Virus record (IMG/VR): IMGVR_UViG_3300012920_000002 | Span: 1-50,903 of that record | Reading direction: 5' to 3' (one strand) | DNA: 50,903 bases | From: a virus | Taxonomy: Duplodnaviria > Caudoviricetes | In this document: in pieces, positions 1-50,903 of the stretch | How the letters are laid out: the number at the start of each line of letters is the position of its first letter | How positions within the stretch are numbered: the first letter of the stretch is position 1 | Program-made: the position numbers and the translations under genes | Notes under the pieces: model-generated | What the model was told of the DNA's origin: nothing | The model's database searches: none | What the model saw: only the letters and a program-made list of their open reading frames with translations

Positions 1-123
1 CTTGTGCTCCTTGGGCAGGTCTCCCATCCAGGTCCGTCGCCGGGCCCGGGCGCGGATGGAGACGGCGAACATGAAGCCCTCGCGGTACTGCCGGCCGAGC
101 AGCTTCCCGGTCTTGTTCTCCTC
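1..123. repeat. Terminal direct repeat, left copy (circular assembly overlap)
   Basis: 1-123 is identical to 50781-50903; an ORF reads in frame across the junction. Confidence 0.97.
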
Positions 124-573
124 CCCCTCGTCGAACTTCAGGTCGCCCAGCAAGCGCGACTTGTCGTCCAGGTACACCCTCTTGCCAGCCCCGACTGAGT
201 GGGCATCCTCGTACCAGCTGCTGCTGCGGTGCTGGTACAGGATGATCGGGTTGCGGCGGTAGGGAGCCAGCCGCCAGCCAGTGAAGCGGGAGTTGTACCG
301 GTCGAGGTCCTCCGTGGAGGCGATGACCGTGATCGTGCCGTCCTTGTTGGCGCGGGTGGGGCCACCCAGATCGACGGCTTCGCCCGGCTGCTCCAGGGGG
401 CCGAGGGCATCTGAGTCGTCGCCGTCAGCGCCCCCCGAGAGGCTGGCTGTGCGCAGCTCCGCTCGGTAGTGGTCACCGGCGAAGATGACCTCGGGATCAG
501 CGAGGGCCTCGTTCCGGCGGGTCTCGTTCCAGCCGAACAGGTCCTGGGGGTCGATGAGATCCTCTTCAAACAT
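1..573 (-). CDS. HK97-family prohead protease, 5' part (continues at 50780-50385 across the origin; about 322 aa in total)
   Basis: ATG at 573 overlaps the portal end; translates to MFEEDLID...IASTEDLDR...NPIILYQH...GFMFAVS, in frame with the 50385-50852 ORF (ELIEISSVLIPGN); lies between portal and capsid. Confidence 0.88.
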   Translation of the reverse strand, partial: MFEEDLIDPQDLFGWNETRRNEALADPEVIFAGDHYRAELRTASLSGGADGDDSDALGPLEQPGEAVDLGGPTRANKDGTITVIASTEDLDRYNSRFTGWRLAPYRRNPIILYQHRSSSWYEDAHSVGAGKRVYLDDKSRLLGDLKFDEGEENKTGKLLGRQYREGFMFAVSIRARARRRTWMGDLPKEHK

Positions 574-1996
574 CGCTCTCTCCGTCGTCGTTGCCGTGGC
601 CGCCCTCGATGACCTGCAGGCCGCCCAGCCAGCTCCAGGCCACTGAGGCAGGCGGGGTGTCGTTGACCGCGCGCGGCAGCTGGCGGCCCGGGTCGGTGTC
701 GTTGTCGGCCTCGGGGTCGCGCTCGCCGTCCTCGCTGCCGGTGTCCGGTGCGGTGGGCTGCTTCGATTCCGGCTCGCGGACCGGCTCCGGCAGGTCGTGG
801 AAGCCCTCCTCGGCGGCGGCATCCTTCAGGGACAGCCCGAGGCTCACCCAGGTCTTCACGCGCCCCAGGGCCTCGGTCCGGTTCTGCTTGAGGTAGCTGA
901 CCCCGGAGAAGTCGTGGCAGACCTGGATGCGGCTGCTTTGGGGGAAGGCCTGAGCGAGCCGGGTGTACTGCGCGCCGAAGGTCGCCACGCGGCCGATCAG
1001 CCCCTCCCAATAGACGCGCATGGCGTGGCCGGCGTTGGAGAACTTCGCATCCGTGCGCATCAGCCGGACCGAGGGCACGCCGAAGACCGCGCACACCACC
1101 TCGATCACCCGCTCCTGGTTCTCCTTCCCCTCCAGGTCTCGGGGGGAGGGCCGGGTGGCATGGAAGTTGAAGTCGGCCGGCACGAAGATGGCGCTGTTGC
1201 CGGCGGCCATCTGGCGGTCGTACCACTCCCGGGAGCGGGTGAGCTGGGCCTGGGTGAGCTTCGACTGTGCCGGCGAGGCGCGGTGGGTGAACACGCCGGT
1301 GACCTGCCCGATCTGGGTGGCCAGCAGCGTCATGCCCTCGAACGCCTGGTAGGTCAGCAACGCACGGTGAAGCGCCTGGATGGGGGAGGCGCCGTACAGT
1401 CCCCGGGCGTCTCCCTCCCAGCTCCACCGGCTCGCCTGCAGGATCTGCTCAAAGGGAAGGAAGATCTCCCCGCTGCTGCCCATGTACCGGATGCCCTTGA
1501 GCTGCCCGTCCGTGTCCGGCTCCAGGGTCACCAGCTCCGGGAACAGCGGCAGCAGTGCCGTCGGAGAGCCGAAGCCGCCATCGAGCACCCGCCAGTAGGC
1601 GTTCCCCGTCAGCGCCCACCGCGCGATCTGCTGCTGAGTCAGCTGCAGCCCCGTCGTCCGGCTAGCCGGCTGCCGCAGCAGGTCCAGCACCGGATGGGAC
1701 TCGACCCGGCGCTGCCGGCCGCTGGCGGTGACCTCCACCACCTTCAGAGGCAACCCGCTGATGTCCTCCACCAGCGCAGAGACCGCCGCATGGATCCAGC
1801 CGAACTGCGCCGCCGCTGAGGTCGAGGCTGCCGCGGGGAAGCTGGGCTGCACATGCGTCTGGTGTGCCCAGGTGCCGCCCGCGTCGTGGGCCTCCGGCTG
1901 CGTTGCCGGCATCGCCCGGGCCAGGCCGAACAGGCGCAGCAGGGGGCTCCAGAAGCGACCCCAGCGGCTCGTGGGGATGGTCAGCGCGGTGCTCAC
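566..1996 (-). CDS. Phage portal protein (HK97-like)
   Basis: 476 aa; motifs IHAAVSALVEDISGLPL, HPVLDLLRQP, LTGNAY, GLYGASPI, VCAVFGVP; directly downstream of terminase. Confidence 0.92.
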   Translation of the reverse strand: MSTALTIPTSRWGRFWSPLLRLFGLARAMPATQPEAHDAGGTWAHQTHVQPSFPAAASTSAAAQFGWIHAAVSALVEDISGLPLKVVEVTASGRQRRVESHPVLDLLRQPASRTTGLQLTQQQIARWALTGNAYWRVLDGGFGSPTALLPLFPELVTLEPDTDGQLKGIRYMGSSGEIFLPFEQILQASRWSWEGDARGLYGASPIQALHRALLTYQAFEGMTLLATQIGQVTGVFTHRASPAQSKLTQAQLTRSREWYDRQMAAGNSAIFVPADFNFHATRPSPRDLEGKENQERVIEVVCAVFGVPSVRLMRTDAKFSNAGHAMRVYWEGLIGRVATFGAQYTRLAQAFPQSSRIQVCHDFSGVSYLKQNRTEALGRVKTWVSLGLSLKDAAAEEGFHDLPEPVREPESKQPTAPDTGSEDGERDPEADNDTDPGRQLPRAVNDTPPASVAWSWLGGLQVIEGGHGNDDGESDV

Positions 1997-2109
1997 ACCC
2001 GAGGAGATAGGCGGAGCACTTCAGCCCACTCTGAAGCTGGGGGCCTCTGGGGTCTGCTGGGGCTTGCTGGGGGAGAGCTGCCGGCGAACAGGTGCCTAAC
2101 AGGGGCCCG

Positions 2110-2139
2110 GACGGTCCGGGTAATATTGACCGGACCGTC
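2110..2139. repeat. 30-bp palindromic element, type B (centre GTAATATTGA)
   Basis: GACGGTCCGG GTAATATTGA CCGGACCGTC, overlapping the terL stop codon. Confidence 0.95.
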
Positions 2140-3763
2140 AGCCCTCTGGGAACAGCTCGTAGGCGATGTCCTCACGGTACATGCGGATGCCATAGCGGAG
2201 GGCGTCGACAGCATGGTCTGGCCCCTTGGTCCCCGCCCGCCCCTTCTCGTTGTACTCGTCCTTCAGCGGCTTCCAGATGAGCCCCTCCATCTCTGCGATC
2301 AGGTTCACGCAGCGGGGGTGGATGAGCAGGACCGGCGCCCCATGCTCATCCAGCTGCAGCAGTTCGTACAGCATCTCCAGGCCGGCGACGACAGAGCCCG
2401 GTCCCTTGGTCGCCGGATCGCACTCCACGCCGCACTCCTCCAGGGTGTACCGGCCCTGCGGGTCCTCGGGGTCGGCGGCGACGGCCTCGGCGGGCTGGTC
2501 CTGCTCCCAGATGCCCTTGATCACCTGGGCATGCTGGCGGAGCCGCATCTGGCGCTCGTAGTGCTCCCAGAGGACGATGATGCGCCTCCCCTTGGGGTGG
2601 GCGACCAGATGGAGGTAGGCGAAGGGGTTGGCGGTGCCGAAGTCGAGGCCACCGAACCGGACCCAGCGGTGGAAGTCCGGCGGGGGCTGCCAGTCGGCGG
2701 GAAGGACGTGGATGGCGCGGTCGAAGATGGGGAAGACAGAGCCCCCCAGGGCACCGAACAGGCCGAACATCTTGGCGTCTCGAACGGCCGGGGAGTTGCG
2801 AGAGAGGCGGGCGTCGAGGGAGGCGGTGTCAACGTGGGGGTTGTCGCGGTAGACGATGCGGGTCTGGCTGTGGCCGGGCGCCTGGTCGACGACGAACTCC
2901 TTGTAGACGTAGGTGCGGCCCTCTGGCGTCATCGTCAGCACCGTACGGCCCGACCGGCCCCGTTCCTCGCCCGTGCGCGCCAGCACCTCCCGGTACACCA
3001 TCTCCTCGTGCTGCTCATCCAGCACCACAAGCTGCACCGCCTCACCCTGGTACTTCCGCCACCCCTGGTCGTTCGCCTTGAAGATGATGCGACCACCCGT
3101 CTCCGGCAGCTCCACCTCTGCGAACGCACCCTTCTGCTCCCACCGAATGAGCAGCGCCGCCGGAGGGAGCAGCTCGGCAAAGGCCCCGCGCTGTCGGGCA
3201 ACGTTCAGCTCGTTGGAGAGGGAGGAGTACCAGACGAGGTTGTCCCGGGCCGGCACGAGGTCCGCGGGCAGGCCGTTGAGCTGGAGGAAGCACTGCACCG
3301 CCCAGTGATCGCCACCGTACAGCCACAGCACCGCCAACAGGCACCCCAGGTACGTCTTCCCCGCACGGTTGGAGCCCGTCACCAGCGTGGCAATCTCCCC
3401 CAGTTCCAGTAGCACCGCACGCTGGCTTGTTCGGCAGTCCGCGTGCTTCGGGTCCGTGTTCGTCTGCCGCTTCCCGCACCGGGGGCACGACCACGCGCCA
3501 CGGCCCAGGCGGTCCATCTCCTGGCCAGGGCAGTCATGGCAGTGGGCCGTCCACAGCCGGATGAACGCGATGGGGTGATCCCGTTGCAGGTCCTGCAGCA
3601 CGCCAGCAAGCTGCTCTGCGGCTGCGATGACCGCCTGCTCCCGAGCGTTCGGCGTCCACCCTTCTGGGCGACTCTTCAGCCATCGTTGTACATGGCGGAG
3701 TCGCTGCTGTGCTGCCCGTAGGGTCTCCGGGGACCACTCGACCACCGAGAGCGGCGCCGTCAT
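2138..3763 (-). CDS. terL: Terminase large subunit
   Basis: Walker A TGSNRAGKT, Walker B VVLDEQ, nuclease motifs GGLDFGTANP and DHAVDALRY; ATG 3763 overlaps the terS stop. Confidence 0.93.
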   Translation of the reverse strand: MTAPLSVVEWSPETLRAAQQRLRHVQRWLKSRPEGWTPNAREQAVIAAAEQLAGVLQDLQRDHPIAFIRLWTAHCHDCPGQEMDRLGRGAWSCPRCGKRQTNTDPKHADCRTSQRAVLLELGEIATLVTGSNRAGKTYLGCLLAVLWLYGGDHWAVQCFLQLNGLPADLVPARDNLVWYSSLSNELNVARQRGAFAELLPPAALLIRWEQKGAFAEVELPETGGRIIFKANDQGWRKYQGEAVQLVVLDEQHEEMVYREVLARTGEERGRSGRTVLTMTPEGRTYVYKEFVVDQAPGHSQTRIVYRDNPHVDTASLDARLSRNSPAVRDAKMFGLFGALGGSVFPIFDRAIHVLPADWQPPPDFHRWVRFGGLDFGTANPFAYLHLVAHPKGRRIIVLWEHYERQMRLRQHAQVIKGIWEQDQPAEAVAADPEDPQGRYTLEECGVECDPATKGPGSVVAGLEMLYELLQLDEHGAPVLLIHPRCVNLIAEMEGLIWKPLKDEYNEKGRAGTKGPDHAVDALRYGIRMYREDIAYELFPEG

Positions 3764-4230
3764 GGCTTGTCCCCAACGGAGTCTCCGAGCAGTCCCAGCG
3801 CCGTATCCAGTGCAGAGAGGCTCACTCCCAGGGCCTCCGGGAGGGTGCCAGAGGCTTCCATACCGCCGGACACCTCCACCTTCGTCCGTCTTGGCAGGGC
3901 ACGGTCCAGCAGGATGCCTGCCGCACGGACCCGAGAACTGGCAATGACCTCCGGGTCCTTCATGATCTCCACCAACGTCTCCACCGCAGTCGGCAGGGCT
4001 GCATCGAGCTTCGAGGACACCTGTCGGAGCCTGCGTTGCTGCTCCGCATCGAGAAGCCCGCGGAAGTGTGGCATCGCGAGCCACTTGCTGACGGTGTCCT
4101 CCCGGACCCCAGCAGCCGCGGCGGCCTCCGGGACGGTACCGCCCTTGACCAGCACCATCAGCCCCTTCTGCTGCTTCCCAGTCAGGCGTCGTCGGGAGGG
4201 ATCTTTCTTGATCGGCTTGGGCACGGGCAT
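3760..4230 (-). CDS. terS: Putative terminase small subunit (N-terminal HTH)
   Basis: 156 aa, HTH TVPEAAAAAGVREDTVSKW followed by helical region; immediately upstream of terL. Confidence 0.7.
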   Translation of the reverse strand: MPVPKPIKKDPSRRRLTGKQQKGLMVLVKGGTVPEAAAAAGVREDTVSKWLAMPHFRGLLDAEQQRRLRQVSSKLDAALPTAVETLVEIMKDPEVIASSRVRAAGILLDRALPRRTKVEVSGGMEASGTLPEALGVSLSALDTALGLLGDSVGDKP

Positions 4231-4592
4231 CAGTCGCTTCCCCTGAGTTTGAGTGCGTTGACCTGCTCCACCCAGGCGATCACCTCGCTACCGCGCCACC
4301 GATCGCGCTGGGGGGAGAGTCGAAATGTTGGTGGAGGGAGCCCGTTCCGCGTGCCCTCGCTGATCAGGCGATCCAGGCTGGTCCGTGAGACCCCCAGCGC
4401 GATGCGGACCTGTGCGGTGGTCATCGGGCTGCCCATGTGCAGGCGCTGCAGGGCCTCCAGGCAATCCGGCTCCAGCTCCTGGGGAGGATGTTCGGCGACC
4501 TCCTGGGCTGTGCGCACGCCGAGGGCCTGGAGCGCGGCCAGGATGTCAGCGAGCAGGTCGATCACCCGTCGGGCGAACCAGGCGGGATTCAT
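4230..4592 (-). CDS. AlpA/excisionase-like HTH DNA-binding protein
   Basis: MTTAQVRIALGVSRTSLDRLI...LPPPTFRLS...RWRGSEVIAW pattern. Confidence 0.65.
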   Translation of the reverse strand: MNPAWFARRVIDLLADILAALQALGVRTAQEVAEHPPQELEPDCLEALQRLHMGSPMTTAQVRIALGVSRTSLDRLISEGTRNGLPPPTFRLSPQRDRWRGSEVIAWVEQVNALKLRGSD

Positions 4593-5329
4593 GATGCCTC
4601 CCTGGTGGCTTGGGCGACCCGACGCAGCAAGGCCAGGGCGTCCGGGTCATTGAGGAGGGCGTCGGGGGAGGTCATGGCGATGAGGCGCCAGGCCTCCGGG
4701 CCGGCAGATGGGTCCATCGTGGCCAGCCCGATCAGCTTCGGGGACTGACGGCCCCAGCGGGCGGCGGCGTCGGCCCGGGCCTCGGCCCGCAGCAGGACCG
4801 CCTCCGGGTGGGCTTCGTCGATGCCCTCCAGTTCCGGCTCCGGGATGCGCTGCCCATGCACGACAGCGAGCAGATCAAGGACGCGGTCCAGGGCCAGCTC
4901 CAGACGCTGCGCGAGCAGTTGGGGAGAGGCCACCCCGGCCTGTAGTGCATCCCGGAGTCGAGGGATCTCTCGCTGGTGGTCCCGCTGAACCTTCAGCAGG
5001 GTGCCGTGGTTCTCCGTCGCCGCGTTCAGCTCCGCCCGAATCCACCAGGAGGCATAGGCAGAGAAGGGCACCTCCCGAGATGGATCGAACCGCTGTGCCG
5101 CACGAAACGCACCCAGCCGGGCGATCTGCATCAGGTCAGCCAGTTCCTGGCCCGCCCGCCGACTCCGGGAGAGGCTCCTGATCTGGCTGCCCATCACCGA
5201 CTCCACCGTCAGGGCCAGCGCCCAGCAGAGCCGGTCCACCTCAGCAGGAAGGCCCCGCCGGCGAGCCGTTGCCAGCTGGTCGAGCAGCTCACCCTCGGAT
5301 GGGGTGGAGGGGCAGTGGGCGGGGATCAT
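4589..5329 (-). CDS. Sigma-70-family factor (region 2 clear; region 4 not evident), possible late-gene regulator
   Basis: ELADLMQIARLGAFRAAQRFDPSREVPFSAYASWWIRAEL is a sigma-70 region 2 signature. Confidence 0.8.
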   Translation of the reverse strand: MIPAHCPSTPSEGELLDQLATARRRGLPAEVDRLCWALALTVESVMGSQIRSLSRSRRAGQELADLMQIARLGAFRAAQRFDPSREVPFSAYASWWIRAELNAATENHGTLLKVQRDHQREIPRLRDALQAGVASPQLLAQRLELALDRVLDLLAVVHGQRIPEPELEGIDEAHPEAVLLRAEARADAAARWGRQSPKLIGLATMDPSAGPEAWRLIAMTSPDALLNDPDALALLRRVAQATREAS

Positions 5330-5580
5330 GGTTGCCCCCCAGCAGAAACCACTCCAGGGGGGAGTTCTGGAAGGGTCTGGTGATCAACAGAGGGGGCGAC
5401 AACGGTCCGGGTAAGATTGACCGGACCGTCCGGCAGCGAGCAGATTGCGGAGACGGTGTCCTGGGTGGTCGTCAGTCGCGCAGAGAAGCGGAACAGCACC
5501 AGGGTGACCGCCAGCGCCCAGAGCACCAGGATCCCGAGCAAGCCGAGGAGCAGGACACCGGACAGGGACTCAACCAGCAT
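5326..5580 (-). CDS. Small membrane protein containing an in-frame palindromic element
   Basis: N-terminal hydrophobic helix; DGPVNLTRTV is encoded by the element at 5401; overlaps its neighbours. Confidence 0.6.
   Translation of the reverse strand: MLVESLSGVLLLGLLGILVLWALAVTLVLFRFSARLTTTQDTVSAICSLPDGPVNLTRTVVAPSVDHQTLPELPPGVVSAGGQP
5401..5430. repeat. 30-bp palindromic element, type B (centre GTAAGATTGA)
   Basis: AACGGTCCGG GTAAGATTGA CCGGACCGTC. Confidence 0.95.
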
Positions 5581-5904
5581 CAGGGCCTCCCGGAGCTGGG
5601 GAGAGGTTCTCGGGCAGGACCGTGTGGGTCCAGCGACGGACCATGCCGAGGTGATCGAGGCAGGCGCGCATCCCGTCCGCCGGATGGCAGGCGGTGACGT
5701 CGAGCTGGCAGGTGAAGCCCAGGGGGTGACGGGCCGTGCAAGTCCTCCGGGGTGTGGTGGGATGGCGCGGCCGCTGATCGGGGGTGGTTGCAGACATGGT
5801 GATCTCCAGGAGGGGGTGAGGTCAGAGCAGGGAGAGCTGGCCGATGGGCTCGGTCTCGACGAGATGGAGGACGATCAGGGAGATCAACAGGGCGTAGTGC
5901 TTCA

Positions 5905-6105
5905 TCAGCAGATCTCCGGCTTCAGGGAGACCCGGACGGGCTCCGGGTGGTGGTCGTTCACCCATCGCTGGAGCTGGAGGCGGTGCAGGGTCAGCTCGGC
6001 CTGCCCCGGCCACTGGAACGGGTTCAGGTAGCGGGCCGGGGCACCCGCCAGGAGCAGGCCTGCGCACCCGAGCCACAGGAAGCAGAGTTTCCCGAGGATG
6101 GTCAT
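5905..6105 (-). CDS. Small hypothetical membrane/secreted protein
   Basis: MTILGKLCFLWLGCAGLLLAG; ATGA overlap with the upstream gene. Confidence 0.5.
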   Translation of the reverse strand: MTILGKLCFLWLGCAGLLLAGAPARYLNPFQWPGQAELTLHRLQLQRWVNDHHPEPVRVSLKPEIC

Positions 6106-6638
6106 GAGCACCTCACGCCCTCGTGGGGCATGTCGTCGGGCCGCAGGGAGCGCCCGGAGAGGATGTGCACGGCCATGCGGATGACCTGGGGACGGCGGCA
6201 CAAGCCAAGGGCGAACCAGGGGCCTTCGAGCAGGCGATCCGCCCACAGCCGGGCGGGGCTGTGAGCATCGAGGGTGTCCCACCAGCGCCGGAGGCAGACC
6301 GACTGCATGGCCACAGTCACGGCTGGCGGTCCGCCATACCCGGAGGGGAGGATGAGCACCTGTCGACCGTTCCGGTTCTCGGTGTAAAGGGGACACGCCT
6401 CCACACCCCCGGCTTCGCGCACAACACAGGCGCGGAACACGAGGTTTGCAGTGGGGCGCATCCGGCCAAGCCTGGGACGACCAGCGAAGGTGGCACGGTC
6501 AAACTCTTCCGCCGGAGGCATCTTCAGCCCCGTCAACGCCTCTGACAGCGCGACCGCCTGCTCGGTGCTGCCCGGCTCCTCGCTGAGGATGAGCTGACGG
6601 ATGCGGGCGGCCTGGATGCGGGTGAGGAAGGCCAGCAT
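6102..6638 (-). CDS. Hypothetical protein
   Basis: 178-aa ORF, start coupled to the upstream stop. Confidence 0.6.
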   Translation of the reverse strand: MLAFLTRIQAARIRQLILSEEPGSTEQAVALSEALTGLKMPPAEEFDRATFAGRPRLGRMRPTANLVFRACVVREAGGVEACPLYTENRNGRQVLILPSGYGGPPAVTVAMQSVCLRRWWDTLDAHSPARLWADRLLEGPWFALGLCRRPQVIRMAVHILSGRSLRPDDMPHEGVRCS

Positions 6639-7285
6639 CAGCCCTGCCCTCCTCGGTGCGGGCAGTCCGCGGTTCCGCAGCCCGTCCAGGCGGGGTTCTC
6701 AAAGTCGCGGCGCTCGTTGATGCAGGCGTAGCCGTTGGTCCTGAAGCCGCAGCGGTCGGTCTGACGGACCCGTTCGGCGAGGTCATCCAGACGCGCCTGT
6801 GCCGCCTCCCGCGCAGCCCGCTCTGGCTCCCCGCTGCCGAGCTGGACGCTCAACCGGATGCCACCAGCTTCGCGCGCCCCGACCAGCAGCCCGGCGACAG
6901 CCTCGGTGATGCGCGGAGGCAGGACGGTGGCATCGGTGGGGCGAGAGGTGCCGGAGTGCTCCAGGGTGATGGGTCGAGACTGGAGCAGCCTCTCCAGCAC
7001 GTCCGAGAGCCAGCGCTCATCGGTGACGGCTCCCACCGACTGGAGCAGCGCCTCGATGCGCTCCAGCGCGTCACGGTTCTGGGCGGCCTCCTCCTGGCGA
7101 TCGCGCCAGTCGTCCGGCAGCAGGGAGTCCCGCGCACAGGTGGCCAGGGTGAGCCAGTAGTCCTGCTCCGTCTCGGTGAGCCCTCCGAAGTCGAGCTGGA
7201 GATCGCCGTTGCCCCCGTGCTCCATGGAGGAGACGTAGAGGGTCATGGCGAGGCTGTTGAGGTCGGTGGTCGGGGTGGTGCTCAT
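6638..7285 (-). CDS. Hypothetical protein with C-terminal Cys cluster
   Basis: 215 aa, coupled overlaps at both ends. Confidence 0.6.
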   Translation of the reverse strand: MSTTPTTDLNSLAMTLYVSSMEHGGNGDLQLDFGGLTETEQDYWLTLATCARDSLLPDDWRDRQEEAAQNRDALERIEALLQSVGAVTDERWLSDVLERLLQSRPITLEHSGTSRPTDATVLPPRITEAVAGLLVGAREAGGIRLSVQLGSGEPERAAREAAQARLDDLAERVRQTDRCGFRTNGYACINERRDFENPAWTGCGTADCPHRGGQG

Positions 7286-7488
7286 CGGCGCACCTTCTTC
7301 AGCCGCTTCGCCATCTGGATGCGCTTCCGCCGCTGTGCACGGGTCTCGCCGTCAAGGCGCTCCCCGATGAGTGCCCGCTCCTGCTGCCGCCGCTGGTGGG
7401 CGGGGCTGCGCTGGCGCAGCTGCTCGGTGCGCATCTCCTGCCGCATCTGGGCGAGATCGCGCTTGGTGGTGTAGTCGGTGGGGTTCAT
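7282..7488 (-). CDS. Small basic hypothetical protein
   Basis: 68 aa, preceded by a CCGGAG RBS. Confidence 0.55.
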   Translation of the reverse strand: MNPTDYTTKRDLAQMRQEMRTEQLRQRSPAHQRRQQERALIGERLDGETRAQRRKRIQMAKRLKKVRR

Positions 7489-7505
7489 GGGCGGTCTCCG
7501 GGGGT

Positions 7506-7829
7506 TCAGGCGGCGCGGCTGCGCAGGTGGGCGATCAGGCTGCGAGCGTCGGGGACCTCCACGGCTGACAGCAGGGTGGACGCGTTGGGGTCGTAGGTGT
7601 GGACGCGAAACGGCCCGAACTCATCGACGCGCTCGCCGTTGGTGGGGTCGGGCTGGGCGGCGACGGTGATCAGGGGGGAGTGGGCGGTTGAGTTGCGGAC
7701 CTGGGCGGAGAGCGTGCAGGGGTGAATGCGGGGCGGCACGCAGACGATGCTCCAGCCAGGGAGGTAGAGGTCGAGCTGTGCGGCGAGGCGCTCGGCGGGG
7801 GTGTCGGGCTTCAGGTCGAGGTCAGGCAC
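7506..7829 (-). CDS. Hypothetical protein
   Basis: GTG start after CCCCGGAG RBS; in frame with ORF 7506-8102. Confidence 0.5.
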   Translation of the reverse strand: MPDLDLKPDTPAERLAAQLDLYLPGWSIVCVPPRIHPCTLSAQVRNSTAHSPLITVAAQPDPTNGERVDEFGPFRVHTYDPNASTLLSAVEVPDARSLIAHLRSRAA

Positions 7830-7843
7830 GATGGCTCCGGGGA

Positions 7844-8176
7844 TCAAGCAGGGACGCCGATGACGATGTAGGAGCGGAGCAGGGCACCGATGCCCCACAT
7901 CGCCAGCAAGGCCAGCAGGTTGCCGAACGCCGCTGAGGCGGCGTGGTTGTCGATGAGGACGTCGTCCTTGAAGATGTGGGTGCGCCCCGGGCGGAGGCAG
8001 ATCGCCACCAGGGCCAGCCCCCACAGCGCGGCCCAGTTCAGCGTCGGGGCGCCCAGCGGGACGACGTACCAGCTCCAGAGGTCTTCGGAGACGGCCACCC
8101 ACAGGAACGGGCGGGCGATGGCGCAGGCGAAGGCCAGGAGGTGCACGGGGAACGGGAGGTCGGTTTCCTTCTTCAT
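7844..8176 (-). CDS. Membrane protein (2-3 TM helices)
   Basis: 110 aa hydrophobic, LWSWYVVPLGAPTL motif, RBS present. Confidence 0.65.
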   Translation of the reverse strand: MKKETDLPFPVHLLAFACAIARPFLWVAVSEDLWSWYVVPLGAPTLNWAALWGLALVAICLRPGRTHIFKDDVLIDNHAASAAFGNLLALLAMWGIGALLRSYIVIGVPA

Positions 8177-8444
8177 CGGCGGTCTCCGGGGGTGAGCGGG
8201 CAGTCGGGGGCAGGGTGGGGCGTGCTCTCGGGGGTGCCTGAGCTGGACGATGGGTAGGATCTGCTCGGGTCGTTCTTGTCCAATCGTCCAGAACGGCGAG
8301 GTCGCTTGCGGGGTCGGTTCTTGCGCTTGCGGCGGTCGGGCACAGGGGCTCCAGGGTTCAGGGCGGGTTGGGGTGAGGCAGGCCGCAGCTCGCGGAGGGC
8401 TGAGGCCAGGGCGGCGACGGGGTCGATGTGGGAGCGGCGAGGCA

Positions 8445-8705
8445 TCAGGCCCCCTTCTCGGCGAGAATCTCGGAGGCTCGGCGAGCGAAGTGCAGCCGGT
8501 CCTCCTCGGTGACGGCGAAGGCGAGAGGGAAGCGCAGCAGCAGGGCGTGGACCGTGTGCTCGCCAGCGTCCTTCAGCAGGGTCTGGCGCCAGCGGATCTC
8601 CCCATCGTTGATGACCAGTCCTCGGACTGCGCCTCGCAGGGGCTCTACGCTGACTCCTGGGGCGGCGTGGTTCACGGCCCACTCAATGACGTCAGCGAGG
8701 TTCAT
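8445..8705 (-). CDS. Hypothetical protein
   Basis: MNLADVIEWAV..., ATGA overlap with the upstream gene. Confidence 0.5.
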   Translation of the reverse strand: MNLADVIEWAVNHAAPGVSVEPLRGAVRGLVINDGEIRWRQTLLKDAGEHTVHALLLRFPLAFAVTEEDRLHFARRASEILAEKGA

Positions 8706-8953
8706 GGCAGGTCCGGGCGGGGCAGGCTGCGGCAGGCGGCGCTGAACTCGGCGGTTCGCACCGGCAGCCCCAGTCGGCGCTGGTGGGCCACAGCGTTGAG
8801 GAACCACGCCCTGCAGTTCGGGATCACCCGGCCAGCGGCCATCTCCACCAGCTCCTGCTGCGGCCAGAGGTAGTGGGTCTGGCGGGCAAGCTGGCGGCGG
8901 TGCCGGTACTCCTGCTCGAACTGGGCGCGGGTCATGGTGCGGGGGTGTTTCAT
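8702..8953 (-). CDS. Hypothetical protein
   Basis: 83-aa ORF in operon context. Confidence 0.5.
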   Translation of the reverse strand: MKHPRTMTRAQFEQEYRHRRQLARQTHYLWPQQELVEMAAGRVIPNCRAWFLNAVAHQRRLGLPVRTAEFSAACRSLPRPDLP

Positions 8954-8970
8954 GGCGGATCCGGGATGGG

Positions 8971-9438
8971 TCAGGAGGCGTGCGGGACGGTCCGGCGGAA
9001 TTCCGCCGGACCGTTGTCTGCGGCGTCGGCCGGCAGGGGGCGGGCCGGGCTGATGCGGTTGGCCGGACGGCTGGCCTGGAGGCTGATGGCAGTGATCTCC
9101 TGGAGCCGGGCCCGGATGCGCTCGGCGAGGGCCGGGAGGGTCTCCGCGCGGAGGTGCCCCACGCTGGCCTGGTCACCGGGGGTGATGCTCAGGCGGGCGT
9201 GCCAGCCGTCGTCGGTGGTGCGAACCCGAGCGGCGTAGAAGTCACAGCGACCTGCCGCGCAGATGCGGGTGTCGTCGGTGCCGGGGCGCCAGGTGAAGCC
9301 GGGCAGCAGGATGCAGAGCGCCTCGGCGAGGTCCTGCGCGGTCTCGGGATCCGGGGTGTCAACGGGGACGGGCGCGCAGGGGGTGAGGTGCGCAGTGAGG
9401 GTGTCGGTCATGCGGTACTCCGGGGTGGTGGGGTTCAC
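8971..9438 (-). CDS. Hypothetical protein with C-terminal palindrome-encoded peptide
   Basis: Ends ...DNGPAEFRRTVPHAS; start may be 9438 or 9411. Confidence 0.55.
   Translation of the reverse strand: MNPTTPEYRMTDTLTAHLTPCAPVPVDTPDPETAQDLAEALCILLPGFTWRPGTDDTRICAAGRCDFYAARVRTTDDGWHARLSITPGDQASVGHLRAETLPALAERIRARLQEITAISLQASRPANRISPARPLPADAADNGPAEFRRTVPHAS
8986..9015. repeat. 30-bp palindromic element, type A
   Basis: GACGGTCCGG CGGAATTCCG CCGGACCGTT. Confidence 0.96.
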
Positions 9439-10529
9439 GCTGCGGTCCAGCTGTGCGAGAGGGTCAGCTCGATGGCAGTGATCGCCTCGGCGCGGTGGGG
9501 GTGGTCGTGATCTCCGCGGGCCACGGCGAGCAGCACGTCGAGGGCGTTCCGGTCGATGGCGATGTCGCCCCGGCTGGGGAGGCCCCAGAACGGCCCGGGG
9601 GTGGCTGGCTCGGTGGTGGAGGTGGCGGAGGTCGGGGTTGGCACGGTCCGGCGGAATTCCGCCGGACCGTCGTCGGTGCGATCGGGGGGCGCGGTCTGGG
9701 TGAGATCTGCCGGGTCGTCGACGTCGGGCTCGGGAGCGAGGGTGCGGCGCTCTTCGAGGGCCTCTCGTGCTGCCCGGCGTGCGTCGATGGGGGTGGCGGC
9801 GGCCTGGGCGGCCTGGAGGACGGCCCGCTGATCGGCTTCTGGGAGGCGGGTGGTCTGGACCGCCGTGTCCGTGCTCATCAGGCTGTCGCGGTGGGCATCA
9901 GCGAGCCCGTCGACGCCGTGCCGGAGGATCCGCACCGTGTCCTGCACCCCTGACGGCGAGGTCTGGAACTCTGCGGCGACAACATCCCGGGCCCGGCCGG
10001 CAGGTGGGGTGCTGGTGTCGGCGTCGGTGCCGGGTGTGGGGAGGGCATCGCCGGCCCGCTTCCGGTTGGTCTCGGCGGCGGCGGCCTGGCGGCGGCTGGT
10101 GGCGTAGCCGAGGTCCTGCAGCTCCTCGTAGTACACAGCGGCGGCGTGCTTGCGCTGGTTGGCGGTCAGGTGCCGGCGGCTGAGGTTCTTCGCCTTCACC
10201 CAGCGGAGGGGGTGGATGCCCTGCTTGGCGACCTCTCTGAACCAGATGAAGCGGAGGTACTTGTCGGGGTTGCGGGTGGCGTGGCAGGCCAGCCAGCGGT
10301 TCTGGCCATCGAGGAGACGGACCTTCCAGTCGCCGTCGTGCAGCTCAGCGAGCAGGGTCAGGGGCTCCTGCAGGCCGTTGGCCTCGATGCCTTCCTTGAG
10401 CTCGCGCAGGGGCTTCCCTTCCAGCTGGGGGAAGATCTTGCAGTAGCGGTGGAGCTTCAGGTTGCCGGGGATGGGTGGGGGCCAGGTCAGGCCAGCGGCC
10501 CGCTCGGCGGGGGTCAGGGGTGTGGTCAC
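9435..10529 (-). CDS. ParB/Srx N-terminal-domain protein with HTH
   Basis: LKEGIEANGLQEPL, LLDGQNRWLAC, KNLSRRHLTANQR and GRARDVVAAEFQTS motifs. Confidence 0.8.
   Translation of the reverse strand: MTTPLTPAERAAGLTWPPPIPGNLKLHRYCKIFPQLEGKPLRELKEGIEANGLQEPLTLLAELHDGDWKVRLLDGQNRWLACHATRNPDKYLRFIWFREVAKQGIHPLRWVKAKNLSRRHLTANQRKHAAAVYYEELQDLGYATSRRQAAAAETNRKRAGDALPTPGTDADTSTPPAGRARDVVAAEFQTSPSGVQDTVRILRHGVDGLADAHRDSLMSTDTAVQTTRLPEADQRAVLQAAQAAATPIDARRAAREALEERRTLAPEPDVDDPADLTQTAPPDRTDDGPAEFRRTVPTPTSATSTTEPATPGPFWGLPSRGDIAIDRNALDVLLAVARGDHDHPHRAEAITAIELTLSHSWTAA
9642..9671. repeat. 30-bp palindromic element, type A
   Basis: CACGGTCCGG CGGAATTCCG CCGGACCGTC, in frame in the C-terminal low-complexity linker of the ParB-like protein. 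Confidence 0.96.
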
Positions 10530-11368
10530 GGGTTCACCTCAAGGCCGGGCGCCGCGCCGGAGGCGCGTGCAACGGGTGCGGCTTGTACAGGGGCCGCAGG
10601 GTGGTGGGGATGACCGGAGACGAGCGCCCAGGGGTCGGTGGGGGCGGTGTTGGCGGCGGCATCCCAGGAGATCAGCGCTGCGTCGGAGAAGAGCGCGCTG
10701 AGGAGGTGCTGGAGCGGATCCGGGGTCGGGGCAGCGGACCAGCAGGGAGAGGGGTCGTCGTTGAGGGAGAAGGGAGGGTGGGACGGGAGGGGAGGCGTGG
10801 GGAGAGAAGTACTATGTGAGCATCCCTCTCCCGCGTTGTAGCGTCTGCAGATTTCAAGGCGGGCTTTCCTGATTTCTGACAGATCGACGTTTTCGAGGGG
10901 CAGGAGGTGCATCTGAACGGTCCGCGGCGTGTGCCGATCTCCCCGGTCGACCACGTGGAGGTGCCCCCGCTCCTCCAGCTCCAGGACGATGCGATCTGCG
11001 GTCCGGCGGTCGACTCCCCAGCGCAGCGCCCCGTAGCGGCCTGCCCACAGAAACGAGCCGCCCTTCTCCCGGGCATGACGCCAGAACAGGTCGCAGACGG
11101 CGGCGATCTTCCAGGGCATGCGGAACAGGCGCCGGGCCAGGCGCAGCACCACCGGCGCCGCCCGCCGCACCGCATGGTGCAGGCTGCCGGCGAGCCCAGA
11201 GAGACCTGCCAGGAGGGCGGGGGCGGTGGTCGAGGGGCGGGCTGGGACGGTCCGGCGGAATTCCGCCGGACCGTCGTCTGCACATCCCATGGGGGTGCCG
11301 AGCTGGGCGCGGCGCTGGGCGTGCCGGCACCGGAGGGTCTCGTGAAGGCTGGCGAGGGTGCGGATCAT
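10526..11368 (-). CDS. Winged-HTH protein, possible replication initiator
   Basis: ALRWGVDRRTADRIVLELEERGHL HTH; located between primase and the ParB-like gene; start uncertain. Confidence 0.55.
   Translation of the reverse strand: MIRTLASLHETLRCRHAQRRAQLGTPMGCADDGPAEFRRTVPARPSTTAPALLAGLSGLAGSLHHAVRRAAPVVLRLARRLFRMPWKIAAVCDLFWRHAREKGGSFLWAGRYGALRWGVDRRTADRIVLELEERGHLHVVDRGDRHTPRTVQMHLLPLENVDLSEIRKARLEICRRYNAGEGCSHSTSLPTPPLPSHPPFSLNDDPSPCWSAAPTPDPLQHLLSALFSDAALISWDAAANTAPTDPWALVSGHPHHPAAPVQAAPVARASGAAPGLEVNP
11246..11275. repeat. 30-bp palindromic element, type A (perfect)
   Basis: GACGGTCCGGCGGAATTCCGCCGGACCGTC. Confidence 0.97.
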
Positions 11369-12525
11369 GCGGCCCGCCTCCGGTACGCACAGCCGTCCTC
11401 GGGGAGGGCGGAGAGCCGGCCAGCCTGGAGGAGGTCGTTGTCGTCGGGCTGGTCCTCACCGAGGAGCCGGTAGACGGAGACGAAGCGGTTGAGGGTGCGC
11501 TCGATGCGGTCGGCGTACCGCTGGCCGGCGTACTTGCTGGCGGGCCCGTCGCGGTGTCCCCGGAGCAGGATGACGGAGTCCGACGGGATGAGCGCGCCCA
11601 CCTCCTCGGTCCAGGATCCGTTCCAGTAGCCCAGGCAGCCCCACGCCTCGCCCCGGGTGTTCCGGCCCGGGTTGCGGCAGGCCCAGGTCAGCCAGTCCGG
11701 CCCGCCCTCGCTGAGGATGAAGTGGCCGGGCTTCTCGCCCTTGAGCATCTCCCGGGCCGTCGGACAGGCGTAGAAGAGCTTGCTGGCGCTGCCGTAGCCG
11801 CAGGCGGCGGAGGCGATCTTGCTGCCGGGGGCGATGTCGGCGCGGATGTTCCGGGCCCGGACGGTCCACGTCCACTTCCCCGGGCGTCCCGGTCCCCAGG
11901 CCGGCAGGATGAGCCGGTGTCCCGACCAGCGCCAGCGAACACCCATGAACGATGCCCACGGCGGGCAGGGCATGCCCTCTGGGAGTGCACGGGCCAGATC
12001 GCGGGCGGCCACCTGGTGGGGGCTGAGTCCCCTGCCCTTCAGCCAGCCCGAGACCTCGGCGTCCTCGGTGACCGGGATGCAGCTGGCCCAGAAGGCGAGC
12101 AGCTCATCGACCGGGGGGCGGGCGTTGGGGTAGCGGGACGGTCCGGCGGAATTCCGCCGGACCGTCGTCGGCTGCCGTCGGGGGCGTACTGCCGGACGCT
12201 CGCCGGTGTAGATCGCCGCGAAGTCGTGCCAGCCCTCCTTGTCGCCCTTCGCTGGGGCGGGCTTGCCCATGAGGTTCCAGGAGACGAGGTCGAGCTTGTG
12301 GCCACCCTCACCGCAGCGCCAGCACTTCCAGGTGAAGTCGTTGAAGATCGCCGGCCCCTTCGTGCGGTCCTTGCTGCTGCGGTTCTCCTCCCCACAGGCC
12401 GGGCAGGGCCACAGCCGGTTTCCCCGGCGCTCATGGCCGTAGCGGTCCAGCAGCTCCTGCATCGGGGTGTTCCGCAGCGCGTCGAGCCAGCGCCAGCTGT
12501 CCCTCCAGTCCCGGGGCGCGTTCAT
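11365..12525 (-). CDS. DNA primase (Zn-finger plus TOPRIM-like domain)
   Basis: CPACG...WKCWRCG Zn finger; WLKGRGL; LSEGGPDW and HRD/DDND acidic motifs. Confidence 0.75.
   Translation of the reverse strand: MNAPRDWRDSWRWLDALRNTPMQELLDRYGHERRGNRLWPCPACGEENRSSKDRTKGPAIFNDFTWKCWRCGEGGHKLDLVSWNLMGKPAPAKGDKEGWHDFAAIYTGERPAVRPRRQPTTVRRNSAGPSRYPNARPPVDELLAFWASCIPVTEDAEVSGWLKGRGLSPHQVAARDLARALPEGMPCPPWASFMGVRWRWSGHRLILPAWGPGRPGKWTWTVRARNIRADIAPGSKIASAACGYGSASKLFYACPTAREMLKGEKPGHFILSEGGPDWLTWACRNPGRNTRGEAWGCLGYWNGSWTEEVGALIPSDSVILLRGHRDGPASKYAGQRYADRIERTLNRFVSVYRLLGEDQPDDNDLLQAGRLSALPEDGCAYRRRAA
12137..12166. repeat. 30-bp palindromic element, type A (perfect)
   Basis: In frame (TTVRRNSAGPS) in the linker between the primase Zn finger and the catalytic region. 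Confidence 0.97.
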
Positions 12526-14525
12526 CGGTCTGCTCCCTCGGTGGCGGCAAGGGAGGCGCGGACGGTGCGCAGATAGGCGGCATCCTCGGTCGAGCGCGCG
12601 GCGCGTGTGGTGAGCCGGCGCATCCCCTCGGCGAGCACCATCCCGGCGAGGCGGGCATCGGCCAGGGCGCGGTGCAGCGGCGCCGGAGCCTCCAGCCCCC
12701 ACCGCTCAGCCACCTTCGACAGCCCGCCCTTCTGCGGATCGAGGCGCTTGACGAGGGCGCGGATGTCGGTGCCCCAGGTCGGATCGACGGCGTGCTTGTA
12801 GAGCATGCGCCGGTCAAAGGGAACGTTGAACGCAGTGCAGGCCGGATAGCCCCAGCTCTTCATCCACGCCCGGAACTCCGCTGCGACCCGCGCCACTGGT
12901 CGGGCCTGTCGGATCTCGGCCGCCTTGATGCCGTTGATGCGCAGCGCGTTCCGGGCCTCGTTGGTCTGGAGACTGCCGAGGGGGCGGGCGAGCGACTCGA
13001 AGTGGTCGATCTCGTTGCCCCACCGATCCAGCACCACCGCGCCGATCTCGACGACTTCCGCGCGGCCGCTCATGCCGGTGGTCTCCACGTCGACCACAAC
13101 GACGGAGGTGGTGAAGAGCATCGGCGCGGCTGGCGCTGGGGGTGGCTCTGGCAGGGCGGGGGCCGTGACCACCTCGCCGCGGTCTCCGGCACGGTGCAGG
13201 TCGATGCCGACCAGCCCATACCGCACCGGCGCATCCGGCTGATCGGAGGGCCAGCGGAACACCACCAGCTCGGGCGCGGCCGGTGGGGCCATGCGGCCCT
13301 GTTCGCGGGCCCGCTGGTGCAGCCAGCCCTTCCAGCCCCGCTTCCCGGTGGGGGTCAGGGTGCGCTCCGCCCACTCCCGCCACGCCCGCATCCGCAGCGC
13401 GCGTCGGGTGGCCTCATCCGAGCCGCTGGCGTCCTCGACCGGGGCGAACGGGTTCAGGGGGCGGGTGTCGAGGTAGTTGTTGTCCGCCCACACGGCAAGC
13501 CGCCGGTGCAGCTGCTGTCGCTGGTGGGGGGCGAGGTGATGCTCGACCTCGGCATAGAACCGCCAGCGGGCATCGCCGGCCTGGTTGCGCAGCCCGCGCT
13601 GCGTCTCTCGCACCGCCCGGTGAGCGACTGCGCCCAGCTCGGCACGCCACAGTCCCTGCAGCGTGGTGCCGGCGGGGATGACCGCGCCATCGTGGTAGCG
13701 CAGATCGTCCAGCACCCGCCAGACGCCCGGATCGCCCGCTCCCCGGCCGGTGCTGCCTGTGTCGGGGGCGGGGTGGTAGCCCGCGCGGGCCAGCCAGCGC
13801 CGGGGCTGCTGGTCGGTCCAGGCCAGCCGGAGGGCATGCTGGGCGATGATCGCCAGCGCCGGCAGGGTTCGCGCCTGGGGGAGCAGGTAGGCGACATGCG
13901 CGCGGCGCTGGGCGTCCTCGCCGGCGTCCGGGCCGTCTCCCCGGCGCCACACCGCACAGAGCTGCGGCAGCACGGCGAGCAGCCCGCGACCATTGCGGAT
14001 GAGGCCCTCGACCCCCGACCAGGAGGCCTGCAGGGCGTGCCGCTCATCGAGTGCATCGGCCGCAGCCTGCCGGGACTTCGATGCGCTCTCGTCGCGGAGT
14101 TTGGCCTGTTGTTGCTCTCGCTGAATGGCGGCCTGCGCAGCACTGTCCAGACCACCCGCCCCGGCGCGCTCTCGGATCTCAAGGGCCCGCTCCCGGTGCT
14201 GGCGCGCGACGTCCTCTTCCTGAGCAGCGGTTGCACGCGCCTCCCGCTCGGCGGTCTCCAGGTCGGCGAGCTGGGCGCGGGGCTCTCGGGCTATCTCCTG
14301 TGCAGCCTCACGCAGGGTGACGATGATGAGCTTGATGTCCGCGTCCGAGAAGGTCCGGCGGAACACCTCGTCAGGAGCCGGGGTGCTGTCCGCGCGCTCC
14401 ACCACATCGACCGTGACCTGGTCCGCGATGCGGAGCTGGGCGACCTGCTGGGCGCGGGGCTGGCGCAGGGTGGGGGTGGGCCGGCTGTGACGGACCGGGG
14501 CGATGAGCTTGAAGGCTTCCGACAT
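12522..14525 (-). CDS. Large protein with C-terminal DEDDh 3'-5' exonuclease (DnaQ-like)
   Basis: VVDVETTG, AFNVPFDRRML and HRALADA motifs in the last ~200 aa; coiled-coil N-terminus. Confidence 0.8.
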   Translation of the reverse strand: MSEAFKLIAPVRHSRPTPTLRQPRAQQVAQLRIADQVTVDVVERADSTPAPDEVFRRTFSDADIKLIIVTLREAAQEIAREPRAQLADLETAEREARATAAQEEDVARQHRERALEIRERAGAGGLDSAAQAAIQREQQQAKLRDESASKSRQAAADALDERHALQASWSGVEGLIRNGRGLLAVLPQLCAVWRRGDGPDAGEDAQRRAHVAYLLPQARTLPALAIIAQHALRLAWTDQQPRRWLARAGYHPAPDTGSTGRGAGDPGVWRVLDDLRYHDGAVIPAGTTLQGLWRAELGAVAHRAVRETQRGLRNQAGDARWRFYAEVEHHLAPHQRQQLHRRLAVWADNNYLDTRPLNPFAPVEDASGSDEATRRALRMRAWREWAERTLTPTGKRGWKGWLHQRAREQGRMAPPAAPELVVFRWPSDQPDAPVRYGLVGIDLHRAGDRGEVVTAPALPEPPPAPAAPMLFTTSVVVVDVETTGMSGRAEVVEIGAVVLDRWGNEIDHFESLARPLGSLQTNEARNALRINGIKAAEIRQARPVARVAAEFRAWMKSWGYPACTAFNVPFDRRMLYKHAVDPTWGTDIRALVKRLDPQKGGLSKVAERWGLEAPAPLHRALADARLAGMVLAEGMRRLTTRAARSTEDAAYLRTVRASLAATEGADR

Positions 14526-14971
14526 CAGGCACCCCCGACCGACGCGGCGGTGACCTCAAGGAGCCAGAGGCCGGCATCGCTGGGGTAGACCTCAGCGGGT
14601 GTGCTGATGCTTCCCCAGGAATGGAGACGCTTGAGTGCGCGGTTGAAGCCACCGTCCGTGGCGTAGACCATCAGTGCGTCCGCCAAATCCTGCTTGGTGT
14701 GTGGGCACTTTTTGAGCGTGAGAAAGATGCGGTGCTCGGTGTCGTTCTCCAGGCTGGGGCTCGGCTTCGCCCATGGGTGCAGCCGGTAGAGGCGAGGCTG
14801 GAGGAGTCCCCGCCGACTGAGCTGGTGCAGCGCCGCTGCGGCCTTCTTCTTGTCCAGCTTGAGGTCGTGGGCGAGCTGGGCGGCGGTGCGCTCTCCGGGC
14901 TCCTCGGCGACTGCGGCCAGCAGCTTGCGGGAGAGTGGAGTGATCGCAGGGATGCGCGCAGGGGCGTTCAT
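14525..14971 (-). CDS. Tandem winged-HTH protein
   Basis: TAAQLAHDLKLDKKKAAAALHQLSRRGLL and TKQDLADAL...LKRLHSWG. Confidence 0.65.
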   Translation of the reverse strand: MNAPARIPAITPLSRKLLAAVAEEPGERTAAQLAHDLKLDKKKAAAALHQLSRRGLLQPRLYRLHPWAKPSPSLENDTEHRIFLTLKKCPHTKQDLADALMVYATDGGFNRALKRLHSWGSISTPAEVYPSDAGLWLLEVTAASVGGA

Positions 14972-16395
14972 GCCGTCTCCGGGGTCCAGGAGGTCAGGAG
15001 CAGCTCCGGGGCGGGCTGCCGGTTGTCGCCGTCGCAGCTCATGCCGCCGGAGCGGGTCAGCGCGGTGGCGTGCCAGTCGTCGCCGTAGATCTCGCGGGTC
15101 AGCGGTCCGTTGGAGCCGGAGATCATCACCAGGGCACCGCGCTGCCGGGCCGCCCGCAGCCCATCCACCAGCACACGGTGGTCAGCAGGCCCGAACCCCG
15201 CTGCGGTGTAGGCCGTGAAGGTGTCCATCCCCTCCAGCAGCGGCAGGTAGGGCGGATCGGCGTAGACGAGATCGCCGGCCTGGGCCTCGAGGAGCGTCGT
15301 GGTGAAGTCGACCGGGGACAGCGAGGCACCCCGCAGTGCGCGGTGGTTCCGCATCAGCAGCGCCTGGCGCTCGGGGTTCAGGACATGCGTACTGGTCCGG
15401 TCCTTCGCCAGCGGCCCGTTGAACCGGCCCTTCTTGTTGACCCGGTAGAGCCCCTGGAAGCAGACGCTGTTCAGGTAGAGGAACCGTGCGGCCTGCTCGC
15501 GCAGCTCGCGACCGGTCATCTCCAGCGGAGAGAAGGGCAGCCGGTCGTTGAAGTTCCGCCGGATCTCCTCGTAGTGCTCGGGGCCGTGGAGCCGGGCATG
15601 CTGATCGAGGTTCGCCAGCAGGTTCTGGGGCGTGCTCTGCAACACCCGCCAGCTGTTGATCAGGGCGTGGCTGGCATCGGCCAGGATGGCGCGGGGCTCG
15701 CCGGTGAGCCGGCCGGCCTCGTGCAGGGCGAAGAAGAAGGCGCCGCCACCAAGGAAGGGAATGATGAGCCGACCCCGCCAGCCCACCGGCAGCAGCCGCA
15801 GCATCGTCGGCACGAGCTGCCGCTTCCCACCCGCCCATCGGAGGTGCGGACCACACGCCAGGGCGCGCTGGGACGGTCCGGCGGAATTCCGCCGGACCGT
15901 TGTCTGCGCCTCTCCGGTGGACGGTCCGGCGGAATTCCGCCGGACCGTCGTCGGGGGCACATCGAGCTGCCAGAGCCGAACGTGAACGCCGGGCAGCTCG
16001 CCGGAGGCGGCGTACCACTTCTCCACGTGGACCGAGGCGATCTCACAGTCGTCGTAGATGATGAGCCCGCTCTCGCCGGGCCCGCCACCGTCGAAGGCGT
16101 CCTCGATGCTCTTGAGGACGTTGTCGGCGTCCGGCTTGACCAGGTGCCGCACCCGGCCGCCCTCGCCGAGATGCTTGGGACGGGGGAACAGGAGCAGACA
16201 GTCGAGCCGCAGCGCGGTGCCCTTGGGCAGGGGGATGGCGAGGCCCTGCTCGCGGGCCGCTGCCTTGAGGATGTGCTGTGCACGAGCCTTCCAGGCCTGG
16301 GTGGCCTTCGGCGTGAAGCGGCCGTTTCGGGTGACTCGGACGCGCTGCTTCGTCTGCGGCTTCTCCGGGATGAACGCGCTGAGGAGATGCCTCAC
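14968..16395 (-). CDS. RusA-like Holliday-junction resolvase fused to a Dam-family (D12 class) DNA adenine methyltransferase
   Basis: N-terminal KPDADNVLKSIEDA...DDCEI (RusA); C-terminal RWAGGKRQL, PFLGGGA, RFLYLN, YADPPY; no stop between the domains. Confidence 0.85.
   Translation of the reverse strand: MRHLLSAFIPEKPQTKQRVRVTRNGRFTPKATQAWKARAQHILKAAAREQGLAIPLPKGTALRLDCLLLFPRPKHLGEGGRVRHLVKPDADNVLKSIEDAFDGGGPGESGLIIYDDCEIASVHVEKWYAASGELPGVHVRLWQLDVPPTTVRRNSAGPSTGEAQTTVRRNSAGPSQRALACGPHLRWAGGKRQLVPTMLRLLPVGWRGRLIIPFLGGGAFFFALHEAGRLTGEPRAILADASHALINSWRVLQSTPQNLLANLDQHARLHGPEHYEEIRRNFNDRLPFSPLEMTGRELREQAARFLYLNSVCFQGLYRVNKKGRFNGPLAKDRTSTHVLNPERQALLMRNHRALRGASLSPVDFTTTLLEAQAGDLVYADPPYLPLLEGMDTFTAYTAAGFGPADHRVLVDGLRAARQRGALVMISGSNGPLTREIYGDDWHATALTRSGGMSCDGDNRQPAPELLLTSWTPETA
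15872..15901. repeat. 30-bp palindromic element, type A
   Basis: First of two tandem copies (48-bp period) in the RusA-Dam linker. Confidence 0.96.
15920..15949. repeat. 30-bp palindromic element, type A (perfect)
   Basis: Second tandem copy in the RusA-Dam linker. Confidence 0.97.
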
Positions 16396-16645
16396 AGGAC
16401 ACCCCCAGCCGGCCCGGTGCCGCGACGAGAGAAAGAGCGGCCGACGCCGGGGCGGTACACCGTGCACCTGGGGGTTCTCACTCCCCCGAGACGCTGGACA
16501 CCCTCCGTGATCACAGCGCCAGAAATGAGCCCAGCGCCGGCCGCAAACGAAAGAGGAAGAGCCCCACCCGGCACCGTGGAATTGGAAACATCACCAGCAA
16601 CGAATTCGCCGGAATGGGATGAGAGCCGGGCAGGGCAAAAACGCA

Positions 16646-17026
16646 TCACGCCGCCTCAGCGAGCACAACATCGGCGTGCTCAGCACGGGCCGCGCGGGCG
16701 GAGGCCAGATCGACTACCTCACCCCAGACCTCGGGCAGGACCTCCTGGCGGGCCTGGTGCCGAAACACCTCGCCGGGGTCCACACCCCAGCGGCGGGCGA
16801 CCTCGACCAGCAGGATCCGCCGCTCGGTGCGGGGCAGGTGCTGCTGGAGTGCCTCCAGCATCCCGGCCCCAGCGGGCCGCTCTCCGCGCAGGGTCATGCA
16901 GAGCTTGGAGCGGCTGCACCCAATCGCCGCGGCGAATGCATCCCGGGAGCTGAACCGATCCAGGGCCCAGACAATGAGGTCCATCTCTTCAGCGGCGGTG
17001 GTCAGTTCCAGTCTTGGTCGGGGCAT
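16646..17026 (-). CDS. HTH regulator (CII-like position)
   Basis: SRDAFAAAIGCSRSKLCMTLRGER, XRE-like HTH; GAGG RBS. Confidence 0.65.
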   Translation of the reverse strand: MPRPRLELTTAAEEMDLIVWALDRFSSRDAFAAAIGCSRSKLCMTLRGERPAGAGMLEALQQHLPRTERRILLVEVARRWGVDPGEVFRHQARQEVLPEVWGEVVDLASARAARAEHADVVLAEAA

Positions 17027-17272
17027 CGTGACCTCACGGGAGGGGCTGGCACAAAAAGGAGCGGGTAGAACGGTAGAAACCAGCGCAGAAAGGAGGAACG
17101 CAGATGCGTCCCCCATGACTCAGGCGACCGCCACGTCCCCAGGGACAGGCAGTCTCAACGAGGGCGAGTTCAAACCACCCACGTGGTAAATCTGAAATCC
17201 CCGGCTCCCACCGCCGCCAGCCGGGGAAAAAAGCGCCAGAAACACCCGGCGGCGAACAGTGGGAGCAGGGAG

Positions 17273-18217
17273 ATGATCGGATTGTTGTTGGCGGCTACGA
17301 GCTGGGCTACGGACCGGAGCGGAGCTTCGTTTGATCTCCTCGCCCCCAGCGAAGTCGCTGCGGTGGTGCGTCTGGAGCCGCTGAGCATCGCTGTTCCGCC
17401 AGAAGGGGTTGAAATCTCCTGGCCAGCCCTCTCGGGCTACGTCAATCTCGTGCTGGAGAACCAGGGCAGCGCGGTGGTGGCTGTGGACTGGAACCAGTCG
17501 GCCTTTGTCGGCTCGGATGGGCGAAGCGTCGGCATCGTTCCCGGCTCCACAAAGAAGGGCGACGTCACCAGCATCTTGCCCCCCTCCATCGTTCCACCCA
17601 TGGCGAAGCTGGAGGAGGCGCTCGTGCGAGAAGATGCGGTCGACTACAGCAGCCCCACAGAGCCCCTTGTCGTGGTCGGAGACCTGGAGCGGGAGGTCGG
17701 CGTGACGCTGGCCCTGGCTGTGAACGGCGAGGCGCTCTATGTCACCGAGCGCTTTCGGGTCACCGCAGGCTATGACGTGCTGCGCAAGCTGCAGGCTGAG
17801 CGAGAAGAGGAACTCTCCGCCTGGGAGGCACAACGGGCAGAGGCCGAGTCGGCGTGCGAGGCCGCCAAGCAGAAGAGCGCCTCGACCCTGAACGTCCACG
17901 GCCCACTGCAGTACGAACTGCAACAGCGGGGAACGGGGTGGCTGGTTGCAGGGCTGGGGGGAGCCGGCCTGGGCGGCGTGATGGTGCTGGCGTCGTTGCC
18001 ATACGAGGGCAATGACTTTTACCCTGGGGTCGCCGGAGCGGGGGTAGCCGTCGCGGCCGCCAGCATTCCTGCAGTGGTGAGGGGCAGCCGAAAGGTCAAG
18101 GAGGCTCGGGCCCTCAATTACGAACTCATGGCCGTCCAGGGTGAGGTCACCCGAGCGTGCAGCAACATGCCCAAAGAGCCGGCCTGGTTGGCGTCCCTCC
18201 AGCGTGGTGCGGAATGA
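17273..18217 (+). CDS. Secreted/membrane accessory protein (moron)
   Basis: Signal-peptide-like MIGLLLAATSWA, coiled coil, two C-terminal TM helices; opposite strand to both neighbours. Confidence 0.65.
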   Translation: MIGLLLAATSWATDRSGASFDLLAPSEVAAVVRLEPLSIAVPPEGVEISWPALSGYVNLVLENQGSAVVAVDWNQSAFVGSDGRSVGIVPGSTKKGDVTSILPPSIVPPMAKLEEALVREDAVDYSSPTEPLVVVGDLEREVGVTLALAVNGEALYVTERFRVTAGYDVLRKLQAEREEELSAWEAQRAEAESACEAAKQKSASTLNVHGPLQYELQQRGTGWLVAGLGGAGLGGVMVLASLPYEGNDFYPGVAGAGVAVAAASIPAVVRGSRKVKEARALNYELMAVQGEVTRACSNMPKEPAWLASLQRGAE

Positions 18218-18222
18218 CACGG

Positions 18223-18489
18223 TCAAGCCGCCTCACCAGAGCGCTCCAGCCGAGTATCTTCGGCGAGCTTCTGGGCGAGGAGGATCAACTCCTCGCGTTC
18301 TTCGTCGGTGAGATCAAGAGCCCGGGCAATGGCGCGACAGTAGGAGATCGCGGTCGGCTTCTGATCGCGCTCCCAGTATCCGGCAAGGGCGAACGAGACG
18401 CCAACGCGGTCAGCGAAGGCCTGGAGACTCCAGCCGAGCGCCTGCCGCCGTGCCCGGATGAACTCGCCGGGGGTTTCATAGGAGGTCAT
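18223..18489 (-). CDS. Cro-like XRE HTH regulator
   Basis: IRARRQALGWSLQAFADRVGVSFALAGYWERD; divergent from the CI-like gene. Confidence 0.8.
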   Translation of the reverse strand: MTSYETPGEFIRARRQALGWSLQAFADRVGVSFALAGYWERDQKPTAISYCRAIARALDLTDEEREELILLAQKLAEDTRLERSGEAA

Positions 18490-18501
18490 GTTCAGTCCCT
18501 C

Positions 18502-18579
18502 ATGCATGAATCGTGCATGACAGGTACTTACCAATGATGCATGAATCGTGCAAGGAGATAGAGTTGCACGTCTCGAACA
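18502..18579. promoter_or_regulatory. OR-like operator cluster (TGCAY-N5-GTGCA)
   Basis: ATGCATGAATCGTGCA exactly repeated at 18502 and 18537; degenerate TGCACGTCTCGAACA at 18565; lies between divergent HTH genes. Confidence 0.75.
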
Positions 18580-18599
18580 AGGCGGGCGAAGCTCCGGCC

Positions 18600-19016
18600 A
18601 TGAACCGTGAGCTGATCGGCCAGACCCTCAAACGCCTGCGCGAGAGCAAGTTTGCTCAGACCATGGAGGAGCTGGGCAGCGCGGTGGGCGTCAGCGCCTC
18701 ATTGATCAGCAAAATCGAGCGCGGGAAGAGTGTGCGCGATGAGTTCCTGATCAAAGTCGCTGAGGGACTGGGCGCAGAAGTAGAGCTGGTGCTGACTGCT
18801 CCAGGCCTGGGAAAAGAGGCCATCGAGCCCCCACCGGAGGCGGTGCAGATCGGACACGACCTGAATCAGATGCGCCCCGAGGAGCGGGAGACGCTTCGGG
18901 CCCTGATAGCTGTGTGGCGGGACTTACCGGAGGCCCACAAGATCGGCTTGGGCGCCCAGATCAGGGAACTGCTCTACCGCTATGGCAAGGAAGACCGGAA
19001 TCGCGCGATCAGCTGA
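18600..19016 (+). CDS. CI-like XRE HTH repressor (no S24 peptidase domain)
   Basis: LKRLRESK...TMEELGSAVGVSASLISKIERG. Confidence 0.8.
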   Translation: MNRELIGQTLKRLRESKFAQTMEELGSAVGVSASLISKIERGKSVRDEFLIKVAEGLGAEVELVLTAPGLGKEAIEPPPEAVQIGHDLNQMRPEERETLRALIAVWRDLPEAHKIGLGAQIRELLYRYGKEDRNRAIS

Positions 19017-19235
19017 CGAATCTCGCGGACCATCTCTGCCTGCTCTGAGGAAAGGTTTGGATCAACCAAGCCGATGAGTTCTGACATGTCGACGACCAGG
19101 TCGGCCAGTATCGCAGGAGCTTGACCGGCGCCCCGCACGATTCGCAGAGAGGGAACGGTGTCGCTTTGCGCCGCCGGAGAGTGCTGCGTTCCTGCCGGCG
19201 ACCGCGCCATGGGGGACTCCTGTTAGAAATTTCTT

Positions 19236-19269
19236 TGCACGTTTCGTGGCGCGATGCACAAAACGTGCA
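19236..19269. promoter_or_regulatory. OL-like operator pair
   Basis: TGCACGTTTCGTGGC (19236) and TGCACAAAACGTGCA (19255) match the 18502 motif; AT-rich region upstream of the rightward operon. Confidence 0.65.
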
Positions 19270-19335
19270 TAGAGTGTGAGTGTGAGCTGAACAGCAGCCG
19301 GGAGGTCAACGATGCCTCACACTCCATCCCCAGCA

Positions 19336-19351
19336 CTGAACAAATGTTTAC
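19336..19351. promoter_or_regulatory. Putative LexA (SOS) box
   Basis: CTGAACAAATGTTTAC; shares AGCACTGAACA exactly with the box at 30611. Confidence 0.5.
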
Positions 19352-19505
19352 CGTTCCCTGAGCGGAAGCGCACCTGTCGTCTTCATACCATCCACCCAGA
19401 AGCCGCTGAAGTTGTCGATTTTCCCGGCGTCTTGACGAAAAGTCCTGATCCGGACCCGACTCAGCCGAGTGGCGCGCAGGTGCCTGGAACTGACCGGAGG
19501 GCAGC

Positions 19506-19751
19506 ATGACCCCCTCCGCGATTGCTACTCCCGGCCTCAGCTACCTCGGCATGACCACCGACGGTCAGCGCCTGGTCTTCGCTGACGATCGCTCCTGGGA
19601 CTACCAGGTCTACGACCTCGTCGTGAACCGGTGGCTGTCCAACCCGGACCCGGACTTCCCGCGCTTCACCCTCGAGGGCGACGTGGATGCTGTGGTCGTG
19701 GACCTCGACACCGCTGAGCGCTGGCCCCTGCGCCGGGCTGAGGTGGCGTGA
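19506..19751 (+). CDS. Hypothetical protein
   Basis: GGAGG RBS, 81 aa. Confidence 0.6.
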   Translation: MTPSAIATPGLSYLGMTTDGQRLVFADDRSWDYQVYDLVVNRWLSNPDPDFPRFTLEGDVDAVVVDLDTAERWPLRRAEVA

Positions 19752-20524
19752 TGGAGCGCACCCTGTTCATCGACGCCGCTCGGCTCCCGGAGGACCTCGA
19801 CCGGGCGATCGCCACCGGCACCCCGTTCCGGGTCGCCATCGTCGGCAACAAGGCCCACAACACCCGCGGCTCCTGCGAGCGGTGCGGTGGTCGGGCCCGG
19901 TTCGCCGGCCTGGGTGGCTCCTGGTGCTGTGGCTGCTGGTCGATCCGAAAGAAGACCTACCGGCCCATCGTCGAGGGTGCTGCCGCGCTGCTGGCCTGCC
20001 GCTACGGCCTGGACAGCTGGGAGCAGCTCGTCGACTCCCTCGCCGGCCCCGGGGGCACCGTCCGGGTGCGGGCCAGCTCGGCTCCGGCGGTCCGGCTCCG
20101 CTACCACATCAACCCGGCGATTCTCCTCGAGGAGATGCTCGGCGGCGATCGCCCCTACCAGCAGCTCGGCCTGCAGCTCGCCGGCCTGGCCCGGGTGTGG
20201 TTCGGCCTGGCCCTCCGCTGGGGTGTGGACTGCCACGGCTACCCCCGCAGCGGCTACCCCGCGCCCTGCGACATCCCCTGGGGGATGGTGACCTGGGTGG
20301 AGGGTGACCTCCGCGCCTACCGCTGGCTCGTCCGCGCGACGATGCTGTGCCGGAACGCCTACCACGCCCGCTACGGCCACGACCACCGTGCTGCCGAGCA
20401 GGTTGGCTGGCTGCTGCCCCGGTGCGCCGATCTCGGGCACTTCCTCCGCGTCCAGCCCGGCCCCCTGCCGCCGCCGCTGAACGTCCACATCGAGCGGCGC
20501 GACGACGCCCGCTCGGCTGCCTGA
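19748..20524 (+). CDS. Hypothetical protein with Cys-rich putative Zn finger
   Basis: CERCGG...CCGC; coupled to neighbours. Confidence 0.6.
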   Translation: MMERTLFIDAARLPEDLDRAIATGTPFRVAIVGNKAHNTRGSCERCGGRARFAGLGGSWCCGCWSIRKKTYRPIVEGAAALLACRYGLDSWEQLVDSLAGPGGTVRVRASSAPAVRLRYHINPAILLEEMLGGDRPYQQLGLQLAGLARVWFGLALRWGVDCHGYPRSGYPAPCDIPWGMVTWVEGDLRAYRWLVRATMLCRNAYHARYGHDHRAAEQVGWLLPRCADLGHFLRVQPGPLPPPLNVHIERRDDARSAA

Positions 20525-20916
20525 TGGAGTCTTCGATGATCTATCGAGACTATGCCGCCTCGATCTGGCACCTGATCACCCGCTGGAAGCGTGGTCCGGC
20601 CACCTGGCCCCGCCGCTGCGATGAGAACCTGGAGTCCGCGCGCACCGACTGTGCGATCTTCGCCCACAGCCTCTCCGACGCTGACCGCGCCCGCGCCTAT
20701 CTTCGCGCGGCCCGGGCGCTCGTCGAGGCGGCAGACGAGCTGGTCGCTGAGGCCACCGGCAGCGAGGGGATGCTGACCTCTGAGGTGTGGTGGGACGACC
20801 TGCACAGCACCGTCGATCGCATGGAGGCCGGCGAGGACGGTGACGCCATCGACACTCGCGGCCCCGACTATGTCGACCCCCGCAACCCCGACGCGCCTGT
20901 GGATGGTGTCCGATGA
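20524..20916 (+). CDS. Hypothetical protein
   Basis: TGATG coupling with the upstream gene. Confidence 0.55.
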   Translation: MESSMIYRDYAASIWHLITRWKRGPATWPRRCDENLESARTDCAIFAHSLSDADRARAYLRAARALVEAADELVAEATGSEGMLTSEVWWDDLHSTVDRMEAGEDGDAIDTRGPDYVDPRNPDAPVDGVR

Positions 20917-21272
20917 GGCCCCACGATGAAGAAGCCCTTGCGGCAGTCCTCGAGGCCCTCGTCCGCGTCCCTGCTCACAAGCGGAGCCGGTTCGCACAGG
21001 AGATCGGCCTGTCCTCTCAGATCGTCGAAGCCGCGCTCGCGCAGGCCCGGGGGCTGACCGGCCTGACCAGCGAGCTGCAGCGCCAGTGCGACAGCGTGCT
21101 CGCGGAGCTCCGGAGCGCCCGGGTCCAGGAGCGCGCCCTCCTGCACCACCAGACCACCCTGACCGACCTGCTCGCCGCCGAGCGGTCCTACAGCCTCCGG
21201 GTCTACCTGATGGCCACCGAGGCCGGGCTGAGCGTCCCGGTGCCGGCGGTGCTGCAGCGGGAGGCGAGCTGA
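20913..21272 (+). CDS. Hypothetical coiled-coil/HTH-like protein
   Basis: ATGA overlap, 119 aa. Confidence 0.55.
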   Translation: MRPHDEEALAAVLEALVRVPAHKRSRFAQEIGLSSQIVEAALAQARGLTGLTSELQRQCDSVLAELRSARVQERALLHHQTTLTDLLAAERSYSLRVYLMATEAGLSVPVPAVLQREAS

Positions 21273-21467
21273 TGTTCTTCCTCCTCCTCGATGTCGTCCG
21301 CGAGCTCGCCGGCGGCTGTGGTGCGGTGGCGATCATCGCCCTCGCCCTGGGCTGGCCGGTGATGGCGGGTCCGAGCTGGAGGTGGATGTGAGCCTCGTCT
21401 TCCAGCTCGCCGCGGGCTTCGTCCTGTGCCTCGTTCTGTGCGCTTTGATGTACGCCGGGCGGCCGCG

Positions 21468-23330
21468 ATGAAGGTCGACCATGCAGGCCAGCGCCGCACG
21501 CTGGCGGAGGCCCTGCAGGCCGAAGAGGACTGTCACGAGCTGCTCACCGCATGGCCGGAGGCTGTGCTGTACCTGGACACGCCCCAAAAGGGCTCGACGG
21601 AGAAGACCCGAGGACCGCGTAGCGAGCGCACCCCGGAGGCCCTGCGTATCGCCGAGGCACTCTGCCAGTCCAGCGAGGCCCGGAAGATGCATCAGGATGC
21701 CCTGACCCTCTGGCGTCGGGCGGAGTCGCTGCGCTGGAGCCTTCTGCCGGATGTTGATCGCCTGATCTGGCGGCAAGCCACCACCATCGCCCAGCTCCCA
21801 CAGGTTCGGTCCGAGGCGGAGGACCTCGTGCAGGAGGGGCGGCTGGGTTTCCTGCGTGCCTGTCGGCGCTTCGACCCCCAGGCCGGAACGAAGCTGCTCA
21901 CCTATGCCAAATGGTGGATCCGGGCTGCGATGACCCGGCACGTTGATACCGCTGGACGAGTCATCCGCCAGCCCAGTGGAATGACCGAGGAAATCCGGCT
22001 GATCGACAAGGCCAGCCGAGAGCTGGTGCGCTGTGGGCTGCCGGTCAACGCTGCGACGCTCTCCGAGGTGACCAAGTTCCTCCCCGAGCGCGTGCAGGCG
22101 CTCCTGGAGTTCCGCCAACCCCTCAGTCTCGACGGTGCCATCGCCGAAGGCGAAGACCGCAGCCTGCTCGACATGTTCGCCGGCCTGGACGCTGACGACC
22201 TGGACCGCGAGGTCGACACGGCCCTTCAGGCAGGGCGGCTGAAGGAGCTGATCGACGGGCTGGATGAGCGCAGCGCCGCGATCGTCGAGTTCCGAGCAGG
22301 GCTCGTCGACGGTGTCGACCACTCCCTGGACGAAGCCGGTGAGCTGTACGGCATCTCCCGCGAACGGGCGCGCCAGATCGAGCGAGCCGCCCACGAACGC
22401 CTCCGCGAACAACTCTCCCAGCCCCGCACCCAGAACCCCCACCACTCCCCGGAGATTGTCATGGATCCCAATGCCCGATGCCCCATCCACCCAGACCGGC
22501 AGGCGACCAATGTCGGCATCTGTCGCGACTGTGAGCGAGCAGTCTCGAAGGCGGCCCGCCGCTACAAGACGCTCGGCAGAGTCCCGCAACCGGGCTGCAT
22601 CGCTGCACGGGCCATCCTCGCGGTCGACCTGGGCGGAAAGCGGCGCGTCTGGTTCGAGGAGGCGAAGACGCTGAAGGAGCTGCTGCAGGCGCAGACGACG
22701 GTCCGGCCAGAATTACCCGGACCGTCCCAGCCGTCTCCTGCTCCCACCCATCAGGACCTCCCCGGCAACGACTGCGACGACACCGACGCAGACGGCGACG
22801 CCTCTGTCGAGGAGGCCGAAAGCGTCGATGCTGTCGCCGCTCTCTGCGGCCCCATGACGACCGCTGAGGAGTCCATCGGGATTTCCTTAGAAAATATACT
22901 CCCGCCAGGAACGACCGAGGAACCCTCCCTTTCCCTGGCTGTTGATGAGGGAGGGGACAACGACTGCGACGACGCCGACGCGGACGGCGACGGCTACACA
23001 GAGCTGCAGCCTCTCCCCCGCGTCCGACTGACAATCCAGATCGAGGCCGCTGCCGCCGAGCTGGCGGCGCTGCAGACCGCCGTTCAGCAGAAGGCTGCCC
23101 AGCTGGAGCGGCTGCAGGACGATCTCCGGCGGGAGACCTTGCGCCAGATCGTCAGCATCATCCCTGGCGCTGTCGCAGCGCAGGAGGTCCTGGCCACGAT
23201 GCTCCCGGCAGACCTTCCTGAGGCAGAGCGGGAGCGACTGCTGGCTGCGTTCGATGCCAGCCGATGGGACGAGACCCTTGAAGCCCTGCGGGATGAGGTC
23301 CAGGCCAGCGCGCAGCGGGGTGCAGCATGA
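21468..23330 (+). CDS. RpoD/SigA-like sigma-70 factor with long C-terminal extension
   Basis: Region 2 EDLVQEGRLGFLRACRRFDP...TYAKWWIR, region 3 PLSLD, region 4 SLDEAGELYGISRERARQIE; about 290 extra aa follow. Confidence 0.88.
   Translation: MKVDHAGQRRTLAEALQAEEDCHELLTAWPEAVLYLDTPQKGSTEKTRGPRSERTPEALRIAEALCQSSEARKMHQDALTLWRRAESLRWSLLPDVDRLIWRQATTIAQLPQVRSEAEDLVQEGRLGFLRACRRFDPQAGTKLLTYAKWWIRAAMTRHVDTAGRVIRQPSGMTEEIRLIDKASRELVRCGLPVNAATLSEVTKFLPERVQALLEFRQPLSLDGAIAEGEDRSLLDMFAGLDADDLDREVDTALQAGRLKELIDGLDERSAAIVEFRAGLVDGVDHSLDEAGELYGISRERARQIERAAHERLREQLSQPRTQNPHHSPEIVMDPNARCPIHPDRQATNVGICRDCERAVSKAARRYKTLGRVPQPGCIAARAILAVDLGGKRRVWFEEAKTLKELLQAQTTVRPELPGPSQPSPAPTHQDLPGNDCDDTDADGDASVEEAESVDAVAALCGPMTTAEESIGISLENILPPGTTEEPSLSLAVDEGGDNDCDDADADGDGYTELQPLPRVRLTIQIEAAAAELAALQTAVQQKAAQLERLQDDLRRETLRQIVSIIPGAVAAQEVLATMLPADLPEAERERLLAAFDASRWDETLEALRDEVQASAQRGAA
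22697..22726. repeat. 30-bp palindromic element, type B (centre CCAGAATTAC)
   Basis: GACGGTCCGG CCAGAATTAC CCGGACCGTC, in frame (TTVRPELPGPS). Confidence 0.93.
22766..22992 (+). repeat. 35-bp direct repeat pair encoding NDCDD(T/A)DADGD
   Basis: 22766-22800 versus 22958-22992, 33 of 35 bases identical. Confidence 0.85.
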
Positions 23331-23896
23331 GCCCCCACCACACCGCCCAGGCCCGACACGACTACCGGATCAGCGTCCCCCGGCGCGCCTTCGAGGAGCT
23401 TGCCGCCTGCCAGGGTGTCGATCTGAGCGATGACCGGCAGGCCCCCTGGACCTGCTACCTGACGCAGACCAGCGAGGCCCTCTTCATCTCGCTGGTCTAC
23501 CCCGGCGAGGACGGCTCCTTCGATCTGGTGAAGCGCACCCTCGGGGCCCGTCGCCGACTGATCGTGGCCTCGCTGAACCGGGGCTGGCGCTTCACCCCGG
23601 GACAGCATCACCGGATCACCATCGACGCCCACGGGCTGGTTGTCTCGTTGACCGCCTGCAGGCCCTCCCGGCGACGGCGCCGGCGTGCTTCAGCATCGCT
23701 GCCACTAGGTGGGCCGCGCCCCTCCCTCCGGGCTGCTCGTGCCACCCAGCTCCGCCAGCAGGGCCTCCCCTGGAAAGAGGTCGCTCTGCAGGAGGGCTAC
23801 GCCAACGCCTCCTCAGCCCGCGCCTCTGTCCGGGACTACTGCGTCCGGCACGGCCTGGAGTACCCCTCCTCCCGACAGCCCCAGCAGGCAGCCTGA
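23327..23896 (+). CDS. Hypothetical protein with C-terminal HTH
   Basis: LRQQGLPWKEVALQEGYANASSA. Confidence 0.6.
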   Translation: MSPHHTAQARHDYRISVPRRAFEELAACQGVDLSDDRQAPWTCYLTQTSEALFISLVYPGEDGSFDLVKRTLGARRRLIVASLNRGWRFTPGQHHRITIDAHGLVVSLTACRPSRRRRRRASASLPLGGPRPSLRAARATQLRQQGLPWKEVALQEGYANASSARASVRDYCVRHGLEYPSSRQPQQAA

Positions 23897-26007
23897 TGAA
23901 CACCGAGATCACCCACCTCCACATCTTTGCCGGCATCGGTGGCGGTGCCCTGGGCTTCCAGATGGCCCACGCCCGCCTCGGTCGCTCCGTCGCCCGGATG
24001 CGCTGCCTCGGTGGCGTCGACAGCAACCCCCGCGCCTGCCGCGACTTCACCCAACTCCTGGGCGTTCCGGCCTCCTGCCTCGACCTCTTCGACGAAGAGC
24101 AGTACCGCGACTGGCACGGCAAAGCCCCACCCAAGGGATGGCAGCCGGTCACCCCCGCTGACCTCCGCGCAGCGGCTGGTGGGGAGTGCCCCGACATCGT
24201 CTTCACCAGCCCGCCCTGCAAAGGCTTCAGCGGGCTCCTCAACAAGAAGTCCGCGCGATCGACAAAGTACCGGGCGCTCAACCGGCTCACCGTCCGCTCG
24301 GTGTGGCTGACGCTGGAGGCGTTCGCCGATGACCCGCCCGGACTCCTCCTGCTGGAGAACGTCCCCCGCATCGCCACACGCGGCCGCCAGCTCCTCGACC
24401 AGATCCGGTCGCTGCTGGAGGGCTACGGCTACGCGGTGGCGGAGACCACCCACGACTGCGGCAAGCTGGGCGGGCTGGCCCAGAGCCGGAAGCGCTTCCT
24501 CCTGGTCGCCCGCCACGTCAAGAAGGTGCCCCCCTTCCTCTACGCACCCCCGACACGTCCCCTCAAGAGCATCGGTGAGGTGATCGGCGGCCTGCCCCTG
24601 CCCGACGATCCGCGCGGTGGCCCCATGCACCGGCTCCCCCGCCTCACCTGGAAGACCTGGGTGCGCCTCGCACTCATCCCGCCCGGCAAGGACTGGCGCG
24701 CCCTGCAGGACCTCAAGGTCGAGCACCACCAGGGACTCGACGGCACCACGACGCCCGGCATCCTCGCCCGCTACGGACTCCTGCCCGCCCGCCCCTGGCA
24801 CGCCACCGTCCTCGGGGTCCAGAACTGGTCCGGGTCTTCCGGCACCGTCACCGGCAGTGCCGCACCCCAGACCGGGGCCTTCTCCGTGGCCGACCCTCGC
24901 GCGGCCTCTTCGTGGGGCGGGAAAGGGAAGTATCGGGCCTGCCCCTGGGGAGAGACATCCGGCGCGGTCATCGCCGCCAGCACAACCGGCAACGGCGCGG
25001 CCGCCGTCTGCGACCCCCGGCTCGGCAGCTACGGCACCCACAGCGGCAAGATGAAGGTGCTCTCCGCAGACACTCACAGCAGCGTGGTCACCACATCGGA
25101 CCGGGTGGGCTCCGGTGCCCTCAGCATCGCTGACCCCCGCTGCCAGCTCGGCAACTATCAGGCGTACCGGGTCCGCCCCTGGGACACCCCCTCCGGCGCG
25201 GTCACCGCCCAGGCCGCACCCGGCGGTGGGGGCTTCTCCATCGCGGATCCCCGGCTGGCCTGCGACGTCAACGACACCCGGGGACGCCGGCACAGCAATG
25301 TCTACCGGGTCACCGACTACGACGCCCCGGCAGGGGCCGTGACCGCTGGCGGTGGTCCCAGCTCGGGCGGGGCCTGCATCGCAGACCCGCGCTCTCCCTG
25401 GATGAGCAAGGACAACGCCCACACCAACATCTTCATGATCGCCGGCTGGGGTGGGCACAGCCGCACGGTGACCGGAGCCACCCGACCGACCGCCGGGGCC
25501 ATCTCCATCAGCGACCCGCGCGTGGCGAGCTGGGCGGCAGGCCGGAAGCACTTCCAGAGCGGGGGGCACTACGGGGTGCTCTCCTGGTGTGGAGCCTCCG
25601 GCGCGGTGACCGCACACAGCAAGATCGACCGGGGCCGGTGGGCGGTGGCCTCTCCCCAGCTCCCCGCACCCGACGACCGACCCGACCCGCCGCCCGTGAT
25701 CATCGCGCTGGACGGGACGTGGCACCGGCCGCTCACCACCCTGGAGCTGGCCGCCCTCCAGGGCTTCCCCGTCCTCTCCGGCCCCGACGGCTACCTCCGC
25801 TTCGATGGCAAGAGCCACACCGGATGGCGCGAGGGCATCGGCAACGCCGTCCCACCACCAGCCGCCACCGCCATCGCTTCCACCATGGCCCAGACACTCC
25901 TCCTCGCCCGCAGCGGCAGCGCCTTCATGCTCTCCTCCGCACCCATCTGGGTCGACCAGGGCCTTGCTGTCGCCCTGGCCGTCGATCAGTCTGTGAGGGC
26001 AGCGTGA
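23896..26007 (+). CDS. DNA cytosine-C5 methyltransferase with internal repeats
   Basis: HIFAGIGG, SPPCKGFS, LLENVP, QSRKRF, RPLTTLELAALQGF, IGNAVPP motifs. Confidence 0.93.
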   Translation: MNTEITHLHIFAGIGGGALGFQMAHARLGRSVARMRCLGGVDSNPRACRDFTQLLGVPASCLDLFDEEQYRDWHGKAPPKGWQPVTPADLRAAAGGECPDIVFTSPPCKGFSGLLNKKSARSTKYRALNRLTVRSVWLTLEAFADDPPGLLLLENVPRIATRGRQLLDQIRSLLEGYGYAVAETTHDCGKLGGLAQSRKRFLLVARHVKKVPPFLYAPPTRPLKSIGEVIGGLPLPDDPRGGPMHRLPRLTWKTWVRLALIPPGKDWRALQDLKVEHHQGLDGTTTPGILARYGLLPARPWHATVLGVQNWSGSSGTVTGSAAPQTGAFSVADPRAASSWGGKGKYRACPWGETSGAVIAASTTGNGAAAVCDPRLGSYGTHSGKMKVLSADTHSSVVTTSDRVGSGALSIADPRCQLGNYQAYRVRPWDTPSGAVTAQAAPGGGGFSIADPRLACDVNDTRGRRHSNVYRVTDYDAPAGAVTAGGGPSSGGACIADPRSPWMSKDNAHTNIFMIAGWGGHSRTVTGATRPTAGAISISDPRVASWAAGRKHFQSGGHYGVLSWCGASGAVTAHSKIDRGRWAVASPQLPAPDDRPDPPPVIIALDGTWHRPLTTLELAALQGFPVLSGPDGYLRFDGKSHTGWREGIGNAVPPPAATAIASTMAQTLLLARSGSAFMLSSAPIWVDQGLAVALAVDQSVRAA

Positions 26008-27146
26008 CCTCTCGCCGCATCATCGAGTTGTTCGCCGGCACTGGCGCGATCTCCCTGGCGTGGGCGGTCGGGCCGCTCGGCGTGCCTCTGGTCGCCTACA
26101 TGGGCAGCAAGGGCCGCTACGCCCAGGACATCCTCGGAGTACTCGGCCACCGGGTGGGCGGGGGAGCGCACCGCGGCCGCGTCTGGCTCAACGATGCGGG
26201 ACCGCCGGGGGAGATGTGGGAAGTACTCCAGCACCCCGGCTATCGCGGCTGTGTTCAGGCCCGGCTCCGCTCCTGGCAGGCGCGCCCGGAGTACTGCCCG
26301 GTCGGTCTCTGGCATGAGCTGTCCAGACAGCCTCCGCATGGCTTCCCGCCCTACCGGGTGGCGCAGTGGCTCTGGCTTCAGGCCCGGTCCGCCAGCGCAT
26401 GCCCGGTGTGGTGGGATGAGCAGCTCGGCTGGCGCATGGGCGACAAGCCGAGGAAGGCGGGCAAGGGACAGCAGAAGATCCAGGCCACCCCCACCGATGA
26501 GGCAGCGCTGCGGCAGACCAACCTCCGACAGAAGGGCATCGGCACCCCGCAGCACCCCGAGCTGGATGAGCAGGGGAGGGCGCGAGACATCCCCTGCCGG
26601 CGCATCTACCACCGAGACAAGACCACCAGCCTGGGTGTTGAGGGGCGGTCCCTTGAGGCCTCCGACACCCCCGCCCAGGCACTCACCCTGGTGAAGACGC
26701 CGCGGGATGGGACCGATCATCTGATCGGTCCCCGGGTCACCGGTGGGGGCTCCGTCCGGGGCATGCTCCACGCTGCGACCATCGCCCAGCGCATCGCTGA
26801 CGCGGCTGAGGCTGGCTTCTTCGACCGCCTCACGGTCACCCGCCAGCGTGCCGAGCGCGTCCAGCTGCCCGCCGACATGAGCAACGACGACGTCATCCTT
26901 GACCCGCCCTACGTCGGGGCCACTGGCTACGCCGTCGACTGCGCCCGCCAGGAAGTACTCCAGCTCGCTGAGGAGTGCCGTCGTCGAGGAGCTCGAGTCG
27001 TCATCTGCGAGAAGCAGCCCCTCAAGCTCTCCGGCTGGCACCACGTCGACATCACCCGCACCAAGCATCGGGAGTGGCTCACCTGCAGTCACCCGCCGGT
27101 GATCACCCCGACCGCACAGCAGCCCCTGTTCTCGGAGGCGTCATGA
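26004..27146 (+). CDS. Putative DNA adenine methyltransferase (D12-like, atypical motif order)
   Basis: IELFAGTGA, YMGSK, WLND and ILDPPY motifs. Confidence 0.75.
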   Translation: MTSRRIIELFAGTGAISLAWAVGPLGVPLVAYMGSKGRYAQDILGVLGHRVGGGAHRGRVWLNDAGPPGEMWEVLQHPGYRGCVQARLRSWQARPEYCPVGLWHELSRQPPHGFPPYRVAQWLWLQARSASACPVWWDEQLGWRMGDKPRKAGKGQQKIQATPTDEAALRQTNLRQKGIGTPQHPELDEQGRARDIPCRRIYHRDKTTSLGVEGRSLEASDTPAQALTLVKTPRDGTDHLIGPRVTGGGSVRGMLHAATIAQRIADAAEAGFFDRLTVTRQRAERVQLPADMSNDDVILDPPYVGATGYAVDCARQEVLQLAEECRRRGARVVICEKQPLKLSGWHHVDITRTKHREWLTCSHPPVITPTAQQPLFSEAS

Positions 27147-27646
27147 TCCCCGCCGAAGCCCCCATCAACGTCCACCAGGCCGCTGCGCTCCTCGGTCTTT
27201 CAGCGGATTGGCTCTACCGCAATCCGCCACAGAAGGGCGGGCCGCCCCGCTCCAAGGTCGGCCGCGTCCTGCTCTACTATCCCTCCGACCTCCGCCGCTG
27301 GCTCTACCTCCAGCGCACCACGCCGCCGGGGTGGTCCGAGGCCCCGCTCCCCGCCACCCCCTCCCCTCAACAGGACGACTCCCCGTGTACCTCTACCGAC
27401 ACAAGAAATCCGACCTCTGGTGGTGCGAATTCCGCCGCCGCTACGGCCCCGCCAAAGGAAAGAAGTGCAGACGGTCCACCGGCATCCCCGCCCCCGGTGA
27501 GGGAGCGCGGGGCTACGCTGCGTCTCGTAAGAGAGCCTCCGCCGCCGCCGAACACATCCGCGTCAAGGTCGACGCCGAGGACCTCCTCGCCTCCGAGCGG
27601 GCCGGAAGCACTCCCGCCGCATCTCCGCGGGTTGTACCAGTCCTGA
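27143..27646 (+). CDS. xis: Excisionase-like HTH protein (overlaps int)
   Basis: INVHQAAALLGLSADWLYR...PRSKVGRVLLYYPSDLRRW; directly upstream of int. Confidence 0.7.
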   Translation: MIPAEAPINVHQAAALLGLSADWLYRNPPQKGGPPRSKVGRVLLYYPSDLRRWLYLQRTTPPGWSEAPLPATPSPQQDDSPCTSTDTRNPTSGGANSAAATAPPKERSADGPPASPPPVRERGATLRLVREPPPPPNTSASRSTPRTSSPPSGPEALPPHLRGLYQS

Positions 27647-28851
27647 CCCTCAGCGACCTCCGAGACGCTGACGTGCAGCGGGCAAAAGCAAAGGGCGTGA
27701 GTGACCGACAGATCGGGAACCTCCGGGAGCAGTGGGAGAACCACCTCCTCCGGCTCCTCGGCAAGGGTCGAGACGCGCGCACCGTCGACGAGGACCTCCT
27801 CGAAAAGTACGTCGCCACCAGGCGCGGCGAGACGGGGCGGAAAAACGAGCGGGTGCGAGGGCAAACGATCATCCGGGAGAGGCAGGCCCTCTTTCGGGGG
27901 CTCCGGGTGCTGAAACGCCACCTCAAGAAACACGGGGTGGAGTACTCCCTCCCGGAGGCACCGACGATCAACTCCGATCCCCGAGACGCCAAACAGCGCG
28001 GCAAGCTCCACGATCTCGGGGTCCTGGCGCGGTGGCTGGCGGAGCTGGAGGGAGGCGGCCGACACACCGCCGCCGCTCAGGCCCGGATCGCACTGGAGTG
28101 TGGTCTCCGACGTGAGGAGATCGTCCGGTTCACCCTCCGGTGGTTGCAGCCCGGCGAGGCTGACGGGGAGTACTCCCTCCACCTCCCGGAGTGGGCGACC
28201 AAGGATCGCGACGAGAGAACGCTCCCGGTCTCGGAGAAGCTGGCCGGGGTCCTGGTGAACCTCTGGCGCCCGGGCCTCTCCGTCGACGCGCACCTCCTCG
28301 CCGGCAACTACCGACGGAGCTGGCGGAGTGCAGCCCGCGCCATCGGCTACAACCAGACGATCACCCTCCGAGACCTCCGGCACACGTTCGCGACCCTCTC
28401 CCTCCAGCTGGCCGGTGACCTCACCGCCACCCGAGAGGCCCTCGGTCACTCGGAGCTGGAGTCTACCCAGCGGTATCTGAGCGCGACTGAGGCACGGGTG
28501 AGGCGGGCTGGCCTGGCAGTCTCAGAGGCGCTTTCTGCCCACACCGCGCCCACACCGCCGCCGCCCACACCCCGCCCACACCAAACCCCCACCGGCGATA
28601 AGGCTGATGGGGGCTCGGTTTCTGGTAGTCGGGGTGAGAGGACTCGAACCTCCGGCCTCCTGCTCCCGAAGCGGGAAACAATCGACGGGATCGAGGTGGT
28701 ACGCCCGATTTCGCTCTGTCCTGACTGTATCTCATTGTTGAAGTCTGCGGGCCTCTGGGAACCTCTGGCCGCCGCTGGAGTGCAGGCTCGCCCACACCGC
28801 GCCCACACCACCGCCACGCGCTCCAAACTCCTCCGGCTGGTGGGGGAGTGA
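27385..28851 (+). CDS. int: Tyrosine integrase
   Basis: GLRREEI, TKD, LRDLRHTFA and LGHSELESTQRY catalytic motifs; N-terminal arm-binding-like YRHKKSDLWW. Confidence 0.92.
   Translation: MYLYRHKKSDLWWCEFRRRYGPAKGKKCRRSTGIPAPGEGARGYAASRKRASAAAEHIRVKVDAEDLLASERAGSTPAASPRVVPVLTLSDLRDADVQRAKAKGVSDRQIGNLREQWENHLLRLLGKGRDARTVDEDLLEKYVATRRGETGRKNERVRGQTIIRERQALFRGLRVLKRHLKKHGVEYSLPEAPTINSDPRDAKQRGKLHDLGVLARWLAELEGGGRHTAAAQARIALECGLRREEIVRFTLRWLQPGEADGEYSLHLPEWATKDRDERTLPVSEKLAGVLVNLWRPGLSVDAHLLAGNYRRSWRSAARAIGYNQTITLRDLRHTFATLSLQLAGDLTATREALGHSELESTQRYLSATEARVRRAGLAVSEALSAHTAPTPPPPTPRPHQTPTGDKADGGSVSGSRGERTRTSGLLLPKRETIDGIEVVRPISLCPDCISLLKSAGLWEPLAAAGVQARPHRAHTTATRSKLLRLVGE
28537..28809 (+). repeat. 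Six GCCCACACC direct repeats, putative integrase arm-type sites
   Basis: Copies at 28537, 28548, 28563, 28574, 28790 and 28801, in pairs with 11-bp spacing on both sides of the att core. Confidence 0.75.
28629..28672 (-). other. attP: attP core: 3' half of tRNA-Pro(CGG)
   Basis: Minus strand GC-TTCGGGA-GCAGGAGGCCGGAGGTTCGAGTCCTCTCACCCCGA gives anticodon loop, T-arm and acceptor 3' strand; no 5' half present. Confidence 0.88.
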
Positions 28852-28876
28852 TGCGCCTGCCCTCAGTGGCGCCTGG

Positions 28877-28906
28877 GACGGTCCGGCGGAATTCCGCCGG
28901 ACCGTT
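28877..28906. repeat. 30-bp palindromic element, type A
   Basis: Intergenic, between convergent int and the 28951-29214 gene. Confidence 0.96.
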
Positions 28907-28950
28907 GTCTGCCCACCAGCCCTCATCTGACTTGTCAAAAACGCAAGCCC

Positions 28951-29214
28951 TCACCCTGCCCCGCCGAGCTGGCGCCGGGCCTCGCCGGTCAGCCGGTAGC
29001 GCGTGGGGTGACGGCCTGGTCGGTCGCCACCACTCGACTGCAGCCGCTCGATCCCGATGCCGCCATCCTCCAGCGCGCGGAGGTCCTCCTCGATGGAGCG
29101 CCGGCCGGCGTTGAGCGCGGTGCAGATCTCCGCCATCGTCGGCGTCCCGGTCGCCAGCAGGACCACCAGCCGGGGCAGCCGGTAGCGCGGTCCCTTCCAC
29201 TCGCTCATCACCAC
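28951..29214 (-). CDS. Small winged-HTH protein
   Basis: PTMAEICTALNAGRRSIEEDLRALEDGG; GGAGG RBS. Confidence 0.7.
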   Translation of the reverse strand: MVMSEWKGPRYRLPRLVVLLATGTPTMAEICTALNAGRRSIEEDLRALEDGGIGIERLQSSGGDRPGRHPTRYRLTGEARRQLGGAG

Positions 29215-29272
29215 CTCCTCATCCTCGTGTACTGCGCTGACTATTCGCGGTCAATCTCTGTCCTATTCACCA

Positions 29273-29301
29273 TGTAGAGCGAATAATATTCGTGCTCTAC
29301 A
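29273..29301. promoter_or_regulatory. Inverted repeat in a divergent promoter region
   Basis: TGTAGAGC-GAATAATATTC-GT-GCTCTACA in an AT-rich gap. Confidence 0.5.
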
Positions 29302-29330
29302 GTACAATAGACACCAACCGAGAGGACAAG

Positions 29331-29573
29331 ATGATTGCTTCTTCCGAGATGATGCGCGCCGCCTGGGATGCTCACCAGCGCGAGAACCGCCCCGACATCA
29401 CCGCGCTCTCCGACAGCACTCACACCGCCCGCATCCCCCATGTCTGCGACCACTGCCGCGACACCATCCACGCTGGCCAGCGCTACCACCGCACCGTTCT
29501 CGTCGTCGACGGTGACCTCAGCGTCGAGAAGCTCCACGCCGACGATGCCGATTGCCGCCCCCGCTACTACTGA
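29331..29573 (+). CDS. Small Zn-finger-like protein
   Basis: TARIPHVCDHCRDTIHAGQRY...H...C. Confidence 0.6.
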   Translation: MIASSEMMRAAWDAHQRENRPDITALSDSTHTARIPHVCDHCRDTIHAGQRYHRTVLVVDGDLSVEKLHADDADCRPRYY

Positions 29574-29583
29574 GGAGACCCCC

Positions 29584-29928
29584 ATGCCCGCCCCTCGATT
29601 CATCGTGAACGGCCGCCTGTCCGTCCGTGTCAGGAACCTCGCAGAGGCTGCCGCCGTCGGCTTCGAGTCCGACGCAGAGCAGCCCTACCCCGCCATCATC
29701 GTCTCCCAGCCGGTGCGCTACCTGCCGGGGTTCAAGTCGACGGTGCCAACCACAGAGCCCGATCCGCTGCCCTGCGACGACGGCTATGACGACACCAGCG
29801 CCGATATCTTCCGCATGGTCTACCGCCGCCTCACTGCCGCCGGCTACTTCTGGGAGGGCACCTTCGCCGAGGACGGGGAGGACGAAGGCCGTCCCAGCGA
29901 TGGCGAGTACCACATCTTCGAGCGGTGA
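29584..29928 (+). CDS. Hypothetical acidic protein
   Basis: GAGGAG RBS; in frame with ORF 29368-29928. Confidence 0.55.
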   Translation: MPAPRFIVNGRLSVRVRNLAEAAAVGFESDAEQPYPAIIVSQPVRYLPGFKSTVPTTEPDPLPCDDGYDDTSADIFRMVYRRLTAAGYFWEGTFAEDGEDEGRPSDGEYHIFER

Positions 29929-30182
29929 AAGCACCGGCGCAGGCTGGCGTCACAAGAAAGATGAGATTTTCCGTCACACTCTGCCGAGCTGTGGCCATGA
30001 GGAGATGAGACGCCGCCGCGTGGCATCGAGTGCAGCCTCCGCCTCTGCCCCATCGGCGTCCCAGTAGCAGGCCGGCGCGCTGTCCAGCTCGTGACAGACC
30101 CCCTGCAGGCGCCCAGCGACCTGACGGAACAGGGCGAGGCCACCACAGGCCGGGCAGCGGGCAGTGAGGAGAGGCAGAGGCA

Positions 30183-30599
30183 TCACTCCGACGGTATCCG
30201 CCCCTCGGACTTCTGGGCCACCTGGTGCCGGCGCTTGCGAGACTCGGGCACGAGCTGGCCATCGACCACGGTCATGATGGGCACCGCCACCGTGAGGCTC
30301 TTCATCCACCGTATCGCCCGGCCGGTGGGGTAGATGTGCCGGGCAGGCCGGGCAACCGCTGTCCTCTTGCCTGGGTACTGCTTGAGGTAGCCCTTCGCGA
30401 TCAGTGCGCGGATGTGGCAGGCCACCGCATTCGTCGAGGCCACCCCAAGCAGATCGCAGAGTTCCGCGTAGGTCGGCATCGGGGCATAGATTTGTCTGCG
30501 GAAACAGAACAGAGACAACACCTCTGCCTGCCTGGGGCTCGGGGTCGCGGTCGAGGTCACCTTGATCTCTCTGATGGGGACTTCTCTGGGTTTGGCCAT
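30183..30599 (-). CDS. LexA-type DNA-binding-domain protein lacking the peptidase domain
   Basis: SPRQAEVL...PTYAELCDLLGVASTNAVACHIRALIAKGYL; 138 aa; AGGAGG RBS. Confidence 0.82.
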   Translation of the reverse strand: MAKPREVPIREIKVTSTATPSPRQAEVLSLFCFRRQIYAPMPTYAELCDLLGVASTNAVACHIRALIAKGYLKQYPGKRTAVARPARHIYPTGRAIRWMKSLTVAVPIMTVVDGQLVPESRKRRHQVAQKSEGRIPSE

Positions 30600-30614
30600 G
30601 ACACCTCCTGAGCA

Positions 30615-30630
30615 CTGAACACATACTCAG
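30615..30630. promoter_or_regulatory. Putative LexA (SOS) box
   Basis: CTGAACACATACTCAG (CTG-N10-CAG), 15 bp upstream of the lexA-like start. Confidence 0.65.
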
Positions 30631-30835
30631 TACCGTGAGCCGAAAACAGACGTCAACCGTATGGTGTCGGAGAGGCGAAAATAGATCTCTACCCTGAGCA
30701 GCCTCCCTGATTTTGGTCACTGGGTGTCCGTCTCTCCCTGCGGCATGCTGAGGCGGTGATCCCCTCCCCTGCGCAGCGGTGAGCCCCTCTCCATGTCCAG
30801 AGAGGGCGAGCCAACCACCCACTCTGCGGAAAACC

Positions 30836-30851
30836 CTGTGGATGTGTTCAG
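30836..30851. promoter_or_regulatory. Putative LexA (SOS) box
   Basis: CTGTGGATGTGTTCAG, upstream of the divergent ORF at 30902. Confidence 0.55.
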
Positions 30852-30901
30852 GGAAATTGCCGGAAATTTCTATCGGGTAATTTCCATATGGAAATCGCTT
30901 A

Positions 30902-31402
30902 ATGAACCAACATGGCATACCGCCGGCCGGAGCTTGGCATGCCTTGTGCAAACACTGTTCGATGATGCTGCCAGCACACCACGACCCGATCTATGAAGAT
31001 TGGGTTTCCTGTGCGATGGATCAGGCCGCCGCGGCGGCAGATCTGACGGTGCCGGCGTGTGTGGCTGACCTCGGGGCGCTGGTGTGTTGGCTGCGCCGCC
31101 TGGAGGTCGACCTGAACATGATGGCTGCCGGACTGTGGGGACCGATGCGTGCCGCCGGGGTCGACACCTGCCGGTCAGCAGTCTGCTACCAGTCCGCGCG
31201 ACTCGGGGTGTGGATGGGGCGGGCGGCAACCCGGGCCACGCTGGTAGCGTGCGCGGCCCTGCCCGAGGCCCTCCAACAGCGGCACGACGTTCCCGGCATG
31301 CTGGCCACCGTGCGGCGCCTCGAACAGATGCGCCGCACGGATGGCGAATTCCTGCGGCGTCTGTTGGGGCTGCTGGTCGACCTCGGGCACTTCGAGCGCT
31401 GA
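30902..31402 (+). CDS. Hypothetical protein
   Basis: 166-aa ORF; start uncertain. Confidence 0.45.
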   Translation: MNQHGIPPAGAWHALCKHCSMMLPAHHDPIYEDWVSCAMDQAAAAADLTVPACVADLGALVCWLRRLEVDLNMMAAGLWGPMRAAGVDTCRSAVCYQSARLGVWMGRAATRATLVACAALPEALQQRHDVPGMLATVRRLEQMRRTDGEFLRRLLGLLVDLGHFER

Positions 31403-31404
31403 GG

Positions 31405-31638
31405 CTACAGTGCGGTCAGTCCGCTGCCCGCGACCTCGGGGGGGACCGGCGGCCGGGGATCGGCCCGGATGGCGAGCACGATCCGTTCGGCGGTGTTCAC
31501 CCCACCGATGGTGGGCAGGGCATCGAACCACACCACCACAGCAGGGGGCATGGCAGCGCGGGCGGCGGTGATGGCGCTGGCGATGTCGGAGGCCTGTCGA
31601 GCGGCGGCGTGCACCTGCGCCGCGGTTGTGGTGCTCAT
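31405..31638 (-). CDS. Hypothetical protein
   Basis: MSTTTAAQV..., 77 aa at the end of the late operon. Confidence 0.4.
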   Translation of the reverse strand: MSTTTAAQVHAAARQASDIASAITAARAAMPPAVVVWFDALPTIGGVNTAERIVLAIRADPRPPVPPEVAGSGLTAL

Positions 31639-31940
31639 CAACGGCGACGGCTGATGCAGTCCGGCACTACCGAGCCCCACGCAGAGGGTCCAACCCGCGG
31701 TGCTGCCTTCCACGGTGATCGCAAACCCTGCGCTGTTGACGACGTTCTCTCCCATGATCCCACTCTCGGTCTATTGAATCGGTGTCGCATCGACGGCGGC
31801 AGCTCGGCGGGCGTGCTGGTCGGCGATGTCGTTGGCGGCCCGCAATGCGTCGAGGGCATCATGCAGCGCCGCCCATGGTTCCCGGTGGGGGTCGGTGCTC
31901 ATGCGGGGAATGGTGCCCGTCACCGGGGTCGGGGTGGCGT

Positions 31941-32516
31941 TCATGGCTGCAGCCTATCAGCGATGCGCTGCAGCTCGGGAGTCAGTCGGGTGTCAACCGC
32001 CGAGACAAACCCGCTGAGGATCTGCCGCACCTCGGCGAGGCTTCGCTGCATGTCGTCGTGTCCCCTGTTCAGGTCGCCCTGCTGCTCTTCCATCGCGGTC
32101 ACCCGTCTGTCGAGGGCGGTGAGGTGCTCCAGCAGTTCGTCAAAGCGCGGGGTGAGCTGCTCCACCACCCCGGCCGCCCACGCTGCCCGCTTCTCCGCAT
32201 CCGCAGCGGCGGCGCGACGCTCGGCGTCTTCCTGTCGAAGCCGCGCCAGTTCGGCCTGGTCCGCGTCGGTGAGGGCCGGGCGGGCTGCCGCCGGGATCGC
32301 TCGGCTCTGCGTGTGCTCATCGTCATCGAAGGGCGCCGGGGCCTTGCTCGGCAGCCGCACCAGCCCCGCCTTCCACAGCAGGAAGGCGCCACCCGCCAGC
32401 CCGACCGCCACCCATGGCCACGCCTCGAAGGGAATTTGACTGGCGATGGTCTTGACGTCCTGCCCCCATGCAGACAGGGGCAGCAGCAACAGGGCAGTGG
32501 CGACAACGGCGATCAT
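31941..32516 (-). CDS. Membrane-anchored coiled-coil protein (lysis module; spanin-like?)
   Basis: Signal/TM helices followed by a coiled coil; follows the holin. Confidence 0.55.
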   Translation of the reverse strand: MIAVVATALLLLPLSAWGQDVKTIASQIPFEAWPWVAVGLAGGAFLLWKAGLVRLPSKAPAPFDDDEHTQSRAIPAAARPALTDADQAELARLRQEDAERRAAAADAEKRAAWAAGVVEQLTPRFDELLEHLTALDRRVTAMEEQQGDLNRGHDDMQRSLAEVRQILSGFVSAVDTRLTPELQRIADRLQP

Positions 32517-32812
32517 CTGGGGGCCTCCACGGGCTCGGGGCGCAATTCAGGGGGGACCGTGAATGGCCCCTCGGGGGGCGCGGGGGGCTTCGATGCGGCG
32601 CCCCGAGCCTCGATCTCCTTGCTCTTCACGCCCCAGTCCTGACCGAAGTAGATCCCGGTCACCCCGAGAACCAACGTCGTCAGGGTGCCGCCGTCGATGA
32701 GCCCAAGCCACAACGACGCGAACGACGCCACCAAGCAGGACATCGACATCACAAAGCGCCGGTAGTCCAGCCGGGCCGTCGGATCCGCGAGCAGGGAAAC
32801 CAACCGGGCCAC
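32513..32812 (-). CDS. Putative holin
   Basis: 99 aa, two TM helices, charged C-terminus, next to PG-binding proteins. Confidence 0.6.
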   Translation of the reverse strand: MARLVSLLADPTARLDYRRFVMSMSCLVASFASLWLGLIDGGTLTTLVLGVTGIYFGQDWGVKSKEIEARGAASKPPAPPEGPFTVPPELRPEPVEAPR

Positions 32813-32815
32813 GGC

Positions 32816-33160
32816 TCAGATCTCCGACCGCTGCTTTGCGCGGGTCCAGGCCCGGGTCAGCCACTCCTCCAGCCGGGGGCCGTCGCGCTTCTCCAGCCGG
32901 TCAGCGACCGACCTCAACACCGGCGACAGCTCGGCCATCCAGTCCCAGGTGATCAGCTCGTCCAGCTCGCTGGCGACGAAGGCGATCGCCTCCTTCTCGG
33001 AGACCTGCATCATGTCCATCATGGTGCGGACGTACTGCACCGCCATCGGCTCCAGGTTCTGCAGGAGCCCAAGGAAGCGCAGGCCGGGGCGCTGCCCCCT
33101 GCTCTGCTGAAAGTCCTCGATGAGCGCGAAGAGGTCAGTGTGAAGGGTCGCGGTGAGCAT
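32816..33160 (-). CDS. Hypothetical protein (lysis module)
   Basis: 114 aa, CCGGAG RBS. Confidence 0.6.
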   Translation of the reverse strand: MLTATLHTDLFALIEDFQQSRGQRPGLRFLGLLQNLEPMAVQYVRTMMDMMQVSEKEAIAFVASELDELITWDWMAELSPVLRSVADRLEKRDGPRLEEWLTRAWTRAKQRSEI

Positions 33161-33162
33161 GG

Positions 33163-34152
33163 TCAGCTCCGGGGTGTCGTCGGCGTGGTCGCCGCGGGGG
33201 TGAGGTCGACCGGGGCACCGAGCCCCAGCCAGTCAGAGTCCCCGACGTGGGGACGGGTGGTCGTGGTGCCCCGGACAGCCCTCCAGGCCAGCAGGGCCCG
33301 GGCGGTCGCGGGGCCAAAGAGTCCGTCCGGCTGCAGTGGGTGCCCGGCGTTCGTCAGCAGGCCCTGCAGGACCGTGACGCGCCGCCCCCGGCAGCCGGGA
33401 CGCAGCAGGGGCCACCAGGCCCCGGGCATGCCCGCCTCCAGCCAGCGGAACAGGTCTGTGCCGGGCCAATGCAGACAGGGGATGCCCTCCCGGGGACGGA
33501 TGGAGAGGTGTCCCTTCCCCAGGCGCAGGAAGTCACCCCAGGCGGCAGCCAGTGGCCCCCAGCAGCCCTCGGACAGCCCCATCGCGTGCATCAGCACCGA
33601 GAGGTTCTGCAGGGAGAGGCCGCCGGCGATCAGCTCCTGCAGGGAGACCTCGCCGTCGACGTCCAGGTCCCGGGCGACGACGATCTGCCCGTCTCGCGCT
33701 CGGAAGACCTCGGCGGCGTCCTCGTCGTAGCCAAAATTGGAGAGCCAGTACCGGTGCAGGCCGTCGCAGATCTGGGCGGCGCCGTTCGTGTTGCCGGCGC
33801 TCTTCCGGTCCGCGTTCACCTTCCCCCGGCTGACTCCGATGCGCAGCTCACCGCCGGCCACCCACAGCGCGACGACCATGTCATCGCCCCGGAGCTGCTG
33901 CTGGCTGCCCGTCGCCGGCTGCAGGCCGACCACCGGGGAGGGCTGCCTGGAGGCCTTCCCATCCCGGTAGACCGCGGAGAACGCCCCCTCGTGGGTCAGG
34001 ACGCTGTCTCCGGCGCTCTCCCAGGTTGGGATCACCCCGGAGAGGCCGGCGAAGAGGGCCTCTCCGTCCTGGGTGGGGAGCGCCTCGGGGTAGCCGAGCA
34101 GGGCAACGTAGCGCGCGAAGTGCTCGGCGCGGAAGGTTCGGCCGAGGGTCAC
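33163..34152 (-). CDS. Putative endolysin with C-terminal peptidoglycan-binding domain
   Basis: LLRPGCRGRRVTVLQGLL...DGLFGPATARAL (PG_binding_1 pattern); H...SEGC motif. Confidence 0.7.
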   Translation of the reverse strand: MTLGRTFRAEHFARYVALLGYPEALPTQDGEALFAGLSGVIPTWESAGDSVLTHEGAFSAVYRDGKASRQPSPVVGLQPATGSQQQLRGDDMVVALWVAGGELRIGVSRGKVNADRKSAGNTNGAAQICDGLHRYWLSNFGYDEDAAEVFRARDGQIVVARDLDVDGEVSLQELIAGGLSLQNLSVLMHAMGLSEGCWGPLAAAWGDFLRLGKGHLSIRPREGIPCLHWPGTDLFRWLEAGMPGAWWPLLRPGCRGRRVTVLQGLLTNAGHPLQPDGLFGPATARALLAWRAVRGTTTTRPHVGDSDWLGLGAPVDLTPAATTPTTPRS

Positions 34153-35132
34153 ATGGCCCTCCAGGAGGCCGGTGCCGCGGCAGGAACGGCCGGCGGCAGG
34201 GCTGGGACAGCGGAGACCCCGGAGAACTGGCGGGCGGCGCGCTCCAGGTAGCGCCACTCCCGGGCGGTCACCGCCGGGACGGGGTTCGGGTCACGCTGGA
34301 AGGCCCTGAGCTGGGAGAGGGCCAGGGTTGTCCGCCAGCCGAAGACGCCGGTCTGCGGCAGCGGGTTCGCCTGGTCCAGCAGCGACAGCAGCTCCTGGGC
34401 ACGCTTGACCCAGGGGGAGCGCGCGCCTGCTCGGAGTTCCGGCCGCCAGGAAGCCAGGTCGCCGTTCCGGTCCTCATCGAGCCAGCGCAGCAGGTCCCCG
34501 CCGGGGAGGACGTGCAACCAGCCCCCTGCCGGGAGCCGTTCCCGGATCAGCCTCCAGGCGGCGTCCGCGTTCGGTCCGTCCGGGCCGCGCTTGTGGTCGA
34601 GGTGCAAGGGCCGGGTGTGGGCGCCCTGGAAGGGGGAGAGGCCCGCCGGGATGACGGCAGAGAGCGTCGGCATCGGCTCCGCGAAGGGGCCGGAGAGGAA
34701 GGGGGCCGCACCTGCGGCGGGGGTGAGCTGCTCACCGTCAGGGATCTGCCGCCAGTCGTAGCGGTGCAGCCCATCTGCCAGCCGGCCGAACTCCCACCGC
34801 AGGGTGCCGGGGTGGCAGTTGACGGCGGCGATGGTGGCGAGGCCCTGGTTCCGCCACGCCATCAGGAGCACACAGCCGCCCTGGCTGCGTCTCAGGGCGA
34901 CCCGATCGCTCAGGTCCGCGTGCACCGTGCCGTCCTGCCAGCCGTAGGCGAGGATCCCGCCGTGGATGTGCAGCCGCCCGGCTCTCCGGCTGCTCCAGAC
35001 CTTCACCCCGTCCAACAGCACCAGGGCCTGCTCCGGGAGGCGTCCCTGGCTGTGGTGAGCGATGAACCGGAGCGCATCGGCAGCGGTCAGGTCGAGCAGC
35101 TCAGGGATCGATGAAGCGGCGGCGGCGGTCAT
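34149..35132 (-). CDS. Second peptidoglycan-binding-domain protein
   Basis: ELRAGARSPWVKRAQELL...TGVFGWRT...RAFQ. Confidence 0.6.
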   Translation of the reverse strand: MTAAAASSIPELLDLTAADALRFIAHHSQGRLPEQALVLLDGVKVWSSRRAGRLHIHGGILAYGWQDGTVHADLSDRVALRRSQGGCVLLMAWRNQGLATIAAVNCHPGTLRWEFGRLADGLHRYDWRQIPDGEQLTPAAGAAPFLSGPFAEPMPTLSAVIPAGLSPFQGAHTRPLHLDHKRGPDGPNADAAWRLIRERLPAGGWLHVLPGGDLLRWLDEDRNGDLASWRPELRAGARSPWVKRAQELLSLLDQANPLPQTGVFGWRTTLALSQLRAFQRDPNPVPAVTAREWRYLERAARQFSGVSAVPALPPAVPAAAPASWRAM

Positions 35133-35265
35133 CACAGGCTCCGGGCGTCGGTGAGACGGAGGGTCGGCGGCGGAGAGGTGGGGAGGGCGCACCCCCATTG
35201 AGAAACGCACCCTCCCCCAGCACCCGGGACTCTCCGCCGCCAAGCCGGCCCCAGGCGCCTTTTCA

Positions 35266-37326
35266 TCAGCCGATGCAGATGATCTCGCAGTTCGCCTCGC
35301 TGGAGAGGACGATCAGCTCGATGGTGTTGGCATCGACGCTGCGGGTGTCCATCTCCAGATCCACACCGGCTGAGTCGTAGACCTTCACCAGGGGGAACGA
35401 CTCTCCGAGGCCGTGAACCACCTGCAGGGGCACACCAGCCACCAGGCTGATGGTCGCGCGGAACTTGCTCGGCTTTGTGTCGACGTCGGACCGCAGGTCA
35501 TCCAGCTCGGTCTGGACCGCAGGGGCCAGCATCGCGCGCTCGACCTGGCCCGCGCTGATCTGGAAGGTGCCGGTCGCAGCGTCGTAGCTGATGCCGGGGC
35601 CTGCGGAGAGCTCGTTGCGGATGTTGGCGCTGGTCAGGGTGTAGGTGCCTGCCGCCGGGTCGTAGGCGCCCAGGCCAGGAGCAGAGAAGCTGTTGCGGAC
35701 CCAACCCTGGTCACCGGAGATCTCGCCGGTGGCCGCGTTGTAGCTGATGCCGGCGCCGCCGGTGAGCTGGGCACGAACATCCCCGCCGGTCAGGGTGTAG
35801 GTGCCGGCGGTCTCATCGTAGATGCCGAGACCGGGCGCGCTGATCTGGCTGCGGACGTCGGCCTGCGAGAGGGTGTAGACGCCGGTGACGGCGTTGTAGG
35901 TGCCGAGCCCACCGATACCCCAGCGGCTGCGGACCCATGCCTCGTCACCGGAGATGGCGCCGGAGGCCGGGTCGTAGCTGATGCCGGTTCCGGCGCCGAA
36001 GAGGCCACGGATGGCGCCAGCATCGCCGGACATCTCGCCGGTCGCAGCGTCGTAGGCGAGCAGGGCACCCGCGCCGATCTGCTGGCGGCTCCAGGCGGTG
36101 TTGCCGGAGATCTCTCCGGTCGCAGAGTCGTAGTCGATGCCAGCGCCGCCGGAGATCTGGGCGCGGACGTCGGCGCTGGTCAGGTTGTAGGCACCGGAGG
36201 CCGCATCGTAGGCACCGAGGCCGGGGGCGCTGAAGAGGCCGCGGATGGCACCAGCGTCACCGGCCATCTCGCCGGAGGCAGCGTCGTAGGTCAGCAGGGA
36301 GCCGGCCGAGACGCGGCCCCGGACCCAGTCCTGATCGACGGAGAAGGCGCCATCGTTGTAGACCGCGCCGGATCCGGCGGAGAACAGCGCCTTGATGTTC
36401 GCGGCGTTGCCGACGATCTCACCGTTGGCGGGGTTGAAGTCCACCAGGTCGCCAGGGGCGGAGAGCTGGTTGCGGACATCGCTGGCGGTCAGGGTGTAGG
36501 TGCCAGCAGCGGCGTCGTAGGTGCCGAGGTCCGGTGCCGAGAACAGCCCCTTGATGGCGGCCTCGTCAGCGGCCATCACGCCGGTGGTGTTGTCGTAGCT
36601 CATCAGCGCGCCGGCGCTGACCTGCTGGCGGGTCCAGGCCGCGTCACCCGAGATGGCGCCGGTGGCAGCGTTGTAGTTGACGCCGTTGGAGCCGGAGAGC
36701 AGCGCGCGGACGTCCGCCTCGGCCACGCCGAAGACGCCGGAAGCATCGTCGTAGGTGGCGATGCCAGAGGCCGAGAACTGCTGCCGGGCATAGGCCACGT
36801 CAAGCGAGAGCGCGCCAGAGGTGGAATTGTAGACGACGCCGTCGACGCCGGAGAGCAGCGCGCGGATCTGGCTGGCGGTCAGATCCGGCCCGTCCACCAG
36901 AAACCAGTCGGTCTCATCGCCGGCAGTGCCACCGTTGTGCATGAAGAACCGGGTCTGGCCGTCCTCGTGGTCGCGCATGACCAGGACGTCGGACATCTGG
37001 TGATCGCCCGGGACGTAGCCCGCGTCACCGACGAAGGCGGCGAGGTTGGCGAAGCCGGCGCCGGCACCATCGCCGTCGACGTGCAGCCGGGTGATCGCCA
37101 GGGCCTCGATGGAGAGCTGGCGGTTCCGGCCGTCCGGGTCGGCGGTGATGGTCAGGTACGCGGAGCTGTTGGGGTGGACAGAGAGGTGACGCTCATCGAC
37201 ATAGGTCTTGGCCTGCCCCCAGGCGGCGGGCATGTTGTCGAGGATGGCGTCCTGAATGTTGCGGATCGAGCCGGCGCTGCCGCGGAACTCGATGCCAGAG
37301 ACGTACTGCTTGTGGCCTGCGGTCAT
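35266..37326 (-). CDS. Repeat-rich tail fibre/whisker protein
   Basis: 686 aa; many ~25-aa repeats (G-I/L-S/A-Y-D/N-A-A-T-G...V/I-R). Confidence 0.7.
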   Translation of the reverse strand: MTAGHKQYVSGIEFRGSAGSIRNIQDAILDNMPAAWGQAKTYVDERHLSVHPNSSAYLTITADPDGRNRQLSIEALAITRLHVDGDGAGAGFANLAAFVGDAGYVPGDHQMSDVLVMRDHEDGQTRFFMHNGGTAGDETDWFLVDGPDLTASQIRALLSGVDGVVYNSTSGALSLDVAYARQQFSASGIATYDDASGVFGVAEADVRALLSGSNGVNYNAATGAISGDAAWTRQQVSAGALMSYDNTTGVMAADEAAIKGLFSAPDLGTYDAAAGTYTLTASDVRNQLSAPGDLVDFNPANGEIVGNAANIKALFSAGSGAVYNDGAFSVDQDWVRGRVSAGSLLTYDAASGEMAGDAGAIRGLFSAPGLGAYDAASGAYNLTSADVRAQISGGAGIDYDSATGEISGNTAWSRQQIGAGALLAYDAATGEMSGDAGAIRGLFGAGTGISYDPASGAISGDEAWVRSRWGIGGLGTYNAVTGVYTLSQADVRSQISAPGLGIYDETAGTYTLTGGDVRAQLTGGAGISYNAATGEISGDQGWVRNSFSAPGLGAYDPAAGTYTLTSANIRNELSAGPGISYDAATGTFQISAGQVERAMLAPAVQTELDDLRSDVDTKPSKFRATISLVAGVPLQVVHGLGESFPLVKVYDSAGVDLEMDTRSVDANTIELIVLSSEANCEIICIG

Positions 37327-37378
37327 GGTGGGGTGTTCTCCAGGTGGGTGGCGGCGGAGACGCTGGCTGAGGCCCGCA

Positions 37379-37729
37379 TCAGCGGACCCAGGCCGTCCCG
37401 GTCATGGGGGTAAGGAAGTCGACGTGTGCAACCGTCGAAAGCTGAGGCAGGGTGATCGCGCCCTCAATCAGGGTCTCCGCGCCATCGATCTCAGCGACGA
37501 GCTGGATGATGGGGATGCGCCCCAGGTTGTGGGTGATCTCGATGTGGGTGACGTTGACGAAGCCGAAGCTCAGGATGCCGCCCAAGGACACAGCGGGGTT
37601 CTCGACGGTGTTGATTTCGAGGTCATCACGGATCGTGACGGTGTCCCCATTCTGCTCGGTGATCACCAGGGCCGGGTTGATGCCCTGCACCCGGATGACC
37701 GGCAGCCCCTGCCGGATGGTCTCAGCCAC
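37379..37729 (-). CDS. Small putative virion structural protein
   Basis: ITHNLGRIP motif similar to the C-terminus of the fibre gene (VVHGLGESFP). Confidence 0.55.
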   Translation of the reverse strand: MAETIRQGLPVIRVQGINPALVITEQNGDTVTIRDDLEINTVENPAVSLGGILSFGFVNVTHIEITHNLGRIPIIQLVAEIDGAETLIEGAITLPQLSTVAHVDFLTPMTGTAWVR

Positions 37730-38120
37730 GGGTCACCCCAAGGTCCGCGATCGCGCGCCCCTGAATCAGCCGGTAGGGCTCGGTCCAGGAGGCTCCAGCA
37801 GGGGGATAGAGCAGGACGTCATAGAAGCCCCCGCGCGGCGGCAGGCGCTGGGCGGCGACCCGGGTGACCAGGAAGACGACATCACCGGTCGCAGACAGGG
37901 TGACCGTCCCGTCACCGTCGTTGCCAGTCTCCCCGGAGCCGATGTCGATCAGCGGGGGGAGGGCCTCTCGACCAGGTCGGGGTGCCTCGCCTCGGATCTG
38001 CATCCGCGCTGTCCACCCCGTCAGATCAACGGCAACACCCTCGGCGTTCTCCCACCGAAACGGGAGCCGGTTCCCGGCGTTCTGTTGCAGTCGAATGTGA
38101 CGGGTCGGGGTGGACGGCAT
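37722..38120 (-). CDS. Putative tail/baseplate adaptor protein
   Basis: VDLTGWTARMQIR...YDVLL...LIQG pattern typical of phage fibre-attachment proteins. Confidence 0.65.
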   Translation of the reverse strand: MPSTPTRHIRLQQNAGNRLPFRWENAEGVAVDLTGWTARMQIRGEAPRPGREALPPLIDIGSGETGNDGDGTVTLSATGDVVFLVTRVAAQRLPPRGGFYDVLLYPPAGASWTEPYRLIQGRAIADLGVTRG

Positions 38121-38236
38121 GGGCGGCGGCGGTCTCCTGCAGGACTCATCCGAGGAGATAGGCGACCGTTCTGAGGGCCCTGGCCTCCTGGGGCCTGCTG
38201 GGGTCCGCTGGGGCGCGCTCGCGGCAGGGCACAGAC

Positions 38237-38266
38237 GACGGTCCGGGTAAGATTGACCGGACCGTT
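38237..38266. repeat. 30-bp palindromic element, type B (centre GTAAGATTGA)
   Basis: GACGGTCCGG GTAAGATTGA CCGGACCGTT. Confidence 0.95.
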
Positions 38267-38287
38267 TACCCCCACCCGGAGACCACC

Positions 38288-38449
38288 ATGACCCCCGAAG
38301 AAGAAAAGCGCCTTGCCGAGCTGGAGGAGCGCGTGGAGCAGCAGGACAAGCGGATCAAGAACCTGGAGGCCCACATTGAGGCTCTGATCAAAACGCTGCA
38401 CAACGCGCCCAAGATGATCGAAGATGCCTTCAAGGGTGGGCCCTTCTGA
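38288..38449 (+). CDS. 53-aa coiled-coil protein (absent from the ORF track)
   Basis: MTPEEEKRLAELEERVEQQDKRIKNLEAHIEALIKTLHNAPKMIEDAFKGGPF; CCGGAG RBS. Confidence 0.7.
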   Translation: MTPEEEKRLAELEERVEQQDKRIKNLEAHIEALIKTLHNAPKMIEDAFKGGPF

Positions 38450-38458
38450 GGGTTCCAC

Positions 38459-38488
38459 GACGGTCCGGCGGAATTCCGCCGGACCGTC
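38459..38488. repeat. 30-bp palindromic element, type A (perfect)
   Basis: GACGGTCCGGCGGAATTCCGCCGGACCGTC. Confidence 0.97.
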
Positions 38489-38538
38489 GTCTGTGCCCAG
38501 CTCGCCACCCCCACCACAATGCGAGCGGCTATGCTCGG

Positions 38539-38568
38539 GACGCTCCGGGCAACATTACCCGGACCGTG
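38539..38568. repeat. Degenerate 30-bp palindromic element, type B
   Basis: GACGCTCCGG GCAACATTAC CCGGACCGTG, 8 bp before the lipoprotein start. Confidence 0.8.
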
Positions 38569-38576
38569 GAGGCAGG

Positions 38577-38987
38577 ATGTTGTGGCTGATGATGGCGTGC
38601 TCTGGGGGCGAGGTTGACGACTCCGGTGAGGATGAAGTCGCCTGCGAGGCCCTCGATACCATCGCCGTCGCAGCCTACGAGATCGACGACGACGGCACCA
38701 TCTGGCTCGATGGCACCGGCTCCACGGCCTGCGATGAGGCCCTGTACTCCTGGTGGGAGGTCACCCACTACGAGGCATCGGTGGGCGGGGTGCAGCCGGA
38801 CCCAGCGACGGCGGACTACTACGTGAATGTCAGCGAGGAGGCCATCTACACCGAGTTTGATGCGGCGACATGGGCTGGCGAAGACGTCCGGGTGATGCTC
38901 TCGATCTGCACAGAGCCCCGGCAGGGGTCCTGCTATGGCGCGGAGCGGCTGGGCTTCGACTACGTGGAATTCACCGTCCCGGAGTGA
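38577..38987 (+). CDS. Acidic lipoprotein (moron)
   Basis: MLWLMMAC short lipobox-like signal, D/E-rich; GGAGG RBS; opposite strand to the tail genes. Confidence 0.7.
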   Translation: MLWLMMACSGGEVDDSGEDEVACEALDTIAVAAYEIDDDGTIWLDGTGSTACDEALYSWWEVTHYEASVGGVQPDPATADYYVNVSEEAIYTEFDAATWAGEDVRVMLSICTEPRQGSCYGAERLGFDYVEFTVPE

Positions 38988-40670
38988 TCAGCTCTCTGAG
39001 GGGACGGTGACGGTCACCAGGTCGACCCAGGCCGTCGGCCCATCGGGGGCATCGAGCGACACCCGGACCGAGGTGACCATCATCGGCTGGGCGTCGTAGC
39101 CGTACCGGGTCTCCAAGAGGCCGCCGTAGATCAGGTTGGTGGTGAGGTAGATGATGTCGCCCTTGCAGAGCTGGGCGAACCGGCTGTGCACCTTCAGCGA
39201 CAGCTTCTCCCACGGCAGGGCATCCCAGCACAGCATCCGGGCAGCATCGCCTTCAGCGACTGCCTGCTCACTGCTGGCCCCAGTCCTGCCGAACAACACC
39301 TTCGACAGGTCGTGATCCCGGAGGACCATCGCGGGCAGCCGCCCCGCGCGCCATCCGCTGTAGGTGTCCTCGTAGGTCTTCGGGTCGCCCTCGCGGGTGG
39401 GGGTGCTGCTGTCGTAGACCTCGGCGGTGATGACCTGACTGGTCCGGGCGACGCTCTGCTGCTCCGAGGCCGGCACCTGCAGCTGGACGACCTCGATGAT
39501 GTCGTCGTCGGTGATGGTGAGGCCGGTGGTCTTGAGCCCGTGGGGCTGGCGGGTGGTGGCGGGGTTGAGATCCTGGAGCGCCCGCAGTGTGAGCATGCCG
39601 TGCCGCATCGCAGGGAAGATGCCAGCCTCCAGCAGCAGGGTGACGAGCCACCTTAGCGCGCTGTCTTGGCGGGAGTCGCTGACCAGGTCCCACTCCCCGT
39701 CGAGGTAGTTCCCCGTCGTCGGCACCATCACCTCCTGGATCCAGGCGCTGACGTTGTTGACGTCCACGAAGGCAAAGAGCTGACCGCCGGGGTCCACGCC
39801 CCAGCTCGCCGGCAGGGTGTCGTAGATGCCGGTGCTGCCCGCTGTCCCGGTGGAGGCAACGATCTTCAAGAAGATGACGCCAGGGTGATCCGTCAGCCGG
39901 GCCATGGGGAAGACCTTGCCGCGGTTGCTGCCGAGGAGGTTGCTCCAGGTGATGGTGCTGCTGCCGCGCTGGGGGCCCGTGCCGCTCATGGTCAGCTCGG
40001 TGCTGCTCGCCTTGCTGTCCCACTCCAGCAGCGTCTCATCGCCGTTGCTGTTCACCACCTTCAGCAGGCCGCGCTGCCCGTTCTCCTGCTCGAAGTAGTC
40101 GAAGTTCCCCGCACCGCTGGCGGCGGTGAGGGTGCCGGAGCTGGTCATGTCCACCGAGCTTCCGGCGGAGAAGACGACCGCGCTGCGGTTGAGCGGCCAG
40201 AACAGCGCGGCTTCGCTGTCTTCGGCGTCGGTCGCGCTGGTGTCCAGGGTCTGTCGGGTGGACAGCGCGGTGAGGAGGTCACCGAACCGGAGGGTGAAGA
40301 CCTCCTGCAGGCCGTTCCGGGTGATGCCCTCCAGAGGGCCGATTGCCCAGGGCTCCGCCGCGGACGTGTCTCCGGTGGGGTGGCAGTAGAGCACCGCGAT
40401 GGCGCCGGCCGGCATGTCATCGAGGACGCCGCGCAGGTCGCCGGCGACGGTGACATCGAAGCCGCCCAGCGTGATCTGACAGGGCGAGGGCGTCAGCGTC
40501 CCGGACCAGGTGGATGCGCCAGTGATCAGTGGGAGTCCCTCCCCGATGCGGTTGGAGAAGACCACCCCGGAGGCGTTGACCGAGCCGGTCATCGGCAGGA
40601 ATTCGAGCCGGTAGTAGGGCGTCAGAACCGGGGCAGAGAGGGCCTGGATGAAGGATGCGGGCCAGGACAT
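38988..40670 (-). CDS. Tail tip/baseplate hub-like protein
   Basis: 560 aa, second gene after tape measure; LCKGDIIYL C-terminal pattern. Confidence 0.6.
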   Translation of the reverse strand: MSWPASFIQALSAPVLTPYYRLEFLPMTGSVNASGVVFSNRIGEGLPLITGASTWSGTLTPSPCQITLGGFDVTVAGDLRGVLDDMPAGAIAVLYCHPTGDTSAAEPWAIGPLEGITRNGLQEVFTLRFGDLLTALSTRQTLDTSATDAEDSEAALFWPLNRSAVVFSAGSSVDMTSSGTLTAASGAGNFDYFEQENGQRGLLKVVNSNGDETLLEWDSKASSTELTMSGTGPQRGSSTITWSNLLGSNRGKVFPMARLTDHPGVIFLKIVASTGTAGSTGIYDTLPASWGVDPGGQLFAFVDVNNVSAWIQEVMVPTTGNYLDGEWDLVSDSRQDSALRWLVTLLLEAGIFPAMRHGMLTLRALQDLNPATTRQPHGLKTTGLTITDDDIIEVVQLQVPASEQQSVARTSQVITAEVYDSSTPTREGDPKTYEDTYSGWRAGRLPAMVLRDHDLSKVLFGRTGASSEQAVAEGDAARMLCWDALPWEKLSLKVHSRFAQLCKGDIIYLTTNLIYGGLLETRYGYDAQPMMVTSVRVSLDAPDGPTAWVDLVTVTVPSES

Positions 40671-40715
40671 GGGGCGTCACCTGGGGGCTGGGGTTGGGGG
40701 TGATGAGCAGGCCGA

Positions 40716-41531
40716 TCAGCGGCCGGTGAGGTTCGTCAGCAGGGGGTCGGGGGCGTAGACCGCGCCATCGCTGAGGGTCGCGACCCCGTCTGTGTCCAGC
40801 AGGGTCTCCAGGGTCCGGCCGCCGGAGCCATTGCCGCTGTTGAGCACCACGCCCTCCTGGTTCGCGGCCCAGGTGCTCGCATCGTCTGTGGCCAGCTCGA
40901 TGGCGAGGCTCCAGACGTTGCCGATCTCCACGACGGTGATCGCTCGGTTGAGCTGGTCAGCCGGCCGCAGCAGCACCGGCCAGAACCACTCCCAGGAGAC
41001 CAGGACCGGCTCCGTCGGGGAGAACAGCGGCGGAGTACTCGTGGAGAGCTGGATGGGGCTCGCGCCGTTCCAGGCGTCGATCTCCACCTTCTCTTCCGTC
41101 CCCTCTGGGAAGCCAGACCGCAGCCGGAGCCGGTCCCCACCGTTCAGCGCGATGCCGGCACCGACCATCGACGACCAGGGCGGCACACCGGGAGAGAGGC
41201 TGGTGGCGCCGGCGGTGTAGGGGCTGGTCAGGAAGGCAGCCCAGGCCCGGTCCTGGTCGGCAGAGAAGGCGCAGCGGCCGCCCCGCTGCAGGTGGTTCTC
41301 CAGGGCGAGCAGCCGGGCAGCGAGGTCTGGACCGCCCGCCATCAGCTCCAGCGTCAGGGTGATGCGTTTCCGGGAGAGCCCCAGGGACCGCTGCACCGCG
41401 CCGGTCATGGCGACCGCATCCGCAGCGAGGACCTCCGGGCGCTCGTCGTAAGAGGTCACGCACTCCCCCAGCGAGAGCTGCACCGGCGAGCCGGGCCCGG
41501 GAGAGGGGTAGAGCCAGAATGAGGCCTGCAT
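40716..41531 (-). CDS. Distal tail-like protein
   Basis: 271 aa directly after tape measure. Confidence 0.55.
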   Translation of the reverse strand: MQASFWLYPSPGPGSPVQLSLGECVTSYDERPEVLAADAVAMTGAVQRSLGLSRKRITLTLELMAGGPDLAARLLALENHLQRGGRCAFSADQDRAWAAFLTSPYTAGATSLSPGVPPWSSMVGAGIALNGGDRLRLRSGFPEGTEEKVEIDAWNGASPIQLSTSTPPLFSPTEPVLVSWEWFWPVLLRPADQLNRAITVVEIGNVWSLAIELATDDASTWAANQEGVVLNSGNGSGGRTLETLLDTDGVATLSDGAVYAPDPLLTNLTGR

Positions 41532-41535
41532 GTCG

Positions 41536-43863
41536 TCAGCTCCTGCCGAAGGTCTTGCCGAACTCCGCGGCGTTGCTGGCCCGGGTCATCTGCTGGTTGA
41601 GCGTCGGCAGGGTGCCGGGGTCCACGTTGACCGCATTCACCGTGACCCGAACCCCTCCCCCATCTCGGTCGCCGGCCTGAGCCTGCTGCAGCCGGGCAAA
41701 CTGACGCCGCAGACCGCCGCCGGCGGCCGTGTTCAGGGTGCCGGCCCGACCGTCGAGGATGGCGAAGAGCCGCGCGACCTCCGCGGCGACTTCCCGGGCC
41801 GCGCTCGCCGAGCTGCTCGACGTGGACCGCGCCGAACTGGCCCCGCTGTTCTGGAGCGGCCGCCCGTCGCCGTCGAAGAGGCCGGCAAAGAAGCCCCCCT
41901 CGCGTCGCTCCTGGAACCGCTCCTGGGCGTTGCCGAAGATGTCGAAGAACTCCTTCAGCTCCGCCTTGATCGACTCCCAGGCATCGAGCATCCCCTGGCC
42001 GATCATGCGGATGAATCGCCCCGGGTTGAGGAAGTTCCGCAGCAGGGCCTGGACACGGTTGATGGGCAGCAGCAGGGCCGTTTTCAGGGCGCTCCCGATG
42101 ACCTGAAACAGGATCTCCGGCAGGGCGTTGAAGATGACCGACGGCGCCGCACCAATGCCGGCAGCGAGGTTGTCGATCTGGCTGCCGATGCGGTCCGCCA
42201 GCGCCGCTCCCGATGCGCTCCCGTACCGCTCCATCGCCGCCTCGATCTCCCGGACGGTGTCCTCATCACCACGCTCTCGCGCCTGCTCCAGCTGCGCCTC
42301 CAGCGCCAGCCCCGCCGCCCCGAGCCCCTCCAGCAGCCCCGCGATCTGCAGCCCGATGCTGACCACCGGGGCTGCCGGGCCAAGGAAGGGAGCCAGCACA
42401 CCGCTGACAGCACTGGACGCGCTCCCCAGCAGGTCTCCGCCGAAGAGCGACGACAGCGGGCCGCTGATGGTGTCGGAGATGGTCTGCAGGCGCGCGGACT
42501 CCGCCCCCTGCTCAATGGCCCCGTTCAGCCGGGCCAGGGCAGCAGAGAACTCCTCGGCGCTGATCTGCCCCCGACTCATCAGGGTGAAGAGGTCGGACTG
42601 AGCGAGCTGCAGCCGCTCCAGCTGGGACAGCCCCTCCGGGGGGACCAGCTCCCCGAGCAGCTCCCGGAAGCCGGCCAGAGCCGGGTCGACGGCGGACACC
42701 CCATCCGGCAGGAGCTGGGGAGCCTCCTTCATTGCCGCAGCGAACTCCTCCAGGGCGGCGATGAAGGCCGGGTCACCCTTCAGGGCTTCACTGATCTCCG
42801 CCGGGTCCAGGCCGGCCTGACTGATCGCGGCGTTGATCTGCAGCAGCTCCCGGGCTGCATCCGCCTCGGCCTTCTTCGCATCCGCAGTGGCTCGCGCAGC
42901 CGCGGCCGCGTCTTCCCGGGCCTGCCGCTCCCGGTCTGCCTGCTCCGCACTCTCCCGCCCATACTCGGCCACCTGCGCGATCGCGGTCCGGCCTTCCTCC
43001 AGCCGCGCCGTCACCCCGTCGAGGAGGTCCTGCTGGTGGCTCACCGCATCGTTGGCCCGCTGCAGCGCGGTGGCCTGGCTCTCCACCGCATCGAGGGCGG
43101 CCTGCATGGGGGCGGTCAGGGCCTCGCCGGCGGCGACCCGCTCCCGGGCCTTCTGGAGGGCGGCCGCGTTGCGCTGCTCAGTGGCGGCCAGGGTCTCCTG
43201 GGCGGTGGCAGCTTCCTGTTGGGCGATGGCCAGGGCTTCCCGGTTCATGGCGAGCTGCTCGGCGGCGGCTTCCTCCAGGCGCTGCACACCCTGCAGCCGG
43301 TTCACCTCGAACTGGTCGATCTCCCCGTTGATGAGCTTGATCTGGGTCTCGACGTCCACCAGCCCCGCCTTGAATTGCTGGTGAGCAGCCGCCGCGCGCT
43401 CCGCCTGCTCGGCAGCGGCGGTCATCCGGGCCTCGGCTTCCTCGACGGCGGCAGCAAGCTGGCGGTAGACGAGCAGCAGGGCCCCGACAGCGATGGCGAG
43501 GGGAGCGATGATGGCCCCGAGGGCGGCGGCAGCGGTGCCAGCAGCGGTCATGGCGCGGGTCATGCCCGACAGCGCCCGCATCGCTTGGGCGGCCTCGGGG
43601 GAGACGTGCTGCACAGCGGTTGCGAGCCCGGAGAGGACGCGGCTGGAGGTTCGGCCGCTCTTGGTGATCTCCCCAAGGCCGGTGTTCATGCCGGTGACCG
43701 CCGAGAGGGCCTCATCCATGCCCCCCACAACCTCGTCGCTGGCGTCCCCCATGCTCCCCAGCGCCGCCTGGGTCTCCGCTGCCGCACCCGCCAGCTCCTC
43801 CAGCGTCTCCTGGGCATCCGGGGCGTTGATGATGAGGTTGTAGACGACGCTGACATCAGCCAT
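41536..43863 (-). CDS. Tail tape measure protein
   Basis: 775 aa, Ala-rich helical with hydrophobic segments, after the chaperone pair. Confidence 0.85.
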   Translation of the reverse strand: MADVSVVYNLIINAPDAQETLEELAGAAAETQAALGSMGDASDEVVGGMDEALSAVTGMNTGLGEITKSGRTSSRVLSGLATAVQHVSPEAAQAMRALSGMTRAMTAAGTAAAALGAIIAPLAIAVGALLLVYRQLAAAVEEAEARMTAAAEQAERAAAAHQQFKAGLVDVETQIKLINGEIDQFEVNRLQGVQRLEEAAAEQLAMNREALAIAQQEAATAQETLAATEQRNAAALQKARERVAAGEALTAPMQAALDAVESQATALQRANDAVSHQQDLLDGVTARLEEGRTAIAQVAEYGRESAEQADRERQAREDAAAAARATADAKKAEADAARELLQINAAISQAGLDPAEISEALKGDPAFIAALEEFAAAMKEAPQLLPDGVSAVDPALAGFRELLGELVPPEGLSQLERLQLAQSDLFTLMSRGQISAEEFSAALARLNGAIEQGAESARLQTISDTISGPLSSLFGGDLLGSASSAVSGVLAPFLGPAAPVVSIGLQIAGLLEGLGAAGLALEAQLEQARERGDEDTVREIEAAMERYGSASGAALADRIGSQIDNLAAGIGAAPSVIFNALPEILFQVIGSALKTALLLPINRVQALLRNFLNPGRFIRMIGQGMLDAWESIKAELKEFFDIFGNAQERFQERREGGFFAGLFDGDGRPLQNSGASSARSTSSSSASAAREVAAEVARLFAILDGRAGTLNTAAGGGLRRQFARLQQAQAGDRDGGGVRVTVNAVNVDPGTLPTLNQQMTRASNAAEFGKTFGRS

Positions 43864-44189
43864 GACCCGCTCCCTTGTCCTTGCGCCCCTGAGCGCCGTT
43901 CATCACCCGAGGCCGTGGGGCGGTCCCCGGGTCCTGGGTGTCCGATGCGGCCGCGGCCATGGCACCGAGCATGCCGCCGGCGAGGTGGTCGAGGGCGAGG
44001 ACGGGGAAGAAGCTGGGGCCATCGCCCTCGCTCAGCTCTGCGACCACCCGGGCGAGGGCTTCGTCGCACTCGGTAAGACATCGTGCAGTGAGGAGGAGGT
44101 CATCCCACCCCAGCGCCAGCAGCTCCCCGGCGCTCTTCCCGAGCTTCTGGGCCATCACCCCGAGCAGCTGGCAGACCGGGGCCGGGAAA
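43856..44189 (-). CDS. Tail assembly chaperone, downstream (T-like) frame
   Basis: Overlaps the G-like ORF in the +1 frame; no strong start; its stop overlaps the tape measure start. Confidence 0.55.
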
Positions 44190-44663
44190 TCGACCGGCGC
44201 GGGCCTGGGCGGCGGTGTAGCCACTCCAGATCCGCGCCACCACCGACGGCCACAGCGTCTGCGGGAACCGATACACCCACAGCCGGCCCTCCTTCGGGTC
44301 CTCCGCCTCCCGCTCCATCACCAGCCGGCCTTCGCTCCAGGTCTTCCCACCGTCGATGGAGAACCCCCGGCACCAGGTCACCGCCTGCTCAACTGCCCGT
44401 CGCTGCATCTGGAGGGCCTTCTCTGCGGTGACCTCCACCAGGGGGAAGCCGCCGGACTGCTGGAGCGCCTGTGCGCGGGCATCCCCGGACAGTGCGCCCA
44501 CTGCCACTGCGAGGTTCACCAGCTCCCCACTCTCTGCGGCCTCTTCGGGGGAGATCATGCAGAAGCGGAGCTGCAGCGTGGCCCCACCGTGGGCGGGGTT
44601 CTCGAACAGGCCGGTGTCGACGGTGATGAAGCCGTCGCGCTCGATGAGCTGTGTGAGGTCCAT
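44100..44663 (-). CDS. Tail assembly chaperone (G-like)
   Basis: ATG overlaps the tail tube TGA; lies between tube and tape measure. Confidence 0.65.
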   Translation of the reverse strand: MDLTQLIERDGFITVDTGLFENPAHGGATLQLRFCMISPEEAAESGELVNLAVAVGALSGDARAQALQQSGGFPLVEVTAEKALQMQRRAVEQAVTWCRGFSIDGGKTWSEGRLVMEREAEDPKEGRLWVYRFPQTLWPSVVARIWSGYTAAQARAGRFPGPGLPAARGDGPEAREERRGAAGAGVG

Positions 44664-45625
44664 CAGGCGCCTGCCTTTGTGGCGGTGTCCTGGGTGTTGG
44701 TGATGGCGATGGAGACGCCGGCGTCGCTGCCCTTCGTCTGCGCATCCCAGATCACCGAAGCCTTCAGCGGCCCAGAGTCCGGCACGTCGTCGTCCCAGTC
44801 CTTCATCTCCGCATTCGTCAGCGTGATCGCAAAGGTGCGGGTGCCGTCGGTCCAGGTCAGCGTGAGGTCGCCCTCGGTGTCTGCGCGGAAGGCGTTGTGG
44901 GCATCGAGGGAGTCGAACCAGAGGGTCATCTTGACCTGTGCCGACCGGCCTGCGGCGGAGAAACCGGGCTCCTCGGTGACGGTGGAGAAGGCGCAGAAGC
45001 GGGGGGCGAGGCCGTTGTCGATGGTGACCTGGATGGTCTCCGGGCACCAGTCCGCCACACCACCCCATGAGAAGCTCGCGTCGATCTCACCGAAGTCCAC
45101 CAGGGGAAGATCCGGCGCGCTCCAGCTGGTCGCCGGGGCAACGCGACCGTCCGGGGAGTCCTCGGCGATGTAGTCGAAAGCCGCTGTGAGGCCCTCGCCG
45201 CTCTTGTAGTCGAGGACCGCCTTCGACAGCTTCACGCCCCGCACCAGCTCCTCGTACCCGCCCGAGCCCCCGATCATGCGCACCATCGTGAGGATCGGAA
45301 GCTCGGTGGCCGGGGTGTAGGTGTGGGCGTAGGTGGGGCCTCCGCCGCCACCGTCGGCGCTGCTGCCAAGGAGGGCCTCCCAGAGCAGCCCGTGACCCTC
45401 ATAGGCCGCCTCGATGGAGAAGCTGCCGTTGCTCTCGGTGACCGTCTTCTTGAGGTTGTCGGTGAAGCCGTTGGCAGCGGGGATGCTCTTGCCCCGGACC
45501 TTCTTGGTCTTGGTCGAGTGCTTGTTGCGGATGAACTGCGTGACGCGCATGTCTGCAGCGTCGGTGTGCTCAGTGCCCCAGTCGGCCTGGGGGAAGAAGA
45601 GGAGGCCGGAGCCAGCGCCAAACAT
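44663..45625 (-). CDS. Major tail tube protein
   Basis: 320 aa; YAHTYTP, VTIDNGL and ITNT motifs and position. Confidence 0.8.
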   Translation of the reverse strand: MFGAGSGLLFFPQADWGTEHTDAADMRVTQFIRNKHSTKTKKVRGKSIPAANGFTDNLKKTVTESNGSFSIEAAYEGHGLLWEALLGSSADGGGGGPTYAHTYTPATELPILTMVRMIGGSGGYEELVRGVKLSKAVLDYKSGEGLTAAFDYIAEDSPDGRVAPATSWSAPDLPLVDFGEIDASFSWGGVADWCPETIQVTIDNGLAPRFCAFSTVTEEPGFSAAGRSAQVKMTLWFDSLDAHNAFRADTEGDLTLTWTDGTRTFAITLTNAEMKDWDDDVPDSGPLKASVIWDAQTKGSDAGVSIAITNTQDTATKAGA

Positions 45626-45634
45626 GGGGTACTC

Positions 45635-46393
45635 CTACGCGCGGACCTGCAGCTGCACAGGCAGTGACAGCCGCTGGCCGAGGTTGGTGGTGATCAGAAG
45701 GGTCAGGGTGTAGTCCTGGTTGGCGAGGCCCCCGAGCAGGGCCACGCGGACGAACTGGCTGCCGACGAGGCGGATCCGGGTCCGGTCGAGCATCGCGGGC
45801 TGGCTCTCCGGCGGCTCGGCGGTGTCGACGACATCGACGGCGAGGTAGCTGACCCACTCCAGGAGGAGAGAGCCCAGCTCCTGACCGCGCCGCTGCCCCA
45901 TCGGGAACCGCGCCCAGAGGTGCCGGACCTCCTCCGGCCGCTTCGTGTAGACCGGCAGGCTGTCCCCAGCCGTCGGGGGTCGGTAGTCGATGCGCCAGCC
46001 CCCAGGCTGCTCAGTGGAGATGCGACCGGTGAGCGGGCCGGTGATCGCGGGGCCGTCCGCCGGATCATCTGCAGCGTTCGGGTCACCCCAATGCAGCCAG
46101 AGCAGACAGACCGCCGAGCCGGACGGGGCCGTCCAGCCGGAGACCTCCAGGGTGAGGCTGCGGCCGGCGTGGCTGGCTTCGGGCGCGCGCCGGTAGTCCA
46201 GCTGCGTCTCCCCGTCTGCGGTGGTGACCGCGATGTCGAAGAAGTCCGGGCGGACCTTCTCCCAGAACGCCGACCAGCGCACCGGGATGGTGATGGTGAC
46301 GGACTGGTTGTCCTGGGGCGCGTGCAGATCCCCCACATCGACCTCGACGGCGACGGGGGCCTGGTGGGCGAAGCGTGCAGCGAGGGTGCTCAT
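45635..46393 (-). CDS. Virion protein with DUF2341-like N-terminus
   Basis: FWEKVRPDFFDIAVTTADGETQLDY...LWLHWGDP. Confidence 0.55.
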   Translation of the reverse strand: MSTLAARFAHQAPVAVEVDVGDLHAPQDNQSVTITIPVRWSAFWEKVRPDFFDIAVTTADGETQLDYRRAPEASHAGRSLTLEVSGWTAPSGSAVCLLWLHWGDPNAADDPADGPAITGPLTGRISTEQPGGWRIDYRPPTAGDSLPVYTKRPEEVRHLWARFPMGQRRGQELGSLLLEWVSYLAVDVVDTAEPPESQPAMLDRTRIRLVGSQFVRVALLGGLANQDYTLTLLITTNLGQRLSLPVQLQVRA

Positions 46394-46893
46394 GTCCCAC
46401 CTCGACAGGGTGTGGACCAGGAGAAGGAGAGAACCAGCCGCACACAGGCCCGGTCCGGCATGCTGAAGAAGTGGCCAGGGAAGAGGGTCGTCTCGACGGC
46501 GGCGAGCTGGAGCTGGCGGAGACCGGCGGCCTGCAGGTCAGTGTTCTGGCGAAGGGAGATCAGCCAAGCGGGATCCTCCATCAGTGCCAGCAGGTCCGCC
46601 TCCAGGTCGATGCTGCGCAGGTGCAGGTCCGGGTGGCTGCCTTTCCCGTGCCAGCAGTCGAGGAAGAGCTTCGGTGCCCGGGTGCGGCTGTTCATCGCGC
46701 CCCGGCTCCGGGTCTGGTTGGCCTGCCGGTACACGAACGCGATCGGCGGCTTCCCCGGGAGCTTCTTCGCCGGGAAGCGCCCCACGCGGACGCGTCCGGG
46801 CGCAGAGAGGTCCAGCCCGCTGTGGCCAGCGCCGGCGAGGGTCGCTGTACGGCTGACCACCTGCTCCAGGAGGAGTCGCTGTGCGCTGCTCAT
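46390..46893 (-). CDS. Putative tail terminator/completion protein
   Basis: 167 aa; position in the neck module. Confidence 0.5.
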   Translation of the reverse strand: MSSAQRLLLEQVVSRTATLAGAGHSGLDLSAPGRVRVGRFPAKKLPGKPPIAFVYRQANQTRSRGAMNSRTRAPKLFLDCWHGKGSHPDLHLRSIDLEADLLALMEDPAWLISLRQNTDLQAAGLRQLQLAAVETTLFPGHFFSMPDRACVRLVLSFSWSTPCRGGT

Positions 46894-47297
46894 CGCACCC
46901 CCAGCGCAGTCATCAGGAACGCCTGCAGCTCGCCTTCCACCGGTCGAAGCCCGTCGGTGAAGGCATCCCGCAGGTAGAAGGTGCCGGGCCGGGTGGTGAT
47001 CTCCCCGTCGCCGTTCGCGTAGTCCCAGCCGTACTCCTGGAAGACGGCATGCTGACTGTCGAGGTCACCACCGGCCTGCAGGACGATCTCCACGCCGGCA
47101 GGGAGCGGTGTTGCGCCGCTGTCGATGGATTCGTACAGGCGAAAGGTCTGTGGGGTCATCCGGGACAGGGCGTTCTGCTGGGCGGTAGAGCGCATCCGGT
47201 CGGCGGTGGCCTCGCCCAGCCCCTGCAGGCCTTCCATCAGGCCCCCGGTGGCCAGGGCAGTCCAGGCATCGACCATCTGCGTGAAGGTCATCGACAC
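46890..47297 (-). CDS. HK97 gp10-like neck protein
   Basis: TFRLYESI...HAVFQEYG...YLRDA pattern. Confidence 0.65.
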   Translation of the reverse strand: MSMTFTQMVDAWTALATGGLMEGLQGLGEATADRMRSTAQQNALSRMTPQTFRLYESIDSGATPLPAGVEIVLQAGGDLDSQHAVFQEYGWDYANGDGEITTRPGTFYLRDAFTDGLRPVEGELQAFLMTALGVR

Positions 47298-47298
47298 A

Positions 47299-47988
47299 TC
47301 AGCCTCCCTGACCGCGTGTCAGGCAGAACGGCGCGAGCAGCTCGCGGACTGCCGGCAGGAGGGTGAAGGGCCGGACGCCGACCGAGGCCCCGTCGACCGC
47401 ATCGGCGGTCTGCCCGACCAGGGCGCGGTTGTTCCACAGGTGCTTCAGCTGCAGACCCGCAGCAAGCCGCATGTCGTCGGGGATCTCCTCGTAGCCCGCC
47501 GTCAGCACGATCTGGATCGCCCGCTCGGCGGTGCTCCACAGGTCCGCGCTCGGCTTCTTCCGCAGCGCCCAGACGTCCCGGAACAGGATGTAGTCATCAC
47601 TGGAGACCTCGGTGTCCTCGCCCCACTCCCACTCGGCATCGTCGTGCACGCTGGTGATCGCAGAGACCGGCCAGATCGGCAGCAGCAGGCGGTCCGTGCC
47701 GGTGGCCCCGGTGGTGGTCTGCATCAGGCCGGTGGTGCCCCAGGTGGTCAGGGGAACCGAAGACGCCCAGCCGGCTTGCTGTCCCCGGGCCGGGGTGCCC
47801 GTCAGGTACAGCGTGTACTCCTGGCTGTGGACGGAGGGGGCATCAGTACCAGAGAAGGAGCTGAACCCCAGGTGGCGGGCGAAGGCGGCGTCGATGGCGA
47901 CCAGGATTGCGGTGATCGCAGCGTGTTCCTCCTCGCCATCGAGGGCGGAGAGGAAGTCGCTGAGGGCTTCTTCAAGGGTCAGGATCAT
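47299..47988 (-). CDS. Head-tail connector (gp6-like)
   Basis: MILTLEEA...LTAGYEEIPDDMRLAAGLQLKHLW...ELLAPF. Confidence 0.75.
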   Translation of the reverse strand: MILTLEEALSDFLSALDGEEEHAAITAILVAIDAAFARHLGFSSFSGTDAPSVHSQEYTLYLTGTPARGQQAGWASSVPLTTWGTTGLMQTTTGATGTDRLLLPIWPVSAITSVHDDAEWEWGEDTEVSSDDYILFRDVWALRKKPSADLWSTAERAIQIVLTAGYEEIPDDMRLAAGLQLKHLWNNRALVGQTADAVDGASVGVRPFTLLPAVRELLAPFCLTRGQGG

Positions 47989-48263
47989 CGGGTCACCTCC
48001 CCTGGGAAGCGGTGGCGGGTCGCAGTGACCTCGCCAGGGACCGAAAGAAGGCCGGTCAGGGGGTCGTAGTGGAGGACCGTGCCGAAGCACGGCGAGTCAT
48101 CGAGGTATGCGCAGTCAGCCAGAGCCGATTCCGAGCCCGGAGCCGTGTGTTCGACGCCCCACGTTGCCCCACCGGCATCACGGGCTCCCCCAGGCGCTGC
48201 GCCCGGGGCTCGGTCAGGGATGGCGCTGACCGAGGGGATCGGTTCTGGCTGGATGCCGGCCAC
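47985..48263 (-). CDS. Hypothetical protein
   Basis: 92 aa, fills the gap in the head operon. Confidence 0.4.
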   Translation of the reverse strand: MAGIQPEPIPSVSAIPDRAPGAAPGGARDAGGATWGVEHTAPGSESALADCAYLDDSPCFGTVLHYDPLTGLLSVPGEVTATRHRFPGEVTR

Positions 48264-48266
48264 GGA

Positions 48267-48707
48267 CTACTCGTAGGCCTCGGTCCGGGCCTCGCGAGCC
48301 ATCACGAGCAGGAGCTGGCCGGAGATGGCCTGCCCGCTTCCCTCATGGGAGACCGCGATGCGCACCGGCGAGGGGTCGCTGTTGCCGGCGGCCTGGGCGT
48401 GGTCGGCGCCGTAGTAGGTCGCGCCGCGGCTGGCCATGGGCACGACGACCGGCGAGCCATTGGTCAGCGCGCCCTGGGCGTCGGACTTCGAGGACCACTC
48501 GGCGACAGCGTAGGTGCCATCACCGGAGAGGACCTGCAGCTTGACGGCGTCGGTCCCATGGGCGGCGACGTCGGCATCCGGGCAGAAGGACGCCGACACC
48601 AGGCGCCAGGGGGTGTCCCCTGGCAGCGGCAGCATCAGGAGAAGAGGAGCCCCAGCGGCGGCGTTGACGTGCAGCGGCCCGAGGGGGAGGTTCTGGAAGT
48701 TGGGCAT
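48267..48707 (-). CDS. Putative capsid decoration/minor head protein
   Basis: 146 aa directly after the capsid gene. Confidence 0.5.
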   Translation of the reverse strand: MPNFQNLPLGPLHVNAAAGAPLLLMLPLPGDTPWRLVSASFCPDADVAAHGTDAVKLQVLSGDGTYAVAEWSSKSDAQGALTNGSPVVVPMASRGATYYGADHAQAAGNSDPSPVRIAVSHEGSGQAISGQLLLVMAREARTEAYE

Positions 48708-48750
48708 GGTGAGCCTCTCAGAAGGGGTGGACGGTCAGGTCAGGAGCAAT

Positions 48751-48776
48751 GCCGGGCAGGGGCTCCCCCACCCGGC
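48751..48776 (-). terminator. GC-rich hairpin downstream of the capsid gene
   Basis: Minus strand GCCGGGTGGGG-GAG-CCCCTGCCCGGC; no U-tract. Confidence 0.35.
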
Positions 48777-48789
48777 TGCAGCAGAGGGA

Positions 48790-50361
48790 TCAGGCGGCGA
48801 TGGAGCGGAAGCAGACGATGTTCTTCCGGTCCTTCGGGGCAGCGCAGTCGAAGGTGCCGCCCCAGCTGATGACGACGATGACCATGCCGTTGAGGATCTT
48901 GACCTCGGTCTGGATGCGGGCGGCCTGCTCCAGGTACAGCGACCACTCCTCGCGGTTGAAGAGCTGCGCGCTGGTGGTGCTCTTCGTCTCGCCGTCGTAG
49001 ATGCCGGCGGCGTTGAGGTCGGCGGTGATGAAGTCGTCGACCACCACCCGGGCACCGGCGACCGCCGCGACCTCGCGCTGATGGACGGTGGCCCGGTTGC
49101 CGTAGCGGTCGACGGTCTGGACCTGCTCCCACTGCGCGACGTGCTTGAAGAACGCCTCGCGGCTCAGGGTGAGGACCGTGGCCCCGTCACCGCCCAGCGG
49201 CCCCTCGATGTTGCCGTGGGCGCTCTGCACCATGCCCAGGGAGAAGCCCGCGGAGGCGTCGACCCAGTACTTGCCGGTCCCGCCGTCGATGCGCTGCGCA
49301 CGGTTGCGCAGCCCCTCCCAGATGCCGTTCCGGCGGTCCAGGGCCACCGCATACCCGTTCTCCGGGCTGCCGAAGATGCCGCGGGGGTCCCACATGACGC
49401 CGCCGGGGGCGTAGCTGTCGATGGGGTCGACGCCGTTGGCATTGCCGTTGACGACGGCGTCCGCGAGGGCGTACTTCATCGCCTTGGCCATCTTGCCGAT
49501 GATGGCGTTGTAGAAGTCGAGGATCGCCCGCTCGCTGGCACGCTCGTGGAAGGCGACCGCCGCACCGAGGTCCGAGGGCTTGATCTCGTCCATGCCGGTC
49601 TTCAGGGTGCTCAGGGGCAGATTGCCCGCCTCGGCCCCCGCCGCCACACCGCGCTGGTAGGGGATGACCCCGTTGGAGACGGTGGGGATCTTCATGCCGC
49701 CCTGGGTCAGGGGGTGGGTGGTGAAGAGGCCGGCGATGGTGGACTTGACGTGGATCTGGTCCCGGACCGTTGGCAGGGTCGGGGGCACGATCCAGTCCCC
49801 GCCGCTGCCGCTGTTGCTGCCCATGGCGCGGATCTGGCTGCGGATGGCGGCCGGTGCGCGGTCGAGGAGCTTGCGGATGCGGCCATCAAGGATGGGGGTG
49901 ACGCTCTGGCGGTCGTTCGGGGTCCAGAACAGCCCCCGGCGGGTGGCCTGCTTCTTGGCAGTGAGGACGAAGGCGCGCTGTGCCATGAGGCGCTGCAGCT
50001 CGGCCTGCCACTCACAGCGGGGGGTGTCGTCGAGCAGGCCCGCCGGGGGTGGGTCGCCGTCGTCGGAGCGGCTGGCGTCCCGCACCAGACGGAGACGCTC
50101 ATCGCCCTCCAGGTACATGCGCAGCTCGCCCTCTCCCTCGGCACCCGTGGGGGCGGGGGTGGCGTCCAGCTTGGCCTGCAGCTCGGTGTTCTTCTGCTGG
50201 ACCTGCCGGAGCAGCTCGCCGTGCTCGGTGATGGTGGTCTTGAGGTTCCGGTTCTCGTCGGACAGCTCGTTGAAGCCGTCGACCAGGAGGCCGGTGAGCC
50301 GCTTGGCTTCCTCCGGGGTCTTGGCGTTCTCGATGTCGGCGCGGGTGACGTTGATCGGCAT
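48790..50361 (-). CDS. Major capsid protein (HK97 fold, N-terminal coiled-coil delta domain)
   Basis: GAGGAG RBS; coiled coil, then SGGDWIVP, DAVVNGN and AGARVVVDD motifs; follows the protease gene. Confidence 0.88.
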   Translation of the reverse strand: MPINVTRADIENAKTPEEAKRLTGLLVDGFNELSDENRNLKTTITEHGELLRQVQQKNTELQAKLDATPAPTGAEGEGELRMYLEGDERLRLVRDASRSDDGDPPPAGLLDDTPRCEWQAELQRLMAQRAFVLTAKKQATRRGLFWTPNDRQSVTPILDGRIRKLLDRAPAAIRSQIRAMGSNSGSGGDWIVPPTLPTVRDQIHVKSTIAGLFTTHPLTQGGMKIPTVSNGVIPYQRGVAAGAEAGNLPLSTLKTGMDEIKPSDLGAAVAFHERASERAILDFYNAIIGKMAKAMKYALADAVVNGNANGVDPIDSYAPGGVMWDPRGIFGSPENGYAVALDRRNGIWEGLRNRAQRIDGGTGKYWVDASAGFSLGMVQSAHGNIEGPLGGDGATVLTLSREAFFKHVAQWEQVQTVDRYGNRATVHQREVAAVAGARVVVDDFITADLNAAGIYDGETKSTTSAQLFNREEWSLYLEQAARIQTEVKILNGMVIVVISWGGTFDCAAPKDRKNIVCFRSIAA

Positions 50362-50384
50362 GGGGATCTCCTCTGGTGGCGCGA

Positions 50385-50903
50385 TCAGGCGGATGCAGGG
50401 AACCACCACGCAAATGCGTGCGCGGGCTCCTGGCGGGTGGGTGCCGGCTCAGGGGCAGGCGCGGGCTCCGGCTCGGTGACCGGAGCAGGGGTGGGAGTCG
50501 GCAGCGGCTGGCCGGCGGACTCCGCGAGGGCCCGGAAGCTGCGTGCGGCCTCGGAGTCGGGCTGCTCGATGAGGGAGCGGACGAAGACGACGCCCAGGCT
50601 GCGGACCAGGTGGTCGAGGTTGCCGTTGGGGGCGAGGCGCTTCAGCCAGTCGGGGAGTTGGTCGGAGAGCCCGTCGAGGCTGCGCTTCATCACCGCACGG
50701 CTGTTGCCGGGGATGAGGACGCTGCTGATCTCGATCAGCTCGTTGTCCTCGTAGCAGATGCCGCCCTTGGGGTTGTAGAACTTGTGCTCCTTGGGCAGGT
50801 CTCCCATCCAGGTCCGTCGCCGGGCCCGGGCGCGGATGGAGACGGCGAACATGAAGCCCTCGCGGTACTGCCGGCCGAGCAGCTTCCCGGTCTTGTTCTC
50901 CTC
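50385..50903 (-). CDS. HK97-family prohead protease, 3' part
   Basis: FAVSIR...ELIEISSVLIPGNSRA; continuous with 1-573 via the terminal repeat. Confidence 0.88.
   Translation of the reverse strand, partial: EENKTGKLLGRQYREGFMFAVSIRARARRRTWMGDLPKEHKFYNPKGGICYEDNELIEISSVLIPGNSRAVMKRSLDGLSDQLPDWLKRLAPNGNLDHLVRSLGVVFVRSLIEQPDSEAARSFRALAESAGQPLPTPTPAPVTEPEPAPAPEPAPTRQEPAHAFAWWFPASA
50781..50903. repeat. Terminal direct repeat, right copy
   Basis: Identical to 1-123. Confidence 0.97.

Follow-up and report, generated by a model that had tools for sequence, protein, structure and literature searches.

Thirteen copies of a 30-bp palindrome are dispersed over the genome of a marine, high-GC, temperate phage, seven of them inside genes, which raises the question of whether they form a network of binding sites for a phage protein or represent a small element that spreads by itself. 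The window analysed is the whole stretch of 50,903 nucleotides, a complete virus record of 50.9 kb.

The palindrome was defined as GACGGTCCGG-N10-CCGGACCGTC. This pattern has 13 matches in the window (six exact, six with one mismatch and one with two) and none in 100 dinucleotide-preserving shuffles of the genome. Each of the 13 start positions listed by an earlier reading of the sequence alone (the sequence-only reading) was recovered, where chance would provide none. The invariant core is 28 bp long, ACGGTCCGG-N10-CCGGACCGT, and is exact in 12 copies with one mismatch in the other; a reversed control of this core pattern gave no match. For the half-site CCGGACCGT, 26 occurrences were counted where 0.97 would be expected; 25 of them are within the 13 elements and a single orphan is located at 49762. 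Counted over the 18 arm bases, mismatches number zero in twelve copies, one in a single copy and two or three in none, and sites with at least four agree in number with a Markov-1 expectation. This mismatch-count scan of the genome revealed no decayed copies.

All copies display an A/T-rich centre of 4-6 bp flanked by GC-rich arms. The centre CGGAATTCCG (type A) is found in 8 of the 13, and the five type B copies carry GTAATATTGA, GTAAGATTGA (twice), CCAGAATTAC and GCAACATTAC. The arms are identical between the two types and only the 10-bp centre differs, while the eight type A copies show no difference over all 28 core bases, centre included. The earlier count of eight fully palindromic centres was correct; the 'GTAA-type' label given to the others fits CCAGAATTAC and GCAACATTAC only on the opposite strand. 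The outermost base pair of the palindrome varies without compensation (A/C, C/C, G/G). The core length of 30 bp is a multiple of three and type A is free of stops in all six frames, in agreement with the coding compatibility noted previously.

A flank GTC(T/G)G(C/T), present on one side only, is common to 11 of the 13 copies, with GG on the other side in most of them. The repeated unit therefore extends past the symmetric part to about 40 bp, with the consensus (C)AGAC-GACGGTCCGG-N10-CCGGACCGTC-CC(A)G and an asymmetric flank.

Placement and reading frames of the copies

The copies are listed below; no strand is assigned to the palindromes themselves.

2110..2139, type B, centre GTAATATTGA: intergenic, between terminase large subunit and portal
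5401..5430, type B, GTAAGATTGA: 72 bp upstream of the sigma-like gene 4589-5329 (minus strand)
8986..9015, type A: in-frame NGPAEFRRTV in ORF 8971-9438 (minus strand), stop four codons later
9642..9671, type A: in-frame DGPAEFRRTV, residues 287-296 of the ParB/Srx-like protein, beyond the part that gave the match (25-271)
11246..11275, type A: in-frame DGPAEFRRTV, residues 32-41 of ORF 10526-11368 (minus strand), whose start codon is uncertain
12137..12166, type A: in-frame TTVRRNSAGPS, residues 120-130 of a primase-like protein, after a zinc-ribbon match at 18-84
15872..15901, type A: in-frame TTVRRNSAGPS, residues 165-175, inter-domain linker of a RusA-Dam fusion
15920..15949, type A: in-frame TTVRRNSAGPS, residues 149-159 of the same fusion
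22697..22726, type B, CCAGAATTAC: in-frame TTVRPELPGPS, residues 410-420 of a sigma-70-family protein, after region 4 (262-314)
28877..28906, type A: intergenic, between the convergent integrase gene (stop codon at 28851) and ORF 28951-29214 (minus strand)
38237..38266, type B, GTAAGATTGA: divergent intergenic region, the ATG at 38288 beginning 21 bp downstream
38459..38488, type A: intergenic, 9 bp after the stop of ORF 38288-38449 (plus strand)
38539..38568, type B, GCAACATTAC: adjoining the GGAGG ribosome-binding site of ORF 38577-38987 (plus strand); the most diverged of the 13, with two arm mismatches

The seven intragenic copies are all in frame and all outside the domains recognised by Pfam and PHROG coordinates, which bears out their earlier assignment to linkers and tails: the ParB-like tail, the primase-like linker, the RusA-Dam linker (twice), the sigma extension, one C-terminus and one N-terminus. 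The two reading frames reported previously are both in use, the DGPAEFRRTV type in three copies and TTVRRNSAGPS or its type B form in four. At 9642, 11246, 12137, 15872 and 22697 the sequence to either side of the copy has positive codon log-odds in the frame of the ORF, so that these copies lie truly in coding sequence. The six remaining copies fall within the non-coding 8.7% of the genome (P = 4e-4). The 5401 copy is intergenic in the gene map used; other gene callers place there a doubtful 84-aa ORF (5326-5580, minus strand) and the copy, if this ORF is real, is near its 3' end. The terminase gene (2138-3601, minus strand) borrows the first two bases of the 2110 element for its TGA stop.

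Six copies are clustered in 7 kb around the ParB-like gene, the densest group, and three occupy a 330-bp span in or beside the divergent intergenic control region. No copies occur before 2110 or after 38568, consistent with the reported absence from the head and tail genes at 39-50 kb, and the CI/Cro-like intergenic region (18.2-18.6 kb) is free of them.

Some of these positions would suit an RNA hairpin acting in mRNA 3'-end protection, RNase III processing, translational control by ribosome-binding sites or factor-dependent termination. The stops of the terminase and integrase genes each have a copy shortly behind them, another stop has one four codons ahead of it, and one ribosome-binding site directly adjoins a copy. 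The type A hairpin has a stem of 13 bp closed by an AAUU loop (-30.4 kcal/mol, z = -6.2), the type B copies form 10-bp stems (-18.5 to -23.9 kcal/mol), and the tandem pair at 15872 and 15920 is able to form a 29-bp duplex (-67.5 kcal/mol). The orientation of the flank relative to the gene is also the same in 7/7 intragenic copies, which amounts to about two independent observations since six of the seven are on one strand. A hairpin role is nevertheless considered unlikely: cleavage or termination at the seven intragenic copies would truncate essential replication proteins, none of the copies is followed by a T-run, a terminator scan of two regions flagged 0/4 copies, the arms are invariant in sequence without covariation even at the uncompensated outermost pair, and no Rfam family matches the palindrome.

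Copying and persistence of the unit

The asymmetric flank shared beyond the palindrome makes a strong case for copying, by which the element appears to have spread through the genome. Variation in copy number was found in the following gene.

14968..16395, minus strand: RusA-Dam fusion, 475 aa (RusA 10-140, Dam 187-439)

Its inter-domain linker consists almost wholly of two elements, arranged head-to-tail, and a spacer. A 459-aa variant, otherwise identical, is devoid of exactly one 48-bp unit (element plus 18-bp spacer), and the copy number at this site is 1 or 2; this shorter form could have arisen by collapse of the tandem pair during assembly. The fusion is probably young, because only 1 of the 120 Dam homologues listed, the phage's own cluster, carries both RusA and Dam.

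A difference of one exact unit is what recombination between copies would produce, and the palindromes might be cruciform-prone DNA structures that serve in recombination, in the exchange of modules or in gene fusion, perhaps as substrates of the phage resolvase RusA. The A/T-rich centre between GC-rich arms in every copy and the linker of the fusion, made of elements, agree with this proposal, as do the deletions between palindromes described for Cluster O phages in the cited part of PMC4351075. It is however judged very improbable. The module boundaries seen among related metagenome genomes (a deletion at 7829-8179 and an uncovered region at 17.8-21.1 kb) do not coincide with elements, most pairwise recombinations between copies would remove essential genes, and the collapse mentioned above could account for the variant.

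Persistence was evaluated on part of the alignment tables of related contigs, originating from independent marine metagenomes (four runs of four studies), with the phage genome. Among the alignments listed, the contigs spanning the copies at 2110 (runs X2 and X9), 5401 (X2, X6 and X7) and 8986 (one X6 contig) carry the element in place, and the assembly artefact against which the sequence-only reading had cautioned is thus not supported. Metagenome contigs frequently end at type A copies. The 8986 copy is retained in 97%-identical protein variants, the 9642 copy in a 95%-identical ParB-like variant and the 12137 copy in a 99%-identical primase-like variant. In the ParB-like variant, 6/24 residues just upstream differ versus 0/12 residues of the element plus flank, a contrast that is not significant alone. 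One 694-bp contig holds a variant in which the first arm codon is changed (N to P). Neither an empty-site allele, among the related contigs and protein variants compared, nor a target-site duplication at the copies was seen.

The same traits could be those of a selfish, REP- or MITE-like miniature palindrome that has no function for the phage, owes its copying to recombination or to an enzyme of the host or one not recognised, and remains only at harmless positions. Identical copies with a common asymmetric head and tail, stop-free in-frame insertion in linkers and tails in two frames, an end that provides a stop codon and a head-to-tail pair varying between one copy and two speak for such an element, and match the bacterial REPs, including the intragenic REPs of replication and repair genes, presented in the cited part of PMC3733652. 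This explanation is possible but somewhat doubtful. No transposase, HUH or RAYT domain was recognised among the phage proteins scanned (Pfam, PHROG, NCBIfam), decayed copies and empty sites are missing as described above, and 13 copies in 50.8 kb is a high density for a passenger in a compact phage genome. Outside this phage, the viruses and genomes searched did not contain the palindrome as a multi-copy family: IMG/VR and metagenome contigs provided no further case, the phage-type centre was in none of the 120 genome loci listed, and samples of 401 Actinomycetota and 401 Alphaproteobacteria included no multi-copy genome. The abundant host REP that the sequence-only reading had named as a refuting case was likewise not found among the genomes sampled.

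Candidate binding proteins and proposed role

Two proteins were retained as candidate binders, in addition to LexA-like and other winged-helix proteins as further alternatives.

9435..10529, minus strand: ParB/Srx-like protein, 364 aa, lead candidate binder
14525..14971, minus strand: MarR-like winged-helix protein, 148 aa, alternative candidate binder

The ParB/Srx-like protein matches PHROG 4715 (E 5.8e-7) and phrog_21315 (E 6.9e-15), shows language-model feature matches to ParB_N clusters (Atlas) and a weak PDB match across the GxxRxxA region (E 0.41), and gave no match in Pfam and NCBIfam; its single-sequence structure model has a pLDDT of 43, too low to be of use. Its gene lies within the densest cluster and itself carries one copy. 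The MarR-like protein has a Pfam match to MarR_2 (E 1.7e-5) that falls short of the curated cut-off.

The explanation tentatively favoured, as a fair possibility short of a probable one, can be summarized as follows. A palindromic cassette of about 40 bp would have been copied to 13 places of the genome, its copies persisting only where harmless, in intergenic DNA or in frame within disordered linkers and tails. The two arms of 9-10 bp would be half-sites recognised by a DNA-binding protein of the phage, acting as a dimer or in a higher-order form, and, being 20 bp apart centre to centre, would lie on the same helix face; as proposed half-sites they would keep the copies invariant. The ParB/Srx-like protein might load or nucleate at these sites, much as KorB or Noc does. 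Support for a function is no more than indirect and consists in the lack of decayed copies, persistence in diverged variants and invariant arms around a varying centre, from which selection on the arms may be surmised. 

Observations on the side of binding are the copy upstream of the sigma gene, the three in the control region, the six around the ParB-like gene, the lack of a recognised mobilising enzyme among the phage proteins scanned and that of a family in the other genomes searched. On the other side, the identity of type A copies includes the centre, which is not needed in a spacer and fits recent copying at least equally well, the CI/Cro-like intergenic region is without copies, and the evidence of conservation in variants is thin. 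As to ParB in particular, the assignment comes from PHROG and language-model matches only, the 10-N10-10 layout is unlike the contiguous 13-16-bp palindromes of known ParB proteins, and a ParA gene was not found in the phage. The binding-site network and the self-spreading coding-compatible element, offered as alternatives by the sequence-only reading, are each partly supported and mutually compatible.

Comparison with known systems

The iterons of the lambda ori are protein-binding repeats inside gene O, in the part encoding an inter-domain linker, and the CIRCE operator of HrcA has two 9-bp arms (9-N9-9) and acts as DNA and RNA. The present family resembles the former by its repeats within linker-coding parts of genes and the latter by its arm-spacer-arm layout, but is dispersed in 13 copies, unlike the single local cluster of the iterons and the promoter position of CIRCE.

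Noc binding sites are dispersed palindromes bound by a ParB-family protein. Palindromes scattered over a mobile genome that encodes a ParB-fold protein nearby are also known as the KorB OB operators of RK2 (PMC11790492, in part) and the SopB sites IR1-4 of N15 (PMC7205306, in part). As in these three systems, some copies are far from promoters or inside genes, and the ParB/Srx-like gene lies amid the densest cluster. The arms are here split by 10 bp, in contrast to contiguous sites of about 13-16 bp, and the phage has an integrase, no ParA that was found and a binder that is putative.

Stoperators of Cluster A mycobacteriophages and R4-like Streptomyces phages are, in the cited parts of PMC9283540 and PMC10276819, short, asymmetric and intergenic sites for a monomeric repressor, the early lytic promoter having its operator among them. 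The likeness consists in the spread of many repressor-type sites over the genome of a temperate phage and in their orientation bias versus transcription. The analogy with L5 drawn earlier is nevertheless weak, since the sites are here palindromic, seven are intragenic and none is at the CI/Cro-like switch.

According to Di Nocera et al. 2013 (PMC3733652, in part), REPs reside in chromosomes, where a family numbers from tens to thousands, and have a stem of 8-9 bp with GTAG or CGTC as the head. In common with them, including CGTC-tagged REPs and the Rickettsia RPE-4 and RPE-6, the family consists of small GC-rich palindromes with unpaired head and tail, located mostly past ORFs or between convergent ORFs, with dimers, ends that can provide stop codons, and copies lying in frame within genes, frequently those of replication or repair. 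It differs by its limitation to a 51-kb phage, a 10-13-bp stem, CGTC within the paired stem, a (C)AGAC head and a RAYT that was not found.

The closest precedent is provided by the 17-bp dyad repeats of Cluster O mycobacteriophages (TGTTCGGNNNCCGAACA, 7-N3-7), present in more than 30 copies; Corndog has 34, of which 14 are intergenic, 10 at ORF 5' ends and 10 within ORFs, and the authors of that work propose dimeric DNA-binding proteins (PMC4351075, in part). The unit is here 30 bp long (10-N10-10), unrelated to those repeats in sequence, present in 13 copies and extended by an asymmetric flank, and its stop-free in-frame placement in linkers and tails and the building of a fusion linker are particular to this phage relative to what the cited part of that report describes. 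In both families, dispersed palindromes specific to the phage combine invariant arms with an A/T-rich centre that varies, are missing from the host genomes checked and show indels between copies.

Anatomy of the palindromic element

The element family is real and striking. The sequence-only reading had placed 13 palindromes of 30 bp, each made of two 10-bp arms separated by 10 bp, at positions 2110, 5401, 8986, 9642, 11246, 12137, 15872, 15920, 22697, 28877, 38237, 38459 and 38539. All of them were recovered, six being exact, six having one mismatch and one having two, with none found in 100 shuffles. The invariant core ACGGTCCGG-N10-CCGGACCGT is exact in 12 copies and carries one mismatch in the other. 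The half-site is present 26 times against 0.97 expected, and a single orphan is located at 49762. The centre CGGAATTCCG is shared by eight copies (type A), which are open in all six frames, in agreement with the earlier reading; the five others (type B) display A/T-rich asymmetric centres. The thirds of type A are each dyad-like (CGGTCCG, CGGAATTCCG and CGGACCG). The repeated unit extends past 30 bp and is incompletely symmetric, a GTC(T/G)G(C/T) flank being present on one side only in 11 of the 13 copies and GG on the other side in most. It is not credible that 13 identical 28-mers sharing a flank on one side arose by convergence, and the unit was therefore copied. The GAATTC hexamer was counted 13 times in the window for 3.6 expected; eight of these occurrences lie within elements.

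At 10-bp spacing, arm mismatches are all-or-none: 12 copies have none, one copy has one, and no match has two or three. For four or more arm mismatches, the number of matches agrees with a Markov-1 model (at four, for instance, 2 were observed and 1.23 expected). The gap at two to three mismatches and the background counts from four upwards therefore indicate that there are no decayed relics.

A rival explanation is that the element acts as an RNA hairpin, and the predicted stem-loop free energies, ranging from -18.5 to -30.4 kcal/mol, argue for it. In the RNA of the tandem pair, located within the RusA-Dam ORF (15866-15956, minus strand), mutual pairing of the two copies is predicted to form a 29-bp duplex of -67.5 kcal/mol; as modelled, such a duplex can be long enough for an RNase III substrate. 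As regards an intrinsic terminator, no T-run follows the GC-rich hairpin of any copy, and a terminator scan of 37900-38800 and 5200-6000 flagged none of the four copies located there. A sigma-70 promoter scan around four copies returned no hit. An ECF-type promoter (GGAAT...CGTC) was dropped by eye because the spacing is 10-14 nt instead of 16-18.

Genomic placement and population variants

The window, 50,903 bp in length, corresponds to one entire IMG/VR virus record, which bears a 123-bp direct terminal repeat and whose completeness is estimated at 100%. Its GC content is about 69%, and the codon-usage gene map places 65 genes on 91.3% of its sequence. Pfam and PHROGs assign a terminase and a portal among the structural and packaging genes. 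Transcription and regulation are represented by two sigma-70-family, two XRE-type HTH, and MarR-like and LexA-like winged-helix proteins, and replication by a primase-like zinc-ribbon protein, a DnaQ-like exonuclease fusion, a ParB/Srx-like protein and a RusA-Dam fusion. A C5 methyltransferase and a tyrosine integrase were also assigned. From this gene content, the virus is therefore a temperate tailed phage. A scan of the window detected no tRNA. The DNA of the phage is present in marine or seawater metagenomes of six studies, one sample being possibly its own source.

Features of the window referred to below
4589-5329, minus strand: sigma-70-family protein
9435-10529, minus strand: ParB-like protein (364 aa)
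14968-16395, minus strand: RusA-Dam fusion (475 aa), with the tandem copies 15872 and 15920
21468-23330, plus strand: sigma-70-family protein

A number of additional observations were made on the genome. Three methyltransferase-like genes are present (Dam fused to RusA, a 703-aa C5 methyltransferase and a 380-aa weak D12-like protein). The TCCGGA hexamer occurs twice in the whole window against about 22 expected from a first-order Markov model, a scarcity which suggests restriction-site avoidance. The top coding score belongs to a 686-aa protein (35266-37326, minus strand) holding seven diverged copies of a 78/156-nt period, which is probably a repeat-built tail fibre or similar. The sigma-70-family protein with element 22697 carries, downstream of this element, two copies of the acidic repeat NDCDDxDADGD in its C-terminal extension (22766-22803 and 22958-22995). 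Direct repeats of the GCCCACACC type, located at 28537-28582 and 28790-28824 within the 3' end of the integrase gene and just before element 28877, may be arm-type sites of attP.

Seven copies lie wholly within called genes and six in the non-coding 8.7% of the sequence (enrichment P = 4e-4). The earlier proposal that intragenic copies fall in linkers or tails is borne out by the Pfam and PHROG coordinates, all of these copies being outside recognised domains.

Position of the elements relative to matched protein regions (residues)
ParB-like protein: matched region 25-271; element 287-296
Primase-like protein: matched region 18-84; element 120-130
RusA-Dam: RusA 10-140, Dam 187-439; elements 149-159 and 165-175
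Sigma protein: matched region up to 323; element 410-420
ORF 8971-9438: no matched region; element ends four codons before the stop
ORF 10526-11368: no matched region; element 32-41

For copies 9642, 11246, 12137, 15872 and 22697, the sequence to either side has positive codon log-odds in the frame of the ORF, and these copies are therefore read through by single ORFs. Two reading frames are used by the intragenic copies, as previously noticed, and it is thus the DNA that is conserved, not the peptide. Of the intergenic copies, one contributes two bases to the stop codon of the terminase gene, one is located between the convergent integrase gene and a small ORF, and one lies upstream of a sigma gene. 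Three more are grouped within 330 bp, in and beside an intergenic region between divergent genes, and one of these abuts a ribosome-binding site. The CI/Cro-like intergenic region (18.2-18.6 kb, between the two XRE-type HTH genes) holds no copy, its best matches being background ones with five mismatches.

Contigs of four marine metagenome runs from four studies were aligned to 1800-21799; the results cover 32 of the 194 contig pieces and 40 of the 218 substitutions. The element is carried by the contigs bridging 2110 (runs X2 and X9), 5401 (X2, X6 and X7) and 8986 (X6). An assembly artefact, which the sequence-only reading had envisaged should the copies not be spanned, is ruled out by these contigs of other runs. 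Many contigs end at type A copies, as expected because these are repeats, and the breakage of metagenome contigs of the phage at such copies is a practical hazard. None of the nine listed indels in contigs over this interval is a loss of the element. In a large protein collection, the element peptide is kept in a variant of ORF 8971-9438 (97% identity, 13 contigs) and in variants of the ParB-like (95%) and primase-like (99%) proteins. Of the 24 residues immediately upstream of the element in the ParB-like protein, 6 are changed in its variant, versus none of the 12 element-plus-flank residues; the first arm codon is changed in one variant of ORF 8971-9438, on a 694-bp contig. The ends of several truncated protein variants look like sequencing-adapter translation. 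Separately, contig coverage of 17800-21100, where the CI/Cro-like genes lie, is scant or absent in three of the four related marine runs, and a 349-bp deletion at 7829-8179 is common to two runs; both point to mosaic module differences within the population.

No allele lacking any one element was seen among the contigs or protein variants examined, the only polymorphism being one versus two tandem units. The representative of the RusA-Dam cluster, P0155 (459 aa, two contigs, the longest of 20,698 bp), is identical at 459 of 459 aligned residues to the 475-aa protein of the window and is devoid of exactly TTVRRNSAGPSTGEAQ, that is one element plus an 18-bp spacer, 48 bp in total. The 475-aa form is present on four contigs. 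The element might alternatively be a cruciform or recombination site, and the difference between the two forms fits recombination between the two copies; it equally fits the gain of one unit, and the 459-aa form is possibly an assembly collapse of the tandem pair. Among the best 120 Dam homologues listed, RusA is joined to Dam in only one cluster, that of the phage itself. Judging from these sequences, the fusion looks young, with a linker made of elements.

Searches for relatives and for the host

Close relatives suitable for a clean-insertion test were searched for by megablast of 8 kb against the phage collection, which gave no match, and the terminase reached at most 27% identity in tblastn. 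The nearest match of the protein encoded at 12522-14525 in an exhaustive search was the protein P0002 (41% identity). Related loci searched for by RusA-Dam and by P0002 in IMG/VR, and by P0002 in metagenome contigs, yielded nothing, and a word-based protein search with the ParB-like protein returned only itself. Neither the phage collection nor IMG/VR contains a close relative. The portal protein had no match at E 1e-10 in 301 Streptomyces-genus genomes and gave no host clue in an Atlas search.

The arm pattern matched IMG/VR once, at an unrelated site, and genomes at no fewer than 120 loci (L015-L134). Among the loci listed, 80 of 120 are one orthologous Streptomyces-type intergenic hairpin and 40 are scattered hairpins, with the phage centre in none of the 120. 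Six individually searched genomes gave one match each. With up to one mismatch, the arms were matched in 15 of 401 sampled Actinomycetota genomes (a tally including the unpublished genome G569) and in 7 of 401 sampled Alphaproteobacteria genomes, with maxima of two and one per genome, respectively, and never with the phage centre. Metagenome contigs contained no match to the type A 24-mer, and the inner 18-mer matched three unrelated hairpins in IMG/VR. Phage proteins had no tblastn match in the 600-bp genome loci, and Rfam at gathering thresholds returned nothing for the window and four loci. Within this thin sampling, none of the collections searched thus yielded the motif as a family.

The Streptomyces-type hairpin (loci L070 and L092, for instance) has the same 9-nt arms and 10-nt spacing as the phage element, with a different, covarying centre. 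Many Streptomyces-type genomes carry this hairpin, each a single time; its own sequence is conserved, and its resemblance to the phage element is probably due to chance. A reading of copy 28877 as an attP corresponding to this hairpin was dropped because the central 10 bp differ.

Interpretation and comparison with known systems

On the simplest prediction, the two arms would be half-sites bound by a DNA-binding protein of dimeric or higher order. A sequence-specific function is favoured from the sequence data because no decayed copies exist and the element persists across variants, because the arms are invariant across two centre classes, and because copies cluster in the control region and around the ParB-like gene. 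The candidate binders form a short list encoded by the same genome as the sites, namely the ParB-like, MarR-like (14525-14971) and LexA-like (30183-30599) proteins, the two XRE-type proteins (18223-18507 and 18564-19016), the Xis-like protein (4230-4592) and the products of ORFs 16646-16984 and 28951-29214. The ParB-like protein matches PHROG 4715, 'ParB-like partition protein' (E 5.8e-7), and PF02195 clusters account for 11 of its 30 Atlas feature matches; its PDB ParB match is weak (E 0.41) and it has no Pfam or NCBIfam match. Its single-sequence AlphaFold2 model was unusable (pLDDT 43, pTM 0.23). ParB-parS and KorB-OB systems rely on a contiguous palindrome of about 13-16 bp, usually with a ParA partner, whereas the phage element is of the 10-N10-10 type and no ParA-type ATPase was found among the Pfam or PHROG matches of the phage proteins. 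The dispersed sites of KorB and of N15-type ParB are a functional analogy only.

A broader and rather improbable reading is that of a phage-autonomous, coding-compatible palindromic cassette with two jobs, as a DNA landing site and as an inserted protein linker. As DNA, the element would be where a ParB-fold protein, or another protein of the phage, lands and organises or silences the genome; as an insert, it would provide ready-made, stop-free, disordered linkers fusing neighbouring genes, such as RusA and Dam, with linker copy number changing within the population. Cis-regulatory sites and protein linkers would then co-evolve from one mobile unit.

The remaining rival to a sequence-specific function is a purely selfish element of the REP kind. 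REPs are palindromic, GC-rich stem-loop units of 20-40 bp, and the 30-bp palindromic, GC-rich unit with a predicted stem of 10-13 bp is a REP-like trait. Bacterial REPs also resemble the phage elements by stop-codon donation and by in-frame copies in replication and repair genes (PMC3733652). Their head motif, the length of their stem, their scale and their association with RAYT are different. REPs have an unpaired GTAG/CGTC head, whereas the phage element has a one-sided (C)AGAC/GTCTG flank and CGTC is the paired stem end on both sides. No RAYT (Y1/HUH) transposase domain, and no other transposase-like protein, was detected among the phage proteins scanned with Pfam (53 proteins, then 30 at E up to 0.5), PHROGs (43) and NCBIfam (14). 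MITEs have terminal inverted repeats, a target-site duplication and empty-site alleles, in contrast to the phage copies, which display neither a flanking direct repeat nor an empty-site allele among those seen. Stoperators are short, asymmetric and also located at the early lytic promoter by the repressor gene, whereas the phage elements are palindromic and absent from the interval between the two XRE-type genes.

A few phage groups are known to carry invariant palindromes dispersed over the genome. No description of the motif, or of any 30-bp in-frame palindrome family in a phage, was found in open-access papers or bioRxiv. The value of the present case resides in a long site with 28 invariant bases and two centre classes, with copies translated into protein linkers, and in a route by which a short repeat could give rise to an inter-domain linker and perhaps join two genes. 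The closest known counterpart is the 17-bp palindrome of Cluster O mycobacteriophages (PMC4351075), whose function is given as unknown and between the copies of which deletions occur. In Corndog, the invariant copies number 34, 14 being intergenic, 10 near ORF 5' ends and 10 inside ORFs. The phage elements likewise combine invariant arms with copies dispersed between and within ORFs and, as far as searched, are similarly absent from other genomes. The Cluster O sequence TGTTCGGNNNCCGAACA is unrelated to the phage element, and the two are thus of the same kind but not of the same family.
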